Numbered from the stretch's first letter, positions 1-64,000 are shown. The stretch: DNA of 64,000 bases from an uncultured bacterium (GCA_949297275.1 CASFQR010000002.1:3202-67201), one strand, 5' to 3'. The notes: generated by a model not told the origin, from the sequence alone. Numbers and translations are program-made.

Positions 1-357
1 ACTTATATTGAAAATGGTAAATCAACCAAAGAAGAAATTATCGCTAGTACAAAACTAGGTTTGTACACGGTTGGTTTTAATGGCGGATCTGTTAATCCTT
101 CTACTGGTGAGTTTAATTTTGGTTGTAGTGAAGCTTATATTATTCGCGATGGTCGAATTTGTGAGCCAGTTAAAGGCGCAACATTAATTGGTAAAGGTAG
201 TGATATCTTAAAACAAATTGATATGGTTGGGAATGATTTAGAACTAGGATCAGGAATGTGTGGGGCAAGTAGTGGCTCAATCCGCGTGAATGTTGGTCAG
301 CCCACTATCCGTTTAAGAAATGTTACCGTCGGTGGTAGAGGAGGAGAACTTAAATAA
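1..357 (+). CDS. tldD: TldD-family metalloprotease, C-terminal fragment (gene starts upstream of the window)
   Basis: Frame 1 is open from base 1. The C-terminus GSGMCGASSGSIRVNVGQPTIRLRNVTVGG looks like the conserved TldD/PmbA C-terminal motif. A PmbA-like paralog follows directly. Confidence 0.8.
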   Translation, partial: TYIENGKSTKEEIIASTKLGLYTVGFNGGSVNPSTGEFNFGCSEAYIIRDGRICEPVKGATLIGKGSDILKQIDMVGNDLELGSGMCGASSGSIRVNVGQPTIRLRNVTVGGRGGELK

Positions 358-1680
358 ATGAAATACGATAAATTTTTTGAAATAGCTAAACTCCATGGTT
401 TAGAAGCTTGTGAATTAAATATTTCTAAAGTGGAAAATCTAAATTTTTCTTATTTCCATGGTGAATTAGATAAGTTTGAATCTAGTGGTACCTTAGCAGT
501 TTTAGCTCGGGGAATTATTAATGGTAAGATGGGAGCGGCTTCCGCTAATTATTATGATAGTAAAATGGCTGAGACTTTAGTTAATAATATTATTGAAAAC
601 GCTAAATTAATTGAAAGCGATGAACCTGCAATTATCTTTGCTGGCAGTCAAAAATATCATCGCGTCAATACTTTTAATAAAGAACTTAGCAAAATTTCTT
701 TAGATCTTAAAAAAGCTAAAATGTTAGCGTTAGAAAACAAAATTCGTCAATTAGATCAACGCATTATTGAAGTTGAAGGTGTTGAATATAGTGAAGAAGT
801 CTTTGAACGCTTTATTTATAATTCCGAAGGCTTAAAACTTCATCGTAAAAGAAATAACTATAGTGTTTTTGCTAGTGCCTTAGCTAGTGAGAATAATCAA
901 GTAAAAAGTGATTTTGTCGGTTTTGTTGATAATGATTTTTCCAAAATTGATATTGATAAATTAGCGACCACCTTAGTGAATAAATGTGTCAGTAAACTTA
1001 ATCCAAAAGATGCGATTACGAAATCTTATAAAGCTATAATGTCTAAAGATGTTATGGCAACGCTTGTTGATGTTTTAGTTAGTTATGCTTCTAGCGAAGA
1101 TGTTCAAAAACATTCTTCCTTATTTGAAGGCAAATTAGGTACGCAGATTGTTAATAAAAAAGTTAGTATTTCTGATATGCCACTTCTTAAAACTGTTTAT
1201 AGTACCAGTTTTGATGATGAAGGGGTGGCTACGCGCAATTTTGACATTATTAAAAATGGTGTTTTAAAGAATTATTTATACAATTTAAGAACGGCTAAAA
1301 TTGATAATGTCGAATCGACTGGTAATGGTGTAAGCGCGGGTAGTAGAGTTGCAATAGCCCCGAATTTTATTGTGATGAAAAAAGGCAAATTAACTTTAGA
1401 AGAATTATTTAAGAAAATGGATCATGGTGTTTATATTACTGGCGTTCAAGGTTTACATGCTGGACTCAATCGTCAAAGTGGTAATTTCTCTTTGCAGGCT
1501 AGTGGCTATAAAATCGAAAATGGTCAAATTGCTTATCCCTTTGACATCTTTACCATCAGCGGTAATATTTTAGACATCTTTAATGATATTCGTTATATTG
1601 CTAACGATAATGAATTAAATATTTATGGGTGCATGGTTCCATCTGTTTTAATTAAAAAACTTAATATTGCTGGTAAATAA
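358..1680 (+). CDS. pmbA: PmbA/TldE-family protease partner
   Basis: 440 aa. The start abuts the tldD stop (TAAATG). C-terminal GNFSLQASGYKIENGQI and length fit the TldD/PmbA family. Confidence 0.75.
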   Translation: MKYDKFFEIAKLHGLEACELNISKVENLNFSYFHGELDKFESSGTLAVLARGIINGKMGAASANYYDSKMAETLVNNIIENAKLIESDEPAIIFAGSQKYHRVNTFNKELSKISLDLKKAKMLALENKIRQLDQRIIEVEGVEYSEEVFERFIYNSEGLKLHRKRNNYSVFASALASENNQVKSDFVGFVDNDFSKIDIDKLATTLVNKCVSKLNPKDAITKSYKAIMSKDVMATLVDVLVSYASSEDVQKHSSLFEGKLGTQIVNKKVSISDMPLLKTVYSTSFDDEGVATRNFDIIKNGVLKNYLYNLRTAKIDNVESTGNGVSAGSRVAIAPNFIVMKKGKLTLEELFKKMDHGVYITGVQGLHAGLNRQSGNFSLQASGYKIENGQIAYPFDIFTISGNILDIFNDIRYIANDNELNIYGCMVPSVLIKKLNIAGK

Positions 1681-1701
1681 TCCGCAAAAACCAATTATTT
1701 T

Positions 1702-2904
1702 ATGAAAATTTTGATTGTAACCCAATATTATTATCCGGAGCGATTTTCGACTCATGATGTCGCTAGGGAATTATATAATCGCGGTCATCAGGTTACAGTG
1801 ATTACTGGCAAACCTAATTATGGTTACAATCGGATATTAGAAAATTATAAGCATGTTTATTATGAAATTATTGATGGCGTTAAAGTTCATCGCATCAATT
1901 TAATTCCGCGAAAAGATTCCCATTTTGTCGTTTCGCTTAATTATTTATCTTTTTATTTTAATGCTCGTAGATTTATTCGTCGCTTTAAAGAAGAATTTGA
2001 TATTGTTTTATCATTTTCTCTTTCGCCGATTATTTCAATTTCGCCAGCGATTATTTATGCCAAAAAACATCAGGTGCCACATCTATTATATGTGATGGAT
2101 CTTTGGCCTGAATCAACGGTTGTTACAGGGGCAATTAAAATGAATTCGTTGCTTTATAAAATTCTTTTTAAATGGTCGAAATCTTTATATAGTGAGTGTG
2201 ATAAATTATTAATTTCTTCCCCCTCTTTTAAAGATTATTTTTTAAATGTTTTAGATTTAAAAAAACCCTTTGTCTATATTAATCAACCGACAATCGTTAA
2301 TTCTAAACCCTTAACGCCGATCACTTATCAACATAAATATAATTTTGTTTATGCAGGAAATTTTGGAACTTTACAACTTGTGGATTTATTAGTAAGAGCT
2401 TTTGTCCATTTAAAAAACAAAGACATTGCTTTGCACTTAATGGGAATGGGCCCTAAATTAAAATTAACTTTGGATTTAATAAAATCTTTAGGGCTAGAAG
2501 ATCAAGTCTTTTATCATGGGATGTTGCCACTAAGTGAGGCGGAAAGATATTTTGTTAATTCTGACGGCTTAATTGTTTCTTTAAAAGATAATCTGGCTAG
2601 TTATGTCGCTAAAACGATTCCAAATAAAGCCACCCAATATCTTTCTTATGGCAAACCAATCATCGCAATTATTAAGGGCGACGCGAAAGAATTATTAACG
2701 AAAAGTGGTGGAGCAATTTTTGCTAACGAGGATGAAAATGATATCGCTACGCAAATTAAAAATTTCATTAATTTAGATAATGATATACGCTTAAAAATGG
2801 GGTCGTTGAATAAAGCCTATTATGATCAATACTTATCTTTAGATAAGATTATTGATTTATTTGAACAAGAATTAATTAAGACCAAGAAAGAATTTATTTC
2901 TTAA
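1702..2904 (+). CDS. GT4-family glycosyltransferase (WcaI/WbuB-like)
   Basis: 400 aa. The N-terminus MKILIVTQYYYPERFSTHDVARELYNRGHQVTVITGKPNY is typical of WcaI/WbuB-type GT-B enzymes. Confidence 0.8.
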   Translation: MKILIVTQYYYPERFSTHDVARELYNRGHQVTVITGKPNYGYNRILENYKHVYYEIIDGVKVHRINLIPRKDSHFVVSLNYLSFYFNARRFIRRFKEEFDIVLSFSLSPIISISPAIIYAKKHQVPHLLYVMDLWPESTVVTGAIKMNSLLYKILFKWSKSLYSECDKLLISSPSFKDYFLNVLDLKKPFVYINQPTIVNSKPLTPITYQHKYNFVYAGNFGTLQLVDLLVRAFVHLKNKDIALHLMGMGPKLKLTLDLIKSLGLEDQVFYHGMLPLSEAERYFVNSDGLIVSLKDNLASYVAKTIPNKATQYLSYGKPIIAIIKGDAKELLTKSGGAIFANEDENDIATQIKNFINLDNDIRLKMGSLNKAYYDQYLSLDKIIDLFEQELIKTKKEFIS

Positions 2905-4057
2905 TTTTCTTTAAAAAGGTATCTAAAGCTTTAGATTGCGTTTCTACTCCAAAGAGTTTTAAAACTTTTTCTTTCGCCGCGCTTGACATTTCTTTCTTTT
3001 TATTTTCACTTAATTTACTAAAAGCAATTAAGCCATCGATAATATCGTCTTTAGTATCGCCTTTTAGCCAAAGAACTTCATCTAAAAATAATTCTTGCAG
3101 TCGACTATTAGGAGTCGACATTACTAAGGCACCACTAGATAAATATTCAATCATCTTGCTCGGGATTGATTCTTTATCTAATTTTTCATTATATGGTCGT
3201 GGATTAATATTTAAAGATGCATGGGCTTCAAATTTTTGAATAGTTTGGCGATCAATTTGCGATAAATATAACACGCGCGTATCGATATTTTCCGTGTAAT
3301 AATATATATAAGATTTTAATTCGCCATCGCCAGCAATCACCATCTTATAAGGAATACCTAATTCGCGATAGGCTTCTAGCATATTTTTAATGCCATATCG
3401 TTCATAAAGCGCACCACCAAAGAAGAGATAATTATTTAAAACGCCTTTTTCTTTTTGATTAAAATTTAAGGCGATGCCTTCTAATAAATAAGAAGGTCGA
3501 CGATGAATATTAAATAAATCATTTAATCTTTCGGTTAAAGAAATATAACCATCAAATAAAGGAATATATTTCTTAAATGTTTTGATATAGCGATGTTTAA
3601 CATTGCTTAAGTTTTCGGGGTTATCACTTAAAATTGCAATGACTTTTTTGCCATATCTTTTTCTTAGTAAGATTGCTGTTTTCTCTAATGGTATTCTTAA
3701 TGGATCAACAATCATTACAAAATCGCGCATTTTTTGTTTGGAGATATAGTTCTTAACAAAAGTATAAACATATTTAGTTTCTTTGAATGCTTTATAAAGT
3801 TTATTTGCGGAAACTTTTGGGTAAAGATAAGTGACATTATCTTTTACTTCGATTTTTTCTTCTAAAGATGTTTCATCAAACATTCCCTTAACAAATGGTC
3901 TTAAAGAGATCACAGTCACCTTATGATTAATTTTTAAACATTCTAAAAGTTTAAAATAAAAATTCTGATTAGAAGGATTAGGTTTAATTTTTGCTTCTAA
4001 AGTGTATTTATTAAAATAATTTTCTTCCATGAAGGAAGTTAGAAGAATAATGTTCAT
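2894..4057 (-). CDS. GT-B fold glycosyltransferase (GT1/GT4-like)
   Basis: 387 aa. The C-terminal half carries the EX7E-like region (NINPRPYNEKLDKESIPSKMIEYLSSG). It overlaps the upstream GT by 4 nt (ATGA). Confidence 0.7.
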   Translation of the reverse strand: MNIILLTSFMEENYFNKYTLEAKIKPNPSNQNFYFKLLECLKINHKVTVISLRPFVKGMFDETSLEEKIEVKDNVTYLYPKVSANKLYKAFKETKYVYTFVKNYISKQKMRDFVMIVDPLRIPLEKTAILLRKRYGKKVIAILSDNPENLSNVKHRYIKTFKKYIPLFDGYISLTERLNDLFNIHRRPSYLLEGIALNFNQKEKGVLNNYLFFGGALYERYGIKNMLEAYRELGIPYKMVIAGDGELKSYIYYYTENIDTRVLYLSQIDRQTIQKFEAHASLNINPRPYNEKLDKESIPSKMIEYLSSGALVMSTPNSRLQELFLDEVLWLKGDTKDDIIDGLIAFSKLSENKKKEMSSAAKEKVLKLFGVETQSKALDTFLKKIKK

Positions 4058-5154
4058 TTTTTTAATATGTCTTTAAATTGATTAATGTTTGTTTTAACAG
4101 TATTTTCGATTGTTAAATCTTTAATACTTTCTAACGCTTCAATGCGCTTGATAGATTGTATACCTAATTTAATTTTTTGCAAATATTCTTTCGGATCATT
4201 GTTCTTAATTATATAACCATTATAACCATCCTTAATGATTTCAATAGCTGCGTTTGCGTTATCGCTAGAAATCACCATTACCCCTTGAGAAAGCGCTTCA
4301 ATTACTACATGGCCATAAATATCATATTTAGTTGGAAAAAGAAAAATATCAGCTATTTTTAAATATGCAAAAACTTCGCGTTTTGGTAAAAATCCCCGCA
4401 AAAGGACATTATTTAATGCTTTTTCTTTAATTATTTTTTCTAAGTGATGTTTATTTTTACCATCGCCAATAATTATTAAATAGTAGTCATCGCCTAACTT
4501 TTCTATTACCTCTAAAAGGACTTCAAAATTTTTTCGTTTATTTAATTCGCCCACACTAATGAGGATGTGTTTATTTAAGGGGACGAGAAGTTTTTCTTTT
4601 AATGCGTTTTTTGTTATCTCTAATAATGGCTTAGCTAAAATATCAGCTTCTTTAATCGAGGAATAAGGATATAAATAAATATTTTCTTCTTTAGCCCCAT
4701 AATGAATTAAATATTCTTTAGATTTAATTGTTGGGGCAAAGAAATGTTCAGCGTGACTAATAAAATATTTTTTTAGACGATATTTTAATTTGTTTTCTTG
4801 CTTAGGAATGATGCCACCATTGATATAGAGTTGATAGGGTATTTGATGTTTAATCATGTATCTAATTGCTAGCATTTCGGAAAAATTAGAGTACCCATTC
4901 ATAATAATCAAATCATAATGATGTTTTTTTAAATGCTTTTTAATGCCATTAGACAGATGATTCTCTTGTCCAATATTAAGGCCTTTGATCTTTATTAGTT
5001 TAAAATGATATTGATTATCTTGATAAAAAGCCTCATTACGGTTAGTTGCTTTCATTCTTTCAATGATGACTGTTAAATCAACCTCTTTACTTAATTGATT
5101 AAAATATTCAATCTTATAAGGGGCCGGATGATTAAAAACAAATAAGAATTTCAT
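4054..5154 (-). CDS. GT4-family glycosyltransferase
   Basis: Carries the FLFPTKYDIYGHVVIEALSQGVMVISS motif (E-x7-E region). The ORF track starts at 5163. I prefer ATG 5154 (MKFLFVFNHP) because a TATAAT box covers 5167-5162. Confidence 0.75.
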   Translation of the reverse strand: MKFLFVFNHPAPYKIEYFNQLSKEVDLTVIIERMKATNRNEAFYQDNQYHFKLIKIKGLNIGQENHLSNGIKKHLKKHHYDLIIMNGYSNFSEMLAIRYMIKHQIPYQLYINGGIIPKQENKLKYRLKKYFISHAEHFFAPTIKSKEYLIHYGAKEENIYLYPYSSIKEADILAKPLLEITKNALKEKLLVPLNKHILISVGELNKRKNFEVLLEVIEKLGDDYYLIIIGDGKNKHHLEKIIKEKALNNVLLRGFLPKREVFAYLKIADIFLFPTKYDIYGHVVIEALSQGVMVISSDNANAAIEIIKDGYNGYIIKNNDPKEYLQKIKLGIQSIKRIEALESIKDLTIENTVKTNINQFKDILKK

Positions 5155-5161
5155 CGATAGC

Positions 5162-5167
5162 ATTATA
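5162..5167 (-). promoter_or_regulatory. -10 box (TATAAT) 7 nt upstream of ATG 5154; candidate leaderless promoter
   Basis: The minus strand reads TATAAT, then 7 nt (gctatcg), then ATG. No SD. Confidence 0.45.
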
Positions 5168-5184
5168 CATTATTTTTGTGCCTT

Positions 5185-5193
5185 TGCTATAAT
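5185..5193 (+). promoter_or_regulatory. Extended -10 (TGcTATAAT) 7 nt upstream of the ung ATG; candidate leaderless promoter
   Basis: Sequence is tttgcTATAATgggctagATG. There is no purine-rich SD between box and start. Confidence 0.5.
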
Positions 5194-5200
5194 GGGCTAG

Positions 5201-5896
5201 ATGAAAGAACAACTTGATTTATTATTTATAGGAACAGAAATTAATCATGATTTTTTTAAATCTGTTAAAGCACATGATTATTTTATGCCAATGATTAATT
5301 TTATTATTAATGAGCATCAGCAACATATTGTTTATCCTCCTTTAAATCATGTCCTTGAAGCTTTTAAATACTTTCCTCTTACGCAGACAAAAATAGTTAT
5401 TATTGGTCAAGATCCCTATCACGGGGAAGGGGAAGCAAATGGCTTATGTTTTTCTGTTAATCGCGGGATTAAATTGCCGCCCTCTTTAATAAATATTTAT
5501 CGCGAGATTGGTAATGAATATCAGATAGTAGTTAATCAAGATGGTGATTTATCATATCTTGCTAGGCAGGGTGTCTTACTTTTAAATGTTTATTTAACAG
5601 TTAAAAAAGATCAACCCTTATCGCACGCCTTTTCTTTTTATGAAGCGTTTATGCATGATGTGATTGCTTATTTAGAGAAATGCGATACCCCAATTGTCTA
5701 TATGCTTTGGGGTTCATTTGCTAAAAGATTCATTAAGGACATAACTAATCAAAATCACTATATTGTTACAACTACTCATCCTTCCCCTTTAAGTGCAAAT
5801 CGTGGTGGGTGGTTTAATCAAAAACAATTTCTTAAAGCGAACGAATATTTAATTAAGCAAAATATCTCTCCTATTAAATGGTTTAAGGACAATTAA
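5201..5896 (+). CDS. ung: Uracil-DNA glycosylase
   Basis: Family-1 UDG motifs are present: GQDPYHGEGEANGLCFSV (water-activating loop) and HPSPLSANRGGW (Leu intercalation loop). Confidence 0.95.
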   Translation: MKEQLDLLFIGTEINHDFFKSVKAHDYFMPMINFIINEHQQHIVYPPLNHVLEAFKYFPLTQTKIVIIGQDPYHGEGEANGLCFSVNRGIKLPPSLINIYREIGNEYQIVVNQDGDLSYLARQGVLLLNVYLTVKKDQPLSHAFSFYEAFMHDVIAYLEKCDTPIVYMLWGSFAKRFIKDITNQNHYIVTTTHPSPLSANRGGWFNQKQFLKANEYLIKQNISPIKWFKDN

Positions 5897-5902
5897 TTGT
5901 CA

Positions 5903-5930
5903 TTGCAGTTATTAAAAATAAATTTATAAT
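5903..5930 (+). promoter_or_regulatory. Sigma-70-type promoter for the thiamine riboswitch transcript
   Basis: TTGCAG (5903-5908), a 16-nt spacer, then TATAAT (5925-5930), just upstream of the aptamer. Confidence 0.45.
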
Positions 5931-5935
5931 AAATT

Positions 5936-6047
5936 TTTGGGAGCTGAGTAATCGGCTGAGATACTTGTAGTAACAAGTGAACCATACCTGATCTAGGTAA
6001 TGCTAGCGGAGGGAATTTGTTTTTAAATTAGCCCTCCTATTGGAGGA
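5936..6047 (+). promoter_or_regulatory. TPP (THI-box) riboswitch with an SD-sequestering expression platform
   Basis: GGGAGC..GGCUGAGA..ACCUGAUCUAGGUAAUGCUAGCGGAGGGAA matches the conserved THI-box cores (CUGAGA and ACCUGAUCUGGAUAAUGCCAGCG). Downstream, CCCUCC (6032-6037) can pair with either GGAGGG (6008-6013) or the SD GGAGG (6042-6046). Confidence 0.9.
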
Positions 6048-6053
6048 TTTTTT

Positions 6054-7022
6054 ATGAAAGAGAAGATTAATTTTGCTTTTAAAATCATTGCGATTATTAT
6101 TGGCTATTTAGGTGCGCTTTTATTTGTCATCCCAATTTTAAAAATTGGCGATATAAATGTTTTTGGTTATGAAATCACTTTAGCCCCAATCAATTTTAGT
6201 TTCTCAATAATGACTTTTTTAATTTTGTTATTAGCCCCAATCGGAGCGACCCTTTTGTTTTTTGAAAATAAAATTAAAAATATCTCTTTAATCACCCTAT
6301 TGCTTTATTTTTTAGGTGTGATTATGCTTGCGACTTTACCTAATTTTGCCTCTTTGTTTAATAATGAAGAAATTAATTTTTCTTTACATTATCTCGTAAT
6401 TATTTATTGTGTTTTCCTTGGATTAGCGACTTTAATTATTTTTTATTTGTTAAATAACAATAACCAATATAGTGTCTATGAAATTGTTGAAAGTGCGATG
6501 TTAATCGCTTTAGCAGTGGGTTTAGATTTTGATGGCTTAAAAATTACTTTAGGAGCAAGTGGTGGTTCAATTTCTTTTACTACCATTCCTTTAGCAATTT
6601 TAGCCTTGCGACAAGGACCAGTAAAAGGCTTTTTAGGTATTGGTGTTATCTATGGCTTAATTACTTGTATTCTTGATGGCTGGGGCTTATATACTTTCCC
6701 CTTTGATTATTTATTAGCCTATGGCTCTTTAGCGGTCTTTGGTTTCTTTAAAAAGTTAATTGTTCGTGACGACGCTAAATATAATTGGAAGAGTATTGTC
6801 TTTATTGTTGTGGCTTCAATTATTGGTAGTTCCCTTAGATGGTTATTTGCCTCCATCAGTGGTCTTATCTTATATGAAACACCATTTGTGGAATCTTTAA
6901 TTTATAATGCTATTTATGTTTTACCTAGTGGGGCAATTATGCTTGTTCTTCTTATTGCCTTATATAAACCGATTTGTCTTATTGACCGTCTATTTAATAA
7001 GAAAGCCGTTAGCAATATCTAA
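6054..7022 (+). CDS. thiT: ThiT-like thiamine ECF S-component with an N-terminal extension of about 140 aa and 4 TM segments
   Basis: It sits directly behind the TPP riboswitch. The C-terminal ~180 aa (GGSISFTTIPLAILALRQGPVKGFLGIGVIYGLI...) resembles ThiT/YuaJ. Confidence 0.75.
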   Translation: MKEKINFAFKIIAIIIGYLGALLFVIPILKIGDINVFGYEITLAPINFSFSIMTFLILLLAPIGATLLFFENKIKNISLITLLLYFLGVIMLATLPNFASLFNNEEINFSLHYLVIIYCVFLGLATLIIFYLLNNNNQYSVYEIVESAMLIALAVGLDFDGLKITLGASGGSISFTTIPLAILALRQGPVKGFLGIGVIYGLITCILDGWGLYTFPFDYLLAYGSLAVFGFFKKLIVRDDAKYNWKSIVFIVVASIIGSSLRWLFASISGLILYETPFVESLIYNAIYVLPSGAIMLVLLIALYKPICLIDRLFNKKAVSNI

Positions 7023-7027
7023 GAATT

Positions 7028-7046
7028 AAAAACAATAATTGTTTTT
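7028..7046 (+). terminator. Weak AT-rich hairpin plus T-run after thiT
   Basis: aaaaaca-ataat-tgttttt followed by tt. Confidence 0.3.
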
Positions 7047-7098
7047 TTCGTTATTATTAGGCACTATAATATTTTAAGTTAATCAAAGAGGATTATTT

Positions 7099-8190
7099 AT
7101 GCTAGTTAATGAAGAAAAAAATATCAATGAAGTAGAAGATAATAACCAAGAAGCAGTGGTGGATAATACCCCTACATCATCAGAAGTAGATGAAGACACT
7201 AATAGGAACGATAAAATTACCGATCAATTAAGTGAAACTGTTTCTGAAGATTTTAAAGTTAAAGAAGAAAAAGATGAAGTAGAAGAGGAAGAACCACCTT
7301 TACCAATCGATAGTGATTTCCTAATTGAATTTGAAAATTATCGCAAGAAATTTCTTAAATTTTATAAAATTCAACGATATTTGCAGTGGGGGGTTGCGGC
7401 TATTGCACTTGTCATCGTTATTTTAGCTTGGATTGGTGCTGGTTTTTGGGGTTTTGGTTTGCCGGTAATAATTTCAATGATTGTATCATCATTAGGAATC
7501 TTTATAGTTTATTCGATTATTATGCGTGTCATTTTAAATAAAAAGATGAAAAAATATTTCGTCACATATTATGATTTAACATATAAATATATTACTGAAG
7601 GCTATACTTATGATGATTTTCAAGTTGATGCCCATAAAAAGATTGAAAATGTCGATTTTTTAGAAAGTGATGTTTATCAAAATATTGTGAATGTTGGTTC
7701 GCGCGCTCTTGCATCTTTTAAATACGATGATTTACCGATCTTTATGTGTGATGCGGCTGGTTCAGTTAAATATGAAAAACGCCTAATTCCAGTTTTTGTT
7801 GGGAAATATTTTCGCGCGCCGGCAAGCTATGATTTAGAGAGCAAAACAATCATTTATTTAAAGGGCGACGCTCGTGCAATTCCTCCAACCAAAGTCGATG
7901 ATTTAAATGTCTCTTATGAAGATGAGAGAATGATTATTTATTCTAGCGATAAAAATTATCAAAAATTCTTTAATACTAAATGTAAAAAAACCTTCTTAGA
8001 GCTTAAACCTAATAAAGATTTAATCGATGCTTTTGTTTGTTTAAAAAATGGCAAATTATACGCTGGTTTAGGCTATGATGATTCATTAATGGTCTTGCCC
8101 TTACAAAATCCTATTGAAGTGCGACCATTAAAACAATTTAAGCATGACATTGATGTTATGCTCCGCCTCATACGATTATTAAATAAATAA
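7099..8190 (+). CDS. Hypothetical membrane protein (acidic N-terminus, 2 TM, ~200-aa C-terminal domain)
   Basis: 363-aa ORF with an SD (aaagagga). It has a D/E-rich N-terminus and two hydrophobic helices. I do not recognise the family. Confidence 0.6.
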   Translation: MLVNEEKNINEVEDNNQEAVVDNTPTSSEVDEDTNRNDKITDQLSETVSEDFKVKEEKDEVEEEEPPLPIDSDFLIEFENYRKKFLKFYKIQRYLQWGVAAIALVIVILAWIGAGFWGFGLPVIISMIVSSLGIFIVYSIIMRVILNKKMKKYFVTYYDLTYKYITEGYTYDDFQVDAHKKIENVDFLESDVYQNIVNVGSRALASFKYDDLPIFMCDAAGSVKYEKRLIPVFVGKYFRAPASYDLESKTIIYLKGDARAIPPTKVDDLNVSYEDERMIIYSSDKNYQKFFNTKCKKTFLELKPNKDLIDAFVCLKNGKLYAGLGYDDSLMVLPLQNPIEVRPLKQFKHDIDVMLRLIRLLNK

Positions 8191-8715
8191 ATGAAAGATC
8201 TTACTGGTGAATGGGTTAGAATTAAAGCGTTTAAACACGATGGCACTTTCCATCGTCTTTGGTCGCATAATTATGTTGTTTTAGATGATGAACAATATTA
8301 TGTTTTAGCGTCTAGCCGCTCTTATGTTATTGAAAGTAATGGTCGGCGTTGGCACACCAAAGAACCATCCGTATTTATCTTTTCTAAAAAAGAGTGGTTT
8401 AATGTCATCGCAATGTTTAAAAAAGATGGAACGATTACCTATTATGTTAATATCGCTTCGCCATCAATTTATGATCAAGGCTTTGTTAAATTTGTTGATT
8501 ATGATTTAGATATAAAATTGTTTGGTGATGGTTCAACGCGATTATTAGATGTTGGCGAATATAAAAGACACGCGAAAATGTTAGGCTATAATGAAGATAT
8601 TCGTAATATTTTAACTAACGCGGTTGGCCATGTTTATGAACTAATTAAAAATCATGTTTTTCCTTTTGATGATAATAAAATTCGTCAATACTTTCGCAAG
8701 TTTGAAAAAGATTAA
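8191..8715 (+). CDS. DUF402-family nucleoside tri/diphosphatase (Ntdp/YgaC-like)
   Basis: 174 aa. The pattern IKAFKHDGTFHRLW...YYVNIASP...DYDLDIK fits the DUF402/UPF0374 family. Confidence 0.7.
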   Translation: MKDLTGEWVRIKAFKHDGTFHRLWSHNYVVLDDEQYYVLASSRSYVIESNGRRWHTKEPSVFIFSKKEWFNVIAMFKKDGTITYYVNIASPSIYDQGFVKFVDYDLDIKLFGDGSTRLLDVGEYKRHAKMLGYNEDIRNILTNAVGHVYELIKNHVFPFDDNKIRQYFRKFEKD

Positions 8716-8753
8716 ATATTAGTCTTTTGCGGCTATTTTTTTCTAAAAGTCCA

Positions 8754-9656
8754 TTAATTTAATTGTTTTAAGATTTCTAATATCTCTTTATTTCCTGGCT
8801 CAATTCTCTTCTTTTTATTATGGTAATAGATAGCGTCCCCTGCTCCAAAAATATGCTGTGAAATTTGATATTTATCATTAACTAAATAACCTAGATTATC
8901 ATGCGGTAAAGCAAAATTATTTTTCGACGGAATCGAACCATAATTGACAACAATATAATCGCAATTTAGTTCAATTAATTCTCGTTCATCTTTGACACTT
9001 TGAATTGTTATTTTTGTACAGATATTATCTTCAACTTTTAAAGAATGAGGAATATAAGATAAATAAATTTTTAATTCTTTTAAGTTTTCGATTGTCTTCT
9101 TATCTCCTCTAAATTCATCGCGACGATGAATTAAAGAAACATCGTGGGTATAGTGATAGATTTCTTTGGTTAAATCTAATGCTGAATCACCGCCACCAAA
9201 GACGAGAACTTTTTTATTTTTAAATAATGAAAAATCTTTAATCGCGTAATAAATATTAGTAGCGATACTTTCACCCTCTAGATTTAGTTTTCGCGGAGTA
9301 GGGAAACCTAAACCAGTTGTTAAGATCACATTTCGAGCACAATATTCATCTTGGTGATTGACTTGGATTATTACATATTCCTCTTTATCATTTAAAGCAG
9401 TTACTTCATAATTAAAACGCACATTGTCGAGATTAATTTTATTGATTAAATATTTAATATAATCACCAGAATTAATTGAGGAAAATTCTTCTAGATCAAC
9501 TATTTCTTTAATAGGATAAAAATTCGTTATTTGCCCACCTAAAGTAGATGTTGCTTCAAATAAAAGATAGGGTTTATGACATTCTTCTAACTTACTTGCG
9601 AGAAATAGGCCAATTGGTCCGCCACCAATAATGATTATTTTATTTATCAACATCAT
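8754..9656 (-). CDS. Thioredoxin-reductase-like ferredoxin-NADP+ reductase (YumC type)
   Basis: Carries GGGPIG, GGQITNFYP, PRKLNLEG, GGGDSALD, IHRRDEFR and GAGD. It has no CxxC redox pair, so it is FNR type rather than TrxB. Confidence 0.8.
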   Translation of the reverse strand: MMLINKIIIIGGGPIGLFLASKLEECHKPYLLFEATSTLGGQITNFYPIKEIVDLEEFSSINSGDYIKYLINKINLDNVRFNYEVTALNDKEEYVIIQVNHQDEYCARNVILTTGLGFPTPRKLNLEGESIATNIYYAIKDFSLFKNKKVLVFGGGDSALDLTKEIYHYTHDVSLIHRRDEFRGDKKTIENLKELKIYLSYIPHSLKVEDNICTKITIQSVKDERELIELNCDYIVVNYGSIPSKNNFALPHDNLGYLVNDKYQISQHIFGAGDAIYYHNKKKRIEPGNKEILEILKQLN

Positions 9657-9700
9657 AACAAAATTATTATATAATAATTTAGCCTTGAAGGTTTAAATTT

Positions 9701-10165
9701 ATGGAACATAAAATTATTATTCAAAATTTAATTGAGACTGAAAACTTAGCTAGATTAATCATTAAGCATCTTTCTATTCCTAATGTTATTACTCTTTCAG
9801 GAGATTTAGGCGCTGGTAAAACGACCTTTGTTAAAGGTTGTTTAAGAGCTTTGAATTATCAGGGTAGAGTTTTATCTCCTACCTTCAATATTTTAAAATG
9901 CTATTTCGATATTACTCCGCATATTTATCATATTGATGCTTACCGTTTAGAAGATAATAAACATGATTTAGGTTTAGAAGAATATATTGAAGGAGATGGG
10001 TTATGTTTTATTGAATGGCCTTCTTTTATTGCTGATATTATTCCTTCTAAGCATTTAGAAATCTATATTAAAATTTTAGACGAAAATCGTCGTGAATTTT
10101 TATTAATTGACCCTAACGATTTTTATCAAGATTTATTTCAGGAGTTAATAAATAATGGCTTATAA
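9701..10165 (+). CDS. tsaE: tRNA t6A37 biosynthesis ATPase TsaE
   Basis: Walker A GDLGAGKTTFVKG and the HIDAYRL motif; gene order tsaE-tsaB-tsaD. Confidence 0.9.
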   Translation: MEHKIIIQNLIETENLARLIIKHLSIPNVITLSGDLGAGKTTFVKGCLRALNYQGRVLSPTFNILKCYFDITPHIYHIDAYRLEDNKHDLGLEEYIEGDGLCFIEWPSFIADIIPSKHLEIYIKILDENRREFLLIDPNDFYQDLFQELINNGL

Positions 10166-11213
10166 TTTATATCTAGATTCATCTAATAAAATGTTATTTG
10201 TCTTATTAAGTAAAGATGGAGTTTTACTTGATAAAATTATCTACGATGCTTCTCTTAGGCAAAGCGAAACGATGGTTTTAGAAATCGATCATATTTTAAA
10301 GAGAAATCATCTTAATAAAAAAGAGTTATCAAATATTATTGTTGGAATTGGCCCTGGCTCATATACTGGGGTAAGAATTGGCATTACTATCGCGAAAGTT
10401 TTAGCGTATGCTCTTAAAATTCCCCTATACGCTATTAGTTCGTTATCTTTATTAAAAATACCGCAAAAACCAACTATTTGTTTATTAAATGCCCGCGCTG
10501 AACGCGTCTATTATGCAGTTTATGATCAAGATAATGTCTTAGTTGAGCCTTGTGTGATGTCGATAAATGATGCTAGAAAATATCTTGATGAATATCCTTC
10601 TTATTTGGTTAGCGGTGACGCCTATTTATTTAATTTAGTAAGCGCGAATTATGATGCGACACAAAATTTATTAGATGGCTTTAATCCTAAATATTTAATT
10701 AAAAATATTTTTGCTTTAAAACCTATCTATCTTAAAGAATATAATGTTTCAAACCCACACCTAGAAATTATTGATGGTAATCCTAGTTATGCGGATGATA
10801 TTTACGCTCTTGAAATTGCTAATTTTAAAGAAGCTTGGAAAAAAGAAGATATTGTCTTTTCTTTGACTAACAATCAATCTACTAAATATCTCCTTTTACT
10901 TTTAAATAAAGAAGTTATTGGTTTTTTAAGTTATATCGATATGTTTACCACGGCCACGATTGTTCAAATCTGCATTAAAAAGGAATTTCGTCAACTAGGT
11001 TATGGCCAAATGCTCATGAAAAAAATGGAACAATATTTATTGAGCAAAGATGAAAAATGTGAATATATTTCTTTAGAGGTGCGCGCCTCTAATTTCGCGG
11101 CTATTAATTTTTATGAGAAGTTAGGATATAAATTTATTGTAAATAAAAAACAATATTATGACGATGGCGAAGACGCCTTATATTTAGTAAAGGATTTAAT
11201 TAACGGAAAATGA
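10155..11213 (+). CDS. tsaB: TsaB fused to a RimI-type GNAT acetyltransferase
   Basis: The N-terminal ~200 aa carry GPGSYTGVRIG (TsaB). The C-terminal ~150 aa carry GNAT motif A (RQLGYGQMLM...NFAAINFYEKLGY). It is one continuous ORF. Confidence 0.85.
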   Translation: MAYNLYLDSSNKMLFVLLSKDGVLLDKIIYDASLRQSETMVLEIDHILKRNHLNKKELSNIIVGIGPGSYTGVRIGITIAKVLAYALKIPLYAISSLSLLKIPQKPTICLLNARAERVYYAVYDQDNVLVEPCVMSINDARKYLDEYPSYLVSGDAYLFNLVSANYDATQNLLDGFNPKYLIKNIFALKPIYLKEYNVSNPHLEIIDGNPSYADDIYALEIANFKEAWKKEDIVFSLTNNQSTKYLLLLLNKEVIGFLSYIDMFTTATIVQICIKKEFRQLGYGQMLMKKMEQYLLSKDEKCEYISLEVRASNFAAINFYEKLGYKFIVNKKQYYDDGEDALYLVKDLINGK

Positions 11214-12217
11214 AAATTTTAGCAATTGAATCTAGCTGTGATGAAACTAGTATTGCGATTATTGATGACGGCAAGCTTTTAAGCAATGTCGTTTCTAGTC
11301 AAATTAAAGCCCATCAAGTTTTTGGTGGCGTCATGCCGGAAGTTGCTTCGCGTTTACATGCGGAGAATGTTTTATATGTTTTAGATGAGGCTTTAAGAAA
11401 TGCGAATGTTAGTTTAGAAGATATTGATGCCTATGCTTTTACGCGCGGACCTGGTTTAATTGGGGCTCTACATATTGGCATGCAAGTTGCTAAGACATTG
11501 GCGATGCTCTATGATAAGCCTTTAATACCCGTCCACCATTTAGCAGGTCATATTTATGCGAATGAATTTAATCATCAATTAAAATTTCCTCTTTTATCAG
11601 TCGTCGTTAGTGGCGGTAACACCGAATTAGTTTATATGAAAGAACATTTATCATTTGAAATTATCGGCGAAACGCGCGATGATGCGGTTGGTGAATGTTT
11701 TGATAAAGTCGCTCGCACTCTCGGTTTATCTTATCCAGGGGGAGTGGTGATTGATCGGCTGGCTTTAGAGGGGCAAGACACCTATGATTTGCCACTTCCT
11801 TTACATGATGGTTCTTTAGATTTTTCTTATAGTGGTTTAAAGACAGCGGTTATTAATTTAGTTAATAACGAAAAACAAAGAGGTAATGAAATCCGCCTCG
11901 CTGATATGTGTCGTTCTTTTGAAAATGTGGCAATTAAGATGATCGTTGATCGCACTTTAAAGGCGGCTAAGAAATATCAGATTCAACAAATTGTTTTAGC
12001 GGGTGGTGTTTCTGCTAATTCTTATTTAAGAGCTGAAATGATTCGTTTATTTTCTAATAGTGGTATCGAATTAGTGATTCCACCTTTATCATTAACTGGT
12101 GATAACGCAGCGATGATTGCTAAATTAGCCGAACATCTTTATCAGCGAGGAGTAACTTGCTCTTTAGCGATCAGTGCTGACTCTAATTGGCCAATTGAAG
12201 AATTTGATAAGTTTTAA
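11210..12217 (+). CDS. tsaD: tRNA N6-adenosine threonylcarbamoyltransferase TsaD
   Basis: Kae1/TsaD hallmarks: ILAIESSCDETS, VHHLAGH, GGVSAN. Confidence 0.95.
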   Translation: MKILAIESSCDETSIAIIDDGKLLSNVVSSQIKAHQVFGGVMPEVASRLHAENVLYVLDEALRNANVSLEDIDAYAFTRGPGLIGALHIGMQVAKTLAMLYDKPLIPVHHLAGHIYANEFNHQLKFPLLSVVVSGGNTELVYMKEHLSFEIIGETRDDAVGECFDKVARTLGLSYPGGVVIDRLALEGQDTYDLPLPLHDGSLDFSYSGLKTAVINLVNNEKQRGNEIRLADMCRSFENVAIKMIVDRTLKAAKKYQIQQIVLAGGVSANSYLRAEMIRLFSNSGIELVIPPLSLTGDNAAMIAKLAEHLYQRGVTCSLAISADSNWPIEEFDKF

Positions 12218-12275
12218 CTATTAATAAAATGTAAATTTTATTTATAATATAAAAAGTGTTTTGGAGGTAAGGAAT

Positions 12276-13694
12276 ATGGATGAAAAGAAAATATATGGCG
12301 TTTATGTTTGTGACATCTATGAGGCTCTTGAATGCGAATGTGAACATCACCAAGATGCTAAAAAAGAATTATTAGAAAACTATTTAAATATCGAAGGTTG
12401 GGTCCGCAGTAATCGCGATAATGGTTCAATCGGTTTTTTAGAATTAAATGATGGAACTAGTTTCCGCAATATTCAAATAGTTTATTCTAAAGATCATAGC
12501 GATGAATTATATGAGACATATAAAGCGATGAAACGCGGAGCGGCGGTTTCAATTATTGGTTCTTTAGTTTTAACACCTAACAATAAACAACCTTTTGAAA
12601 TTCAAGCTTCTGATGGCGACATTGTTGCTGATGTGACTGAAGATTATCCTTTACAAAAGAAATTTCATTCAGTGGAATTTTTACGATCAATCGCGCATTT
12701 AAGAGTTCGTTCAAATTTATCAACCGCAATTTATCGCGTGCGTAATGCTTTATCGATGGCGATTCATTCCTATTTCCAAATGAATGAATTTATGTATGTT
12801 CATACCCCCTTAATTACTTGCAATGACGCGGAAGGTGCAGGTGAAACTTTCTCTATCGTGACCAAAGATAAAAATCCCGCTGCGTTTTTTGGTAAACCTG
12901 TTGTTTTAACGGTCACTGGCCAACTTCATGTCGAAGCTTTTGCTTTAGCCTACCGCAATGTTTATACCTTCGGTCCAACTTTTAGAGCCGAACATTCCAA
13001 TACGACGCGTCATGCCTCAGAATTCTGGATGATTGAACCAGAAATGTCCTTTGCTGATTTAAATGACAATATGGATGTTATTGAAGGCTGTGTCAAATAT
13101 TGCATCAATTACATTTTAGAGAATTGCAAAGATGAATTAAATTTCTTTAATACCCAAATTGATAAAGATTTAATTAAGCGATTAGAACATGTTAAAGATT
13201 CAGAATTTAAACGCATTACTTATAGCGAAGCAATGGAGCATATTCAAAAAGCCATTCGTGACGGTTATGATTTTGAAAATAAAGATATTAAATGGGGTGA
13301 AGGACTCCAAAGCGAACATGAACGTTATTTGACAGAAAAAGTCATTGGTGGCCCTGTTTTTGTTACTAATTATCCTAAAACTATGACCGCTTTTTATATG
13401 CGACAAAATGATGATGGTAAGACAGTTGCTAATTGCGATTTACTCGTGCCTTATGTTGGTGAACTTGTTGGTGGTTCACAAAGAGAAGAACGTTATGATG
13501 TTTTAAAAGCGCGAATGGAAGAATTAGGTAATCTTAAAGGTTTAGAATGGTATTTAGAACTTCGTAAATATGGTTGCCCCTATCATTCAGGTTTTGGCAT
13601 TGGTTTTGACCGTTTATTAATGTATGTGACGGGAGTAAATAATATACGTGATGTTCAACCTTTCCCACGTACTTCTGACCCAATTAAATATTAA
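12276..13694 (+). CDS. asnS: Asparagine--tRNA ligase
   Basis: Class II motifs are present, including FRAEHSNTTRHASEFWMIEPE and GFGIGFDRL. GGAGG lies 8 nt upstream of ATG 12276; the ORF-track TTG at 12261 overlaps that SD. Confidence 0.95.
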   Translation: MDEKKIYGVYVCDIYEALECECEHHQDAKKELLENYLNIEGWVRSNRDNGSIGFLELNDGTSFRNIQIVYSKDHSDELYETYKAMKRGAAVSIIGSLVLTPNNKQPFEIQASDGDIVADVTEDYPLQKKFHSVEFLRSIAHLRVRSNLSTAIYRVRNALSMAIHSYFQMNEFMYVHTPLITCNDAEGAGETFSIVTKDKNPAAFFGKPVVLTVTGQLHVEAFALAYRNVYTFGPTFRAEHSNTTRHASEFWMIEPEMSFADLNDNMDVIEGCVKYCINYILENCKDELNFFNTQIDKDLIKRLEHVKDSEFKRITYSEAMEHIQKAIRDGYDFENKDIKWGEGLQSEHERYLTEKVIGGPVFVTNYPKTMTAFYMRQNDDGKTVANCDLLVPYVGELVGGSQREERYDVLKARMEELGNLKGLEWYLELRKYGCPYHSGFGIGFDRLLMYVTGVNNIRDVQPFPRTSDPIKY

Positions 13695-13714
13695 AGTGAT
13701 AGAAAGGAATAAAA

Positions 13715-13903
13715 ATGGATAATTTTGAAGAAAAAAATAGCAATAATAGCGAAATGATTAGCGATGAAAAAGAACTAAGAAAAAAAGAATATTCAGACAA
13801 AAGAACTAGCCGTTATTTCTATATTCTTCTTGCTTTAAATATCTTGCTATTAATTTTTATTATTGTCGAAATTATCTTTCTTGTTATTAAATTAAAAGCA
13901 TGA
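13715..13903 (+). CDS. Small C-terminally anchored membrane protein (62 aa), hypothetical
   Basis: Has an SD (gaaagga). It overlaps the next gene by 4 nt (ATGA) and has one clear TM helix. Confidence 0.4.
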   Translation: MDNFEEKNSNNSEMISDEKELRKKEYSDKRTSRYFYILLALNILLLIFIIVEIIFLVIKLKA

Positions 13904-15255
13904 AAACTTTAATCAAAAATGGTTGTGTTGTTTTTTATAATAAAATCGCTCGCTTAGATGTCGCTTTTTCGGAGAATAAAATTACTCAGATTGCTGAATA
14001 TATAGCGCCAGAAGGTTTCGATAATATCATTGATGCGAAAGGTAAATATATTATGCCTGGGGCGATTGACGCCCATACTCATATGGCGATGCCTTTTGGC
14101 GGAACTATTTCTAGTGATGATTATGAAGCAGGATCAAGAGCAGCATTAGCGGGTGGTGTAACTTGCTACATTGATTACGCTATTCAAAAACACGGTGATA
14201 CCTTATTAGAAATTTTAAATCGTCGTAAAAACTTAGCGAAAAATAATTCCTATGTCGATTATGGTTTTCATCTTGCCATTACCGACTTTAATGATGATAT
14301 TGCTGATGAATTTAAACGCTTAAAAGATTATGGTGTCTCTTCCATTAAATGTTTTATGGTCTATAAAAAAGAAAAAATGAATGTTGATGACGCTACGCTA
14401 GCAAAAATCCTCGCCTTAGGAAAACAAAATGATATTTTAGTTAATGTTCACTGTGAAGACTGCGATGTAATTGATGCGCGCATCGAACAATTTTTAAAAG
14501 AAGGTAAAACATCTAATTGGTATCATTATCTTTCACGCGATGAAGAAGTCGAAGCCCTTGGTGTTAAAAAAGCTTTAAAAATTGCCAAGGACGCTGATGC
14601 ACCTATTTATATTGTCCATAATGCTTCTAAAGATGGCATTAAAGCAATTATGAAGGCGAAAGACGAAGGACAAATTGTTTACGCTGAGACTTGCCCGCAA
14701 TATTTATATTTCACTAATGAAGTTTATCAAAGTGAGCGAGCCGCTCTTTATGTTTGTTCACCTTCAATTAAAAATAAAGAAAGTCGCACAGCTTTATGGG
14801 AAGCCATTTGGGCTAATTATATTGATGTTATTGCGACCGATCATTGCCCCTTTAAACTCAGCGAAAAAGCTTGGGGTGACCACGATTTTACAAAAACACC
14901 CAATGGTTGTGATGGTATAGAAAATCTCTATCGTTTTGTTATAAGTGCTGCTTTAAAAAATCGCTTAAGTTTATCGAAAGCCGTGGAATTAGTCGCGCAT
15001 AATCCTGCGAAGATTTTTCATTTAAAAAATAAAGGCGATATTGAAGTAGGTAAAGACGCTGATATTGTTATTTTAAATCCTAATGGTGAATATGTTTATC
15101 ATAATAAAGATACTTTTTCTAATGAAGATAATTCGATTTGGGAAGGTGTATCTTATCGCGGAATTATTGAACAAGTTTTTGTCCATGGTAAATTAGCCTT
15201 TAAAGATCGTAAAATCCTTATTTCTAAACACGAAGGACAATATCTAAAAAGATAA
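13900..15255 (+). CDS. Dihydropyrimidinase/D-hydantoinase-type cyclic amidohydrolase
   Basis: All metal ligands look intact: DAHTHM (HxH), SIKCFMVYK (carbamylated Lys position), VHCED, VHNAS, ATDHCP. Confidence 0.85.
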   Translation: MKTLIKNGCVVFYNKIARLDVAFSENKITQIAEYIAPEGFDNIIDAKGKYIMPGAIDAHTHMAMPFGGTISSDDYEAGSRAALAGGVTCYIDYAIQKHGDTLLEILNRRKNLAKNNSYVDYGFHLAITDFNDDIADEFKRLKDYGVSSIKCFMVYKKEKMNVDDATLAKILALGKQNDILVNVHCEDCDVIDARIEQFLKEGKTSNWYHYLSRDEEVEALGVKKALKIAKDADAPIYIVHNASKDGIKAIMKAKDEGQIVYAETCPQYLYFTNEVYQSERAALYVCSPSIKNKESRTALWEAIWANYIDVIATDHCPFKLSEKAWGDHDFTKTPNGCDGIENLYRFVISAALKNRLSLSKAVELVAHNPAKIFHLKNKGDIEVGKDADIVILNPNGEYVYHNKDTFSNEDNSIWEGVSYRGIIEQVFVHGKLAFKDRKILISKHEGQYLKR

Positions 15256-15276
15256 AATATCCGACTTTTGATATAA

Positions 15277-15309
15277 AATAATCCGCAAAAACGGATTATT
15301 TTTTATTTT
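15277..15309. terminator. Bidirectional rho-independent terminator between convergent genes
   Basis: aataatccg-caaaaa-cggattatt followed by ttttatttt. An A-run on the other side serves the minus strand. Confidence 0.7.
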
Positions 15310-15997
15310 CATCTTTATTTAAATTTGTGGTGTTTTCGTTTGGTAGAGGCGCTTCTTCGTAAGGCTTATTTTCCGCCATACCACCAAAATTATCTAAACT
15401 CTTTTCAAAAACATTATGAGCGATTTTATAGAGGCGATGCGTGCGAGCTATATAGGCTTGAACATTGACTAAAAACCATATACCTCCTATTAGCATTCCA
15501 AAGAAAAAGATGTATGAACCTAAGGCTTCTACTTCAAAATGTGGACTATTTAATAACGGTGGCCAATCCGCTAAAACGCGCATCCCAAAGACAGTTGTAT
15601 AAGTTGCATTATCAAAATCTGGTAGAAAAAATAATGTCCCAATTCCCTCTTTTTGATAATCAAAAATGTTGACATCCCAATTGCCAGTAATTGCGCAATA
15701 TAGAATAATTGCTAACGAAGCAACAAACATAATCAAAAAAGGAATCCATGCTTCTTTAACTAGAAGAGTATTATTCTTTTTCATCCCAAAGATAAAGAGT
15801 TTTTTGCGTTCGGTTATGACTCCGGCTTTAACTACATCATGAACTAAAGTATCAGCCTTTTTGGCTTGAAATTTCATAATCTTTTTAACTAATATTCCTA
15901 GATACCCAGCAATGACAAAAAGGAGAATAAAAATCAAGAAGATTAAAATAATTAAACGCTTATCATTTTCGGTTAAGGTGATAAGACTAAAAATCAT
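15296..15997 (-). CDS. Hypothetical 3-TM membrane protein (third gene of the membrane trio)
   Basis: 233-aa ORF that overlaps the upstream gene by 4 nt. I do not recognise the family. Confidence 0.55.
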   Translation of the reverse strand: MIFSLITLTENDKRLIILIFLIFILLFVIAGYLGILVKKIMKFQAKKADTLVHDVVKAGVITERKKLFIFGMKKNNTLLVKEAWIPFLIMFVASLAIILYCAITGNWDVNIFDYQKEGIGTLFFLPDFDNATYTTVFGMRVLADWPPLLNSPHFEVEALGSYIFFFGMLIGGIWFLVNVQAYIARTHRLYKIAHNVFEKSLDNFGGMAENKPYEEAPLPNENTTNLNKDENKK

Positions 15998-16554
15998 TTA
16001 TCTTCCTCCTTCTTTTCATTTAGCATCTCTTTTATTTCTTGATCGAGAAAGTCTGGCCTTTTTATTTCCGATTTATCTTCTAAGGCTTGGGGATGATTGT
16101 AAGTTAATGATTCATAATCTTTTTGCTCAATAGTGTCCACGCGATTTCCTATTTGATTTTGATTTTGTTCATTAGCAAAATTATGATATTTCGTCGCATT
16201 CATAAAATCATTTGGGTTTACAAAGGCATTTTGTTGTGTCTGGTAATAATTTTGTGTTTGGTAATAATTATTTGTTGTTGTGGTGTTATTAGTAGTGTTA
16301 GAAATATTTTGTTCAGGCATAGGTGCTTCTGAAATTTGATTTTCTTTTTGAAGCAATATTTCTCGCGCTTTTTTATCTTCGGGGAATTCTTTAAATAAAT
16401 TGCGACCAGTTAGGAATAAAATAATTGCTTTAATAGATGAATAAATAAACATTATTAAACAAAATAAAGCGTAAAGTAATAAGTAAAGAATAATAAAAGG
16501 AAGTAATACAATATATAAGACTCCCCAACCAAATGTTTTAAAAAAATTAGTCAT
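15994..16554 (-). CDS. Hypothetical 2-TM membrane protein with an N/Q/T/Y-rich low-complexity region
   Basis: 186 aa with an N-terminal helical hairpin and a tandem NYYQTQ repeat. It overlaps the upstream gene by 8 nt. Confidence 0.5.
   Translation of the reverse strand: MTNFFKTFGWGVLYIVLLPFIILYLLLYALFCLIMFIYSSIKAIILFLTGRNLFKEFPEDKKAREILLQKENQISEAPMPEQNISNTTNNTTTTNNYYQTQNYYQTQQNAFVNPNDFMNATKYHNFANEQNQNQIGNRVDTIEQKDYESLTYNHPQALEDKSEIKRPDFLDQEIKEMLNEKKEEDK
16234..16269 (-). repeat. 18-nt tandem repeat x2 (1 mismatch) encoding YYQTQN x2
   Basis: ttgtgtctggtaataatt / ttgtgtttggtaataatt on the plus strand. Confidence 0.85.
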
Positions 16555-17527
16555 TTCCTTTACCTTGTTTTATTTTATTATCTCTTCTAGTCTTGTTCAA
16601 GATATAGGCGATAAAATCGACTATTTCAACACTTAAAGGATAGATGGCTAATAAAATTAAGCCGTGGTTAATTGGTAGATATTGATAGAAGATAGCAAAG
16701 AAAATAATAGTCAGCAAAATGTTGCTTCCAAATAAAATTAATTTAATTTTTTGTAAATTATTAATTGCCATAATAATTGAGATAATTGCAAAATAATAAA
16801 AAACCACAATCGCTAAATAAGCAATCGTAAGACTAAAGAAATACCCTAAAATAATTAAAATAAGCAATATTAAATCGATTGCGTATTGGATTATTTTTCC
16901 CTCTTTTATTAAAAACAAATCTTTTTCAAAGCGCTTAAATTCATTATAAATTATTAAATATGAAAGAAATATTTGAATAAAAGAAACTAGCAACAAAATG
17001 CTTGGTAAATAGATTTGGCTAGTTTCACAATCGATATTAAAAATATTCATCATCGATTCAAGCATGTTGATATCACTGATGAGTTCAACTAAATAGATGC
17101 CTAAATAATAAAAACCTAATTCGATAAAGGCTGACACTAAGATAACAAAAATAGGATTAATTTTGATTTTAGCAAATAGACCAAATAGAAAGCCAATAAT
17201 TAAGGAAGGCAAAACATAAAGGATAGTCGTATCAATATTCCATAAGGTAGTGACAATTGTTAAGCCGATAGTGGCAATGATATATAGCGGGTAATAACGC
17301 GCTTTCGTATAATACGCTACTAAGGTGTTGATTAAAGGTAAAAACAAAATCAAAAAGACAGCAATAAAAGAAGTAAAGGCAATCATAACCGCAATCAAGA
17401 CATTGATGACAGCCATAATGGCCATAAAGGTTAGGTTTTGGGTAATAGTTTCTTTCTTTTTAAATAACTGCATCGCTATAATTTTATAAAATTTTATTTT
17501 CAGCGACACAAAATATATTTTTTTCAT
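16547..17527 (-). CDS. Hypothetical polytopic membrane protein (about 9-10 TM)
   Basis: 326-aa hydrophobic ORF. The alternative start at 17473 (MQLFKKKE...) is more likely, because the divergent gene starts only 14 bp from 17527. Confidence 0.55.
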   Translation of the reverse strand: MKKIYFVSLKIKFYKIIAMQLFKKKETITQNLTFMAIMAVINVLIAVMIAFTSFIAVFLILFLPLINTLVAYYTKARYYPLYIIATIGLTIVTTLWNIDTTILYVLPSLIIGFLFGLFAKIKINPIFVILVSAFIELGFYYLGIYLVELISDINMLESMMNIFNIDCETSQIYLPSILLLVSFIQIFLSYLIIYNEFKRFEKDLFLIKEGKIIQYAIDLILLILIILGYFFSLTIAYLAIVVFYYFAIISIIMAINNLQKIKLILFGSNILLTIIFFAIFYQYLPINHGLILLAIYPLSVEIVDFIAYILNKTRRDNKIKQGKGND

Positions 17528-17541
17528 TATTAAATAAGTGT

Positions 17542-18009
17542 ATGAAAATCACTTTGTTTGCTCTTCCTTGTTTAATTGCTCTTCTTGGTGTTGATAGCTG
17601 CGCGGCAACCGTCTTTCCTAGTTTTGCTTATGATGAATCGAGCAATGGTAGTAGTCAAAATACTTCAACACACTCCTATGAAGAAGTTTCCGCTTTCTTT
17701 ATCCCTTATGAAGAAATATTTCTCATCGATAAAATTTCCTATTATGTTTATTTTTATGCCTCCTGGTGTCCGGTATGCAATGAAATAAAGGATAAAGTTA
17801 TTTCTTCTGCTTTACTTAATCAAAACATCTATTTTCTTAATGAACCGCGTGAAATTAAATATGCTGAAAATATCTCTAGCACGATAGGGGTTTCTTCCTT
17901 AGAAAATCTTTATATTGTCGGTTACCCATCTTTAATAAAAATTAGCAATCAAGCAGTCGAAAAAAATCTTGGTGGCGATATCTTAATCTTAAATGAACTA
18001 AGGATGTAA
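17542..18009 (+). CDS. Exported or membrane-anchored thioredoxin-fold protein (WCPVC active site)
   Basis: Signal-like N-terminus MKITLFALPCLIALLGVDSC and the CxxC motif ASWCPVCNEIK. Confidence 0.65.
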   Translation: MKITLFALPCLIALLGVDSCAATVFPSFAYDESSNGSSQNTSTHSYEEVSAFFIPYEEIFLIDKISYYVYFYASWCPVCNEIKDKVISSALLNQNIYFLNEPREIKYAENISSTIGVSSLENLYIVGYPSLIKISNQAVEKNLGGDILILNELRM

Positions 18010-18057
18010 TTTTCTTCTTAAATTTATCTAAATAGCCTTAAACGAAAGGACGGTTTA

Positions 18058-18066
18058 TGCTAAAAT
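18058..18066 (+). promoter_or_regulatory. Extended -10 (TGcTAAAAT) upstream of pcrA
   Basis: tatgcTAAAAT abuts ATG 18067, which argues for the ATG 18088 start. Confidence 0.4.
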
Positions 18067-18087
18067 ATGAAACTAGGTAAAAAGGCT

Positions 18088-22288
<4,201 letters not shown>

Positions 22289-22373
22289 TTATTCCTCTCG
22301 CTTTAATTTTAAAACTTTATCTTTATAGATAAGTCTTTAAAAATTACAAAATTAATGCAATAATATTTAGGCA

Positions 22374-22667
22374 ATGAAAGAATATTCTAAAGAAATCTTA
22401 ATAGACGCAGCGAATCGCTTACTCTTCGATATGTTAGATGAAGAATACGATACGCTTTTAAATGAATTTGACATCATCATTCGTCAAATGTCTTTACTTG
22501 GTGATGATGCAGATATCGATTCATATCCGCCGGCTACTTTTCCTTTTGAATGTTCGACTGACTATCTTAGAGACGATGTACCATCAACTCCTTTAAAACA
22601 AGAAGAGGCTTTAAAAAACGCTCATAATCAGGAAGATGGTCAAATTAAATTACCGAAAGTTGTATGA
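22374..22667 (+). CDS. gatC: Asp/Glu-tRNA amidotransferase subunit C
   Basis: 97 aa, directly upstream of and overlapping gatA (ATGA). Confidence 0.85.
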   Translation: MKEYSKEILIDAANRLLFDMLDEEYDTLLNEFDIIIRQMSLLGDDADIDSYPPATFPFECSTDYLRDDVPSTPLKQEEALKNAHNQEDGQIKLPKVV

Positions 22668-24130
22668 AAAAATATCTTGAATATAACATCTATCAACTCC
22701 ATCAAGCTTATTTAAATAAGGAAGTGACTCCTTTAGAAGTTACGAAAGAAGTTCTTGCTGCTTTAAAGAATGATCAAAATAACGCGATTGAATATTTGAT
22801 GGAAAAAGAAGCTTTAAAGAAGGCTGCTGAATTAGTTGATTGTCCGCCTGACAATTATTTTTGGGGTATACCTTTTGCGATTAAAGATAATTTCTCAACA
22901 AAAGATGTTCCTACTACTGGAAGTTCAAATATTTTAAATGGTTATATTCCTTTATATAATGCAACAGTTGTTCAAAAACTTTACGATTTAGACGCTATTC
23001 CCGTTTGTAAAGCGACGCTTGATGAATTAGCGATGGGCGGCACTGGCACAAGCGGACATTTAGGCCCAACTTTTAATCCTTATGATCCAACTCATCAACA
23101 TCTAATTGGCGGCTCTAGTTCTGGCTCAGCAGCTTTAGTGTCCTCGGGGATTATTCCCTTTTCTTTAGGTAGTGATACGGGTGATTCAATTCGTAAACCA
23201 GCTAGTTATAGTGGTCTAGTTGGTTATAAGCCAACTTGGTCATTAATTTCCCGTTTTGGTTTATTTCCTTTCGCGCCTTCTTTAGACACTGTCGGCTTTT
23301 TTACTCGCTCGGTTTTTGATGCTTCCCTTGCTTTAGAAGCGCTTGCGGGTCATGATTATAACGATGCAACATCCGCTATTAAAGAACATGTTTTTTATAG
23401 TAAAAATATTAATAATTTTAAAAATGATTATCGCTTAGCAACCATTAAAGAAATTGATGAAGCAATCACCGATCAAGACATTTTAAAATCTTATAAAGAT
23501 TTATTAAATAAAATTAAGAAATTGGGTGTCGTCGTGGAAGAAGTTTCTTTATCGAAAAAATTATTAGAAACGCTTTTTCCAACTTATTTTGTAATTTCTT
23601 GTGCGGAAGCTACGAGCAATAACGCTAATCTAGATGGGATTAAATTTGGTCCTTATTATGATGGTAAAACTTACCAAGAAGTGATGATGAATGCTCGAAC
23701 GAAAGGCTTTAGTGAACTAATTAAAAGAAGATTCGTCTTTGGCTCTTTTGCCTTAATGAAAGAAAATCAAAACGATTTATTTATTCGTGCGAAAAGAAAC
23801 CGTCAACGCATTATTAGCGAAATTAATAAAATATTTTTACAATATGATTTTATTCTATCGCCAGCCGCTGGTGGGGTAGCTCCAACTTTTAATAATAATC
23901 AATTAGATAAATTAAGCGATGAATATTTAATTGCCGAAAACCATTTGGTAATTGGTAATTTTGCTGGCCTTCCTTCCATCACCTTACCTTTAGGATTTAA
24001 AGATCATTTACCTTTTGGAGTAAATCTATCGGGTAAACCATTTAACGATCAAGATGTTTTAATTATGGCCAAGAAGATTGAAGAACTTACCGGCTTAGAA
24101 AATATTTCGATTAAGAGGTACCAAAAATGA
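22664..24130 (+). CDS. gatA: Asp/Glu-tRNA amidotransferase subunit A
   Basis: Amidase signature GGSSSGSAALVSSG...GSDTGDSIRKPAS. Confidence 0.95.
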   Translation: MKKYLEYNIYQLHQAYLNKEVTPLEVTKEVLAALKNDQNNAIEYLMEKEALKKAAELVDCPPDNYFWGIPFAIKDNFSTKDVPTTGSSNILNGYIPLYNATVVQKLYDLDAIPVCKATLDELAMGGTGTSGHLGPTFNPYDPTHQHLIGGSSSGSAALVSSGIIPFSLGSDTGDSIRKPASYSGLVGYKPTWSLISRFGLFPFAPSLDTVGFFTRSVFDASLALEALAGHDYNDATSAIKEHVFYSKNINNFKNDYRLATIKEIDEAITDQDILKSYKDLLNKIKKLGVVVEEVSLSKKLLETLFPTYFVISCAEATSNNANLDGIKFGPYYDGKTYQEVMMNARTKGFSELIKRRFVFGSFALMKENQNDLFIRAKRNRQRIISEINKIFLQYDFILSPAAGGVAPTFNNNQLDKLSDEYLIAENHLVIGNFAGLPSITLPLGFKDHLPFGVNLSGKPFNDQDVLIMAKKIEELTGLENISIKRYQK

Positions 24131-25557
24131 ATTTTGAAGCAGTCATTGGATTAGAAATTCATGTGGAATTAAAGACGAAATCGAAAATGTTTTCTAGCGC
24201 TCCAAATGTTTATGGTGCGCTACCCAATAGCCAAGTGGCTCTTTTAGATATGGCTTTTCCTGGGACATTACCAACCGTTAATCAAGAAGCTGTTAGATAT
24301 GCGATTCGCGTCGCTAATGCCCTTCATATGCAAATTGATGATGAATTGCACTTTGATCGTAAAAATTATTTCTATTCCGATTTACCTAAAGGTTATCAAA
24401 TTACTCAAAATGAACGCCCAATTGGTAAAGAAGGTTATTTAGAAATTGAAACCGATGATGGTTTAAAACAAATCGCAATTGAGCGACTGCATATTGAAGA
24501 AGATACTTGCAAACAACTACATTTTTCTGATTACTCATTACTCGACTATAATCGCGCGGGTGTACCATTAATTGAAATCGTTTCTAAACCCGTCATGCAT
24601 AGTGGTCTAGAAGCGATGAAATATGTCGAAAAGATTCGTTCAATTGTCACTTTTAGTGAAGTTAGTGATGGCAAGATGGAAGAAGGCTCCTTAAGGTGCG
24701 ATGTTAATATTTCTTTAAGACCTTATGGGGCGAAAGAATTTGGCACAAAAGTTGAAATTAAAAATATTAATTCTATTTCTTACATTCAAAAAGCGATTGA
24801 TTTTGAAATGCTTAGACAAGCTAAGATTTTGCTTAGTGGTGGGTTAATTGCTCAAGAAACTCGCCGCTATGATGAAATGAAAAAAGAAACGATTTTAATG
24901 CGGGTAAAAACGGACGCTGTTGATTATAAATATTTTGCGGAACCTAATATTATTCCAATTAAATTAAGCAAAGAATTTGTTCAGGATGCAATTATGAGTT
25001 GCCCTGAATTAAAAGATGATTTAATTAAACGATTTTCTAAACAGTATCAGTTATCAAAATATGATATTTCCTTATTAACAATGAATAAAGATATTGCTTA
25101 TTACTATGATGAATGCGCGAAATATTCTTCTAATTACAAAGCGATTGCTAACTGGATTAATGTTGATATTAATACAGTCTTAAATAAAAGCAATTCTTCA
25201 ATCAAAGATTTTAATATTACTCCTAAGATGTTATGTGATTTAATAAAGATGATTGATTCTAAAGAAATTAATAACTCGCAAGCTCGTGAAATCTTCACTT
25301 ATATGGTGAATCAAGGTGTGGATGCCCTAACAGCCAAAAAGGCTCTAGGTATCACTTCACAGATTCTTGATACAGATTTTATTGGACGCTTGGTAAAAGA
25401 AGTTATTAACGAATTCCCTGAATCAGTTATTGATTTTAAAAATGGTAAAGATCGGGCTTTAGGTTTTATGGTCGGCAAAGTTATGGCAAAATCTAAAGGC
25501 AAAGCAAACCCCAAAATTGCTAGTGATATGCTTTTAGAAGAAATAAAAAATAGTTGA
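24127..25557 (+). CDS. gatB: Asp/Glu-tRNA amidotransferase subunit B
   Basis: N-terminus FEAVIGLEIHVEL plus DYNRAGVPLIEIVS and a C-terminal YqeY-like tail. Confidence 0.95.
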   Translation: MNFEAVIGLEIHVELKTKSKMFSSAPNVYGALPNSQVALLDMAFPGTLPTVNQEAVRYAIRVANALHMQIDDELHFDRKNYFYSDLPKGYQITQNERPIGKEGYLEIETDDGLKQIAIERLHIEEDTCKQLHFSDYSLLDYNRAGVPLIEIVSKPVMHSGLEAMKYVEKIRSIVTFSEVSDGKMEEGSLRCDVNISLRPYGAKEFGTKVEIKNINSISYIQKAIDFEMLRQAKILLSGGLIAQETRRYDEMKKETILMRVKTDAVDYKYFAEPNIIPIKLSKEFVQDAIMSCPELKDDLIKRFSKQYQLSKYDISLLTMNKDIAYYYDECAKYSSNYKAIANWINVDINTVLNKSNSSIKDFNITPKMLCDLIKMIDSKEINNSQAREIFTYMVNQGVDALTAKKALGITSQILDTDFIGRLVKEVINEFPESVIDFKNGKDRALGFMVGKVMAKSKGKANPKIASDMLLEEIKNS

Positions 25558-25574
25558 GATTTGAGGAGATTTTT

Positions 25575-26600
25575 ATGTTAAAAGGGTATGTTTTAGTTAC
25601 AGGTGGTACGGGTTATATTGGTTCCCACACCGTCGTCGAATTACTTAATAGTGATTACAAAGTAGTCATTGTTGATAATTTATGTAATTCCAAAGCTTTA
25701 GTTGTTGATCGCATCGAAAAGATCGCTCATCAGCGACCAGATTTTATTGAGGCTGATGTTCGCGATAAAGAAAAGATGCGCGAAATTTTTAGGAAATATC
25801 CTATTGACGCTGTGATACATTTTGCTGGCTTAAAAGCGGTGGGTGAATCGGTTAAAAAGCCACAACTTTATTACGATAATAATATTGGCTCAACCGAAGT
25901 TCTTTTAGAAGTGATGAAAGAATTTAATTGTAAAAATATCGTCTTTTCTTCAAGTGCGACTGTTTATGGTAATCCTAAACGCATTCCTATTTATGAAGAT
26001 GATCCAACTGGTGAAGTCACTAATCCATACGCTGAAACTAAAGTTAAGATTGAAGTTATTTTAAAAGAATTAGCGAAAGTTGATCCATCGATGAATATTG
26101 CTATTTTACGTTATTTTAATCCAATCGGAGCGCATAAATCTGGTTTAATTGGTGAAGATCCTAACGGCATCCCTAATAACCTCATGCCCTATATTACCCA
26201 AGTGGCGATTGGTAAACTTCCTTTTGTTCATGTTTTTGGCAATGATTATAAAACTAAAGATGGCACAGGTGTTCGCGATTATATTCATGTTGTTGATTTA
26301 GCCTTAGGCCATGTTGCTACCTTAAAGAAATTAGAACAAAATCCCGGTTTAGTTATTTATAATTTAGGCACTGGAATTGGCACTTCAGTTATTGAATTAA
26401 TTGAAGCTTTTAAAACCGCGAATCACATTGATATTCCTTATCAAATTGAAGGTCGTCGCCCAGGTGATATTGATGAATGTTATGCCAATTGCGATAAAGC
26501 CTATTTAGAGATGGGCTGGAAAGCTCAATATAATATGGTTGATTGCTGCAAAGATTCTTGGAATTGGCAATCGCATAACCCTAAAGGATATGAGGAGTAA
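25575..26600 (+). CDS. galE: UDP-glucose 4-epimerase
   Basis: VLVTGGTGYIGSH, SSSATVYG and a YxxxK (PYAETK). GAGGAG lies upstream of ATG 25575; the ORF-track TTG at 25554 overlaps the gatB stop. Confidence 0.9.
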   Translation: MLKGYVLVTGGTGYIGSHTVVELLNSDYKVVIVDNLCNSKALVVDRIEKIAHQRPDFIEADVRDKEKMREIFRKYPIDAVIHFAGLKAVGESVKKPQLYYDNNIGSTEVLLEVMKEFNCKNIVFSSSATVYGNPKRIPIYEDDPTGEVTNPYAETKVKIEVILKELAKVDPSMNIAILRYFNPIGAHKSGLIGEDPNGIPNNLMPYITQVAIGKLPFVHVFGNDYKTKDGTGVRDYIHVVDLALGHVATLKKLEQNPGLVIYNLGTGIGTSVIELIEAFKTANHIDIPYQIEGRRPGDIDECYANCDKAYLEMGWKAQYNMVDCCKDSWNWQSHNPKGYEE

Positions 26601-26608
26601 GTGAGATT

Positions 26609-27571
26609 ATGGAAAAAATTAAAACTTCTTATGTTGGTGCAAGCGGAGATACATTATTAGGCTTCACCTATAAAACTGATCGCAAAGAACCTTTAGGTAA
26701 TATTATTATCGTTACCGGGATGGCTGAATGCGCTTATCGTTATGATGATTTTGCAACCTTTTTAACTGATAATGGGTATGATGTTTATTGCTTTGATCAT
26801 TATGGACAGGGTGAAAATGTTACCGATTTAAATCAATTAGGAATTGTTCCTAAATCTTTTTTCTCCCGTTCAGTGAAAAATTTAGATAAATTAGTGACTA
26901 CTTTAAGAACATCGTGTTTACCTACTTATATTTTTGGTCATTCAATGGGTTCATTTATTGTTCAAGATTATATTCAAAGATATACTCAACATGTTAATAA
27001 AGTTGTCATCTGTGGCTCAAATGGTCCAAATGCTAAATTTTTATATTGGTTTGGTTATCATTTTGCCCGCCTCCTTGTCCATAAAAAGAATCGTGATAAA
27101 CCCGCTAAATTTTTAAATAAATTAGTGATGGAACCTTATTCTAAATCAATTAAGAATCGTCAATCACCAAATGATTGGTTATCGAATATTCCTGAAGTTG
27201 TAAAAGCTTATGACGATGACCCAAAATGCGGTTATCTTCCTAGCAATGGCTTTTTCTTAGAATTATTAAAAGGTAATAATCGTCTTTATAAGAAAAAATT
27301 CTTAAAAAAGATTCGTCCAGATATGAATGTTTTAATCGTTGGTGGTAGTGAAGACCCTGTCGGTGCTAAATCGCGTGGCTTAAAATCTTTAGCGAGATTA
27401 TATATCCGCCTTGGTGTTCAACATGTTGAAACTAAAATCTATTTAGGCGCGCGTCATGAAATTCTTAATGATACCTGTAAAAATGAGGCGTATAAAGATA
27501 TTTTAGATTTCTTAAAGGCCGATGATGGCATCGCTGAAATCATTCAAGAAAAAGTTAAAAAACAATCATAA
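26609..27571 (+). CDS. Alpha/beta hydrolase (lysophospholipase/monoacylglycerol lipase-like)
   Basis: Nucleophile elbow GHSMGS and a C-terminal HE..ND region typical of this family. Confidence 0.75.
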   Translation: MEKIKTSYVGASGDTLLGFTYKTDRKEPLGNIIIVTGMAECAYRYDDFATFLTDNGYDVYCFDHYGQGENVTDLNQLGIVPKSFFSRSVKNLDKLVTTLRTSCLPTYIFGHSMGSFIVQDYIQRYTQHVNKVVICGSNGPNAKFLYWFGYHFARLLVHKKNRDKPAKFLNKLVMEPYSKSIKNRQSPNDWLSNIPEVVKAYDDDPKCGYLPSNGFFLELLKGNNRLYKKKFLKKIRPDMNVLIVGGSEDPVGAKSRGLKSLARLYIRLGVQHVETKIYLGARHEILNDTCKNEAYKDILDFLKADDGIAEIIQEKVKKQS

Positions 27572-27658
27572 AATATTTTCTTATATTTTCTAAATCTATC
27601 TCTTTTTAATAATCCGATAATAAGATAATTTTTATTATTATCTAGCAAATAAAAATTT

Positions 27659-27685
27659 TTAGCACTCTATATTGACAAGTGCTAA
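27659..27685 (+). promoter_or_regulatory. CIRCE operator (HrcA binding site)
   Basis: TTAGCACTC-N9-AAGTGCTAA against the consensus TTAGCACTC-N9-GAGTGCTAA (1 mismatch). It overlaps the clpB promoter. Confidence 0.85.
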
Positions 27686-27699
27686 TTTTTAGCTATAAT
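27672..27699 (+). promoter_or_regulatory. clpB promoter (TTGACA-N16-TATAAT)
   Basis: Perfect -35 (27672-27677) and -10 (27694-27699) hexamers. AGGAGG at 27711-27716 lies 9 nt before ATG 27726. Confidence 0.65.
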
Positions 27700-27725
27700 A
27701 GGCGATGAAAAGGAGGATTTTGCGT

Positions 27726-29843
27726 ATGAATAATGGAATGCCAAATTATGAAAATGATGAAAATATCTTAACTAAATTCGGCCGATTAGTGACCCTAGAT
27801 GTGCGTAGCAATAAGGTTGATCCGATTATTGGTCGCGACGAAGAAATTCGTAAAATAATTACGGTCTTAGCCCGTAAAACTAAAAACAATGTCATCCTTT
27901 TAGGCGAACCAGGTGTTGGTAAAACTGCCATCATTGAAGGTTTAGCCCAACGTATTGTAAATAACGATGTGCCGCAGACCTTACAAAATAAAGATATCTT
28001 TGAACTTGATATGGGAGCTTTAATTGCCGGGGCCAAATATCAAGGGGAATTTGAAGAACGTCTAAAAGCTGTCTTAAATAAAATCAAGAATAGTAATCAT
28101 AAAATTATTATGTTTATCGATGAAATTCATTTGATTGTCGGAGCGGGTAGGACGCAAGGAGCGATGGATGCCTCCAATATGCTTAAACCGATGCTAGCGC
28201 GTGGTGATATTGATTGTATTGGGGCCACAACTTTAAACGAATATCAACAATATATTGAAAAAGATCGCGCCTTAGAAAGACGTTTTCAACCTATTATGGT
28301 GAATGAACCTTCTAAAGAAGATACCTTATCAATATTAAGAGGTTTAAAATCGCGTTTTGAATCGCATCACGGGGTTAAAATCACCGATAATGCTTTAGTG
28401 GCCGCGGTTAATTATAGTGTGAGATATATCACTAATCGTTTTTTGCCAGATAAGGCGATAGATTTAATTGACGAAGCCTCAGCAGAAACGCGGGTAGAAA
28501 TCGAATCAATGCCGCAAGAACTTGATGATGTTAGTCGCAAAATTCGTCAATTAGAGATTGAAAAATTAGCCCTTGAACAAGAAAAAGATGAACAGTCGAA
28601 ACTTCGTTTAGATAAATTAAATGAAGAATTATTATCTTTAAAAGATGAAGCTGACAAATTAACAGTGCAATGGAAAAAAGAAAAAGAAGAAATTTCCAAG
28701 TTAAAAGAATATAAAAATAAATTAGAACAATTAACTTTTTCCCTTAATCAAGCTTATAACGAAGGTGATTATAAAAAAGCGAGTGAAATTCAATATCGCG
28801 ATATTCCCTCATTAAAGAGTAAGATTGAAGAAATTGAGAAAGATGAAAAGAGTTCAAAACGCATTTTATCTGATGAAATTACTGAAAATAATATTGCCGA
28901 AATTGTTTCTAAAATGACTAATATTCCAGTTAATCGTATCACTAAAGGTGATAAGGAAAGAGTTCTTAATTTAGCAAATACATTAAGAAAGCGCGTCATC
29001 GGTCAAGATCAAGCAATCGCCTTAGTTAGTGATGCAATCTTAAGACAAAGGGCTGGCATTAAAGATCAAAATCGCCCAATTGGGAGTTTTCTATTCCTCG
29101 GTCCAACTGGTGTTGGTAAAACCGAAATAGCTAAAGCTCTAGCGGAAGCACTTTTTGATAGTGATACACATATTATTCGCATTGATATGAGTGAATATAT
29201 GGAAAAATATAGTGTGTCGCGTTTATTAGGTGCGCCGCCAGGTTATGTTGGTTATGAAGAGGGTGGTCAATTAACCGAACCAGTGCGACATAATCCTTAT
29301 TCAATTGTCCTTTTTGATGAAATCGAGAAGGCTAATCCTGAAGTTTATAATGTCTTATTACAAATTATGGACGACGGCCGCTTAACTGATTCGCAAGGAC
29401 GAGTTGTTGACTTTAAAAACACGATTATCATTATGACGAGTAATATTGGTAGTGAATTAATTTTAAATAATCAAGAAAAGGAAGTTGATAATTTATTAAG
29501 AGCAACTTTTAAACCTGAATTCTTAAATCGCATCGATGAAATCGTTTATTTCAATAGTTTATCGAAAGATGTGCAATTAGCGATTGCGAGTAAAATGTTA
29601 AGTGATTTATCAAAACGCCTAGCGGGTGAATATTATCAAGTTATTTTTGATAAGAGTGTATCAAGTTATGTTCTAGATTCTGCTTATTCTAGCGATTTTG
29701 GCGCCCGTCCTCTTAAACGCTTTATTCAACATAACATTGAAACTATCTTAGCTAGAATGATTATTAACGAAGAATTGAAAGTTAATAAACCATATCTTGT
29801 TAAATATGATGGTGAATTAAAAATTGAGCTCTTAAAGAAATAA
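27726..29843 (+). CDS. clpB: ClpB disaggregase lacking the N-terminal domain
   Basis: Two AAA+ modules (GEPGVGKTA and GPTGVGKTE) with a long coiled-coil middle domain. The protein begins about 30 aa before NBD1. Confidence 0.93.
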
Positions 29844-29859
29844 AATTAGGCACATTTAT

Positions 29860-29894
29860 AAAAATAAGCACTCAAAATAAGTGCTTATTTTTTT
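29860..29894. terminator. Bidirectional rho-independent terminator (clpB / phosphohexomutase)
   Basis: ataagcact-caaaata-agtgcttat followed by T6; an A-run precedes the stem. Confidence 0.8.
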
Positions 29895-29915
29895 ATCTAA
29901 TTTTATAATAGCAAA

Positions 29916-31610
29916 TTAAAGATTATTCATAATATTATCGATTAAAGAAACATATTGATTTAATCTCTTTTCATCGCTAGAAAAGATATATGCTTTAAGT
30001 TTTGGTTCAGTTCCACTAGGTCTAAAAGTAATCGTATCATTATTTATAAAGAAATATTTTACAACATCGCTTTTTGGCAATTTAATTTCTTCGACATGTT
30101 CATTTTCATATTTCTTTGATTCTAAATAATCCGCGTATGCTTCTAATTGTCCAAATTCATAGCGAGTTTTTTCTAAACGGAAGATTTTCATCGCTTCTAA
30201 AATTTTCTCTTTACCTTCAATACCATCTAATTCATAATTTAAAGTTTTAGTTAAGAAATGACCATATTCTTCATATAAAATATTCATTTGATCCACAAGG
30301 GTTTTGCGGCGATTTTTATAATAATTAGCCATTTCGGCAATTAGTAAACAAGCATTAACAGAATCTTTATCGCGAACATCCTTATTAGTTAAATAGCCAC
30401 AACTTTCTTCAAAGCCAAATAAATAATCATCAAGATTATTAGCTTCTTCTAAATATAACATTTGTTCACCAATAAATTTAAACCCCGTTAATACTTCAAT
30501 GACATTAACGCCCATTTTCTTGGCCATAATATTAGCCATATCACTTGAAACAATAGTTTTAATGATAGTAGGGTTAGTGGGTAATTTATTATTTTCTTTT
30601 CGCATTTGATAAATCCAATTAAATAATAAAATTCCAACTTCATTACCAGTTAAAATCACCGGAGTATTATTTTGATTAACAACAACTCCGACACGATCAG
30701 CATCAGGGTCAGTTGCTAACATAATATCTAACCCATGTAAAATTAGATATTTTTCAATGCCTAATTGTAAAGCTTCTTTAAATTCAGGATTAGGATAAGG
30801 AGCAGTAGGAAAATTACCATCTGGTGTTTTTTGTTCTTGGACAATTTCAACAGAAAAGAAACCATCTTCCCTTAAAACATTCGTTACTGGTTTTAAACCT
30901 GTTCCATGTAATGGTGTGTAGACAATGTGTAAATTTCTTTCTTCTTTAGAAAGAGAGTTCGCTAGGGTGGATTTGCGATAAGCTGTCCTCAAATCATCAT
31001 CGATAAATTCAATGTAGCCGTTATACATTAAAGTATCAAAATCGCCAACTTTAATATTTTTAAACATATCGAGTTGTTCGATTTCTTCCATCACCTCATT
31101 CGCGCTTTCATTAGCCATCTGTGCGCCATCATAGCCATAACACTTATAGCCATTATATTGTTTAGGATTATGACTAGCGGTTATTACAATCCCAGCTTCG
31201 CATTTTAAATAGCGAACCGCAAATGATAAAACTGGTGTTGGGGCAATGTCTTCAAATAGATAAACTTTGATTTTATTTTTGCCTAAAACGCGCGCAGCTT
31301 CATAAGCGAATGTCTTAGAATTATTTCGCGTATCATAAGCAATCGCACATTTTGGTTTCTTTTGGTATTTTTTATTTAAATAATTTGCTAAACCTTGAGT
31401 GGCTCTTCTAACGGTGTAGATGTTCATCCTGTTTGTGCCAACTCCCATCACACCTCTTAGACCACCCGTGCCAAATGTTAAATCGCTGCCAAATCGAGAA
31501 ATAATTTCTTCTTCATTATCTTTGATTTTTTCTAATTCAAGATGATCATGACTTAAGAGATTTTTTTCTTTTAACCAGCGATGATATTTATTTAAGATAT
31601 TTTCGTCCAT
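29916..31610 (-). CDS. Phosphoglucomutase/phosphomannomutase (alpha-D-phosphohexomutase)
   Basis: Active-site loop GIVITASHNPKQYNGYK, metal loop TDPDADR and sugar loop GFEESCGY. Confidence 0.9.
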   Translation of the reverse strand: MDENILNKYHRWLKEKNLLSHDHLELEKIKDNEEEIISRFGSDLTFGTGGLRGVMGVGTNRMNIYTVRRATQGLANYLNKKYQKKPKCAIAYDTRNNSKTFAYEAARVLGKNKIKVYLFEDIAPTPVLSFAVRYLKCEAGIVITASHNPKQYNGYKCYGYDGAQMANESANEVMEEIEQLDMFKNIKVGDFDTLMYNGYIEFIDDDLRTAYRKSTLANSLSKEERNLHIVYTPLHGTGLKPVTNVLREDGFFSVEIVQEQKTPDGNFPTAPYPNPEFKEALQLGIEKYLILHGLDIMLATDPDADRVGVVVNQNNTPVILTGNEVGILLFNWIYQMRKENNKLPTNPTIIKTIVSSDMANIMAKKMGVNVIEVLTGFKFIGEQMLYLEEANNLDDYLFGFEESCGYLTNKDVRDKDSVNACLLIAEMANYYKNRRKTLVDQMNILYEEYGHFLTKTLNYELDGIEGKEKILEAMKIFRLEKTRYEFGQLEAYADYLESKKYENEHVEEIKLPKSDVVKYFFINNDTITFRPSGTEPKLKAYIFSSDEKRLNQYVSLIDNIMNNL

Positions 31611-31713
31611 AAATTACCTTCCTTACACGAAATATTATATATTAATTATCTATATTTTAAATATTTTATTATGTCTTTTTTGTCTATATCATCTATTACT
31701 TAAAATGATTTTT

Positions 31714-31722
31714 TGCTATACT
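31714..31722 (+). promoter_or_regulatory. Extended -10 (TGcTATACT) 7 nt upstream of ATG 31730; candidate leaderless promoter
   Basis: ttttgcTATACTaatttttATG with no SD. Confidence 0.5.
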
Positions 31723-31729
31723 AATTTTT

Positions 31730-32395
31730 ATGAAAAAGGAAGATTATTCATCGCCCTTAGATATTGGATATTGTTATAAAAAACAACCCGCTTATGATTT
31801 TTTTAAACGATTTTTTGATATCTTAATTTCTTTATTTTCTTTAATTATTCTCTCCCCCGTCTTTCTTATTTTGATGATTTTAGTTAAAGCGACCTCGAAG
31901 GGTCCGATCTTTTTTAAACATCGACGAGTAGGGAAAGATGGCAAAGATTTTTATGTTTATAAGTTTCGGACGATGAAATATGACTCGCGAAGCATTGAGG
32001 AAACTTTAACAAAAGAAGAATTTGCTGAATATTTAATTGATTTAAAACTTAAAGAAGATCCGCGCGTGACTAAATTTGGGCGTTTATTAAGAAAATCTTC
32101 TTTAGATGAATTACCTCAATTAATTAACATTATCAAAGGTGATATGTCCTTAGTGGGCCCGCGTCCTATTTTACGCGAATACGAATTAGCAAGATTTGGT
32201 AAATATCAAGACTTATTATTAAAAGTTCGTCCGGGTTTAACTGGTTATTGGGGAACGCATGGCCGTAATGATACGACCTATGAAGAACGCATCAAGATGG
32301 AACTATATTATGTCACTAAAAGATCTTTTTGGCTCGATACTAAAATCTTCTTTTTAACCTTTAAAGCAATTTTTACTAAGAAGGGAGCAATTTAA
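31730..32395 (+). CDS. Small initiating phosphoglycosyl transferase (bacterial sugar transferase, WbaP C-terminal/EpsL-like)
   Basis: FKRFFDILISL... re-entrant helix, KFRTM, DELPQLINIIKGDMSLVGPRP. Confidence 0.85.
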   Translation: MKKEDYSSPLDIGYCYKKQPAYDFFKRFFDILISLFSLIILSPVFLILMILVKATSKGPIFFKHRRVGKDGKDFYVYKFRTMKYDSRSIEETLTKEEFAEYLIDLKLKEDPRVTKFGRLLRKSSLDELPQLINIIKGDMSLVGPRPILREYELARFGKYQDLLLKVRPGLTGYWGTHGRNDTTYEERIKMELYYVTKRSFWLDTKIFFLTFKAIFTKKGAI

Positions 32396-32397
32396 AA

Positions 32398-35319
32398 ATG
32401 TTAGATCATTTAAAAAGCCGTTCATATTCAAATAAGATTTTACTTTATATCATTGTTTTTATCGGCGGCTTTTTACTAATGAATATTGGTTTATTTGATA
32501 CGACTGGCTTTTTAAGAACACTCCATTTAGAAGAATTCTTAATTATTTTTGGTGTCTTCTTATTAATTTTATTTGCTTTTGCCCATATCAATCATAAGCA
32601 TAATCGCTATAAAACTAATTATCTATTAGTAGCCGGCTTATTACTTTTAACAATTATGTCTTTCTTTGTTTTAGTTTTATCGCCGGAAACTTATGAAATT
32701 TGTTATCAAGGCACGATTAAAAATGTGACTTTTTCTTTTGAAAATAAGACTTATTTTTTAATCGGTTCTTTTTTATCATATTTCTTCTTTTATCTATTTA
32801 TTTATGTGATTCCTCGTTCTTTTTATTATCGTAAACAATTTAAATGGATTATTTATCTCTTTCTGCTTTTTCTAGTAGCCGGCCTAATTTATAGTTATGT
32901 TGTTGAATTTAATAATTATTTAAATTTCTTTACTAATCTAGCAAGTGGCGATACTTATTCAGCGACTGTCATGTCGTTTTTTGGACACCGTAATGTTTAT
33001 GGTCTCGTTTTATTTTTAGGCATTATTTCATTAATTTATCTCCATTATTTAGATAAGAAATTTTATTGGTATATCTTAATCACTTTCTTATGCTTAAATA
33101 TGGTTTTTACCATGAGCAAAACGCCTATATTATTAGCAGCTTTTGTTATCGTTTGTTATTTATTGATGCGCTTTTTCCTTTCTTATCAAAAACACAAGAA
33201 ACGCAATTTAATTACTTTTGCTATCTTCTTTATTTTAATTGCAGTCGTGTTAACCCTTGTGATTGTTGGGGGTTATATCCAAATCCCTTATATCTCGAAA
33301 GTTTCTAATGCCTTAAAAGATATTTTTTATAGTGGCTCAAATACCTTTAATAGTCGTCTTGATATTTGGATTAATACTTTTGATTTATTTACTTCGCATC
33401 TTCCTAACATGATGTTTGGTTTTGGTTTTGGTGTTTTCAATCATCTTTTATATGCTTATCAAGGGATTATTCCAGGAGCGGAATTAACATCAAATATCCA
33501 TAATGGTTATCTAATGCTAATTTCAGAGGGCGGTATTGTTTTATTTGTCGCTTTTATTTTGGTAATTATCTATTTAGTCTATGTCATTATCAAAATGTTT
33601 AAAGTTGATAAAGATTTATCGTTGATGTCATTATTTTTCTTAATTGCTAGTTTAGGTTATATGATGATGGAATCGCGAGCGATTATCTTCACTAATTCAC
33701 CCGATATGATTTATTTATCATTAATCGCTACATCACCATTATTAGCCGCCTATTATCATTATAATCACCCTTTAATTAATGAAGAGATTCGCTATTCAGG
33801 AAAAGAATTTTTAAAACAGAAATCAGCAATTACTTTTCAAGAAGAATTTAGTCTTGCTAAATTTTTGATGTATTTATTAACCCCTTTTGTTGGAACATAT
33901 TATGGTTTTATTTATCATTTAAGCGAAACTTTTGGTTATTCTGAATCGCTTTTATATTCAATTGGTGGCATCTTAATTTTCATTTATTTATTTCTTCCTT
34001 TTATCAGTCAAATTCTTTATGACTTTTCAAAGAAAAAACGCGTTAATTATTTAAATTATCCCCGCAAAGTCCTATTATTTTATCTGATTGTGGTTGCCTT
34101 AGACGCTGCGGCGGTTTTCTTAATAATTTATTTTGCTACTAATATTAATCCTATTTATTTAACCATTTTTGCAATTGCTTCCCCCGTTTATTTTTATACC
34201 ATTTTATATGTCGTGCGTTATTTAAGAAAATTTACTGGGACTTCGGAATTTATTAACTATTTTAACTATTTATGTTTATCATCTTTAAATAAAAATATTT
34301 CGCTAGATGATTATGCCCATAAAAATAATCGATGCCTCAAATATGATCCTCATAAAAAATATCTTTTATTAATCGCTAGCGATGATTTATATCGGGTTAA
34401 TTTAGAAAAAGAACTACATAATCGCGGCTATGAAGTTATCGTTTATGATGAATTATTGAATAATTTCTTACATAAAATTAATTCGCGTCTACCATATCGA
34501 CAAAATCTGGAAGCTAGCCGCATTTATCTTGACGATATTTTATTTGATAATCTCTTTATTCGTTTTACTTATGTGATAGTTTCTAGCGGCCGCGGTTTAA
34601 CGGTTAATATGGTTAAAGATTTAAAAGAATATCATCAAGAAGCTAAATTTATTTTTTATAATCCTTACTTAATTAGTCAATATTATTATTCATCCGTTTT
34701 ATATCGTTTATTTGATCAAACTTATACTCTTTACGCTGCCGATGCTTTTACTTATCAGATGAAATTAATAAAATCGTATTATTTTAATGAAGTTTTGTCT
34801 TATCGCGAGATTCCAATAACCGACGATTTTTTAATTGTTGCTCACGCGAATAATTTATCATCTTTAAAAAAGACAGCGGACGTCTTTTATTCACAATATC
34901 CTCGCGGGAATATCGTTATTCACTTACCACTAAAAAAGCACGACAAATTCTTTAAAAAAGCTCGGAGAATTTTAGGCAAATATTATGATAAAGTAACCTT
35001 TGTCAATTCTTTCTTTACCGAAGATTTAATTTTAAAAATCGCTAAAGCAAAATATTATGTTGATTTAGTTAGTAAAGATTCTTTAAGTAATATTGATTTA
35101 AAAAATATTTTAATATTGAAAAAGAAAATTGTTACTAATAATCGGATTGCCAAACTCGTTGATAATTATTCTCCAAATGATATTTATATATTCTTAAAAG
35201 ACGAGATGCTCAATTTAGAAGACATCTTCTTTAATAACAATATTTATGATGATTTTAGTGAAGAAATTATTCATGATAGTAACATTAAAAATTTTGTTGA
35301 TGATTTATTAAGCGAATGA
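32398..35319 (+). CDS. 973-aa O-antigen ligase/polymerase-like (Wzy_C) membrane protein with extra TM bundle and a ~330-aa soluble C-terminal domain
   Basis: Wzy_C-type signatures: FFGHRNVYGL, TMSKTPILLAA, NSRLDIWINTF, FGFGFGVFN, IHNGYLMLISEGGIV. About 5 more TM helices follow, then a non-hydrophobic alpha/beta-looking domain (residues ~640-973) that I cannot place. Confidence 0.7.
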   Translation: MLDHLKSRSYSNKILLYIIVFIGGFLLMNIGLFDTTGFLRTLHLEEFLIIFGVFLLILFAFAHINHKHNRYKTNYLLVAGLLLLTIMSFFVLVLSPETYEICYQGTIKNVTFSFENKTYFLIGSFLSYFFFYLFIYVIPRSFYYRKQFKWIIYLFLLFLVAGLIYSYVVEFNNYLNFFTNLASGDTYSATVMSFFGHRNVYGLVLFLGIISLIYLHYLDKKFYWYILITFLCLNMVFTMSKTPILLAAFVIVCYLLMRFFLSYQKHKKRNLITFAIFFILIAVVLTLVIVGGYIQIPYISKVSNALKDIFYSGSNTFNSRLDIWINTFDLFTSHLPNMMFGFGFGVFNHLLYAYQGIIPGAELTSNIHNGYLMLISEGGIVLFVAFILVIIYLVYVIIKMFKVDKDLSLMSLFFLIASLGYMMMESRAIIFTNSPDMIYLSLIATSPLLAAYYHYNHPLINEEIRYSGKEFLKQKSAITFQEEFSLAKFLMYLLTPFVGTYYGFIYHLSETFGYSESLLYSIGGILIFIYLFLPFISQILYDFSKKKRVNYLNYPRKVLLFYLIVVALDAAAVFLIIYFATNINPIYLTIFAIASPVYFYTILYVVRYLRKFTGTSEFINYFNYLCLSSLNKNISLDDYAHKNNRCLKYDPHKKYLLLIASDDLYRVNLEKELHNRGYEVIVYDELLNNFLHKINSRLPYRQNLEASRIYLDDILFDNLFIRFTYVIVSSGRGLTVNMVKDLKEYHQEAKFIFYNPYLISQYYYSSVLYRLFDQTYTLYAADAFTYQMKLIKSYYFNEVLSYREIPITDDFLIVAHANNLSSLKKTADVFYSQYPRGNIVIHLPLKKHDKFFKKARRILGKYYDKVTFVNSFFTEDLILKIAKAKYYVDLVSKDSLSNIDLKNILILKKKIVTNNRIAKLVDNYSPNDIYIFLKDEMLNLEDIFFNNNIYDDFSEEIIHDSNIKNFVDDLLSE

Positions 35320-36404
35320 AAGTAGTCTTAGTGCACGATTGGTTAACTAATATGGGGGGAGCGGAAAAAGTTCTCATCTATTTGGCGAAGTTATTTCCAG
35401 ATGCTCCAATCTATACTTCGGTAGTCAATTATGCAAAGATTGATCCCTTTTTTAAAACTCGTAAAATTATTCCTACCTTTTTGCAAGGCAAAAAACCTTA
35501 TATCACCAATCATAAAAAATATTTCCCTTTCATGCCTTTAGGTTTTAAATGTTTAAAATTAGAAAAATGTGATGTTGTTATCTCTTCATCTAGTTCCTGC
35601 GCGAAGATGGTTAAAATACCTAAAGGCGCGATTCATGTTTGCTATTGTCATACCCCCATGCGTTATGCCTATTTCGCACGCGAAGAATATGTTTCACGCC
35701 TATCTAAATGGATTAGACCACTAGCAAATTTATTATTAAAATATATGCGTTACGTTGATAAAAAATCGAATAAACATGTTGATTATTTTATCGCTAATAG
35801 TAATGAAGTTAAAAGGCGCATTCATGAATATTATCAGCGGGAAGCAATTACTATATTCCCTGGGGTCGAAGTTGATAAATTTCAAGCGAGTGAAAAAAAT
35901 GAAGGTTATTATCTATGTTTATCGCGCCTAGTTTATTATAAGCGTTTTGATTTAGCCATTAAGGCATGTAATGCTTTAAAAAAGCGTTTAATTATTGTTG
36001 GTGGTGGGGAAGCCTTAAATGATTTAAAAGAAATCAGTGGCCCGACCATTGAATTTGTGAATCATGTCAGTGATGAAGAATTAATTAATTATTTTATGAA
36101 CGCGAAAGCGTTTATTTTTCCAGCTTATGAAGATTTTGGGATTGTGCCTATTGAAGCAATGGCTTGCGGTAAACCAGTCATTGCCTTTAATAAAGGTGGT
36201 ACTTTAGATACTGTAATCGATAATGTAACGGGTATTTTCTTTTCTGAGCAAAGTCCTCAAAGTGTCGCCGAGGCGATTATTAAACTAGAAAATACTTCTT
36301 TTAACCCTTTTAAAATTAGGCAGCATGCTTTAAAATTTTCCGTTGAGCGTTTCCAAAAAGAAATTCTCGACTTTATTAATAACCTGCCATTAAAGACAAA
36401 ATAA
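35316..36404 (+). CDS. GT4-family glycosyltransferase
   Basis: MKVVLVHDWLTNMGGAEKV... and the FIFPAYEDFGIVPIEAMACGKPVIA (E-x7-E) motif. Confidence 0.85.
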   Translation: MKVVLVHDWLTNMGGAEKVLIYLAKLFPDAPIYTSVVNYAKIDPFFKTRKIIPTFLQGKKPYITNHKKYFPFMPLGFKCLKLEKCDVVISSSSSCAKMVKIPKGAIHVCYCHTPMRYAYFAREEYVSRLSKWIRPLANLLLKYMRYVDKKSNKHVDYFIANSNEVKRRIHEYYQREAITIFPGVEVDKFQASEKNEGYYLCLSRLVYYKRFDLAIKACNALKKRLIIVGGGEALNDLKEISGPTIEFVNHVSDEELINYFMNAKAFIFPAYEDFGIVPIEAMACGKPVIAFNKGGTLDTVIDNVTGIFFSEQSPQSVAEAIIKLENTSFNPFKIRQHALKFSVERFQKEILDFINNLPLKTK

Positions 36405-36406
36405 TT

Positions 36407-37288
36407 ATGATACTAAAGTTATTACCAATCTATAAACATAGCCTCTGGGGCGGTCGTTATTTGAATGATTTATATCTTCAATTTGATCAAGAAAACATCG
36501 GAGAAGCATGGGTTTTAAGTGTTTTAAATGAAGATAATTCACCGATTGAAAATTCTTCTTTAACTTTAAAAGATTATTTTTTACAAGATCCGACAATAAT
36601 TGCTGATCGTTTTAATGATAAATTTCCAATCTTAGTCAAAATTATTAATGCAGATGAGCCGTTATCGATTCAAAATCACCCTTCTGGTAAAACTGAATTT
36701 TGGCACATTTTAAATGCGAAGAAGGGGAGTTATATCTACTTAGGTCTAAAAGAAACTTTATCAAAAGAAGAATTAGAAAAATATCTTAATGATGGTTCAA
36801 TTTTAGAACATCTTAATAAAGTCCGCGTTTCGCCTGGTGATTGTTATTTTATTAAACCAGGGACAATTCATGCGATTGGGGAAGGTATTACCCTTGTTGA
36901 AATTCAACAAAACATGAATGTGACCTATCGTTTATATGATTATAATCGTCTCGATAGTGATGGTCATAAGCGCGAACTTCATATTAAAGAAGCTGTCGAA
37001 TGCGCGCGCTTAGAGCAATATAATATCAACAAAATGTATCGTAATATTGAAGGGGAACTTATTCGCTGTCGTTTCTTTGATGTTAAAAGACATCGCCTAT
37101 ATGGCAAAGAATTAAAAGTAGTGGATGAAAAGAGTTTCCATTATTTATTAATTCTTGACGGCGAAGGTTCTTTAATTAGTGGCAAAGATCGTTTCACTTT
37201 AAAAGAAGGCGATTCGATTTTTTTAACTGCGAAGCACGGAGCCTATTTAATCGAAGGCGATGTTGAATATTTATTAGTTACTTTATAA
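36407..37288 (+). CDS. manA: Mannose-6-phosphate isomerase, class I
   Basis: Zn-ligand motifs LSIQNHP, KTEFWHIL and GTIHAIG; the cupin fold length matches the Firmicute type. Confidence 0.85.
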   Translation: MILKLLPIYKHSLWGGRYLNDLYLQFDQENIGEAWVLSVLNEDNSPIENSSLTLKDYFLQDPTIIADRFNDKFPILVKIINADEPLSIQNHPSGKTEFWHILNAKKGSYIYLGLKETLSKEELEKYLNDGSILEHLNKVRVSPGDCYFIKPGTIHAIGEGITLVEIQQNMNVTYRLYDYNRLDSDGHKRELHIKEAVECARLEQYNINKMYRNIEGELIRCRFFDVKRHRLYGKELKVVDEKSFHYLLILDGEGSLISGKDRFTLKEGDSIFLTAKHGAYLIEGDVEYLLVTL

Positions 37289-38542
37289 TTTAAATTCTTT
37301 TTGGGCGAAATCTTGATAGATTTTATAAACATTTTCATAAGAAAAATCATCCGCCCTCTTTAACCCTTTATTGATTAATTCATCCTTTAATTTAGGATTT
37401 GATAAAACCTCATTCATTAGCTTAGCTACCTGATAATAATCTTTCTCATTAAAGATAATTCCAGCGCCTTTAAGTGTGCCTTTAATTGCAGTGGAATCAT
37501 AAGCGATGATTGGTGTTTTTGTTAGCATGGCTTCAATTAGCGGCACACAAAAACCTTCGTGTTCAGACATGCATAAAAATAAATCAGCATGATGATAGAT
37601 GGTCGCGAGTGATTTAAAGGGAGCATTTACTTCTAAAAAGATAGCATCTTCCATCTTCGCGTCCCTAATTAAATTCTTTAAAAATTGGGAATAACTTTGA
37701 TCTTCTTCTTTGCCCACTAAAATTAAGCGCGAATTATCATCATAAAGATTATGATAAAGATAAAAAGCTTTAATTACATCTTCGATCTTTTTGTTAAATA
37801 CTTGCCTACCAACAAAGATGATATTTTTTCTACCATCAAGATATTTTACTTTAGTGTCTAAATCATCCTCGACCTCTAAAATTTCATTAGAGCGTAAAAA
37901 TAATGGCAAAACCCCAGTATTTTGATAATTAAATTTCTTTAATTCCTCCGCATTAAATTCACTATCACCTAACGCTAAATCAAAATAAGACGGTAATTCT
38001 TTTACTTGTTTATAGCCTAATCTCGTTGAGAGATATTTTCTTACATCTCTAACAAAATATTTCGGTGGGGTGATATTATGATAAATCATAATTTTTTTAG
38101 GCACCTTGGCGCTTTTTACTAAAGAATGAATCTTCTTATTACCAATTGCCATATGGTAAATTAAAATATCATATCGACTAGCTAAGTAAGCTTTTCTTGG
38201 GACGAGATTCGAGCGTTCAACCCCTAATAAATTATCAAAAACGATAATATTATTTAAACCCATTTTATCAAAGGCATCGCTCATCATAACCACATCATTA
38301 CCGATTGCATCATTTTTAACTAAGGTTGGTAAAACTTGAACGATTCGCACCTTCTTATCTAAATATTTTAAGCGGTGACGCAGACGAAATTTAAAAGCGT
38401 GATATAAAGAAAGAATTTTCTTAATCCCACTAACTAAATACATCTTTAAAATTGAAAGCCATTTGACTCGCTTTTGTAAAATAAATTTGCGCTTTAATAT
38501 TTCTTCATTGATTTGATTTTTCATCGTTTTGACCCTTTTCAA
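37283..38542 (-). CDS. GT-B glycosyltransferase (GT4-like)
   Basis: C-terminal SEHEGFCVPLIEAMLTKTPIIAYD motif. The start is uncertain (38542 or 38524) and overlaps the upstream GT. Confidence 0.75.
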   Translation of the reverse strand: MKRVKTMKNQINEEILKRKFILQKRVKWLSILKMYLVSGIKKILSLYHAFKFRLRHRLKYLDKKVRIVQVLPTLVKNDAIGNDVVMMSDAFDKMGLNNIIVFDNLLGVERSNLVPRKAYLASRYDILIYHMAIGNKKIHSLVKSAKVPKKIMIYHNITPPKYFVRDVRKYLSTRLGYKQVKELPSYFDLALGDSEFNAEELKKFNYQNTGVLPLFLRSNEILEVEDDLDTKVKYLDGRKNIIFVGRQVFNKKIEDVIKAFYLYHNLYDDNSRLILVGKEEDQSYSQFLKNLIRDAKMEDAIFLEVNAPFKSLATIYHHADLFLCMSEHEGFCVPLIEAMLTKTPIIAYDSTAIKGTLKGAGIIFNEKDYYQVAKLMNEVLSNPKLKDELINKGLKRADDFSYENVYKIYQDFAQKEFKL

Positions 38543-39701
38543 TAAAATCCCTTAATTTTTTAATAACAATTTCCCAGCGATAATTTTTATTAACAAAATC
38601 TAAACCATTTTTTCCCATCTGCGATCTTATATCTTGATGGTCAATTAAAAATTTTAACATTTTAACAAATTGATATTTTCCCTGATAATATAAGCCACCA
38701 TTTGAGCGTTCCACCTGTCCTTTTAAAACAGCAGCGTCTTGGTTAACTAAGACAGGTTTTTGATACGCGAAAGCTTCTAAAATAACAATTGATAAACTTT
38801 CATATTTTGAAGGGTTAATTAAAATATCTGCATTGTTTAATAAGGCATATTTTTCTTCTTCATTTACAAAACCAGTCGCGATAATATTTTCGTTAGATGG
38901 GATATCGATATGAGTGCTTCCAACTAACACTAATTTATAATCATCATGTGGATATAACTTTTTATAATAAAGAAAATAATCAATTAAATCTTTGACACCT
39001 TTCGCAGCATCAAGTCGTCCAATATAAATCACATATTTTTGATTTTCTAATTGATATTTTTTTAATAATTCTTCATTCGTCTTTTTAGCTTCTTCGATGC
39101 CAATTCCTAGAATTATATTATCTTTATTAATTGCATTCTCTTTAAAGATATTTACAGCTGTTTGTTTTTCTTCTTCTGTTTGATAGATGATACGATTCGC
39201 CTTATAAAATTCATCTTGCATGATTAAATAATGCGCGTAAGTTTCTTCATGTAAAAAAGGGATGAGAATTCCTTTTTCTTTCGCGCTTATGATACCCGCA
39301 TAAGTAGGGTAATATAGATAGCAGAAACATAAAATTGCTTCATATTTAGCAAAATTCTTTTTTATTTTTTTATTAATTTGCTTAATATATGGCCCTTGTC
39401 TTTTTAAGAATTTTAAGCCATTTTTTCTTGAGTTATCGGTTTCTAAAAAGGCAATGCTTATTGCTTGTAAAACATTTTTGCGCTTTGGTGAATTAAAATA
39501 ATAGACATTCACCCCATCAAGATTAGTGTGTCCCCGAGGATAATATTTTTCCCAATTATCATAATTTATCGCTCGACTAGTATAGACATCAATATCATAA
39601 TAGGGCAAAAGGTGATTCGCGTATTGTCTAACATAATCTTCCGCGCCACCATTTACTTCCTTACCATAACGTTGAATGATAAAGAGTAATTTTTTCTTCA
39701 T
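38505..39701 (-). CDS. GT4-family glycosyltransferase
   Basis: N-terminus LLFIIQRYGKEVNGGAEDY and INPSKYESLSIVILEAFAYQKPVLV (E-x7-E). Confidence 0.8.
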   Translation of the reverse strand: MKKKLLFIIQRYGKEVNGGAEDYVRQYANHLLPYYDIDVYTSRAINYDNWEKYYPRGHTNLDGVNVYYFNSPKRKNVLQAISIAFLETDNSRKNGLKFLKRQGPYIKQINKKIKKNFAKYEAILCFCYLYYPTYAGIISAKEKGILIPFLHEETYAHYLIMQDEFYKANRIIYQTEEEKQTAVNIFKENAINKDNIILGIGIEEAKKTNEELLKKYQLENQKYVIYIGRLDAAKGVKDLIDYFLYYKKLYPHDDYKLVLVGSTHIDIPSNENIIATGFVNEEEKYALLNNADILINPSKYESLSIVILEAFAYQKPVLVNQDAAVLKGQVERSNGGLYYQGKYQFVKMLKFLIDHQDIRSQMGKNGLDFVNKNYRWEIVIKKLRDFIEKGQNDEKSNQ

Positions 39702-40010
39702 CTATTTCTTGCTCCTTTGCTCAAGGATTTTTAATCGCGCGTTTAAATTATAGATAACACGAATCGTCGCCTTTTCAAATTCTTTGATTTCGCGCATCTG
39801 TTTTTCTAATGTTCCGCGAATCGCTTTATTAATAATTTTGCGAACAATTTTTTTCGTGCCACTATCAGTTGGAAGTTCAAAATTTAATTCGCGATAAACT
39901 TCAGCCTTTAAATCGTCAAATAAAATTTTAAATTCTTCATCATCAAATAGTTCATCGTGATTAATGTCCGTTTTTAATAATTCGACAAGTTCTTTTGAAT
40001 TTATTTCCAT
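39702..40010 (-). CDS. Small (102 aa) predicted coiled-coil protein, hypothetical
   Basis: This ORF sits between wzt and the GT genes. Its TAG stop abuts the next ATG. It is charged with a heptad-like composition and no TM. Confidence 0.5.
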   Translation of the reverse strand: MEINSKELVELLKTDINHDELFDDEEFKILFDDLKAEVYRELNFELPTDSGTKKIVRKIINKAIRGTLEKQMREIKEFEKATIRVIYNLNARLKILEQRSKK

Positions 40011-40013
40011 AAA

Positions 40014-41189
40014 CTATCTCCAATCATGTTTAATATTTACCAAACCGGCATTTTCTTGTTGATTTTGAATACTAAATTGCGCATGGTCATTATGATAATC
40101 TATATATTCATCCCCCGCGCTTAAATAACTATTAAGATGATATTCACCGTTTTTAAAAGGTAGATTTTTTAATGAGAGAATAATTTCTTTCTTATTTTGA
40201 TCAATTTTTGTTTGATCCTCAAATAATACTTGATTATTTTCATCGAGAATCTTAACCCCAATTATGGGAACATTAATCATAGAATTAAGACGATAATGCA
40301 ATTTAATTTTTAAGGAAGAAAAAGCCGAAAATATTTTAGTTTTGCAGTTATTTTCATCTAAAAGTTCAATATTTGTGATGTTTCCTAAATTTGATTTATT
40401 AATCTCATCACCTTTCGCATCCCGAATAGCGTTACTAATCTTTTCATCTTTCCCCTCTAAATAATTTTCATATTTATCAGTAGTCTCTTTAGTTAAACCA
40501 TCATACGCAATGAGTCCATCTTTAATCCAAAGCGCGCGCGTGCAAAAAGAGCGAATAATATTATCATCATGCGTAACAATAATAATAGTTACGCCATTTT
40601 GTTTAAGTTCTTCTAATCGCTGGTAACATTTCTCTTGGAATTTTTTATCGCCGACCGCTAAGATTTCATCAATTAATAAAATATCAGCGTCCACATTAAT
40701 TGCGACCGAAAAAGCTAGACGCATATACATGCCGCTAGAATAAGTTCTAACTGGTACATCGATAAAATTTCCTAATTCAGAGAAGGCAATAATTTTATCT
40801 AAGCGCGCATCAATTTCTTTTTTAGTTAGACCAAAGATTGAAGCATTAATATAGATATTTTCGCGTCCAGTCATATCAGGATGAAAACCCGCGCCTAATT
40901 CAATTAGACATGATAAGCGACCATTAACAATAACTTTTCCCCCATTTGGGTAATAAATACCTGATATTAATTTTAAAAGCGTAGATTTACCGCAGCCATT
41001 CCGACCAATTAAACCAATGACTTCTCCTTGCCTAACATCAAAAGATATTCCATCTAAAACTTTTTTGATTTCATAACGATTTCGCTTCCAAAAGAGAATC
41101 TTATCTTTTAAATTAAAACCTTTATCATAATAGATTTTAAAAGTTTTCTTTAAATCCTTAACAATAATTCTTCGCGGTCTTTCACTCAT
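40014..41189 (-). CDS. wzt: Polysaccharide ABC exporter ATPase (Wzt/TagH type) with a C-terminal beta-sandwich-like extension
   Basis: Walker A GRNGCGKST, signature YSSGMYMRLAF and Walker B ILLIDE, plus a ~145-aa C-terminal extension as in glycan-binding Wzt proteins. Confidence 0.88.
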   Translation of the reverse strand: MSERPRRIIVKDLKKTFKIYYDKGFNLKDKILFWKRNRYEIKKVLDGISFDVRQGEVIGLIGRNGCGKSTLLKLISGIYYPNGGKVIVNGRLSCLIELGAGFHPDMTGRENIYINASIFGLTKKEIDARLDKIIAFSELGNFIDVPVRTYSSGMYMRLAFSVAINVDADILLIDEILAVGDKKFQEKCYQRLEELKQNGVTIIIVTHDDNIIRSFCTRALWIKDGLIAYDGLTKETTDKYENYLEGKDEKISNAIRDAKGDEINKSNLGNITNIELLDENNCKTKIFSAFSSLKIKLHYRLNSMINVPIIGVKILDENNQVLFEDQTKIDQNKKEIILSLKNLPFKNGEYHLNSYLSAGDEYIDYHNDHAQFSIQNQQENAGLVNIKHDWR

Positions 41190-42035
41190 TTATAATTCCT
41201 CCGCAAAGCGTTTTTTGCCTTTACCGAAAACTAAGATACCAATTATTAAAATAATAATTGCCACCCCGAAAGATAACCAAATAGATTGATAAGATGTAAT
41301 ATCGAAATTAGGCCATCTACCATAATAAAAGATCGCGTGATAAGCATCGATTAAACTCGACATCGGATTAATATAAAAAATCCAAGCATAACTACCAGCA
41401 ATCGATGTTTCATACATAATCGGCGTCGCGTATGTTAAACCCATCGATAACACTCCCATAATATGTTCAAAGTCGCGTAAATAAACCGAGATAGTGCTAG
41501 TAATTAACGCCACACCTAAGCATAAAATAAATTGAATTAAAATAATTAAAGGAAAGGCAAACCAAGTTAAGAAATTATAATATTCACCATAAGGATTAAT
41601 TGGTGGAAAATTAAAAACAAAACCATTACTGACATCAAAGAAGATGGTCACTAAAGTTACAATCGCCACAATAATAAAACAATAAAGCATATTGATAAAA
41701 GCGGTTAAAACATAAGAGATGGGAATCACTTCCCGCGGAAAATAAATCTTTGTTACTAAATTCTTCTGATGGATGAGACATTGGGAAGCATTCGTGAAAG
41801 AATTTTGAAAAAATAACCAAGGGATTAGACCAACAAAGACATATAGATAAAAATTCGGTAGACCAGATTTTAATAAAACGCCAAAGATGATTGTATAAAT
41901 AATTAATTGAAGCAAAGGATTAATAAAAGTCCATAAAAAGCCTAGGACACTACCTTTATAGCGGCCTCTAAGCTCGCGGTGAGTTAGGCTAATAATCATT
42001 TGACGATAGGCGTATAATTCCTTGATCAATTTCAT
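41190..42035 (-). CDS. wzm: ABC-2 type polysaccharide exporter permease (Wzm/TagG type)
   Basis: 281 aa with 6 TM and an N-terminus of the form ..LTHRELRGRYKGSVLGFLWTFINPL, typical of the ABC-2 family. It is adjacent to wzt. Confidence 0.85.
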   Translation of the reverse strand: MKLIKELYAYRQMIISLTHRELRGRYKGSVLGFLWTFINPLLQLIIYTIIFGVLLKSGLPNFYLYVFVGLIPWLFFQNSFTNASQCLIHQKNLVTKIYFPREVIPISYVLTAFINMLYCFIIVAIVTLVTIFFDVSNGFVFNFPPINPYGEYYNFLTWFAFPLIILIQFILCLGVALITSTISVYLRDFEHIMGVLSMGLTYATPIMYETSIAGSYAWIFYINPMSSLIDAYHAIFYYGRWPNFDITSYQSIWLSFGVAIIILIIGILVFGKGKKRFAEEL

Positions 42036-42038
42036 TTT

Positions 42039-42977
42039 TTATTTTCTCGCGTAAGATAATATATCATTTAAAGTATCTTTAAAAGCATATGATGGTTGAA
42101 AGCCAGTAGCAGAAATTAATTTTGAACAATCACCATAATAATATTTTGTCTCTAACGGCCGGAATTTATCTTGATTAATTTTTATTTCAATTTGCTCTTT
42201 TGATAAACTTAATAATTCTTTTAAAATATCTCCAATTTTTTGCGGCGACTGACTAGCAATATTATAAATTTCGCTGCGCTTCCCTTTTTCTAATAATAAG
42301 CGATAAGCTTTTACGACATCGCGGACATCTAAAAAATCGCGATAAGCATCTAAATTACCGACATCGATAAGGGGCGGTTGTTTCCCCTTTTCAATTTGAG
42401 CAATTTGACTAGCAAAATCCATGATGACAAAATTTTTCGCTTGCCTAGGTCCACTATGATTGAAAGGTCGCGCGATAATATAGTCTAAATCTTGATATTC
42501 ATTTTTTGCCATTTCTTCCATTACTTTTTTTGAGATTGCGTAGGGGTTATTAGGGTGCAAAGGGTGAATTTCTTTTAAAGGCATTTCTGTTAGTAAGCTC
42601 GGACCATAAACTTCGCCTGAAGAAACTAAAATAATCCTGATTTGCGGATTTATTTGACGAATTGCTTCTAAGATATTCCTTGTACCTTCAACATTGATTT
42701 TTTGTGTTAAAGTAGGATTCTCCCAAGAAAATTTAACACTAGAAATGCCCGCTAGATGAACGATGTAAGCAATTTGGTATTTAAGTAAAATTTCTTTAAT
42801 TTGTTCCTTATTTAAAATATCTAAAGTTTGGTAAGGATAATTTTCTAGTCCTTGCTCACTAGCTAATTTTGTCATGATGACATGATAATCATGCTTAATT
42901 AATTCATCATATAAATAAGGGGCGACAAATCCAGCCCCGCCAGTAACTAAAACATTCTTTTTCTTTGCTTCAGGCAT
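42039..42977 (-). CDS. rmd: GDP-4-keto-6-deoxy-D-mannose reductase-like SDR (Rmd/Tld type)
   Basis: VLVTGGAGFVAPYL, SSGEVYG and YAISK (YxxxK). It overlaps gmd by 8 nt. The product stereochemistry cannot be read from sequence. Confidence 0.65.
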   Translation of the reverse strand: MPEAKKKNVLVTGGAGFVAPYLYDELIKHDYHVIMTKLASEQGLENYPYQTLDILNKEQIKEILLKYQIAYIVHLAGISSVKFSWENPTLTQKINVEGTRNILEAIRQINPQIRIILVSSGEVYGPSLLTEMPLKEIHPLHPNNPYAISKKVMEEMAKNEYQDLDYIIARPFNHSGPRQAKNFVIMDFASQIAQIEKGKQPPLIDVGNLDAYRDFLDVRDVVKAYRLLLEKGKRSEIYNIASQSPQKIGDILKELLSLSKEQIEIKINQDKFRPLETKYYYGDCSKLISATGFQPSYAFKDTLNDILSYARK

Positions 42978-43986
42978 TTTTTAATAAATTAATATCATTT
43001 TCTACCATCAATTTCACTAAAGTCTTAAAATCAATCTCTCGCTGCCAATGGAGAACTTTTTCAGCTTTAGAAGCGTCCCCAATCAATAATTCAACTTCGG
43101 CTGGACGATAGAATTTAGGATTAACTTTGATTAATATTTCGCCAGTTGCTTTATTGACGCCGATCTCATTTTCATTATCACCTTTAAATTCAATTTCAAT
43201 GCCCGCGCATTTAAAGGCTTCATAAGCAAATTCGCGAACCGAATGGGTTTCACCACTAGCGATAACATAATCATCAGGTTTTGCTTGTAATAACATTAAA
43301 TGCATCGCCTTAACATAATCTTTTGAATGTCCCCAATCTCTCTTAGCGTTTAAATTGCCTAATTCAATTGGAGTTTTATCACCTTGAACAACCATTCTCG
43401 CAATCGCGTGGGTAATTTTCCTCGTAACAAATTCTAAGCCTCGGCGTTCTGATTCATGATTAAATAGGATACCTGAACAGGCAAATAAACCATATGATTC
43501 GCGGTAATTAATTGTAATCCAATGGCCATATAATTTAGCGACACCATATGGTGAACGCGGATAAAAAGGCGTCTTTTCATTTTGAGGAATCGCTTGGACT
43601 TTACCAAACATTTCACTAGTCGAAGCTTGATAAAAATGAATCTTTGGATTTACTTGTCGAATTGCTTCTAAAAAGTTTGTAACGCCTAAGGCATTAATCT
43701 CAGCGGTTGATAAAGGAGAATCCCAACTAGCTTTCACAAATGATTGAGCGGCTAAGTTATAAACTTCATCAGGATTACTTTCTCTTAACGCTAAGATGAG
43801 GCTAGCAAGATCAGTTACATCGCCATAAATGAAATGAATTTGATTTTTTAGATGCTCAACATTGCCAAAATCTTCTTTCGCTTTGCGGCGAATTAAACCA
43901 TAAACCTCATAACCTTCACTTAATAATAATTCACTTAAATAGGAACCATCTTGTCCAGTAATTCCACTAATTAATGCTCTTTTCAT
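42970..43986 (-). CDS. gmd: GDP-mannose 4,6-dehydratase
   Basis: ALISGITGQDGSYLSELLL, ASTSEMFG, SPYGVAKLY, LFNHESERRG. Confidence 0.95.
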   Translation of the reverse strand: MKRALISGITGQDGSYLSELLLSEGYEVYGLIRRKAKEDFGNVEHLKNQIHFIYGDVTDLASLILALRESNPDEVYNLAAQSFVKASWDSPLSTAEINALGVTNFLEAIRQVNPKIHFYQASTSEMFGKVQAIPQNEKTPFYPRSPYGVAKLYGHWITINYRESYGLFACSGILFNHESERRGLEFVTRKITHAIARMVVQGDKTPIELGNLNAKRDWGHSKDYVKAMHLMLLQAKPDDYVIASGETHSVREFAYEAFKCAGIEIEFKGDNENEIGVNKATGEILIKVNPKFYRPAEVELLIGDASKAEKVLHWQREIDFKTLVKLMVENDINLLKNA

Positions 43987-43998
43987 TCTTTTACCTCA

Positions 43999-45075
43999 CT
44001 ATAATTTATCTTCTTTATCACTCGGCAAAGAAGATATTAATTTTTTAATTTCCTGAATATTTTCTTTTTTTGACACCATGACGATATCATTTGTAGCGAC
44101 CACAATTAAATTATCAACATGATTGGTGACAATCAAAGGACCTTTGGAATAGGCGATGGTATTAGTCGTTTCATAAGCGTAGGTATTGCCCACTAAGGTG
44201 TTTTTATTATTATCAAGACCATAAATTCTCTCTAAAGCTTTCCAACTACCAACATCATCCCAAATAAATGATGATTTAATTGTATAAACATTCTTAGCTT
44301 TCTCCATCAAAGCATAATCGATTGAGATATTAGCAATTTCTTTATATAACTCTTTTAAAGCCTTCTCGCGTTCATTTTGTTCTTTTAAAAAAACTTGAGA
44401 AAATTGTTGATATTGGTAAGGCACGAATTCTTTTAAAGCCTTTGTTAAAGCTTTATTCGACCAAATAAACATTCCAGAATTCCAAACATATTCATGACTA
44501 AGTAAATATTTAGCAGCAGTTTTTTCATTTGGCTTCTCTTTAAATTCTAAGACTTGATAAATCTCATCATCTGCGACTTTATTGCCTAAATGAATATAAC
44601 CATATTCGGTATTAGGAGAAGTAGGGGTGATGCCGATCGTTAATAAAGCATCGTGCTTAAACGCAAAAGCGATGGCTTTTTTTAAATCAGTTAAATAATT
44701 TTCTTCATTGCGAATAAGATGATCGCTAGGTAAAACAATCATTACATAATCATCGTAAATTTGATTGATGATTTCTAAACCTAAATTAATCGCGGGGGCC
44801 GTATTTTTAGCCTGTGGTTCATAAATGATATTTTCTTCCTTTAATTGCGGTAATTGAGCCTTAATTAATTCTTCATATTGGCGATTAGTTAAAATGAATA
44901 TGTTTTCCGTTTTAACAAGTGGTTTAAGACGATAAACCGTTTCTTGAATCATTGTTAAATTTAAAGGATTATTATCAATTACTAAAAATTGTTTAGGTAA
45001 ATTATTGCGACTAGCCGGCCAAAATCTTTCTCCGCGGCCACCCGCCATAATTAAAACAACAACTTCTTTTGCCAT
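43999..45075 (-). CDS. manC: Mannose-1-phosphate guanylyltransferase (no PMI domain)
   Basis: Nucleotidyltransferase N-terminus LIMAGGRGERFWPASRNNLPKQFL. At 358 aa it lacks the C-terminal cupin. Confidence 0.85.
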   Translation of the reverse strand: MAKEVVVLIMAGGRGERFWPASRNNLPKQFLVIDNNPLNLTMIQETVYRLKPLVKTENIFILTNRQYEELIKAQLPQLKEENIIYEPQAKNTAPAINLGLEIINQIYDDYVMIVLPSDHLIRNEENYLTDLKKAIAFAFKHDALLTIGITPTSPNTEYGYIHLGNKVADDEIYQVLEFKEKPNEKTAAKYLLSHEYVWNSGMFIWSNKALTKALKEFVPYQYQQFSQVFLKEQNEREKALKELYKEIANISIDYALMEKAKNVYTIKSSFIWDDVGSWKALERIYGLDNNKNTLVGNTYAYETTNTIAYSKGPLIVTNHVDNLIVVATNDIVMVSKKENIQEIKKLISSLPSDKEDKL

Positions 45076-45083
45076 ACGCGCTT

Positions 45084-45092
45084 ATTTTAGCA
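45084..45092 (-). promoter_or_regulatory. Extended -10 (TGcTAAAAT) 8 nt upstream of the manC ATG; candidate leaderless promoter of the export/GDP-sugar operon
   Basis: The minus strand reads tatgcTAAAATaagcgcgtATG, with no SD. Confidence 0.5.
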
Positions 45093-45333
45093 TAAAAATT
45101 TTTAAATTAACTAATCGATTATGTTTCTAAAGGTTAATTTTTGATAATTTTGTTTATCAAAATAATCTAAATATTATATAATGTAATCGCAAAAAACTGG
45201 AAAATGACAGTAAATTGCGATTTAATAATTTTTGGTTAAATTTTTATCTTATATAAATTAAATTTATATCATTTCTTGTTTTTTCTTGTTCCATTTGCCA
45301 ATGCTGCTATTTTCGGGTATATTAAATAGGCTT

Positions 45334-45957
45334 ATGGAAAAATATTATCCGCATTTAAAAACCCATCAAAAGGTCTATATGTTTTTTAAGCGCGGATTCG
45401 ATATTTTCTTTTCGTTTATTGGAATTATTCTGCTATCACCTTTAATGCTTATCTGTGCGATTATTATTAAATGTACCTCAAAAGGACCAGTATTTTTCCG
45501 TCAAGAACGACTTGGCAAAAACAAAAAGGTTTTTCGCATTTTTAAGTTTCGCTCGTTGAAAGTGGGCACTCCAGAAGTTGCACCTAGTAGCCTTAGTGTT
45601 GACGAGCAAAAGAAAATGACTTATAAGTGGGGTTCTTTTATGCGTAAGACATCATTAGACGAGGTTCCACAATTATTTAATATCTTCGTTGGCGATATGT
45701 CTTTTGTCGGTCCTCGACCTGGTGCGGCTAATAACGAAGAGAAATTAATTAGGGAAAGAGAAAAATATGTGCCGGGTGCCTATGATATTCGCCCTGGTTT
45801 AACTGGATATGCTCAAATCAAACAACATCGCGGTCATAAACCTAATGTTAAAGCCTATCTTGATCATCTTTATGTTTTAAGAATCAATTTCTTTTTTGAT
45901 ATCGAAATATTTGTTTATACTATTTTTATGTTTTTAGGAGTCGCCAAAGGGAGATAG
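45334..45957 (+). CDS. Second small phosphoglycosyl transferase (bacterial sugar transferase family)
   Basis: FKRGFDIFFSF..., KFRSL, DEVPQLFNIFVGDMSFVGPRP. The ORF-track TTG at 45286 is unlikely; ATG 45334 is preferred. Confidence 0.8.
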   Translation: MEKYYPHLKTHQKVYMFFKRGFDIFFSFIGIILLSPLMLICAIIIKCTSKGPVFFRQERLGKNKKVFRIFKFRSLKVGTPEVAPSSLSVDEQKKMTYKWGSFMRKTSLDEVPQLFNIFVGDMSFVGPRPGAANNEEKLIREREKYVPGAYDIRPGLTGYAQIKQHRGHKPNVKAYLDHLYVLRINFFFDIEIFVYTIFMFLGVAKGR

Positions 45958-45978
45958 CGATTAAAGGAGGAATTAATT

Positions 45979-46833
45979 ATGAAATGTCCAAAATGCGGTG
46001 GTGAATTTAGTGGCCGTCCTGACTACTGCCCACATTGTAACCAAAAATTTAAATGGGTAAAAAAGGAAAAATCGGAAGCTAGAAAAGAAGAAACATCAAT
46101 TGATTCAAAACTGGCCTCTACAAATAAAGTCATCTTACCACCGATGCAAGAAGGTTTAGCAAATGAAGTGAAAAAGAGTGAAACTAAAGTAGTGGAAGAG
46201 CCTACTAAAGAAGAGAAAAAAGAAAAAGCAACGAATGATGAAATCTACAATAAATATTCTAAACATTTCAAGAAATACTATTTATTTAGGTTTCTTACAT
46301 TTTTAGGAGCTTTCTTAACTGTCATTTTCCTTTTCATTATTCCTATTTATCATTTTGATTCAATGCGTTCATATTCAGTTTTAGCTTTTTTGCTTAGCTT
46401 AGATAGTATCGGTGTAGAACCCCCGATGATGAATGTTGTTATAGCAATTATTGGGTTATTCGCTTCTATTCCTAGTGCCGTTTTTATGATTATCTTTTTT
46501 GTTCGTCTCGTCAGTAAGAATAAAGGTCGTAGCTATGGTTTAAAAATCATTAGTAAAATTAGACTAGGTAAAAGAGGTTATCGAAGAGCGAAACTAGTTT
46601 GGCCAATCATTTCTTCAGTCATTGGTAGCAGCATTATCACTTATATTTTATATGGTTGTTTTTTCACTTTGCTTGGAATTGCAGGAAGAAATCAATCTAC
46701 TCATCAACTATTTATTTTAAATATCTTCGGTATTATTTTTGCTACGCTTTTTACCAATCTTCAATTCATCATCCTACCTTTTAATAGACATCAAATGAAT
46801 GTAATTGTCGCGAAGGTAAAAAGCGAATTATAA
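45979..46833 (+). CDS. Zinc-ribbon (CxxC..CxxC) membrane protein, hypothetical
   Basis: MKCPKCGG...CPHCNQ, a K/E-rich linker, about 5 TM, and a strong SD (aaaggagg). Confidence 0.6.
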   Translation: MKCPKCGGEFSGRPDYCPHCNQKFKWVKKEKSEARKEETSIDSKLASTNKVILPPMQEGLANEVKKSETKVVEEPTKEEKKEKATNDEIYNKYSKHFKKYYLFRFLTFLGAFLTVIFLFIIPIYHFDSMRSYSVLAFLLSLDSIGVEPPMMNVVIAIIGLFASIPSAVFMIIFFVRLVSKNKGRSYGLKIISKIRLGKRGYRRAKLVWPIISSVIGSSIITYILYGCFFTLLGIAGRNQSTHQLFILNIFGIIFATLFTNLQFIILPFNRHQMNVIVAKVKSEL

Positions 46834-46908
46834 GTGCAATTCTTTAAATATTGGCTAATTAATTTACTTGCTATTTAATCTTAATCTTCTTTTCGCTATA
46901 TTTATTTT

Positions 46909-49900
46909 ATGGATTATAAAAAAATATTATTCGACCCCGAAATCTTAGAAATTAATCTGCTCAAGCAACATAGTGTCTTCGATCATTATTTGTCGATTGG
47001 GGACGCTAAAAAGGGCATTGATAAAACGATTAAAAATTTAAATGGCAAGTGGCGAGCCCTTTATTTTCAAGACTATGATGCGCCATTTCTTGTTTATGGC
47101 AATGTCAAAACTAATATCAATAAACTCGATACAATCACTGTTCCAATTGCAAAAGAAATTCAAGAGCCGCGCTTTAGTGTGCCTCAATATGTCAATTGGC
47201 AATATCCTTTTGATGGTTATTCTAGCACCCCTATAGATGAAGCACCTGATGTCCCTAATCCATCAATTGTCTATTTAAAAGATCTTAATATCACTAAATT
47301 AAACCAAAAAGAAAAAGATTATATTTTACGCATTGGTTCTTTTTTAAGCGGTTTATTTTTATATGTTAATGGTCAATTTGTCGGTTATAGTGAAAATTGT
47401 TATCTCGATAGTGAATTTAATATTACTGATTATTTAGTAGAAGGTAAAAATAGACTATTAATCATCGTCTTTAAATATTCTTCCTCTTCAATCTTTTTAG
47501 ATATGGATGCCTTCCGTTTTAGTGGCATCCATCGTTCAGTCGAATTAATTACTTTAAATAAAAGACACATTGAAGATGTTGAAATTAAAACGCATCTAGA
47601 TGGCCGCGTTGATGTTAAATTAAGTGGCAATCTTACTGGTTTAACCTTCGTTTATCAAATTAATGAAGTCTTTTATCCGATTAAAATAAAATCTAATCAA
47701 ACAGAAATTACTTTACAAATTAAACCTTCTGATCTTTCTTATTATTCACCGAATAATCCGCGTTGTTATCGTCTTTTAGTCTACGCCTATTTCAATAATA
47801 AATTTGTTGATTCAATTTCTGAAGTATTCGGAATTAGAGAAGTTAAAATTGAAAATAATATTTTATTACTCAACGGTCAACGCTTTGTCTTTAAAGGCAT
47901 TAATCGTCACGAATGGAATAATAGTTTAGGTAACCATGTGACTGAAGATGATATTTTATATGATTTAAATTATTTTAAAAAACATAATATCAACGCTGTT
48001 AGGACATCGCATTATCCAAATACGAATTTCTTTTATTATTGTTGTGACTTTTTAGGTGTGATGATAATCGATGAATGCGCCTTAGAAAGTCATGGGACAA
48101 TTGGTTCATATCTAAATTTTGATGGCAAAAATTCTTTACCCGGCTCAGATGTTCGCTATGAAAAATTAGTGACCACCAAGATTAGAAATATGTATCTTCG
48201 CGATAAAAATCATCCATCGATAATCTTATGGAGTTTAGGAAATGAATCGGGTAGTGGATTAAACTTTATCAAAATGAAAGAAGTCTTAAAAGCATTAAAC
48301 CCCGAGGCTTTAACTCATTATGAAAATGCCTATTTTGATCATCGATATGAAGATTGTTCTGATGTCTTATCAATGATGTATCCTACCCCACAAAAAGTTA
48401 AAGAAATTTTAGATGTAGGTGTTTCTAAACCGTTTATTTTATGTGAGTACGCTCACGCGATGGGTAATTCATTAGGTAATGTGCAAGAATATCTTGATTT
48501 AGTTGATCGCTATCCTTCCTTCCAAGGTGGATTTGTTTGGGATTATCTTGATCAATCCTTCCGCAATAAAGAGCATGGTATTTATTTTTATGGTGGTGAT
48601 TTTGATGATCGACCGAATGATTTAGATTTTTGTGGGAATGGTATCTTACCTTCTCGCGAAAAGAAAGATACTGCGAAAGGTCTCGCTTTAAAAGAATTAT
48701 ATTCCCCATTAAAAATTATTTATGATGATAAAAAGAAAATTCTTACCATTAAACTTTTAGAAAATGATATCAGCGATGCTTCAATTGGAGTTACGATTGA
48801 TACATTTATTGATAATGATTATTATTATCATCTTACAAAAAAATATGGTCTAACTAAACAAAAATCCAAAAGCTTTGATTTAATTGACGCCATTCCAGAA
48901 TTTGATAAAAAGCATACTTATCTATTAAAAGTAGAAGTAATTTTATATCGCAACACTACGAAAATTACTGACCTTAAAAAGACCTTCCTTTTAGCTAGTA
49001 AAGAAAATTATTTTTTAGGTTTAAATAGTCCTTGCCGCATCGTTTATGGTCGTAATAATATTGGAGTAATTGGCAAAGATTATTCTTATTTATTTGCCCT
49101 ATCACCAGTGTCATTTAGAATGCCGGGCTTATATAGTATAAAAATTAAAAATAAAGAATTTTTAGGAACGCCAATTTACCCGACAATCTTTCGCCCTCAT
49201 ACTTCAAATGATATTGGTTCATGGTTCTTTAAAAGAAATCAACATCTATTAACGATGTCTAAATATTTTACTTGCACTGCTAAAGATATATTTTTTGATG
49301 AAGACGATAAATTTTTTATCATTTCTTATCGTTATTCTTTATCGAATAATCAAGATGAATATGCAGTTTTAAAATATGTCATTGCTAAGGATAATGGAAT
49401 TATTAAAGTTGATGCTTATTTATCGTCTTTAACTAGTGTTGAAGAAATCGCGACTTTCGCGACAACTTTGACCTTAAAGCGCGAGAAGGACATTACTTTA
49501 AGATATTTCGGTCGCGGACCTCTTGATAATTATCCAGATCGTTTAGAAGGTTCTAATCTTGGTACCCATGAGATGGTTTATAGTGGTCAAAACTCTAATT
49601 TAGACTCATTTAGTAACGATTATCTTAATCCACAAGAAGAGGGCATGAGAATGGAGTGTCAATGTTTAGAATATCTTAATGATAATTTATTTGTCGGTTT
49701 ACGCTTCTCGCGTAATGAAGCTCCTTTTGCCTATAAATTTAATCACCATAGCGATTTTGAGATTGAAAACGCGCATCACCAATATGAACTTGGTCAATCA
49801 ATTAATGACTATTTAACTATCTGCGGTTTTGTGCGCGGCGTCGGTGGCGATAATTCTTGGGGTGAAGATGTCCATGCCCCTTATCGCTTATCAGCTAAAG

Positions 49901-49959
49901 AGTCTTACCATTTTTCTTATTATCTTGAACCTGTTGATTATAATATAATAATTAAATAA
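46909..49959 (+). CDS. lacZ: GH2 beta-galactosidase
   Basis: The acid/base region ILWSLGNESG, the nucleophile region ILCEYAHAMGNS and the 1016-aa length fit LacZ. Confidence 0.92.
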   Translation: MDYKKILFDPEILEINLLKQHSVFDHYLSIGDAKKGIDKTIKNLNGKWRALYFQDYDAPFLVYGNVKTNINKLDTITVPIAKEIQEPRFSVPQYVNWQYPFDGYSSTPIDEAPDVPNPSIVYLKDLNITKLNQKEKDYILRIGSFLSGLFLYVNGQFVGYSENCYLDSEFNITDYLVEGKNRLLIIVFKYSSSSIFLDMDAFRFSGIHRSVELITLNKRHIEDVEIKTHLDGRVDVKLSGNLTGLTFVYQINEVFYPIKIKSNQTEITLQIKPSDLSYYSPNNPRCYRLLVYAYFNNKFVDSISEVFGIREVKIENNILLLNGQRFVFKGINRHEWNNSLGNHVTEDDILYDLNYFKKHNINAVRTSHYPNTNFFYYCCDFLGVMIIDECALESHGTIGSYLNFDGKNSLPGSDVRYEKLVTTKIRNMYLRDKNHPSIILWSLGNESGSGLNFIKMKEVLKALNPEALTHYENAYFDHRYEDCSDVLSMMYPTPQKVKEILDVGVSKPFILCEYAHAMGNSLGNVQEYLDLVDRYPSFQGGFVWDYLDQSFRNKEHGIYFYGGDFDDRPNDLDFCGNGILPSREKKDTAKGLALKELYSPLKIIYDDKKKILTIKLLENDISDASIGVTIDTFIDNDYYYHLTKKYGLTKQKSKSFDLIDAIPEFDKKHTYLLKVEVILYRNTTKITDLKKTFLLASKENYFLGLNSPCRIVYGRNNIGVIGKDYSYLFALSPVSFRMPGLYSIKIKNKEFLGTPIYPTIFRPHTSNDIGSWFFKRNQHLLTMSKYFTCTAKDIFFDEDDKFFIISYRYSLSNNQDEYAVLKYVIAKDNGIIKVDAYLSSLTSVEEIATFATTLTLKREKDITLRYFGRGPLDNYPDRLEGSNLGTHEMVYSGQNSNLDSFSNDYLNPQEEGMRMECQCLEYLNDNLFVGLRFSRNEAPFAYKFNHHSDFEIENAHHQYELGQSINDYLTICGFVRGVGGDNSWGEDVHAPYRLSAKESYHFSYYLEPVDYNIIIK

Positions 49960-49964
49960 TAAAG

Positions 49965-51131
49965 ATGAAAATCGCTCCTGAAAATTACCCATTATTAGAT
50001 TATCCTTCTAATTTCCGCCGCCTCGGGGCAGGAATTATTGATTTTATTATTTTGTCTTTATTAACTTTTGGTGTCTTTTTAGGTTGCACTTATCAAATTA
50101 TTAAAGTTATTCCTGATTTTGTTAGTCAAGACCAGATTCGCGAAAGCGAGATGCGTGAACTTTATCAAATTTCAGAAGAGGCGGGGCTATTAACTTTAAA
50201 TGAAGATGGTTTAACTTATTCGCAAAACCAATTATTTGAATTTTATGTTTATAAACATATCGAATATGCCTATCATCTAGATCCCGATTTCTTTATTGAT
50301 AGTGGAGTTTCAACCATCAATAATCCTTACGATTTTATTACGATCAATAGTCCTTCTGACGATGATTTTTATCAATTCTATGTTAATTATGCTTCTATGC
50401 ATCAATTAATCGATTACGGCGATTTAAGTCCCCGCGAATATTATGTTAATAACATCTTAAAAGATTATGGTGAAATCTTTCGCGTGAGTGTTAACGAAGG
50501 TATCGTCCCTTTTAATAATGCCTTTGCCCTAAGCTTATATCGCGAAATTAATGGTAGTAGTGATAGCACAGAATATATTGAAAAATTAAGTGATTTTTAT
50601 AGTATAACATTCACTAAAGCGGAAGAATTATTAAGAAGTGATCCCATCTATCAAACTCATTATCAAATCTATGAAACTAATTATTTGGGTTCGATGCAAT
50701 ATCTAGCTTTTGGTATTTTAATCTCATATTTAATTGCTTATTTAGCCGTGCATTTTTTACCAACTTTACTAACAAAATATGGCTTTACTCTTGGACGCTT
50801 TGCTTTTAAATTAGTGATGTTTAAAGACGATGGGCCCGCTAAAAAATTACCAAAATTAGGTCATTTAGGGATTAGTTTTATTTTGCAATATTTCGCTTTA
50901 GCCCTGCCCTTTATCATCGCTTTTGGGACGAATTTTTTAAGCGCGCCATTCTTTATAAGTGTTAACATTAGAGCCTTTAATAACCTACTTTTATGTTTAA
51001 TAAGCGCAATTGCCTTCATCATTATGTATTTTTCAGCATTTATTCGTCGCGATTCGCGCTCTTTAAATGATTTAATTTGCAAGATTGAAATAAAGAATGC
51101 GAAATATTATTTGGAGAAAAATAGTAAATGA
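49965..51131 (+). CDS. RDD-family membrane protein
   Basis: N-terminus NFRRLGAGIIDFIILSLL (RDD motif region), C-terminal TM bundle, ~200-aa middle domain of unknown function. Confidence 0.6.
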   Translation: MKIAPENYPLLDYPSNFRRLGAGIIDFIILSLLTFGVFLGCTYQIIKVIPDFVSQDQIRESEMRELYQISEEAGLLTLNEDGLTYSQNQLFEFYVYKHIEYAYHLDPDFFIDSGVSTINNPYDFITINSPSDDDFYQFYVNYASMHQLIDYGDLSPREYYVNNILKDYGEIFRVSVNEGIVPFNNAFALSLYREINGSSDSTEYIEKLSDFYSITFTKAEELLRSDPIYQTHYQIYETNYLGSMQYLAFGILISYLIAYLAVHFLPTLLTKYGFTLGRFAFKLVMFKDDGPAKKLPKLGHLGISFILQYFALALPFIIAFGTNFLSAPFFISVNIRAFNNLLLCLISAIAFIIMYFSAFIRRDSRSLNDLICKIEIKNAKYYLEKNSK

Positions 51132-52015
51132 AAATCTTAGTCGTTGGAAGTTTGAATATCGATCATAATTATCGTGTAAATAATTTTCTAATTAATGGGC
51201 AAACAGTCGATGCCCTTTCTTATCATTTTAATATTGGTGGCAAAGGTATCAATCAAGCCTACGCTTCTAGTCAATTAGTTGGAACAATGTTTTATGGCAA
51301 AGCGAATTATGAAGATATTAAGAATTTGCTTGAACAATTGCCTTCTAATGATAATTTTAATTTGCAATTAGTGCCCAGCAAATTAAATAGTGGTAACGCC
51401 GCAATAATTCTTAACCAAGAAGGTGAAAATCAAATCATTATTGCTCATGGAGCAAATTATGATTTTAATGATAGCGATTTAGCATATATTAAAACGATAA
51501 TTAATCACTACGATGCCTTACTATTACAAGAAGAAATCAATGAAGATTTTCTTTTTAAATTAATCGATTTAGCAAATCGAGAACAAAAGATTATCTGCTT
51601 AAATCCTGCCCCTTATCATCCATACACCAAAGAATTATTAAATAAGGTGGATATCATTACCCCTAATGAAACTGAATTTATGGCCCTATCAGGATATCGC
51701 TATAGTGATACTCGTCTTTTAGATATCCAAAAACTACTTAATGATAAATTAAAATTAATTATTATTACTCTAGGTGAAAAAGGGGCAGTTGCAATTAGTA
51801 AAGACGGCATCTACCACCAAGAAGCATTTAAAGTTAAAGTTATGGATACAGTTGGAGCTGGTGATACTTTTAATGGTTATTTTTTAGCAAATTATTTATT
51901 GACAAATGATTTAAAATTATCATTAAAACTGGCAACAAAAGCCTCTAGTGCTGCTATAACTAAAAACGGAACATTAGATGCTGTTCCGCAACCTTTTGAA
52001 TTGAATTTTGATTAA
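51128..52015 (+). CDS. rbsK: Ribokinase (PfkB family)
   Basis: N-terminus VVGSLNIDH, GGKGINQA, and the C-terminal GAGDTFNG anion-hole motif. Confidence 0.85.
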   Translation: MKILVVGSLNIDHNYRVNNFLINGQTVDALSYHFNIGGKGINQAYASSQLVGTMFYGKANYEDIKNLLEQLPSNDNFNLQLVPSKLNSGNAAIILNQEGENQIIIAHGANYDFNDSDLAYIKTIINHYDALLLQEEINEDFLFKLIDLANREQKIICLNPAPYHPYTKELLNKVDIITPNETEFMALSGYRYSDTRLLDIQKLLNDKLKLIIITLGEKGAVAISKDGIYHQEAFKVKVMDTVGAGDTFNGYFLANYLLTNDLKLSLKLATKASSAAITKNGTLDAVPQPFELNFD

Positions 52016-52205
52016 AATATTTAATTTCTGCATAGTTTTTATCTTAAAACTTATTTTATTTTTATATTAATTTTTGGCTTATAGTTTCGCATATGTGTGC
52101 GCGTTATAGACGCTAAGTAGTGCATGGCTAAAAATCATCAAGTAAAAAAAGATAATCCTTTTCTTCGCTAAAATTAATTTATAAATATGAGGAAAGGGGT
52201 TAAAT

Positions 52206-53639
52206 ATGAATAGTGTTATTACTTCTATATTATTTCTAACTTTAACGAGTGCTAGTGCCTTTGCCCCACTAAAAATTAATGGTGAAGCAAATAAAATTGC
52301 TGTAAGTTCAATCGAAGCTAAATCAATTTTTGGTGGTTGGTGGGATGATAGTGATGGCGATGCTAGTTGGGTAAATCAAGGTGTGATGGTTAATGTTCCT
52401 AAACAAACTTGGAATTATGAAGCACAATTGCCATCTACTTTTGCTAGCCCATCTTTTAAAAGAAACTTCTCTTTAGTTGATAACGAAGCAATTTCCTTTA
52501 GAATTTCAGCAAATTTTTATGATGAAGATGGCAATGTTATAACTCAAAGCGTTAATGATGGTGGTGGAGCTTTTAATATTGCTGTTTATAATGCGGCAAA
52601 CGAACAGAAAATATCCACTTTAAGAATCTGGGTGAATTCTCAGCCTAACGGCGCTGATCAAAATACCCAATTATGGGCAACTGTAAATGGTGATGATTGG
52701 CAATATAGTGTTAGTGGTGAACGCTGGATTAAAGGTGCAGCTAAATTATCGAGTAGTTTTTACATTCAATTTGATAAAGAAAATCTCTTCTCTAGTTATG
52801 TGGGAGGTTCAGATAGTATTACTCCTTTAGCGACCAACATTGATTATGTAAACGCTGTTAAAAATAATTTAGAAGGTGTCGATGAAGTATTCTTTAGATT
52901 TGGTGCTTCTAATGGTTTTACCGAAGATGCTTCACTAGTAATTTCTGAAATTAATGGCCAAGCATTAACAAATGTCGATGGTATTATTAATGATGTTAGC
53001 GCCCCTAAATTCTCTACGAAAAATAATTTACCTGCTACCTTACCAGTTAATGTACCAGTTGCCTTGAACATAGAAGCTTTTGATCTTTTAGATTCTAATT
53101 TAAAGTATCAAGTTAAATATGGTGAGGATGAATTTAAAGACGGCCTAACCTTTACTCCGTTAGTTGTTGGTGATGATTCAGTCACTATTAAAGCGATTGA
53201 TAGTAGCAATAATGAAACGACATACACTTATAATTTCAAAGGCGTTAATGTGGCCGAATCATTTGCCGAGACATTTTTAAATACGACAAGCGTTTGTGAT
53301 CCCTCTGGTGCTACTAACAATATCACTAGTGAGATGTGGCAAGAACTTGAAGATGCTTATAACGCTCTAAGTGTAGAAGAACGCGCGCGTTTAACAAACG
53401 CTCAAAATAATGAACATGGTACTAAATTAGAAAAGGCAGTTGCTCGCTATGAGTATATTGTTCATAAATATGGTTATAAAGATTTTATGGAGCGAAATGT
53501 TGAGGTTTTAAGTATCAATAATCTAAATAATCATGATGAAGCTTGGTTCTTACCTTTAATTATTTCTTTGTCAGTGATAACTATTTTAGCAGTTGTTGTT
53601 TTAGTAGTTAAAACTCGTAAAAAAGATAAAATCGAATAA
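52206..53639 (+). CDS. C-terminally anchored surface protein (signal peptide, ~230-aa unknown module, Ig-like domain, helical module, TM and basic tail)
   Basis: Has an SD (gaggaaagggg) and a signal peptide. The C-terminal WFLPLIISLSVITILAVVVLVV KTRKKDK has no LPXTG. It is a paralog of 53862. Confidence 0.7.
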   Translation: MNSVITSILFLTLTSASAFAPLKINGEANKIAVSSIEAKSIFGGWWDDSDGDASWVNQGVMVNVPKQTWNYEAQLPSTFASPSFKRNFSLVDNEAISFRISANFYDEDGNVITQSVNDGGGAFNIAVYNAANEQKISTLRIWVNSQPNGADQNTQLWATVNGDDWQYSVSGERWIKGAAKLSSSFYIQFDKENLFSSYVGGSDSITPLATNIDYVNAVKNNLEGVDEVFFRFGASNGFTEDASLVISEINGQALTNVDGIINDVSAPKFSTKNNLPATLPVNVPVALNIEAFDLLDSNLKYQVKYGEDEFKDGLTFTPLVVGDDSVTIKAIDSSNNETTYTYNFKGVNVAESFAETFLNTTSVCDPSGATNNITSEMWQELEDAYNALSVEERARLTNAQNNEHGTKLEKAVARYEYIVHKYGYKDFMERNVEVLSINNLNNHDEAWFLPLIISLSVITILAVVVLVVKTRKKDKIE

Positions 53640-53670
53640 AATTTCTTCTTTTTAAAATTCTATTTCCCCT

Positions 53671-53698
53671 AAAAAGCGTCAAAATTATGACGCTTTTT
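53671..53698 (+). terminator. Rho-independent terminator
   Basis: aaaaagcgtca-aaatta-tgacgcttttt. Confidence 0.8.
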
Positions 53699-53861
53699 GG
53701 CTATTATAATCTACATTAATCATAATGAGTTAGATTTAATCGTTAAAAATTAGAAAAAAAGCATATAATAAAACGGCTATAGTCAATAGTTAAAATAATC
53801 TAAAAGCAGAAAAAAACTAAAATATAAATGTAGAATGAAATAATTAACGAGGAGGACTTAT

Positions 53862-54674
53862 ATGTTTAAATTATTACTCATTCCAATCCTTAGTTTAACC
53901 ATGATGAACACCTCACTGTTTGTTCGAGAGAGCGTTGATGTTTCTACCCTTAATGCGAATGAAATGTGGGGAGGTTGGGGACATAATACTTCCTTCACGG
54001 AAGATGGTCTTTTAGCTCTTTCACCTGGCCATGATACGGTTGGTGATAACGCTTGGCAATATAAGACGGTATTACCAGGTGTTGGTGTTAGAACTAATAG
54101 CACGAATTATACTCAAAATTTTTCTTTGAATAATAATGAAACAATCTCCTTTGAATTTTCTCTTAATATGTTTGACACTAGCGGCAATGATAATGTCATT
54201 GGCACGCATACCGATGCAAATAATCCAAACGATATTTATTTTTTAGATATTTATGTTCACGATCGAACTAATGATGCCCAATTAGCGTTACTTCGCATCT
54301 TTACCGAAAGTGGTTCAAAATTAAACGGCAATCACTCATCTGCCTTATATGGAAGTGGTTGGGATCAACAATTATCATCATCTTATCGGTTGATGGGCGA
54401 TGCCACTTTAGATAGTAGTTTCTATATTCAATTTGATAAGGATAATCTATTTTCTAGTTATGCAGGAGGACAAGAAGGTATAGTTCATTTATTTGATTTA
54501 AATAGTGATTTAGCTAAAACAATTAAAAATAATTTAGCTAATGTCGATGAAATTATTTTTAAAATTGCCCCTAATACTGGCTGGAATAAAGAAGCTTCTT
54601 TATATTTAAAATCAATTCAATTAGTGATAATGTTGCCCCAACCTTTAACGCTATATCGTTGCCATCCTCTTTAA
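53862..54674 (+). CDS. N-terminal fragment (frame A) of a ~970-aa anchored surface protein; frame broken at 54605-54621 (possible pseudogene)
   Basis: Strong SD (gaggagg) and a signal peptide. It aligns with 52206 through SSFYIQFDKDNLFSSY and NNLANVDEIIF, then diverges into a 20-codon tail and a stop. Confidence 0.7.
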   Translation: MFKLLLIPILSLTMMNTSLFVRESVDVSTLNANEMWGGWGHNTSFTEDGLLALSPGHDTVGDNAWQYKTVLPGVGVRTNSTNYTQNFSLNNNETISFEFSLNMFDTSGNDNVIGTHTDANNPNDIYFLDIYVHDRTNDAQLALLRIFTESGSKLNGNHSSALYGSGWDQQLSSSYRLMGDATLDSSFYIQFDKDNLFSSYAGGQEGIVHLFDLNSDLAKTIKNNLANVDEIIFKIAPNTGWNKEASLYLKSIQLVIMLPQPLTLYRCHPL

Positions 54675-56785
54675 GTATTAATAATCCTCAAACTTTAGAA
54701 ATTTCAGCGCACGATGTTTTAAGCGAAGTGCGTTATGAAATTGAATATAATGGCGTTAGAAACGAGGGTTTAACCTTCACTCCTAATAAAGTTGGTGCTG
54801 ATAGTGTTTTAGTTTATGCACTTGATAGCTCAAATAACGAAAGTTCTTATCTTTATAATTTTGAAGGTATTAATGTTATACCTGCTCCAACTTTTACTTC
54901 TTTGCCAACAATTAACGACGCAAAGTACAATTATTATGACAATATTGTGATAGATGCTCCATCAATTGAAGATGTTACTGGTGTGGCAGTAATTACTTTA
55001 AGTTATGGCTTAACTAGTGAAGAAACGAGAAATACTTTAAATATGGACATCAATCGACAATTCGTTATCAACATTGACAAAGAATTTGTTTTTGGTGAAT
55101 ATGAATTCGTTTTTCTTGCTACTAATAGTGGTGGCACTTCCACTAGTGATCCAATTATTGTAAATATCTCGTTAGCAGATATTAATTTAGTCGATTTCAT
55201 TGATGTCGGTGAGGCAGACATCATCCTAGATTATGCCGATTATGGCTTAAGAGCTAAGACTCGCACTAACTATCAATATTTAACTTTAGGTCGCGTCGAT
55301 TTAGCTGATGAACAATCCCTCACCTTTGTCATCCCCTTTTCTTTAAGCGATGGTTCATCTAACAACATTCAATGTTTTGAATGGCAACTTGTGAATATTA
55401 ACGATCCACAATACTACATTAGTTATCGCATGTGGACCGATCAAACGAGCACTAATTTTGATGCGCCTACCAACGTTTTAATTTCAACACCTAGTGGTGT
55501 AAACGATATTACTAATTGTGGGTGGCGTAGTTATGGTCAAAACCCCGCTTATCGCGAAGTGACATTCGTTTTTGATCCAAATAGTTCGGCTTATTTCCAT
55601 TCTTACGATAATAGCAATGTGTTAGTTCCAGCCCTTGGGGTGGATAATGCGATGGCTACATTCTTTAATGAGGCTCCATCTTCTTATTATGAAGCGCGCG
55701 TTTGCGGTATGAACACTAGTTTAGGTGATGGACCATTATCGACAACCTTCGAATATGGTGTCGTTTCTTTCAGTGGTCAAAATTATAGGAACACTAATGG
55801 AGTAATTGATAATATCAACGATCCAATTGTCAAATTGAGTGGACCTAGTGAATGCGAAGTGAATCAAACAGTTAACATTAATTATTTCTATGATGATTAC
55901 ACCGCTTTAGATGAAGATTTAGAAGTGAGTTTAAATGTTACTAATCCTCAAGGAGAAAAGATAGCACAAGAATCATCGCCTATTGGTTTATTGACTTTAA
56001 CTACGACAGAAATGGGAACTTATCTAGTTGAGCTAGATGTCAAAGGGGCAAGCGGTAATACTATACATCGCCAACTAAGCATTACTGTTAAACAAGAAAG
56101 TAATCCAATTGAAATCACGCTTAATGGTGAATATCCTACTTCTTTAAATGTTGGCGATTCGATTACGATTTTAGAAGCGACATATTCTGCTCATGCAAAT
56201 ATGGATAAATCGACCATTACCATCATCGATATGAATAACGGGGAAATAAATGTTAATGTAGGTGATACTTTTACTTTTACTATCCCTGGGTTATATACGA
56301 TTCGCTATTTCGCTAGCGACGATGCCTTACCAGAAAATAACACTGCGACATTAGACATTCGTATTAATGTTTTAGATGTAACTAAACCGGTTGTAACGAC
56401 TGATTTGTTAGATACTTATAATTTAGGTGAGGAAGTAACAATTACGATAATAGCGACCGATGAAACTGAACTTAGTTATCGCGTAATTATCACTTCTCCT
56501 TCTGGCACTCGCAAGGAATATACTAGCAATGTCATCACATTAACTTTCAATGAAATAGGAGAATATTCGATTCATATTACCGTTACCGATTTATACGATA
56601 ATGTCACAGCGATTGATGACACATTTAATGTTATTGATGATCGTATTGCTCCAATCGATCCTCCGTCAGCTAATGATGATAATACCGGTCTCATTATCGG
56701 CTTATCGGTTGCTGGTGGTGTCATTCTTTTAGGTGGGGCGGCTGCATTAGTTATCGTTTTAATAAAGAAAAAGAAAGGGAGATAA
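54611..56785 (+). CDS. C-terminal continuation (frame B) of the same surface protein: multiple Ig-like repeats, TM anchor and KKKKGR tail
   Basis: Frame B is open from 54590. ISDNVAPTFNAISLPSS...LTFTPNKVGADSVLVYALDSSNNESSYLYNFEGINV aligns with residues ~255-345 of 52206. The TTG at 54659 is only an ORF-finder artefact. Confidence 0.7.
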   Translation: MNSISDNVAPTFNAISLPSSLSINNPQTLEISAHDVLSEVRYEIEYNGVRNEGLTFTPNKVGADSVLVYALDSSNNESSYLYNFEGINVIPAPTFTSLPTINDAKYNYYDNIVIDAPSIEDVTGVAVITLSYGLTSEETRNTLNMDINRQFVINIDKEFVFGEYEFVFLATNSGGTSTSDPIIVNISLADINLVDFIDVGEADIILDYADYGLRAKTRTNYQYLTLGRVDLADEQSLTFVIPFSLSDGSSNNIQCFEWQLVNINDPQYYISYRMWTDQTSTNFDAPTNVLISTPSGVNDITNCGWRSYGQNPAYREVTFVFDPNSSAYFHSYDNSNVLVPALGVDNAMATFFNEAPSSYYEARVCGMNTSLGDGPLSTTFEYGVVSFSGQNYRNTNGVIDNINDPIVKLSGPSECEVNQTVNINYFYDDYTALDEDLEVSLNVTNPQGEKIAQESSPIGLLTLTTTEMGTYLVELDVKGASGNTIHRQLSITVKQESNPIEITLNGEYPTSLNVGDSITILEATYSAHANMDKSTITIIDMNNGEINVNVGDTFTFTIPGLYTIRYFASDDALPENNTATLDIRINVLDVTKPVVTTDLLDTYNLGEEVTITIIATDETELSYRVIITSPSGTRKEYTSNVITLTFNEIGEYSIHITVTDLYDNVTAIDDTFNVIDDRIAPIDPPSANDDNTGLIIGLSVAGGVILLGGAAALVIVLIKKKKGR
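54612..54621 (+). repeat. 5-nt tandem duplication (tcaat)x2 at the frame junction
   Basis: Read directly from the sequence. Deleting one copy joins the two ORFs in frame. Confidence 0.9.
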
Positions 56786-56789
56786 TTAA

Positions 56790-58526
56790 ATGAAATATTT
56801 ACGTTTAATGATGTCTTTAGTTGGTTTAAGTATGGTTTTAGGTAGTTGTAATGATACTTGTCCATCTTTAAATTGTGACACTGGTGGCGAAGAAATTTCA
56901 GTTATTAAACCTGTCGAATATGATGATCCATCTAAGAGCGACGCTCTTTATCATGGTGAAGATGTTTTAGTTAGTCAAGTTGCTACTAGTCAAGATGGTG
57001 ATACTTATATTGAATATAATGGCGCGCCCTTTATTTATAATGGCATCCAAATTCGCACCGATGCTTTTATGAACACTGATAAATGGAGCATCGATGAAAT
57101 TGAAATTTTATTTCAAACTGCTAAAGAATGTGGCTTTGACTTAGTGCAAATTCCCCTCGAATGGGCAGATATTGAAATTGCTAAAGATGTTTATGACTTT
57201 TACTATTTATTTAAAATTTTAGAATACGCACGAAAATATGATTTAAGAATGGAACTGCTATGGTTTGGGACAAATATGTGCGGTGACACTCATTCATATA
57301 CTGTGCCTGATTATATTTTAAAAGATGGTAAAACTTATCCAAAATTCGACGCTCCTCGCACGGGTGAGTTCTGGTCATATTATGGCTTGATGTGGTATTT
57401 AGATTTTGACGATCCAGATTTGCTCATGCGCGAAGGCTTAGCGATTGAAAAATGTTTAGATTTTATTTATGAATATGATTCGACGCATGGCGGACATAAA
57501 TCGGTTATTGGTATGCAAATTCATAATGAACCAGATTGTTTCCCCCGTTGGCGCATTTTCACCGCTAATAAAGAAGTTAAAGATCCATTAACAGGTCAAA
57601 CATTCACAAAAGAAGATGCCTTTAAAAATGTTTTAAATGCTTTGGATTATTTAGGTAAAGTGGTAAAAAATCATCCTTATAAGATTATTACTCGTGTCAA
57701 TTTTGCGACGATGACGCGCGGTGATCAAGATGGCGAAAGCAGTGGAATTTATTTAAGTAATGGCAACTTAGCAACAATCCGTGATTTCGTTAAAGACACT
57801 TTTGCTTTAGAAGGTATCGATATAATTGGTGATGATTGCTATGATGCGGTTATTAATGATGTCAAAGGCATTCAATTGATGTTAAAGGAACAATTAGTGG
57901 GCAATTATCCTCATATTGCCGAAAACGATGGCAATTATGCGAACACCCCTAGTTTATTGCTTACTAGTCAAGTTGTTAAGGCTGGCTATATTGTCTATGA
58001 ACTTGCCACCTCTCCTTTCTTTAAGGCAAATAACGCTTCTGATATCGATCAAGGTATTTATTCAGTTAACGCCGATAAGACATTAACTGGCAAAGCCCAT
58101 CAGGTGAATATCACAAAAATGTTAAAAGCAATTAAAGCGTGCAAAAATCCTCTAGTGTTAGCAAAACAAGGAAATGTTTTAGGATTTAATTTAATGTCTA
58201 CTAATCCACAAAACAATTTTATCCAAACCATCAATAGTGAAAATGTTTCAATTACCTTTACTACTTCAACTGGTGCTTTAGGTTATGTTTGTGATTATGA
58301 CAATTCTTTATACGCTTATTTCTTAGGTGATTGTTCCTTAGACATTTCCAACGTGACAGTCAGTGCGATTAGTGTTGGCGATTATAGTGGAGAAGAATTT
58401 ATCTCGACGACAACACTTAACGCTACTAGCAATATTAATATCACTGCAAATCAATTATATAAAATAGATTATCGTGATGTTAAGTCTCCTTTAATTAGTA
58501 ACGCTCTTGAAGCGATAGGAGGTTAA
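56790..58526 (+). CDS. Lipoprotein with a clan GH-A-like (TIM-barrel) glycoside hydrolase signature, family unassigned
   Basis: Lipobox VLGSC, the IPLEWADIE...LLWFG pattern, an NEP acid/base motif (MQIHNEPD, E at 57528-57530) and a candidate nucleophile IAEND. Confidence 0.65.
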   Translation: MKYLRLMMSLVGLSMVLGSCNDTCPSLNCDTGGEEISVIKPVEYDDPSKSDALYHGEDVLVSQVATSQDGDTYIEYNGAPFIYNGIQIRTDAFMNTDKWSIDEIEILFQTAKECGFDLVQIPLEWADIEIAKDVYDFYYLFKILEYARKYDLRMELLWFGTNMCGDTHSYTVPDYILKDGKTYPKFDAPRTGEFWSYYGLMWYLDFDDPDLLMREGLAIEKCLDFIYEYDSTHGGHKSVIGMQIHNEPDCFPRWRIFTANKEVKDPLTGQTFTKEDAFKNVLNALDYLGKVVKNHPYKIITRVNFATMTRGDQDGESSGIYLSNGNLATIRDFVKDTFALEGIDIIGDDCYDAVINDVKGIQLMLKEQLVGNYPHIAENDGNYANTPSLLLTSQVVKAGYIVYELATSPFFKANNASDIDQGIYSVNADKTLTGKAHQVNITKMLKAIKACKNPLVLAKQGNVLGFNLMSTNPQNNFIQTINSENVSITFTTSTGALGYVCDYDNSLYAYFLGDCSLDISNVTVSAISVGDYSGEEFISTTTLNATSNINITANQLYKIDYRDVKSPLISNALEAIGG

Positions 58527-58527
58527 A

Positions 58528-60171
58528 ATGAAAAGAAATTTTTTACTATTGATTAGTGCTTTATTTTTAGTTGGTTGCAATGAAACATGTCCAACTTGTC
58601 CCCCGTTAGCGGGCGATATCGTAATAACTAAACAAGAAGTCTATAGTGCCCCTTATACATCGATAGCTAGTGAAAAATCATATATCGTTAATCAAAACAA
58701 TCAACCGCAGTTAATTTTATCTTCTTTAATTAGAACTGATTTATTAAGAAACGCTGATTTTTTAGAATATAGCGAAATGGAAGACTATTTTGCTATCGCT
58801 AAAGAGACGGGTTTTAATACTGTCGATGTCGTCATTACTTGGGCGGAAGTTGAACCGCATCGCAACGAATATGATTTTTCTAGTATTGAAGCTTATTTAA
58901 ACTACGCGTTAAAATACGACTTAAAATTAAATGTTATTTGGTATGGTTCGCTTGTTGATGGCGAATCGCATGGGGCTAATATTCCCCAATATATCCAATC
59001 TAATCCTGATGTTTATCCGGTGTTATTAGATTTATTTGATGGTGCCTATTATGGTCGTTTTCGCATTTTAGATTGGGACGATCCTGATTTAATCGCCCGC
59101 GAAAGCAGTGCGATATATTCTTTATTTAATTACATTTATGATTGGACGAGTGAAAAAGAATATAAAGATCCAGTTATTATGGCTCAAATTGGACAAGGAG
59201 TCGACCGTTTTCATAAGTGGCGCATCTCCCAATACACTGTTCCGGGTATAGAAACTGAATTAATGACATTAGAGGAAGCATTAGCGATGACTAATACCTA
59301 CTTAAATGAACTAGCAAAAGCCGTCAAATATTCGCGTTATCGCCCTTTAACAAGAGCGGAATTCTGCGAACAAACTGGAGTCGTTAATTATGTTAGAGAA
59401 GTTTATGATTTAGAATATATCGACATTGTTGCGACGACTTATCTTCACGATATTTCAGCGGCAAGAAATGGCATTCGTTCTTTTGCTGATGAATTTGATG
59501 GCATGCCAGTTATCAATGCGGAAAACTGGGCGAACGATATCAATCATCGCATGACTTTAGCTAATATTGCTTTAGGGGCAGTTGGTTATACCGCTTATCA
59601 ATTATCTAATCCGGTTTATTTCCCAGAAAATCCTAATGGTGCACTTTATGAAAGATACGATTCCTCTAAGGCGACTTTAGAAGAAAAGTTCATTCCAATT
59701 GCTAATCGTGTGACTTATACTAAGTCGGTTATGAATGCTTTAAATAATTTATACGTTCCAGCTAGCAAGACCATCCGATCTAATTTTGCAGCCTTAGGTT
59801 ATGATAACCGCCTTACTAGCGATAACGAAAACCAAAAAGTTTATCTAAGTAGCGGAGTCATGCTCGAATTTAATAAGCCGACCTCCTCGATTGCTTTTGT
59901 TATGCATGAAGGGGATTATCTATATGCTTATTCTTTAAATGATGCTTCCATAACCTTCTCTAATTGCGCATTATTAAATGCTCAAAAGGGTCAATTTGAT
60001 GAATATCAAACCTTTAGTGGTGAAGCTGTTAGTCTAGAAAATAACATCACATTAAATTTAAAAGGAGGAGAAACTTATCGTCTCAGAGTCACAAGCGTGA
60101 ATGATTTACCAAGTGCGAGTGAACTTCGCGAATTAAATTATTCTTCTACTTTAGATGCGATTAGGTCATAG
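58528..60171 (+). CDS. Paralogous lipoprotein, GH-A-like fold with the NEP acid/base motif replaced (QGV)
   Basis: Lipobox FLVGC. It is collinear with 56790 (ITWAEVEP...VIWYG, DWDDPDL, INAENW), but AQIGQGVD replaces MQIHNEPD. Confidence 0.6.
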   Translation: MKRNFLLLISALFLVGCNETCPTCPPLAGDIVITKQEVYSAPYTSIASEKSYIVNQNNQPQLILSSLIRTDLLRNADFLEYSEMEDYFAIAKETGFNTVDVVITWAEVEPHRNEYDFSSIEAYLNYALKYDLKLNVIWYGSLVDGESHGANIPQYIQSNPDVYPVLLDLFDGAYYGRFRILDWDDPDLIARESSAIYSLFNYIYDWTSEKEYKDPVIMAQIGQGVDRFHKWRISQYTVPGIETELMTLEEALAMTNTYLNELAKAVKYSRYRPLTRAEFCEQTGVVNYVREVYDLEYIDIVATTYLHDISAARNGIRSFADEFDGMPVINAENWANDINHRMTLANIALGAVGYTAYQLSNPVYFPENPNGALYERYDSSKATLEEKFIPIANRVTYTKSVMNALNNLYVPASKTIRSNFAALGYDNRLTSDNENQKVYLSSGVMLEFNKPTSSIAFVMHEGDYLYAYSLNDASITFSNCALLNAQKGQFDEYQTFSGEAVSLENNITLNLKGGETYRLRVTSVNDLPSASELRELNYSSTLDAIRS

Positions 60172-60173
60172 TT

Positions 60174-61859
60174 ATGCTTAAAGCTCATGTTAATTCGATT
60201 ATTAAATATGAACATAAAGTAGGTGAATATGTTTTAAGACACCGCCATGAAGTGTATGAATTAGTTTATTATGTGTGTGGTGAAGGTCTATTAACGATTG
60301 AAGGAGATGGTTACTCTTATCAAGAAGGAACCATTACCATTACTAAAAAAGGTGTCATTCACGATGAAACCACGAAAGTGTACACTAAATGTATTATCGC
60401 CTTATTCGAACTTGACGAAGAAATTGATGACGATTTTATTTTGGTGAATTTAAACGATAAAGATCTAGTTGAAGTAAATCATATTTTTCATCAAATCTTT
60501 GCTGAAGAAACAGCGGATTTACCATACAAAAAGAAGTTGATTAACAATTACTTCAACGTCATATTGACTTATATTTTTCGTGAGAAATATGCCTATCAAG
60601 CCGAAGAAAAAAGCTATTTATCTTTAAATAAAAGAGCGAAAGCTTTCATCAAAGAAAATTATAAACAAAATATTGATTTTGCCCTATTAGCCAAATCATA
60701 TGGTTATTCCTACTCGCGTTTTCGCCATATCTTTAAAGAAGAAAATAATATTTCTTTAAATTCTTATTTGATTAATTATCGCCTCGATATGGCAAAAGTA
60801 TTTTTGCAAAATAAAAAATACTCCGTTAAAGAAGTTGGTTATCAAGTCGGCTTTAAATCACCAAGTTATTTTAATGCCTCTTTTATTAAAAAATTTCATT
60901 TAACTCCATTAGAATTCCGTCGTTCAATTAAAGATGTCGTTGGAGTAGGGGTCGCTAAACTAAAAGGTTTAGAGACGATTATCTTTGATACTGATTTAGG
61001 ATATGATTGCGATGATGTTGGAGCGCTTGCCCTCTTAAATATCTTTAAAAATCGCAATTTTATCGATTTAAAAGCGATTATTCATTCCGCCAAAAATAAT
61101 CAAGAGGCCGACAAAGCCATCTATGCGATTAATAAATATTATGGTAATAAAGACATTCCAATTGGTTTATCTAATATTTCTAACCCCACTTTAAATCAAT
61201 TAAAAATTAATCCTTATCAAGCTGCGTTAATCGATGAATTTTATCATGGTGAAAATATTATTAAGCACGATTCTTTAGATTTGCTCATTAAAACTTTAAT
61301 CAACGCGGAAGATCAATCTATCACCATCTTAATTACTGGCTTTTTAACTAATGTCGTCGCTTTAATGAAAACGATAAAAGTAAGCGATAATTTAAGCGGT
61401 AGCGATTTAATTAAAAAGAAAGTTTCTCGCTTTGTCATCATGGGTGGAGCGTTTAAAACTAGTCAACCAGAATTTAATCTTTTAAGTGATTTAAACGCGA
61501 GCATCTATTTCTTTCAACATGTTGAAACACCGACATATTTATTAGATTATGATACCGGTGTGACAATCTTTACTGGTCAAAACATGATTGATTCAGTAAA
61601 TAAAAATCCCATTGGAGTCTCTTATTCTATCTGCAACGGGAAAGCGCGAGAATCTTGGGATCCTCTAACAGCTTTATTTGCGATTAATCATGATGACCAC
61701 TTATTTACTTTATCAAAAAGTGGAAATGTTGAAATCGATCAAGAAGGTTATTCGACCTTTCAAGAAGATAAAAATGGCTTTGTCCGTTTAATTTTATTAA
61801 GAGAAACACCACAGATGGTGGAAAAAATTATCAATAAATACTGGGAGGAAAACAAATGA
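60174..61859 (+). CDS. AraC-family regulator (cupin + HTH) fused to a nucleoside-hydrolase-fold domain
   Basis: Residues 1-255 have a cupin (RHRHEVYELVYYVCGEG) and an AraC HTH (...YSYSRFRHIFKE...GFKSPSYFNASFIKKFHLTPLEFRR). Residues ~268-561 start with IIFDTDLGYDCDDVGALALL, resembling the DTDxGxDD metal/ribose motif of IU-nucleoside hydrolases. Confidence 0.75.
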   Translation: MLKAHVNSIIKYEHKVGEYVLRHRHEVYELVYYVCGEGLLTIEGDGYSYQEGTITITKKGVIHDETTKVYTKCIIALFELDEEIDDDFILVNLNDKDLVEVNHIFHQIFAEETADLPYKKKLINNYFNVILTYIFREKYAYQAEEKSYLSLNKRAKAFIKENYKQNIDFALLAKSYGYSYSRFRHIFKEENNISLNSYLINYRLDMAKVFLQNKKYSVKEVGYQVGFKSPSYFNASFIKKFHLTPLEFRRSIKDVVGVGVAKLKGLETIIFDTDLGYDCDDVGALALLNIFKNRNFIDLKAIIHSAKNNQEADKAIYAINKYYGNKDIPIGLSNISNPTLNQLKINPYQAALIDEFYHGENIIKHDSLDLLIKTLINAEDQSITILITGFLTNVVALMKTIKVSDNLSGSDLIKKKVSRFVIMGGAFKTSQPEFNLLSDLNASIYFFQHVETPTYLLDYDTGVTIFTGQNMIDSVNKNPIGVSYSICNGKARESWDPLTALFAINHDDHLFTLSKSGNVEIDQEGYSTFQEDKNGFVRLILLRETPQMVEKIINKYWEENK

Positions 61860-63253
61860 AGAAAAGACATTTTCAAGCATCGTTATTAACGATTATTAGT
61901 TTATTGCTTTTAACTGGTTGCGACAATAACTCTAAACGCGATTATGTCATCCTTTATATTTGGGGCGATAATAGTGAAATTAGTAGTTATGAAAGTATCG
62001 CAAGTAGTTATCGAGAGTTAACTGGCACAGAGGTTCGCGTCATTCCGGCAACGGATAGCTATTACAATAGTTTAAATATTCAACTAGGTTCTTCAAAAAG
62101 TGCACCTGATATCTTTTTTACTGAAGGCGGAGAATTTCCTAGTCACATCGCTAGTAACAAATTATTAAATTTGACGCCTTATATAGAGTCTGGTGCCTTA
62201 GATATTAAAACTGCCTCTAATGACGATGGACAAATTGAGTTATGGGATATCAACGATTCCTATCGTTATGATGGTGATAGTATTGGCCAAGGCGATTATT
62301 ACGCTTTAATTAAAGACTGGTCGCCAGATTTTGTCTTATGGTATAACAAAGGTCTTTTCGATCGTTATAACGAAGTAAATAATTACCAAGCTGGCGATGA
62401 AGGGTTTTTAGAATACCCTAGTGAAACTATTCCGATGAGCTGGGATGAATTTTATGATTTATCGAATAAATTTGTCGGATTAGATTTAGGTGATGGCGTT
62501 AAGGTTAATTATGGCACGATGCTCGACCGCGTTCCTTATAAACATTTGATGGAGTGGATTCAAATGACTGGTAGTAGCACTTGGACAAGCGATGGAATGG
62601 AATTTAATTATACTGATCCAGGCGTTAAAAAGGCCTTTGAATTCTTTATCAATTTGCAAAACGGCGAGAAGAAATCTTCCCCAATTATTGGTCCAACATC
62701 AATTGGTAGTGGCGATTTATTTAGAAATGGTCAGTTGCCATTTTGCTTTTATGGTAACTGGGCTTATTCTAATTATAATTGGGACACGATCGGCTTTGAA
62801 TTTGGTTTATGTCCACCTCCAGTACCCGCTAAAGAGAGCGGTGAAGCTCTCACTATCGAAGATACATATGCGACTAGTTGCGGAATGGTTGGTTTAGCCG
62901 TTTATCGTTCTTCCCCAGTCGTTGATAAGGCGGTAGACTTTTTAAATTATTATATGACAGTTGGCCAAGAATTTATGGCTGAAAAATCTTTTAATATTCC
63001 CGGTAATAAACTCGTTGCTAGTAGCGATGCTTTTATGGAAAACGAAGATGCAAATATTGCCTATATCAATGAGTTTTTTATGAACATCGCGACAAATTAT
63101 ACCCACGAGATTGTTTATAATAAATATGTTTCCCAAGAGGCATTTGAAAATATTATTGGAATTTATCTAATCCCATATATTGAAAATCCTTCTAGCTCTA
63201 ATTTAGATAAAGTTTTAGAAAATATTCATAATGATTTAATGCTCGAAATTTAA
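61856..63253 (+). CDS. ABC transporter substrate-binding lipoprotein (family-1 sugar SBP)
   Basis: Lipobox LLLTGC, 465 aa, with typical SBP_bac_1 features. It overlaps the regulator gene by 4 nt (ATGA) and permease genes follow. Confidence 0.85.
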   Translation: MKKRHFQASLLTIISLLLLTGCDNNSKRDYVILYIWGDNSEISSYESIASSYRELTGTEVRVIPATDSYYNSLNIQLGSSKSAPDIFFTEGGEFPSHIASNKLLNLTPYIESGALDIKTASNDDGQIELWDINDSYRYDGDSIGQGDYYALIKDWSPDFVLWYNKGLFDRYNEVNNYQAGDEGFLEYPSETIPMSWDEFYDLSNKFVGLDLGDGVKVNYGTMLDRVPYKHLMEWIQMTGSSTWTSDGMEFNYTDPGVKKAFEFFINLQNGEKKSSPIIGPTSIGSGDLFRNGQLPFCFYGNWAYSNYNWDTIGFEFGLCPPPVPAKESGEALTIEDTYATSCGMVGLAVYRSSPVVDKAVDFLNYYMTVGQEFMAEKSFNIPGNKLVASSDAFMENEDANIAYINEFFMNIATNYTHEIVYNKYVSQEAFENIIGIYLIPYIENPSSSNLDKVLENIHNDLMLEI

Positions 63254-63254
63254 A

Positions 63255-64000
63255 ATGGAAAAAGTTGATATTCTCGATATAACTAAACAAAGGAAAAGTT
63301 TCAATCCTGAAAAACGAAAGACGATGCTCTTTTTCGCCTATATTTCCCCTTGGTTAATTGGTTTGATACTTTTTACTCTCGTCCCAATATGTATCTCTTT
63401 TGTTTTATCGTTTACTAATACGTCGATGATGAATTTTTCTAGCGATCCTTGGGAGTTTGTTGGTATTGATAATTATCTTAGAATATTTCGGGAAGATGCT
63501 ACCTTTTTAAGAGCTTTGCTCAATACTTTTATTTACGCCTTTGTTAAAGTCTTTTTGTTAGTAATTATCGCCTTATTAATCGCCTTATTGCTCAATAAAA
63601 AGATCGTAGGTCGCAAAGTCTTTCGCGTTTTGATTTATTTGCCGAGCATCATTCCTGTCGTCAGCGTTGCTCTTTTATGGAAAATGATTTTCACTGGCGG
63701 CGAATATAATATTGTCAATTACGTTTTATCTTTTTTTGGTTTTCCTGCCATTGATTTCTTTGGCGGAGAAGCCTCAAGTATGGCGACGATTATCTTCATT
63801 GGGATATGGAATGGTTTAGGTCCAACGATGTTAATCCTTTTAGCGGGTATCCAAGGCATCGATCACGATATCATTGAGGCGAGTGAACTCGATGGTGTCA
63901 ATGTCTTCCAAAAATTTTGGCACATCGTTTTACCTTCGTTATCTTCAACAATTTTCTTTGTTACTTTGACAAGCTTAATTTCTTCCTTACAAGTTTATGC
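63255..64000 (+). CDS. Sugar ABC transporter permease (MalF/UgpA type), 3' end outside the window
   Basis: My translation from ATG 63255 gives MEKVDILDITKQRKSFNPEKRKTMLFFAYISPWLIGLILFTLVPICISFVLSFTN..., typical of a CUT1 permease N-terminus. The frame is open to the window edge. Confidence 0.8.
   Translation, partial: MEKVDILDITKQRKSFNPEKRKTMLFFAYISPWLIGLILFTLVPICISFVLSFTNTSMMNFSSDPWEFVGIDNYLRIFREDATFLRALLNTFIYAFVKVFLLVIIALLIALLLNKKIVGRKVFRVLIYLPSIIPVVSVALLWKMIFTGGEYNIVNYVLSFFGFPAIDFFGGEASSMATIIFIGIWNGLGPTMLILLAGIQGIDHDIIEASELDGVNVFQKFWHIVLPSLSSTIFFVTLTSLISSLQVY

Follow-up and report, generated by a model that had tools for sequence, protein, structure and literature searches.

A gut Bacillota gene cluster as a probable ABC-based counterpart of the Bacteroides ribose utilisation system

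A gene cluster of an uncultured Bacillota bacterium from the gut appears to be a monoderm, ABC-based counterpart of Rus, the ribose utilisation system of Bacteroides thetaiotaomicron (PUL BT2802-BT2809; Glowacki et al., bioRxiv 10.1101/574913; Cell Host Microbe 2020). The locus probably harvests a glycan or glycoconjugate with beta-ribofuranosyl and beta-galactosyl residues, a reading given a probability of roughly 0.6. It is based on three functions with homologues in rus-type loci, on gene order conserved in two phyla, and on folds and patterns of catalytic residues. Three undescribed parts are added to Rus: lectin-like surface proteins, an enzyme paralogue without a catalytic acid, and a fusion of a regulator with a ribosidase-like domain. 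No other comparison is as informative for this locus as the one with Rus and ribose, and it replaces the generic galactan or mucin framing of an initial annotation of the same DNA.

Results

Extent and gene content of the locus

The window is the whole stretch of DNA analysed, 64,000 nucleotides, and the locus forms a single + strand cluster from 46909 to 64000. ORF calling and translation recovered the glycan-type gene set of the initial annotation, each ORF in place:

46909-49959, + strand: GH2 LacZ-type beta-galactosidase, cytoplasmic, 1016 aa, no signal peptide (Pfam, NCBIfam)
49965-51131, + strand: RDD-family polytopic membrane protein, 388 aa (Pfam RDD, E 1.6e-7)
51128-52015, + strand: PfkB-family ribokinase-like kinase, 295 aa, RusK counterpart (Pfam PfkB, E 2.8e-46)
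52206-53639, + strand: lectin-like surface protein, 477 aa, signal peptide and C-terminal TM anchor (AF2/Foldseek)
53862-56785, + strand: large paralogous surface protein, disrupted here; intact form 984 aa (N-domain paralogy, PKD match)
56790-58526, + strand: surface lipoprotein, 578 aa, DUF4978/RusGH family, predicted GH35-like retaining glycosidase (Pfam DUF4978)
58528-60171, + strand: surface lipoprotein, 547 aa, DUF4978 "QG" variant (paralogy, family HMM, motif)
60174-61859, + strand: AraC regulator (cupin and two HTH) with a C-terminal RusNH-type nucleoside-hydrolase-like (NH) domain, cytoplasmic (Pfam)
61856-63253, + strand: CUT1-type solute-binding lipoprotein (SBP), 465 aa (lipobox, Pfam SBP_bac_8/SBP_bac_1)
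63256-64000, + strand: first ABC permease, BPD_transp_1 type, truncated by the window end (sequence read)

In the same species the cluster runs beyond the window edge, where two permeases and an ABC ATPase are encoded. A promoter and terminator scan of the locus gave counts equal to those of shuffled sequences. Relatives are listed as Ca. Onthovivens, uncultured Mollicutes, Bacilli and Anaeroplasmataceae.

The cassette is conserved in two phyla

An HMM scan covered 73 loci. The cassette is present in about 25 Bacillota MAGs, as independent loci with the same gene order: lectin-like protein, DUF4978, DUF4978 QG, AraC with NH (fused or separate), SBP, two permeases and PfkB, often with GH2. Clustering is far beyond chance. 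About 36 Bacteroidota loci encode DUF4978, NH and PfkB together with SusC/D. Both phyla pair DUF4978 with NH, PfkB and a transporter, which is SusC/D plus RusT in Bacteroidota and an SBP plus two permeases in Bacillota. HMMs for SusC and SusD, built from loci L033 and L036, match all Bacteroidota loci and neither the window nor any monoderm locus. The initial annotation had named a lack of synteny in relatives, beforehand, as grounds for abandoning its proposal; these grounds fall away because the genes are strongly syntenic across Bacilli and Clostridia.

The Bacteroides rus-type locus L036 matches the order of BT2802-09 exactly: regulator, two PfkB kinases, SusC, SusD, a DUF4969/DUF4978 lipoprotein, IU_nuc_hydro and permease. 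Its DUF4978 protein belongs to the same 90% cluster as a B. thetaiotaomicron protein. BT2807 is thus presumably a DUF4978 protein, as judged from gene order and the 90% cluster rather than from the accession itself.

The lipoproteins belong to the DUF4978 family

The initial annotation regarded the parts of this locus as mostly unassignable, a description that no longer applies to the two lipoproteins or to the AraC-fused domain. By sequence, the lipoproteins encoded at 56790 and 58528 are DUF4978 proteins with a GH35-like fold and clearly homologous to the surface GH that the Bacteroides rus PUL has in the RusGH position. The proposal that they are paralogous and GH-A-like is borne out by 27% identity (E 9e-50) and the GH35-like fold; their translations contain the lipoboxes LGSC (56790) and LVGC (58528). 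The 56790 protein scores 73.6 bits (E 2.1e-20) against Pfam DUF4978 (PF16349; gathering threshold 29.3 bits), and aligns over 532 aa at 37% identity (E 2e-101) with the lipoprotein that L036 encodes in the RusGH position. The 58528 protein remains below the Pfam threshold at 19.6 bits, but matches the family HMM built in this analysis at E 6e-148.

The DUF4978 family profile matches GH35 structures at 2e-20, with the NEP acid/base and AEN nucleophile motifs aligned. Among 107 DUF4978 ORFs, 90 share the catalytic N-E/E residues without variation; 56790 keeps the pair (N246-E247 and E378). It thereby shows the Glu acid/base after strand 4 (NEP) and the Glu nucleophile after strand 7 (AEN) by which clan GH-A is recognised. 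Membership of CAZy GH35 by sequence was considered for both lipoproteins and rejected: the Pfam GH35 model PF01301 gives 22.9 bits for 58528 (cut-off 27 bits) and no match for 56790, and NF051902 (GH35_fam) gives 56-58 bits against a cut-off of 500 bits. The Pfam GH42 model is likewise below its cut-off for these lipoproteins. One of the Bacteroides enzymes on which GH147 was founded, WP_029428318.1, is not among the few accessions listed for the B. cellulosilyticus DUF4978 cluster.

In 58528 the acid/base Asn-Glu is replaced by Gln-Gly, whereas the nucleophile and the remaining invariant residues are retained (WEEQQGDDENY versus WEEQNEDDENY over eleven columns). The suspicion that one lipoprotein is non-catalytic is consistent with this loss of the acid/base Glu. 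The QG-type motif is common to 16 further second-position paralogues (AG in one) and occurs in none of the 89 remaining ORFs. The resulting 17-member clade is monophyletic, with identities of 39-99%, and is the deepest branch of a midpoint-rooted NJ tree of the family, sister to all 88 other sequences. In Foldseek, an AF2 model of 58528 (pLDDT 81.5, pTM 0.85) matches bacterial GH35 enzymes of two domains over its full length (TM 0.63-0.69), which confirms the GH-A fold for a protein that itself lacks the acid/base.

An AraC regulator is fused to a RusNH-type domain

The gene at 60174-61859 fuses an AraC regulator to an enzyme-fold domain, as first proposed. HTH_18 scores 64.6 bits (cut-off 33.6 bits, E 1e-17); in the N-terminal cupin, AraC_binding passes at 22.2 bits (cut-off 21.1 bits) and Cupin_2 falls short at 22.6 bits (cut-off 27.2 bits). 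IU_nuc_hydro (PF01156) matches residues 269-525 with 59.8 bits (cut-off 34.2 bits, E 4.6e-16). On sequence the NH domain is classed as RusNH-type and nucleoside-hydrolase-like; it shares 30% identity (E 1e-25) with the protein in the RusNH position of L036. The NH domain alone has no direct PDB match; the profile of its subfamily matches IUNH structures at 2e-14. The subfamily conserves the N-terminal DTDxGxDCDD Asp cluster, EFN..D with the E-x-N motif of ribose binding, and R..WD, and the catalytic His of group I IU-NH (His241 equivalent; PDB 8qnd) aligns with the invariant Trp of R..WD. AraC and NH are fused in nine loci of distinct organisms and are adjacent separate genes in six.

The SBP gene lies directly 3' of AraC/NH, an arrangement conserved across monoderm loci. 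Its product has the lipobox LTGC and matches SBP_bac_8 (1.5e-18) and SBP_bac_1 (2.3e-16). The first permease is full-length (318-321 aa) in L010 and L011. In L011 the whole ABC importer is visible: after the first permease come a second (296 aa) and an MsmK-like ATPase (537 aa), beyond which lies an unrelated, convergent gene.

Kinase, LacZ and RDD protein

The kinase matches the TIGR02152 ribokinase model with E 5.4e-63 and 213 bits, under the cut-off of 299.65 bits, and shares 30% identity (E 9e-39) with the second of the PfkB kinases in L036. A PfkB gene lies within the cassette or at its end in L012, L013, L018, L019, L020, L024 and L073. The ribokinase is a conserved cassette member rather than an incidental sugar gene. 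A shortfall against the NCBI ribokinase cut-off is a point against the Rus reading.

LacZ has GH2 N, TIM and small-chain domains (Pfam Glyco_hydro_2_N/2_C/Bgal_small_N) and matches NCBIfam beta_gal_Bga2A with E 1.5e-230 and 768 bits, below the equivalog cut-off of 999 bits. GH2 is found in 13 monoderm loci and beside DUF4978 in some Bacteroidota loci, including that of B. cellulosilyticus (L033). An RDD gene has the same position, after GH2, in L011, L012 and L013, the closest relatives; in L022 it adjoins the lectin-like gene, and that contig shows no GH2.

The anchored surface proteins

The proteins encoded at 52206 and 53862 are paralogues (N-domains 34% identical, E 5e-35; Ig-like parts 45% identical), and the translations of both contain a signal peptide and a C-terminal TM anchor. 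Four surface proteins had been called unassignable. This holds for the anchored pair insofar as they match no named family, although a fold can now be suggested; it does not hold for the DUF4978 lipoproteins. The 52206 protein and the N-domain match no family in Pfam or NCBIfam. The predicted architecture of 52206 is a ConA/L-lectin-like jelly-roll N-domain, an Ig/PKD-like domain, a helical stalk and the TM anchor. Its AF2 model has an overall pLDDT of 68.6, with an all-beta N-domain and an Ig domain at about 85-90. The top Foldseek PDB match is the L-lectin and cadherin-like binding region of the staphylococcal adhesin SraP (4m00, E 2e-11; TM ~0.26 over a multi-domain alignment), followed by PL7 jelly rolls and then PKD domains. 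The anchored proteins are thus predicted, from a medium-confidence model with a low TM, to carry Ig/PKD domains together with one or two ConA/L-lectin-like jelly rolls.

The larger gene, previously taken as one ORF, does encode a paralogous anchored protein but is not intact here. It is split into two ORFs (53862-54674 and 54659-56785) because of a 31-bp deletion (AATGGTCAAAAGCTAAATAGCGTAGATGGTG) that follows position 54605 and is flanked by direct repeats of CAATT. Three further assemblies carry an intact gene of ~975-984 aa: L001 and L011 (99% identical), both with an unbroken 984-aa version, and L003, which is more distant. The intact architecture comprises a signal peptide, lectin-like, Ig-like, second diverged lectin-like and PKD-like domains, and the TM anchor. 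The middle region matches the N-domain profile (hhalign 98.2%, E 5.9e-14), and the 53862-56785 protein has a Pfam PKD match (E 3.8e-7).

The lectin-like family is rare: a word search gives seven matches, and of 1.84e9 representatives 59 clusters match at E<=1e-30, including giant proteins that match the Ig-like part alone. Members were found almost only in loci of this kind. The ~950-1000-aa form lies directly 5' of DUF4978 in 13 independent monoderm loci of Bacilli and Clostridia, where the two genes are a few bases apart or overlap by as much; a shorter form lies immediately 3' of DUF4978 in L006, L044, L054 and L070. Invariant columns of the family alignment are G, F, N, P and D in the Ig part, and the alignment contains no conserved charged residues suggestive of catalysis.

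Discussion

A working model for the locus can be proposed from homology, synteny and predicted structure. The two anchored ConA/L-lectin-like proteins would hold a polymer at the cell surface, where the RusGH-type lipoprotein 56790, with intact catalytic residues, may cut it. The QG paralogue 58528 may serve as a non-hydrolytic binding subunit or act where the substrate offers a good leaving group. The CUT1 SBP and ABC importer would take up an oligosaccharide or riboside. CUT1 and CUT2 binding proteins differ in the ligands they indicate, and the type found here points to an oligosaccharide. The imported substrate is therefore likely an oligosaccharide rather than free ribose, because the SBP is CUT1-type. 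In the cytoplasm the NH domain would free ribofuranose, GH2 would free beta-galactose, and PfkB would make ribose-5-phosphate. The AraC moiety, joined to the ribosidase-like domain, would control transcription, possibly by sensing a substrate or product.

What is known of Rus bears on this model. Rus is induced by ribose and its kinases are required for growth on ribose (10.1101/574913). RusNH, secreted to the periplasm, cleaves pNP-beta-D-ribofuranoside and is weak on nucleosides. RusGH, a surface lipoprotein GH without an assigned family, acts weakly on pNP-ribofuranoside in a Ca-dependent manner, whereas other pNP-glycosides and glycans used by B. thetaiotaomicron gave no activity (10.1101/574913). 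Deletion of RusGH and RusNH caused no phenotype in B. thetaiotaomicron, and both are dispensable for growth on nucleosides (10.1101/574913). The weak activity of RusGH in vitro and the lack of a deletion phenotype are points against the Rus reading. Rus-type PULs have one or two ribokinase genes; RusGH-like and RusNH-like enzymes belong to the B. thetaiotaomicron prototype and vary among the others. The Rus survey was limited to Bacteroidetes, and Firmicutes are not mentioned in the preprint (10.1101/574913).

An ordinary beta-galactan or galacto-oligosaccharide locus is a credible if unlikely alternative. The DUF4978 proteins would be surface beta-galactosidases or galactanases, GH2 would finish degradation in the cytoplasm, and the kinase and NH would be accessory or regulatory. 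GH35 structures are the best profile and fold matches of the lipoproteins, and the recurrence of GH2 in monoderm loci and in L033 fits as well. Furthermore, L054, L063 and L070 (monoderm) encode DUF4978, the N-domain protein and GH2 with no NH gene in the flank covered, so ribose may not be universal to the family. However, RusGH showed no detectable activity on pNP substrates other than the ribofuranoside or on B. thetaiotaomicron-used glycans, conservation of DUF4978 goes along with that of NH and PfkB in two phyla, and the Pfam GH35 and GH42 scores are under their cut-offs.

Salvage of ribose from nucleosides or nucleic acids is improbable. NH would hydrolyse imported nucleosides and the kinase would trap ribose, with the surface proteins as unrelated neighbours. 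The IU_nuc_hydro domain with its intact Asp cluster and the ribokinase-like gene are compatible with such a role, and RNA or nucleosides were the first hypothesis of the Rus authors (10.1101/574913). Against it, RusNH is weak on nucleosides, rusNH and rusGH are dispensable for nucleoside growth, an invariant Trp replaces the catalytic His, and the repeated tight linkage to a CUT1 SBP, GH35-like enzymes and lectin-like proteins would be superfluous. Still less probable is that the anchored proteins are SraP-like adhesins for host or particles beside a sugar operon, making the locus two unrelated units, as the SraP match and the 190- and 222-bp gaps either side of gene 52206 might suggest, given that both forms adjoin DUF4978 in independent loci and the family was found almost only in that setting.

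Like SraP (4m00) and PL7 lyases, the anchored proteins combine a predicted jelly-roll N-domain with cadherin/PKD-like Ig domains at the surface, but share no sequence similarity with SraP or other ConA-like jelly rolls. The lipoproteins resemble two-domain GH35 enzymes (CjBgl35A 4d1i, Xanthomonas 8faa/7kmn and Caulobacter 3u7v) in their TIM barrel and C-terminal beta-sandwich, and bacterial GH35 in the aligned NEP acid/base and nucleophile Glu. Unlike those enzymes, they are only 12-14% identical to them and fall below the Pfam GH35 cut-off, and the one characterised relative, RusGH, showed no beta-galactosidase activity. Natural GH-A relatives without the acid/base include myrosinase (GH1, Glu to Gln) and chitinase-like lectins; the QG clade, from a different family, similarly loses the general acid/base alone and keeps the rest of the pocket.

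The gpPULs of Roseburia, Eubacterium and related genera co-locate GHs, an ABC/SBP transporter and a regulator. The corresponding parts here are GH2 and DUF4978, the SBP, permeases and ATPase, and AraC, so the PUL- or gpPUL-like logic first suggested (surface binding, GH-A-type lipoproteins, hybrid regulator and CUT1-type importer in one cluster) stands. Both tether glycan-active proteins at the surface, combine an ABC importer dependent on an SBP with a regulator of AraC type, and have an exo-glycosidase in the cytoplasm. Unlike in gpPULs, the surface enzymes are lipoproteins or have a TM anchor in place of a sortase/LPXTG one, the binding modules fall outside known CBM families, and the enzyme family is the uncharacterised RusGH/DUF4978. 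As anticipated, HMM and Pfam scans detected no SusC/D, S-layer or sortase-type domain among the locus proteins, and neither anchored protein has an LPXTG motif at its C-terminus.

As in rus, homologues of RusK (a ribokinase gene), RusGH and RusNH are clustered with a regulator and a transporter in a gut-associated organism. Unlike rus, the locus lacks SusC/SusD, and HMM scans of the window found no RusT or RusR; it has instead a CUT1 SBP, two permeases, an ATPase and AraC. NH, periplasmic in Rus, is cytoplasmic here and fused to the regulator. The locus further adds to rus an acid/base-less GH paralogue, lectin-like anchored proteins and GH2.

Results

All open reading frames of the initial annotation were recovered at the same coordinates on the + strand. 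The genes on either side of the surface proteins were assigned as follows:

46909-49959, + strand: GH2 LacZ-type beta-galactosidase (Pfam/NCBIfam)
49965-51131, + strand: RDD-family membrane protein (Pfam)
51128-52015, + strand: PfkB/ribokinase-like kinase (Pfam/NCBIfam)
60174-61859, + strand: AraC regulator (cupin and HTH_18) with a C-terminal IU_nuc_hydro domain (Pfam)
61856-63253, + strand: SBP_bac_1/8 lipoprotein (Pfam)
63256-64000, + strand: permease, interrupted by the window edge (sequence reading)

Lipoboxes (LGSC, LVGC, LTGC), signal peptides and C-terminal TM anchors are visible in the translations of the locus proteins. In the homologous locus L011, the sequence beyond the window edge encodes two permeases, then an MsmK-like ATPase; the next gene is convergent and unrelated, so the full unit comprises twelve same-strand genes. 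Gaps of about 200 bp separate genes at only two points in this unit, and a promoter and terminator scan of the locus gave counts equal to those of shuffled sequences. The remainder of the window contains housekeeping genes and a surface-polysaccharide biosynthesis cluster (31730-45957) directly upstream of the glycan locus. Its products include a 973-aa Wzy_C/O-antigen-ligase-like membrane protein and several glycosyltransferases of family GT4; genes of the GDP-mannose pathway and one for a Bac_transf priming transferase (45286-45957) are also present. A TPP riboswitch (RF00059), whose 59 bits exceed the gathering score, lies at 5927-6031 (+), upstream of the open reading frame 6054-7022.

The paralogous surface-protein gene proposed at 53862-56785 is present, but it is not a single intact open reading frame; the window contains two. 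Alignment with a same-species assembly (L001) revealed that 31 bp, lying between CAATT direct repeats, are missing from the window after 54605. The gene is intact, encoding 975-984 aa, in L001, L011 (99% identical) and L003. The deletion site (54590-54620) also contains a slippery-like heptamer, T_TTA_AAA. A programmed -1 frameshift at this heptamer, near 54598, is ruled out, as other assemblies carry the missing 31 bp.

A profile scan for the DUF4978 family, using one genome per GTDB species, yielded 63 loci. Among these, Bacteroides loci such as L036 encode, in order, a regulator without a Pfam match, two PfkB kinases, SusC, SusD, a DUF4969/DUF4978 lipoprotein (539 aa), an IU_nuc_hydro protein (338 aa) and a sugar permease. 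The architecture of such loci is exactly that of the B. thetaiotaomicron ribose utilization system, rusR-K1-K2-C-D-GH-NH-T (BT2802-09; bioRxiv 10.1101/574913), and a B. thetaiotaomicron protein falls in the same 90%-identity cluster as the 539-aa protein. Three window proteins match components of L036: lipoprotein 56790 matches the RusGH position (37% over 532 aa, E 2e-101), the nucleoside-hydrolase-like (NH) domain of 60174 the RusNH position (30%, E 1e-25), and the PfkB kinase 51128 the RusK2 position (30%, E 9e-39).

Component HMMs built from the sequences gathered in this analysis were used to scan 73 loci. About 36 Bacteroidota loci contain one to four copies of DUF4978 with SusC/D, and most also contain NH, PfkB and RusT. 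The initial annotation had made synteny in relatives a point on which its glycan locus could fall; the locus is syntenic, with the cassette in about 25 Bacillota loci. The Bacillota cassette starts with [GH2][RDD], a lectin-like protein of ~950-1000 aa, DUF4978, a DUF4978 variant and, in some, a third DUF4978, and continues with AraC and NH, SBP, two permeases and PfkB. The ribokinase belongs to this conserved gene set. The source organisms are recorded as uncultured Bacilli, Mollicutes, Anaeroplasmataceae, Erysipelotrichaceae, Ca. Onthovivens, Christensenellaceae, Oscillospiraceae and Clostridia, and a sporulating Clostridia MAG (GCA_017467275.1) has the cassette in a different gene order. 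A second monoderm layout was observed in three loci of uncultured Bacilli/Firmicutes (L054, L063, L070), with a divergent AraC, SBP, two permeases, two DUF4978 genes, a ~520-aa N-domain protein (related to the lectin-like proteins) and GH2; no NH gene is present within the flanking sequence examined. Three loci recorded as Bacteroides uniformis, Roseburia hominis and Prevotella sp. CAG:755 (L012, L013, L014) are probably from mislabelled bins, since they carry the monoderm cassette and their lipoproteins are 60-66% identical to the window lipoprotein.

The two lipoproteins 56790 and 58528 are paralogues (27% identity, E 9e-50); 56790 scores above the Pfam DUF4978 threshold (PF16349) and 58528 below it. 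In a 53-sequence family alignment E129, E215 and E378 are invariant and N246-E247 is nearly so. The family profile matches bacterial GH35 structures at about 2e-20, with the NEP acid/base aligned and the AEN nucleophile aligned more weakly. The AF2 model of 58528 (pLDDT 81.5, pTM 0.85) matches two-domain GH35 beta-galactosidases over their full length (TM 0.63-0.69, 12-14% identity). Neither lipoprotein scores as GH35 at Pfam and NCBIfam thresholds, and the DUF4978 lipoproteins constitute a clan GH-A family of their own, with a fold like that of GH35. Diversification of DUF4978 is greatest in Bacteroidota. For example, the Rus-type PUL of a Lentimicrobium MAG (L031) has four paralogues and a Paludibacter MAG (L034) has two, some of them 786-1055 aa long with extra domains.

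Eleven active-site columns were surveyed in 107 DUF4978 open reading frames. The catalytic N-E pair is found in 90 (as S-E in one), and 78 of the 90 have the full WEEQNEDDENY pattern; the other 12 comprise ten ending in F, one with S for N and one with Q at the second column. The remaining pattern, WEEQ-QG-DDENY, occurs in 17/107 (AG replaces QG in one). All 17, including 58528, are the second DUF4978 gene of a monoderm locus, and in a neighbour-joining tree they form one clade with pairwise identities of 39-99% (median 52%). One of the two lipoproteins had been described as apparently non-catalytic, which holds at the residue level as QG in place of N-E, and the 17-member clade indicates that the acid/base loss in 58528 is a conserved feature rather than decay. 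The QG proteins are thus an old paralogue that has lost only the general acid/base, with the nucleophile and the rest of the pocket kept under selection. The pattern fits an enzyme-derived, non-hydrolytic binding subunit. It also fits a putative catalyst for substrates that need no acid catalysis, by analogy with myrosinase.

The two anchored surface proteins are also paralogues, with 34% identity over the N-terminal ~250 aa (E 5e-35) and 45% over the Ig-like parts. The N-domain has no Pfam or NCBIfam match. A word-indexed search found seven relatives, and the same type of search with the N-domain alignment found at least ten. When 1.84 billion representatives were searched exhaustively by HMM, 59 clusters matched at E<=1e-30; weaker matches were mostly to giant repeat proteins and covered only their Ig-like segment. 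The AF2 model of 52206 (pLDDT 68.6; N-domain mostly 60-89, Ig domain 85-90) consists of an all-beta jelly roll, an Ig/PKD-like domain, a helical stalk and a TM anchor. Its best Foldseek PDB match (E 2e-11) is to SraP, a staphylococcal adhesin, in the L-lectin and cadherin-like binding region; PL7 jelly rolls and PKD domains rank next. The low TM scores (about 0.26) are in line with a multi-domain query. The model thus assigns the N-domain to a predicted fold class and not to a ligand, and no conserved acidic or basic residues suggestive of catalysis were found in the domain. The ~1000-aa form has a second N-domain copy, diverged from the first, in its middle region (hhalign 98.2%, E 5.9e-14). 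The ~950-1000-aa form is immediately 5' of DUF4978 in 13 loci, and shorter N-domain proteins are found elsewhere in the cassette in the window and in L003, L006, L023, L044, L054 and L070. This arrangement argues that the anchored proteins are a substrate-capture component, not unrelated adhesins.

A lectin-like N-domain was considered and rejected for the head of a 1244-aa DUF4978 protein in the Clostridia locus L006 (nothing by BLASTP; hhalign probability 5%). The 477-aa window protein carries a C-terminal helical module directly ahead of its TM anchor (53250-53560; FL..TS.CD..G..NNITS..W ... ARYEYI..KYG). The module is also found in P0006, a protein whose N-terminal part is unrelated, and may be a reusable stalk or anchor module.

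The NH domain had no match in a direct phmmer search against the PDB; the profile of its subfamily matches IUNH structures at 2e-14. The subfamily conserves a DxDxGxDxDD cluster, E-x-N-x3-D and R-x-x-W-D, with an invariant Trp at the position of the group-I catalytic His. AraC and NH are one open reading frame in nine loci of distinct organisms, including the window. In six others (L012, L013, L019, L020, L024, L032) they are adjacent, slightly overlapping genes, each with its own Met start. Therefore, the fusion is the joining of two neighbouring genes. Free-standing NH proteins lack a signal peptide. The AraC cupin has an H-x-H-x3-E ... H-D-E pattern, invariant in three distant orthologues (window 60174-60400; L003:19647-21413; L006:3149-4894), that is typical of metal-binding cupins and unusual in AraC sensor domains. 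Separately, two Muribaculaceae MAGs (L055:7887-9884 and L059:7887-9884) contain a 666-codon frame matching the RusT permease (4e-139) and the NH domain (8e-64), which may be a transporter-NH fusion and a second independent fusion of NH.

Discussion

The Bacteroides Rus system affects gut colonization fitness (bioRxiv 10.1101/574913). RusNH cleaves pNP-beta-D-ribofuranoside and is weak on nucleosides, and the surface lipoprotein RusGH has only weak Ca-dependent pNP-ribofuranoside activity. The authors consider the roles of both "enigmatic" and propose a larger polymer; their survey is of Bacteroidetes only, with no mention of Firmicutes (bioRxiv 10.1101/574913). Searches of the literature collection used here on DUF4978, on BT2807 and ribofuranosidase, and on Rus-like loci in Firmicutes returned nothing but this preprint.

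The best-supported model has five steps, with activities, substrate and co-transcription predicted from homology, synteny, residue patterns and folds. The lectin-like anchored proteins, and possibly the QG lipoprotein, would bind an extracellular polymer that the catalytic RusGH-type lipoprotein would fragment. The product would be imported by the CUT1-type SBP and ABC system. CUT1 systems carry oligosaccharides, and free ribose enters via RbsB-type CUT2 systems. In the cytoplasm, the RusNH-type domain would remove ribofuranose, GH2 would remove beta-galactose, and PfkB would phosphorylate ribose. AraC would control transcription, possibly with the fused enzyme domain as its sensor.

A plain beta-galactan locus would explain a subset of these genes, as would nucleoside salvage; however, neither explains the co-conservation of DUF4978, NH and PfkB across phyla. 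Many uncultured gut Bacillota conserve the trio of GH, NH and kinase, always with an oligosaccharide-type ABC importer and frequently alongside lectin-like surface binders or a GH2 of the LacZ type. This association argues for a polymeric ribofuranoside/galactoside as the substrate, rather than free ribose or nucleosides. Adhesins beside an unrelated operon would also cover only a subset of the genes, and leave the same co-conservation unexplained.

A more far-reaching reading, tentatively held at a probability of roughly 0.3, is a distinct monoderm Rus-type system with three undescribed components that targets a polymer of beta-ribofuranose and beta-galactose, the natural Rus substrate; the polymer is suggested by the three components and the recurrent GH2. 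The first component would be a new family of ConA-like surface glycan binders. The second would be an ancient, conserved RusGH paralogue minus the acid/base only. It would bind glycans for the system without hydrolysing them, as an enzyme-derived functional analogue of SusD/SGBP, or would instead turn over substrates whose leaving groups are activated. The third would be an AraC::ribosidase fusion, a "trigger enzyme" that couples cleavage of imported ribosides to transcription.

If this monoderm Rus reading is true, Rus-type scavenging reaches beyond Bacteroidota. The loci provide independent comparative constraints on the natural substrate of the two Rus enzymes, and their lipoproteins, lectin domain and SBP are simpler soluble targets for biochemistry. 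The analysis also defines three unannotated protein groups, the Pfam-less ConA-like surface domain, the QG clade of DUF4978 and the AraC::NH fusions, which could help to annotate gut Bacilli with reduced genomes, a group whose carbohydrate niches are poorly understood.

Finally, the window locus would work like the Rus PUL, but strictly it is not one, as SusC/D, RusT and RusR were tested for and are absent. It falls within the loose definition of a gpPUL.
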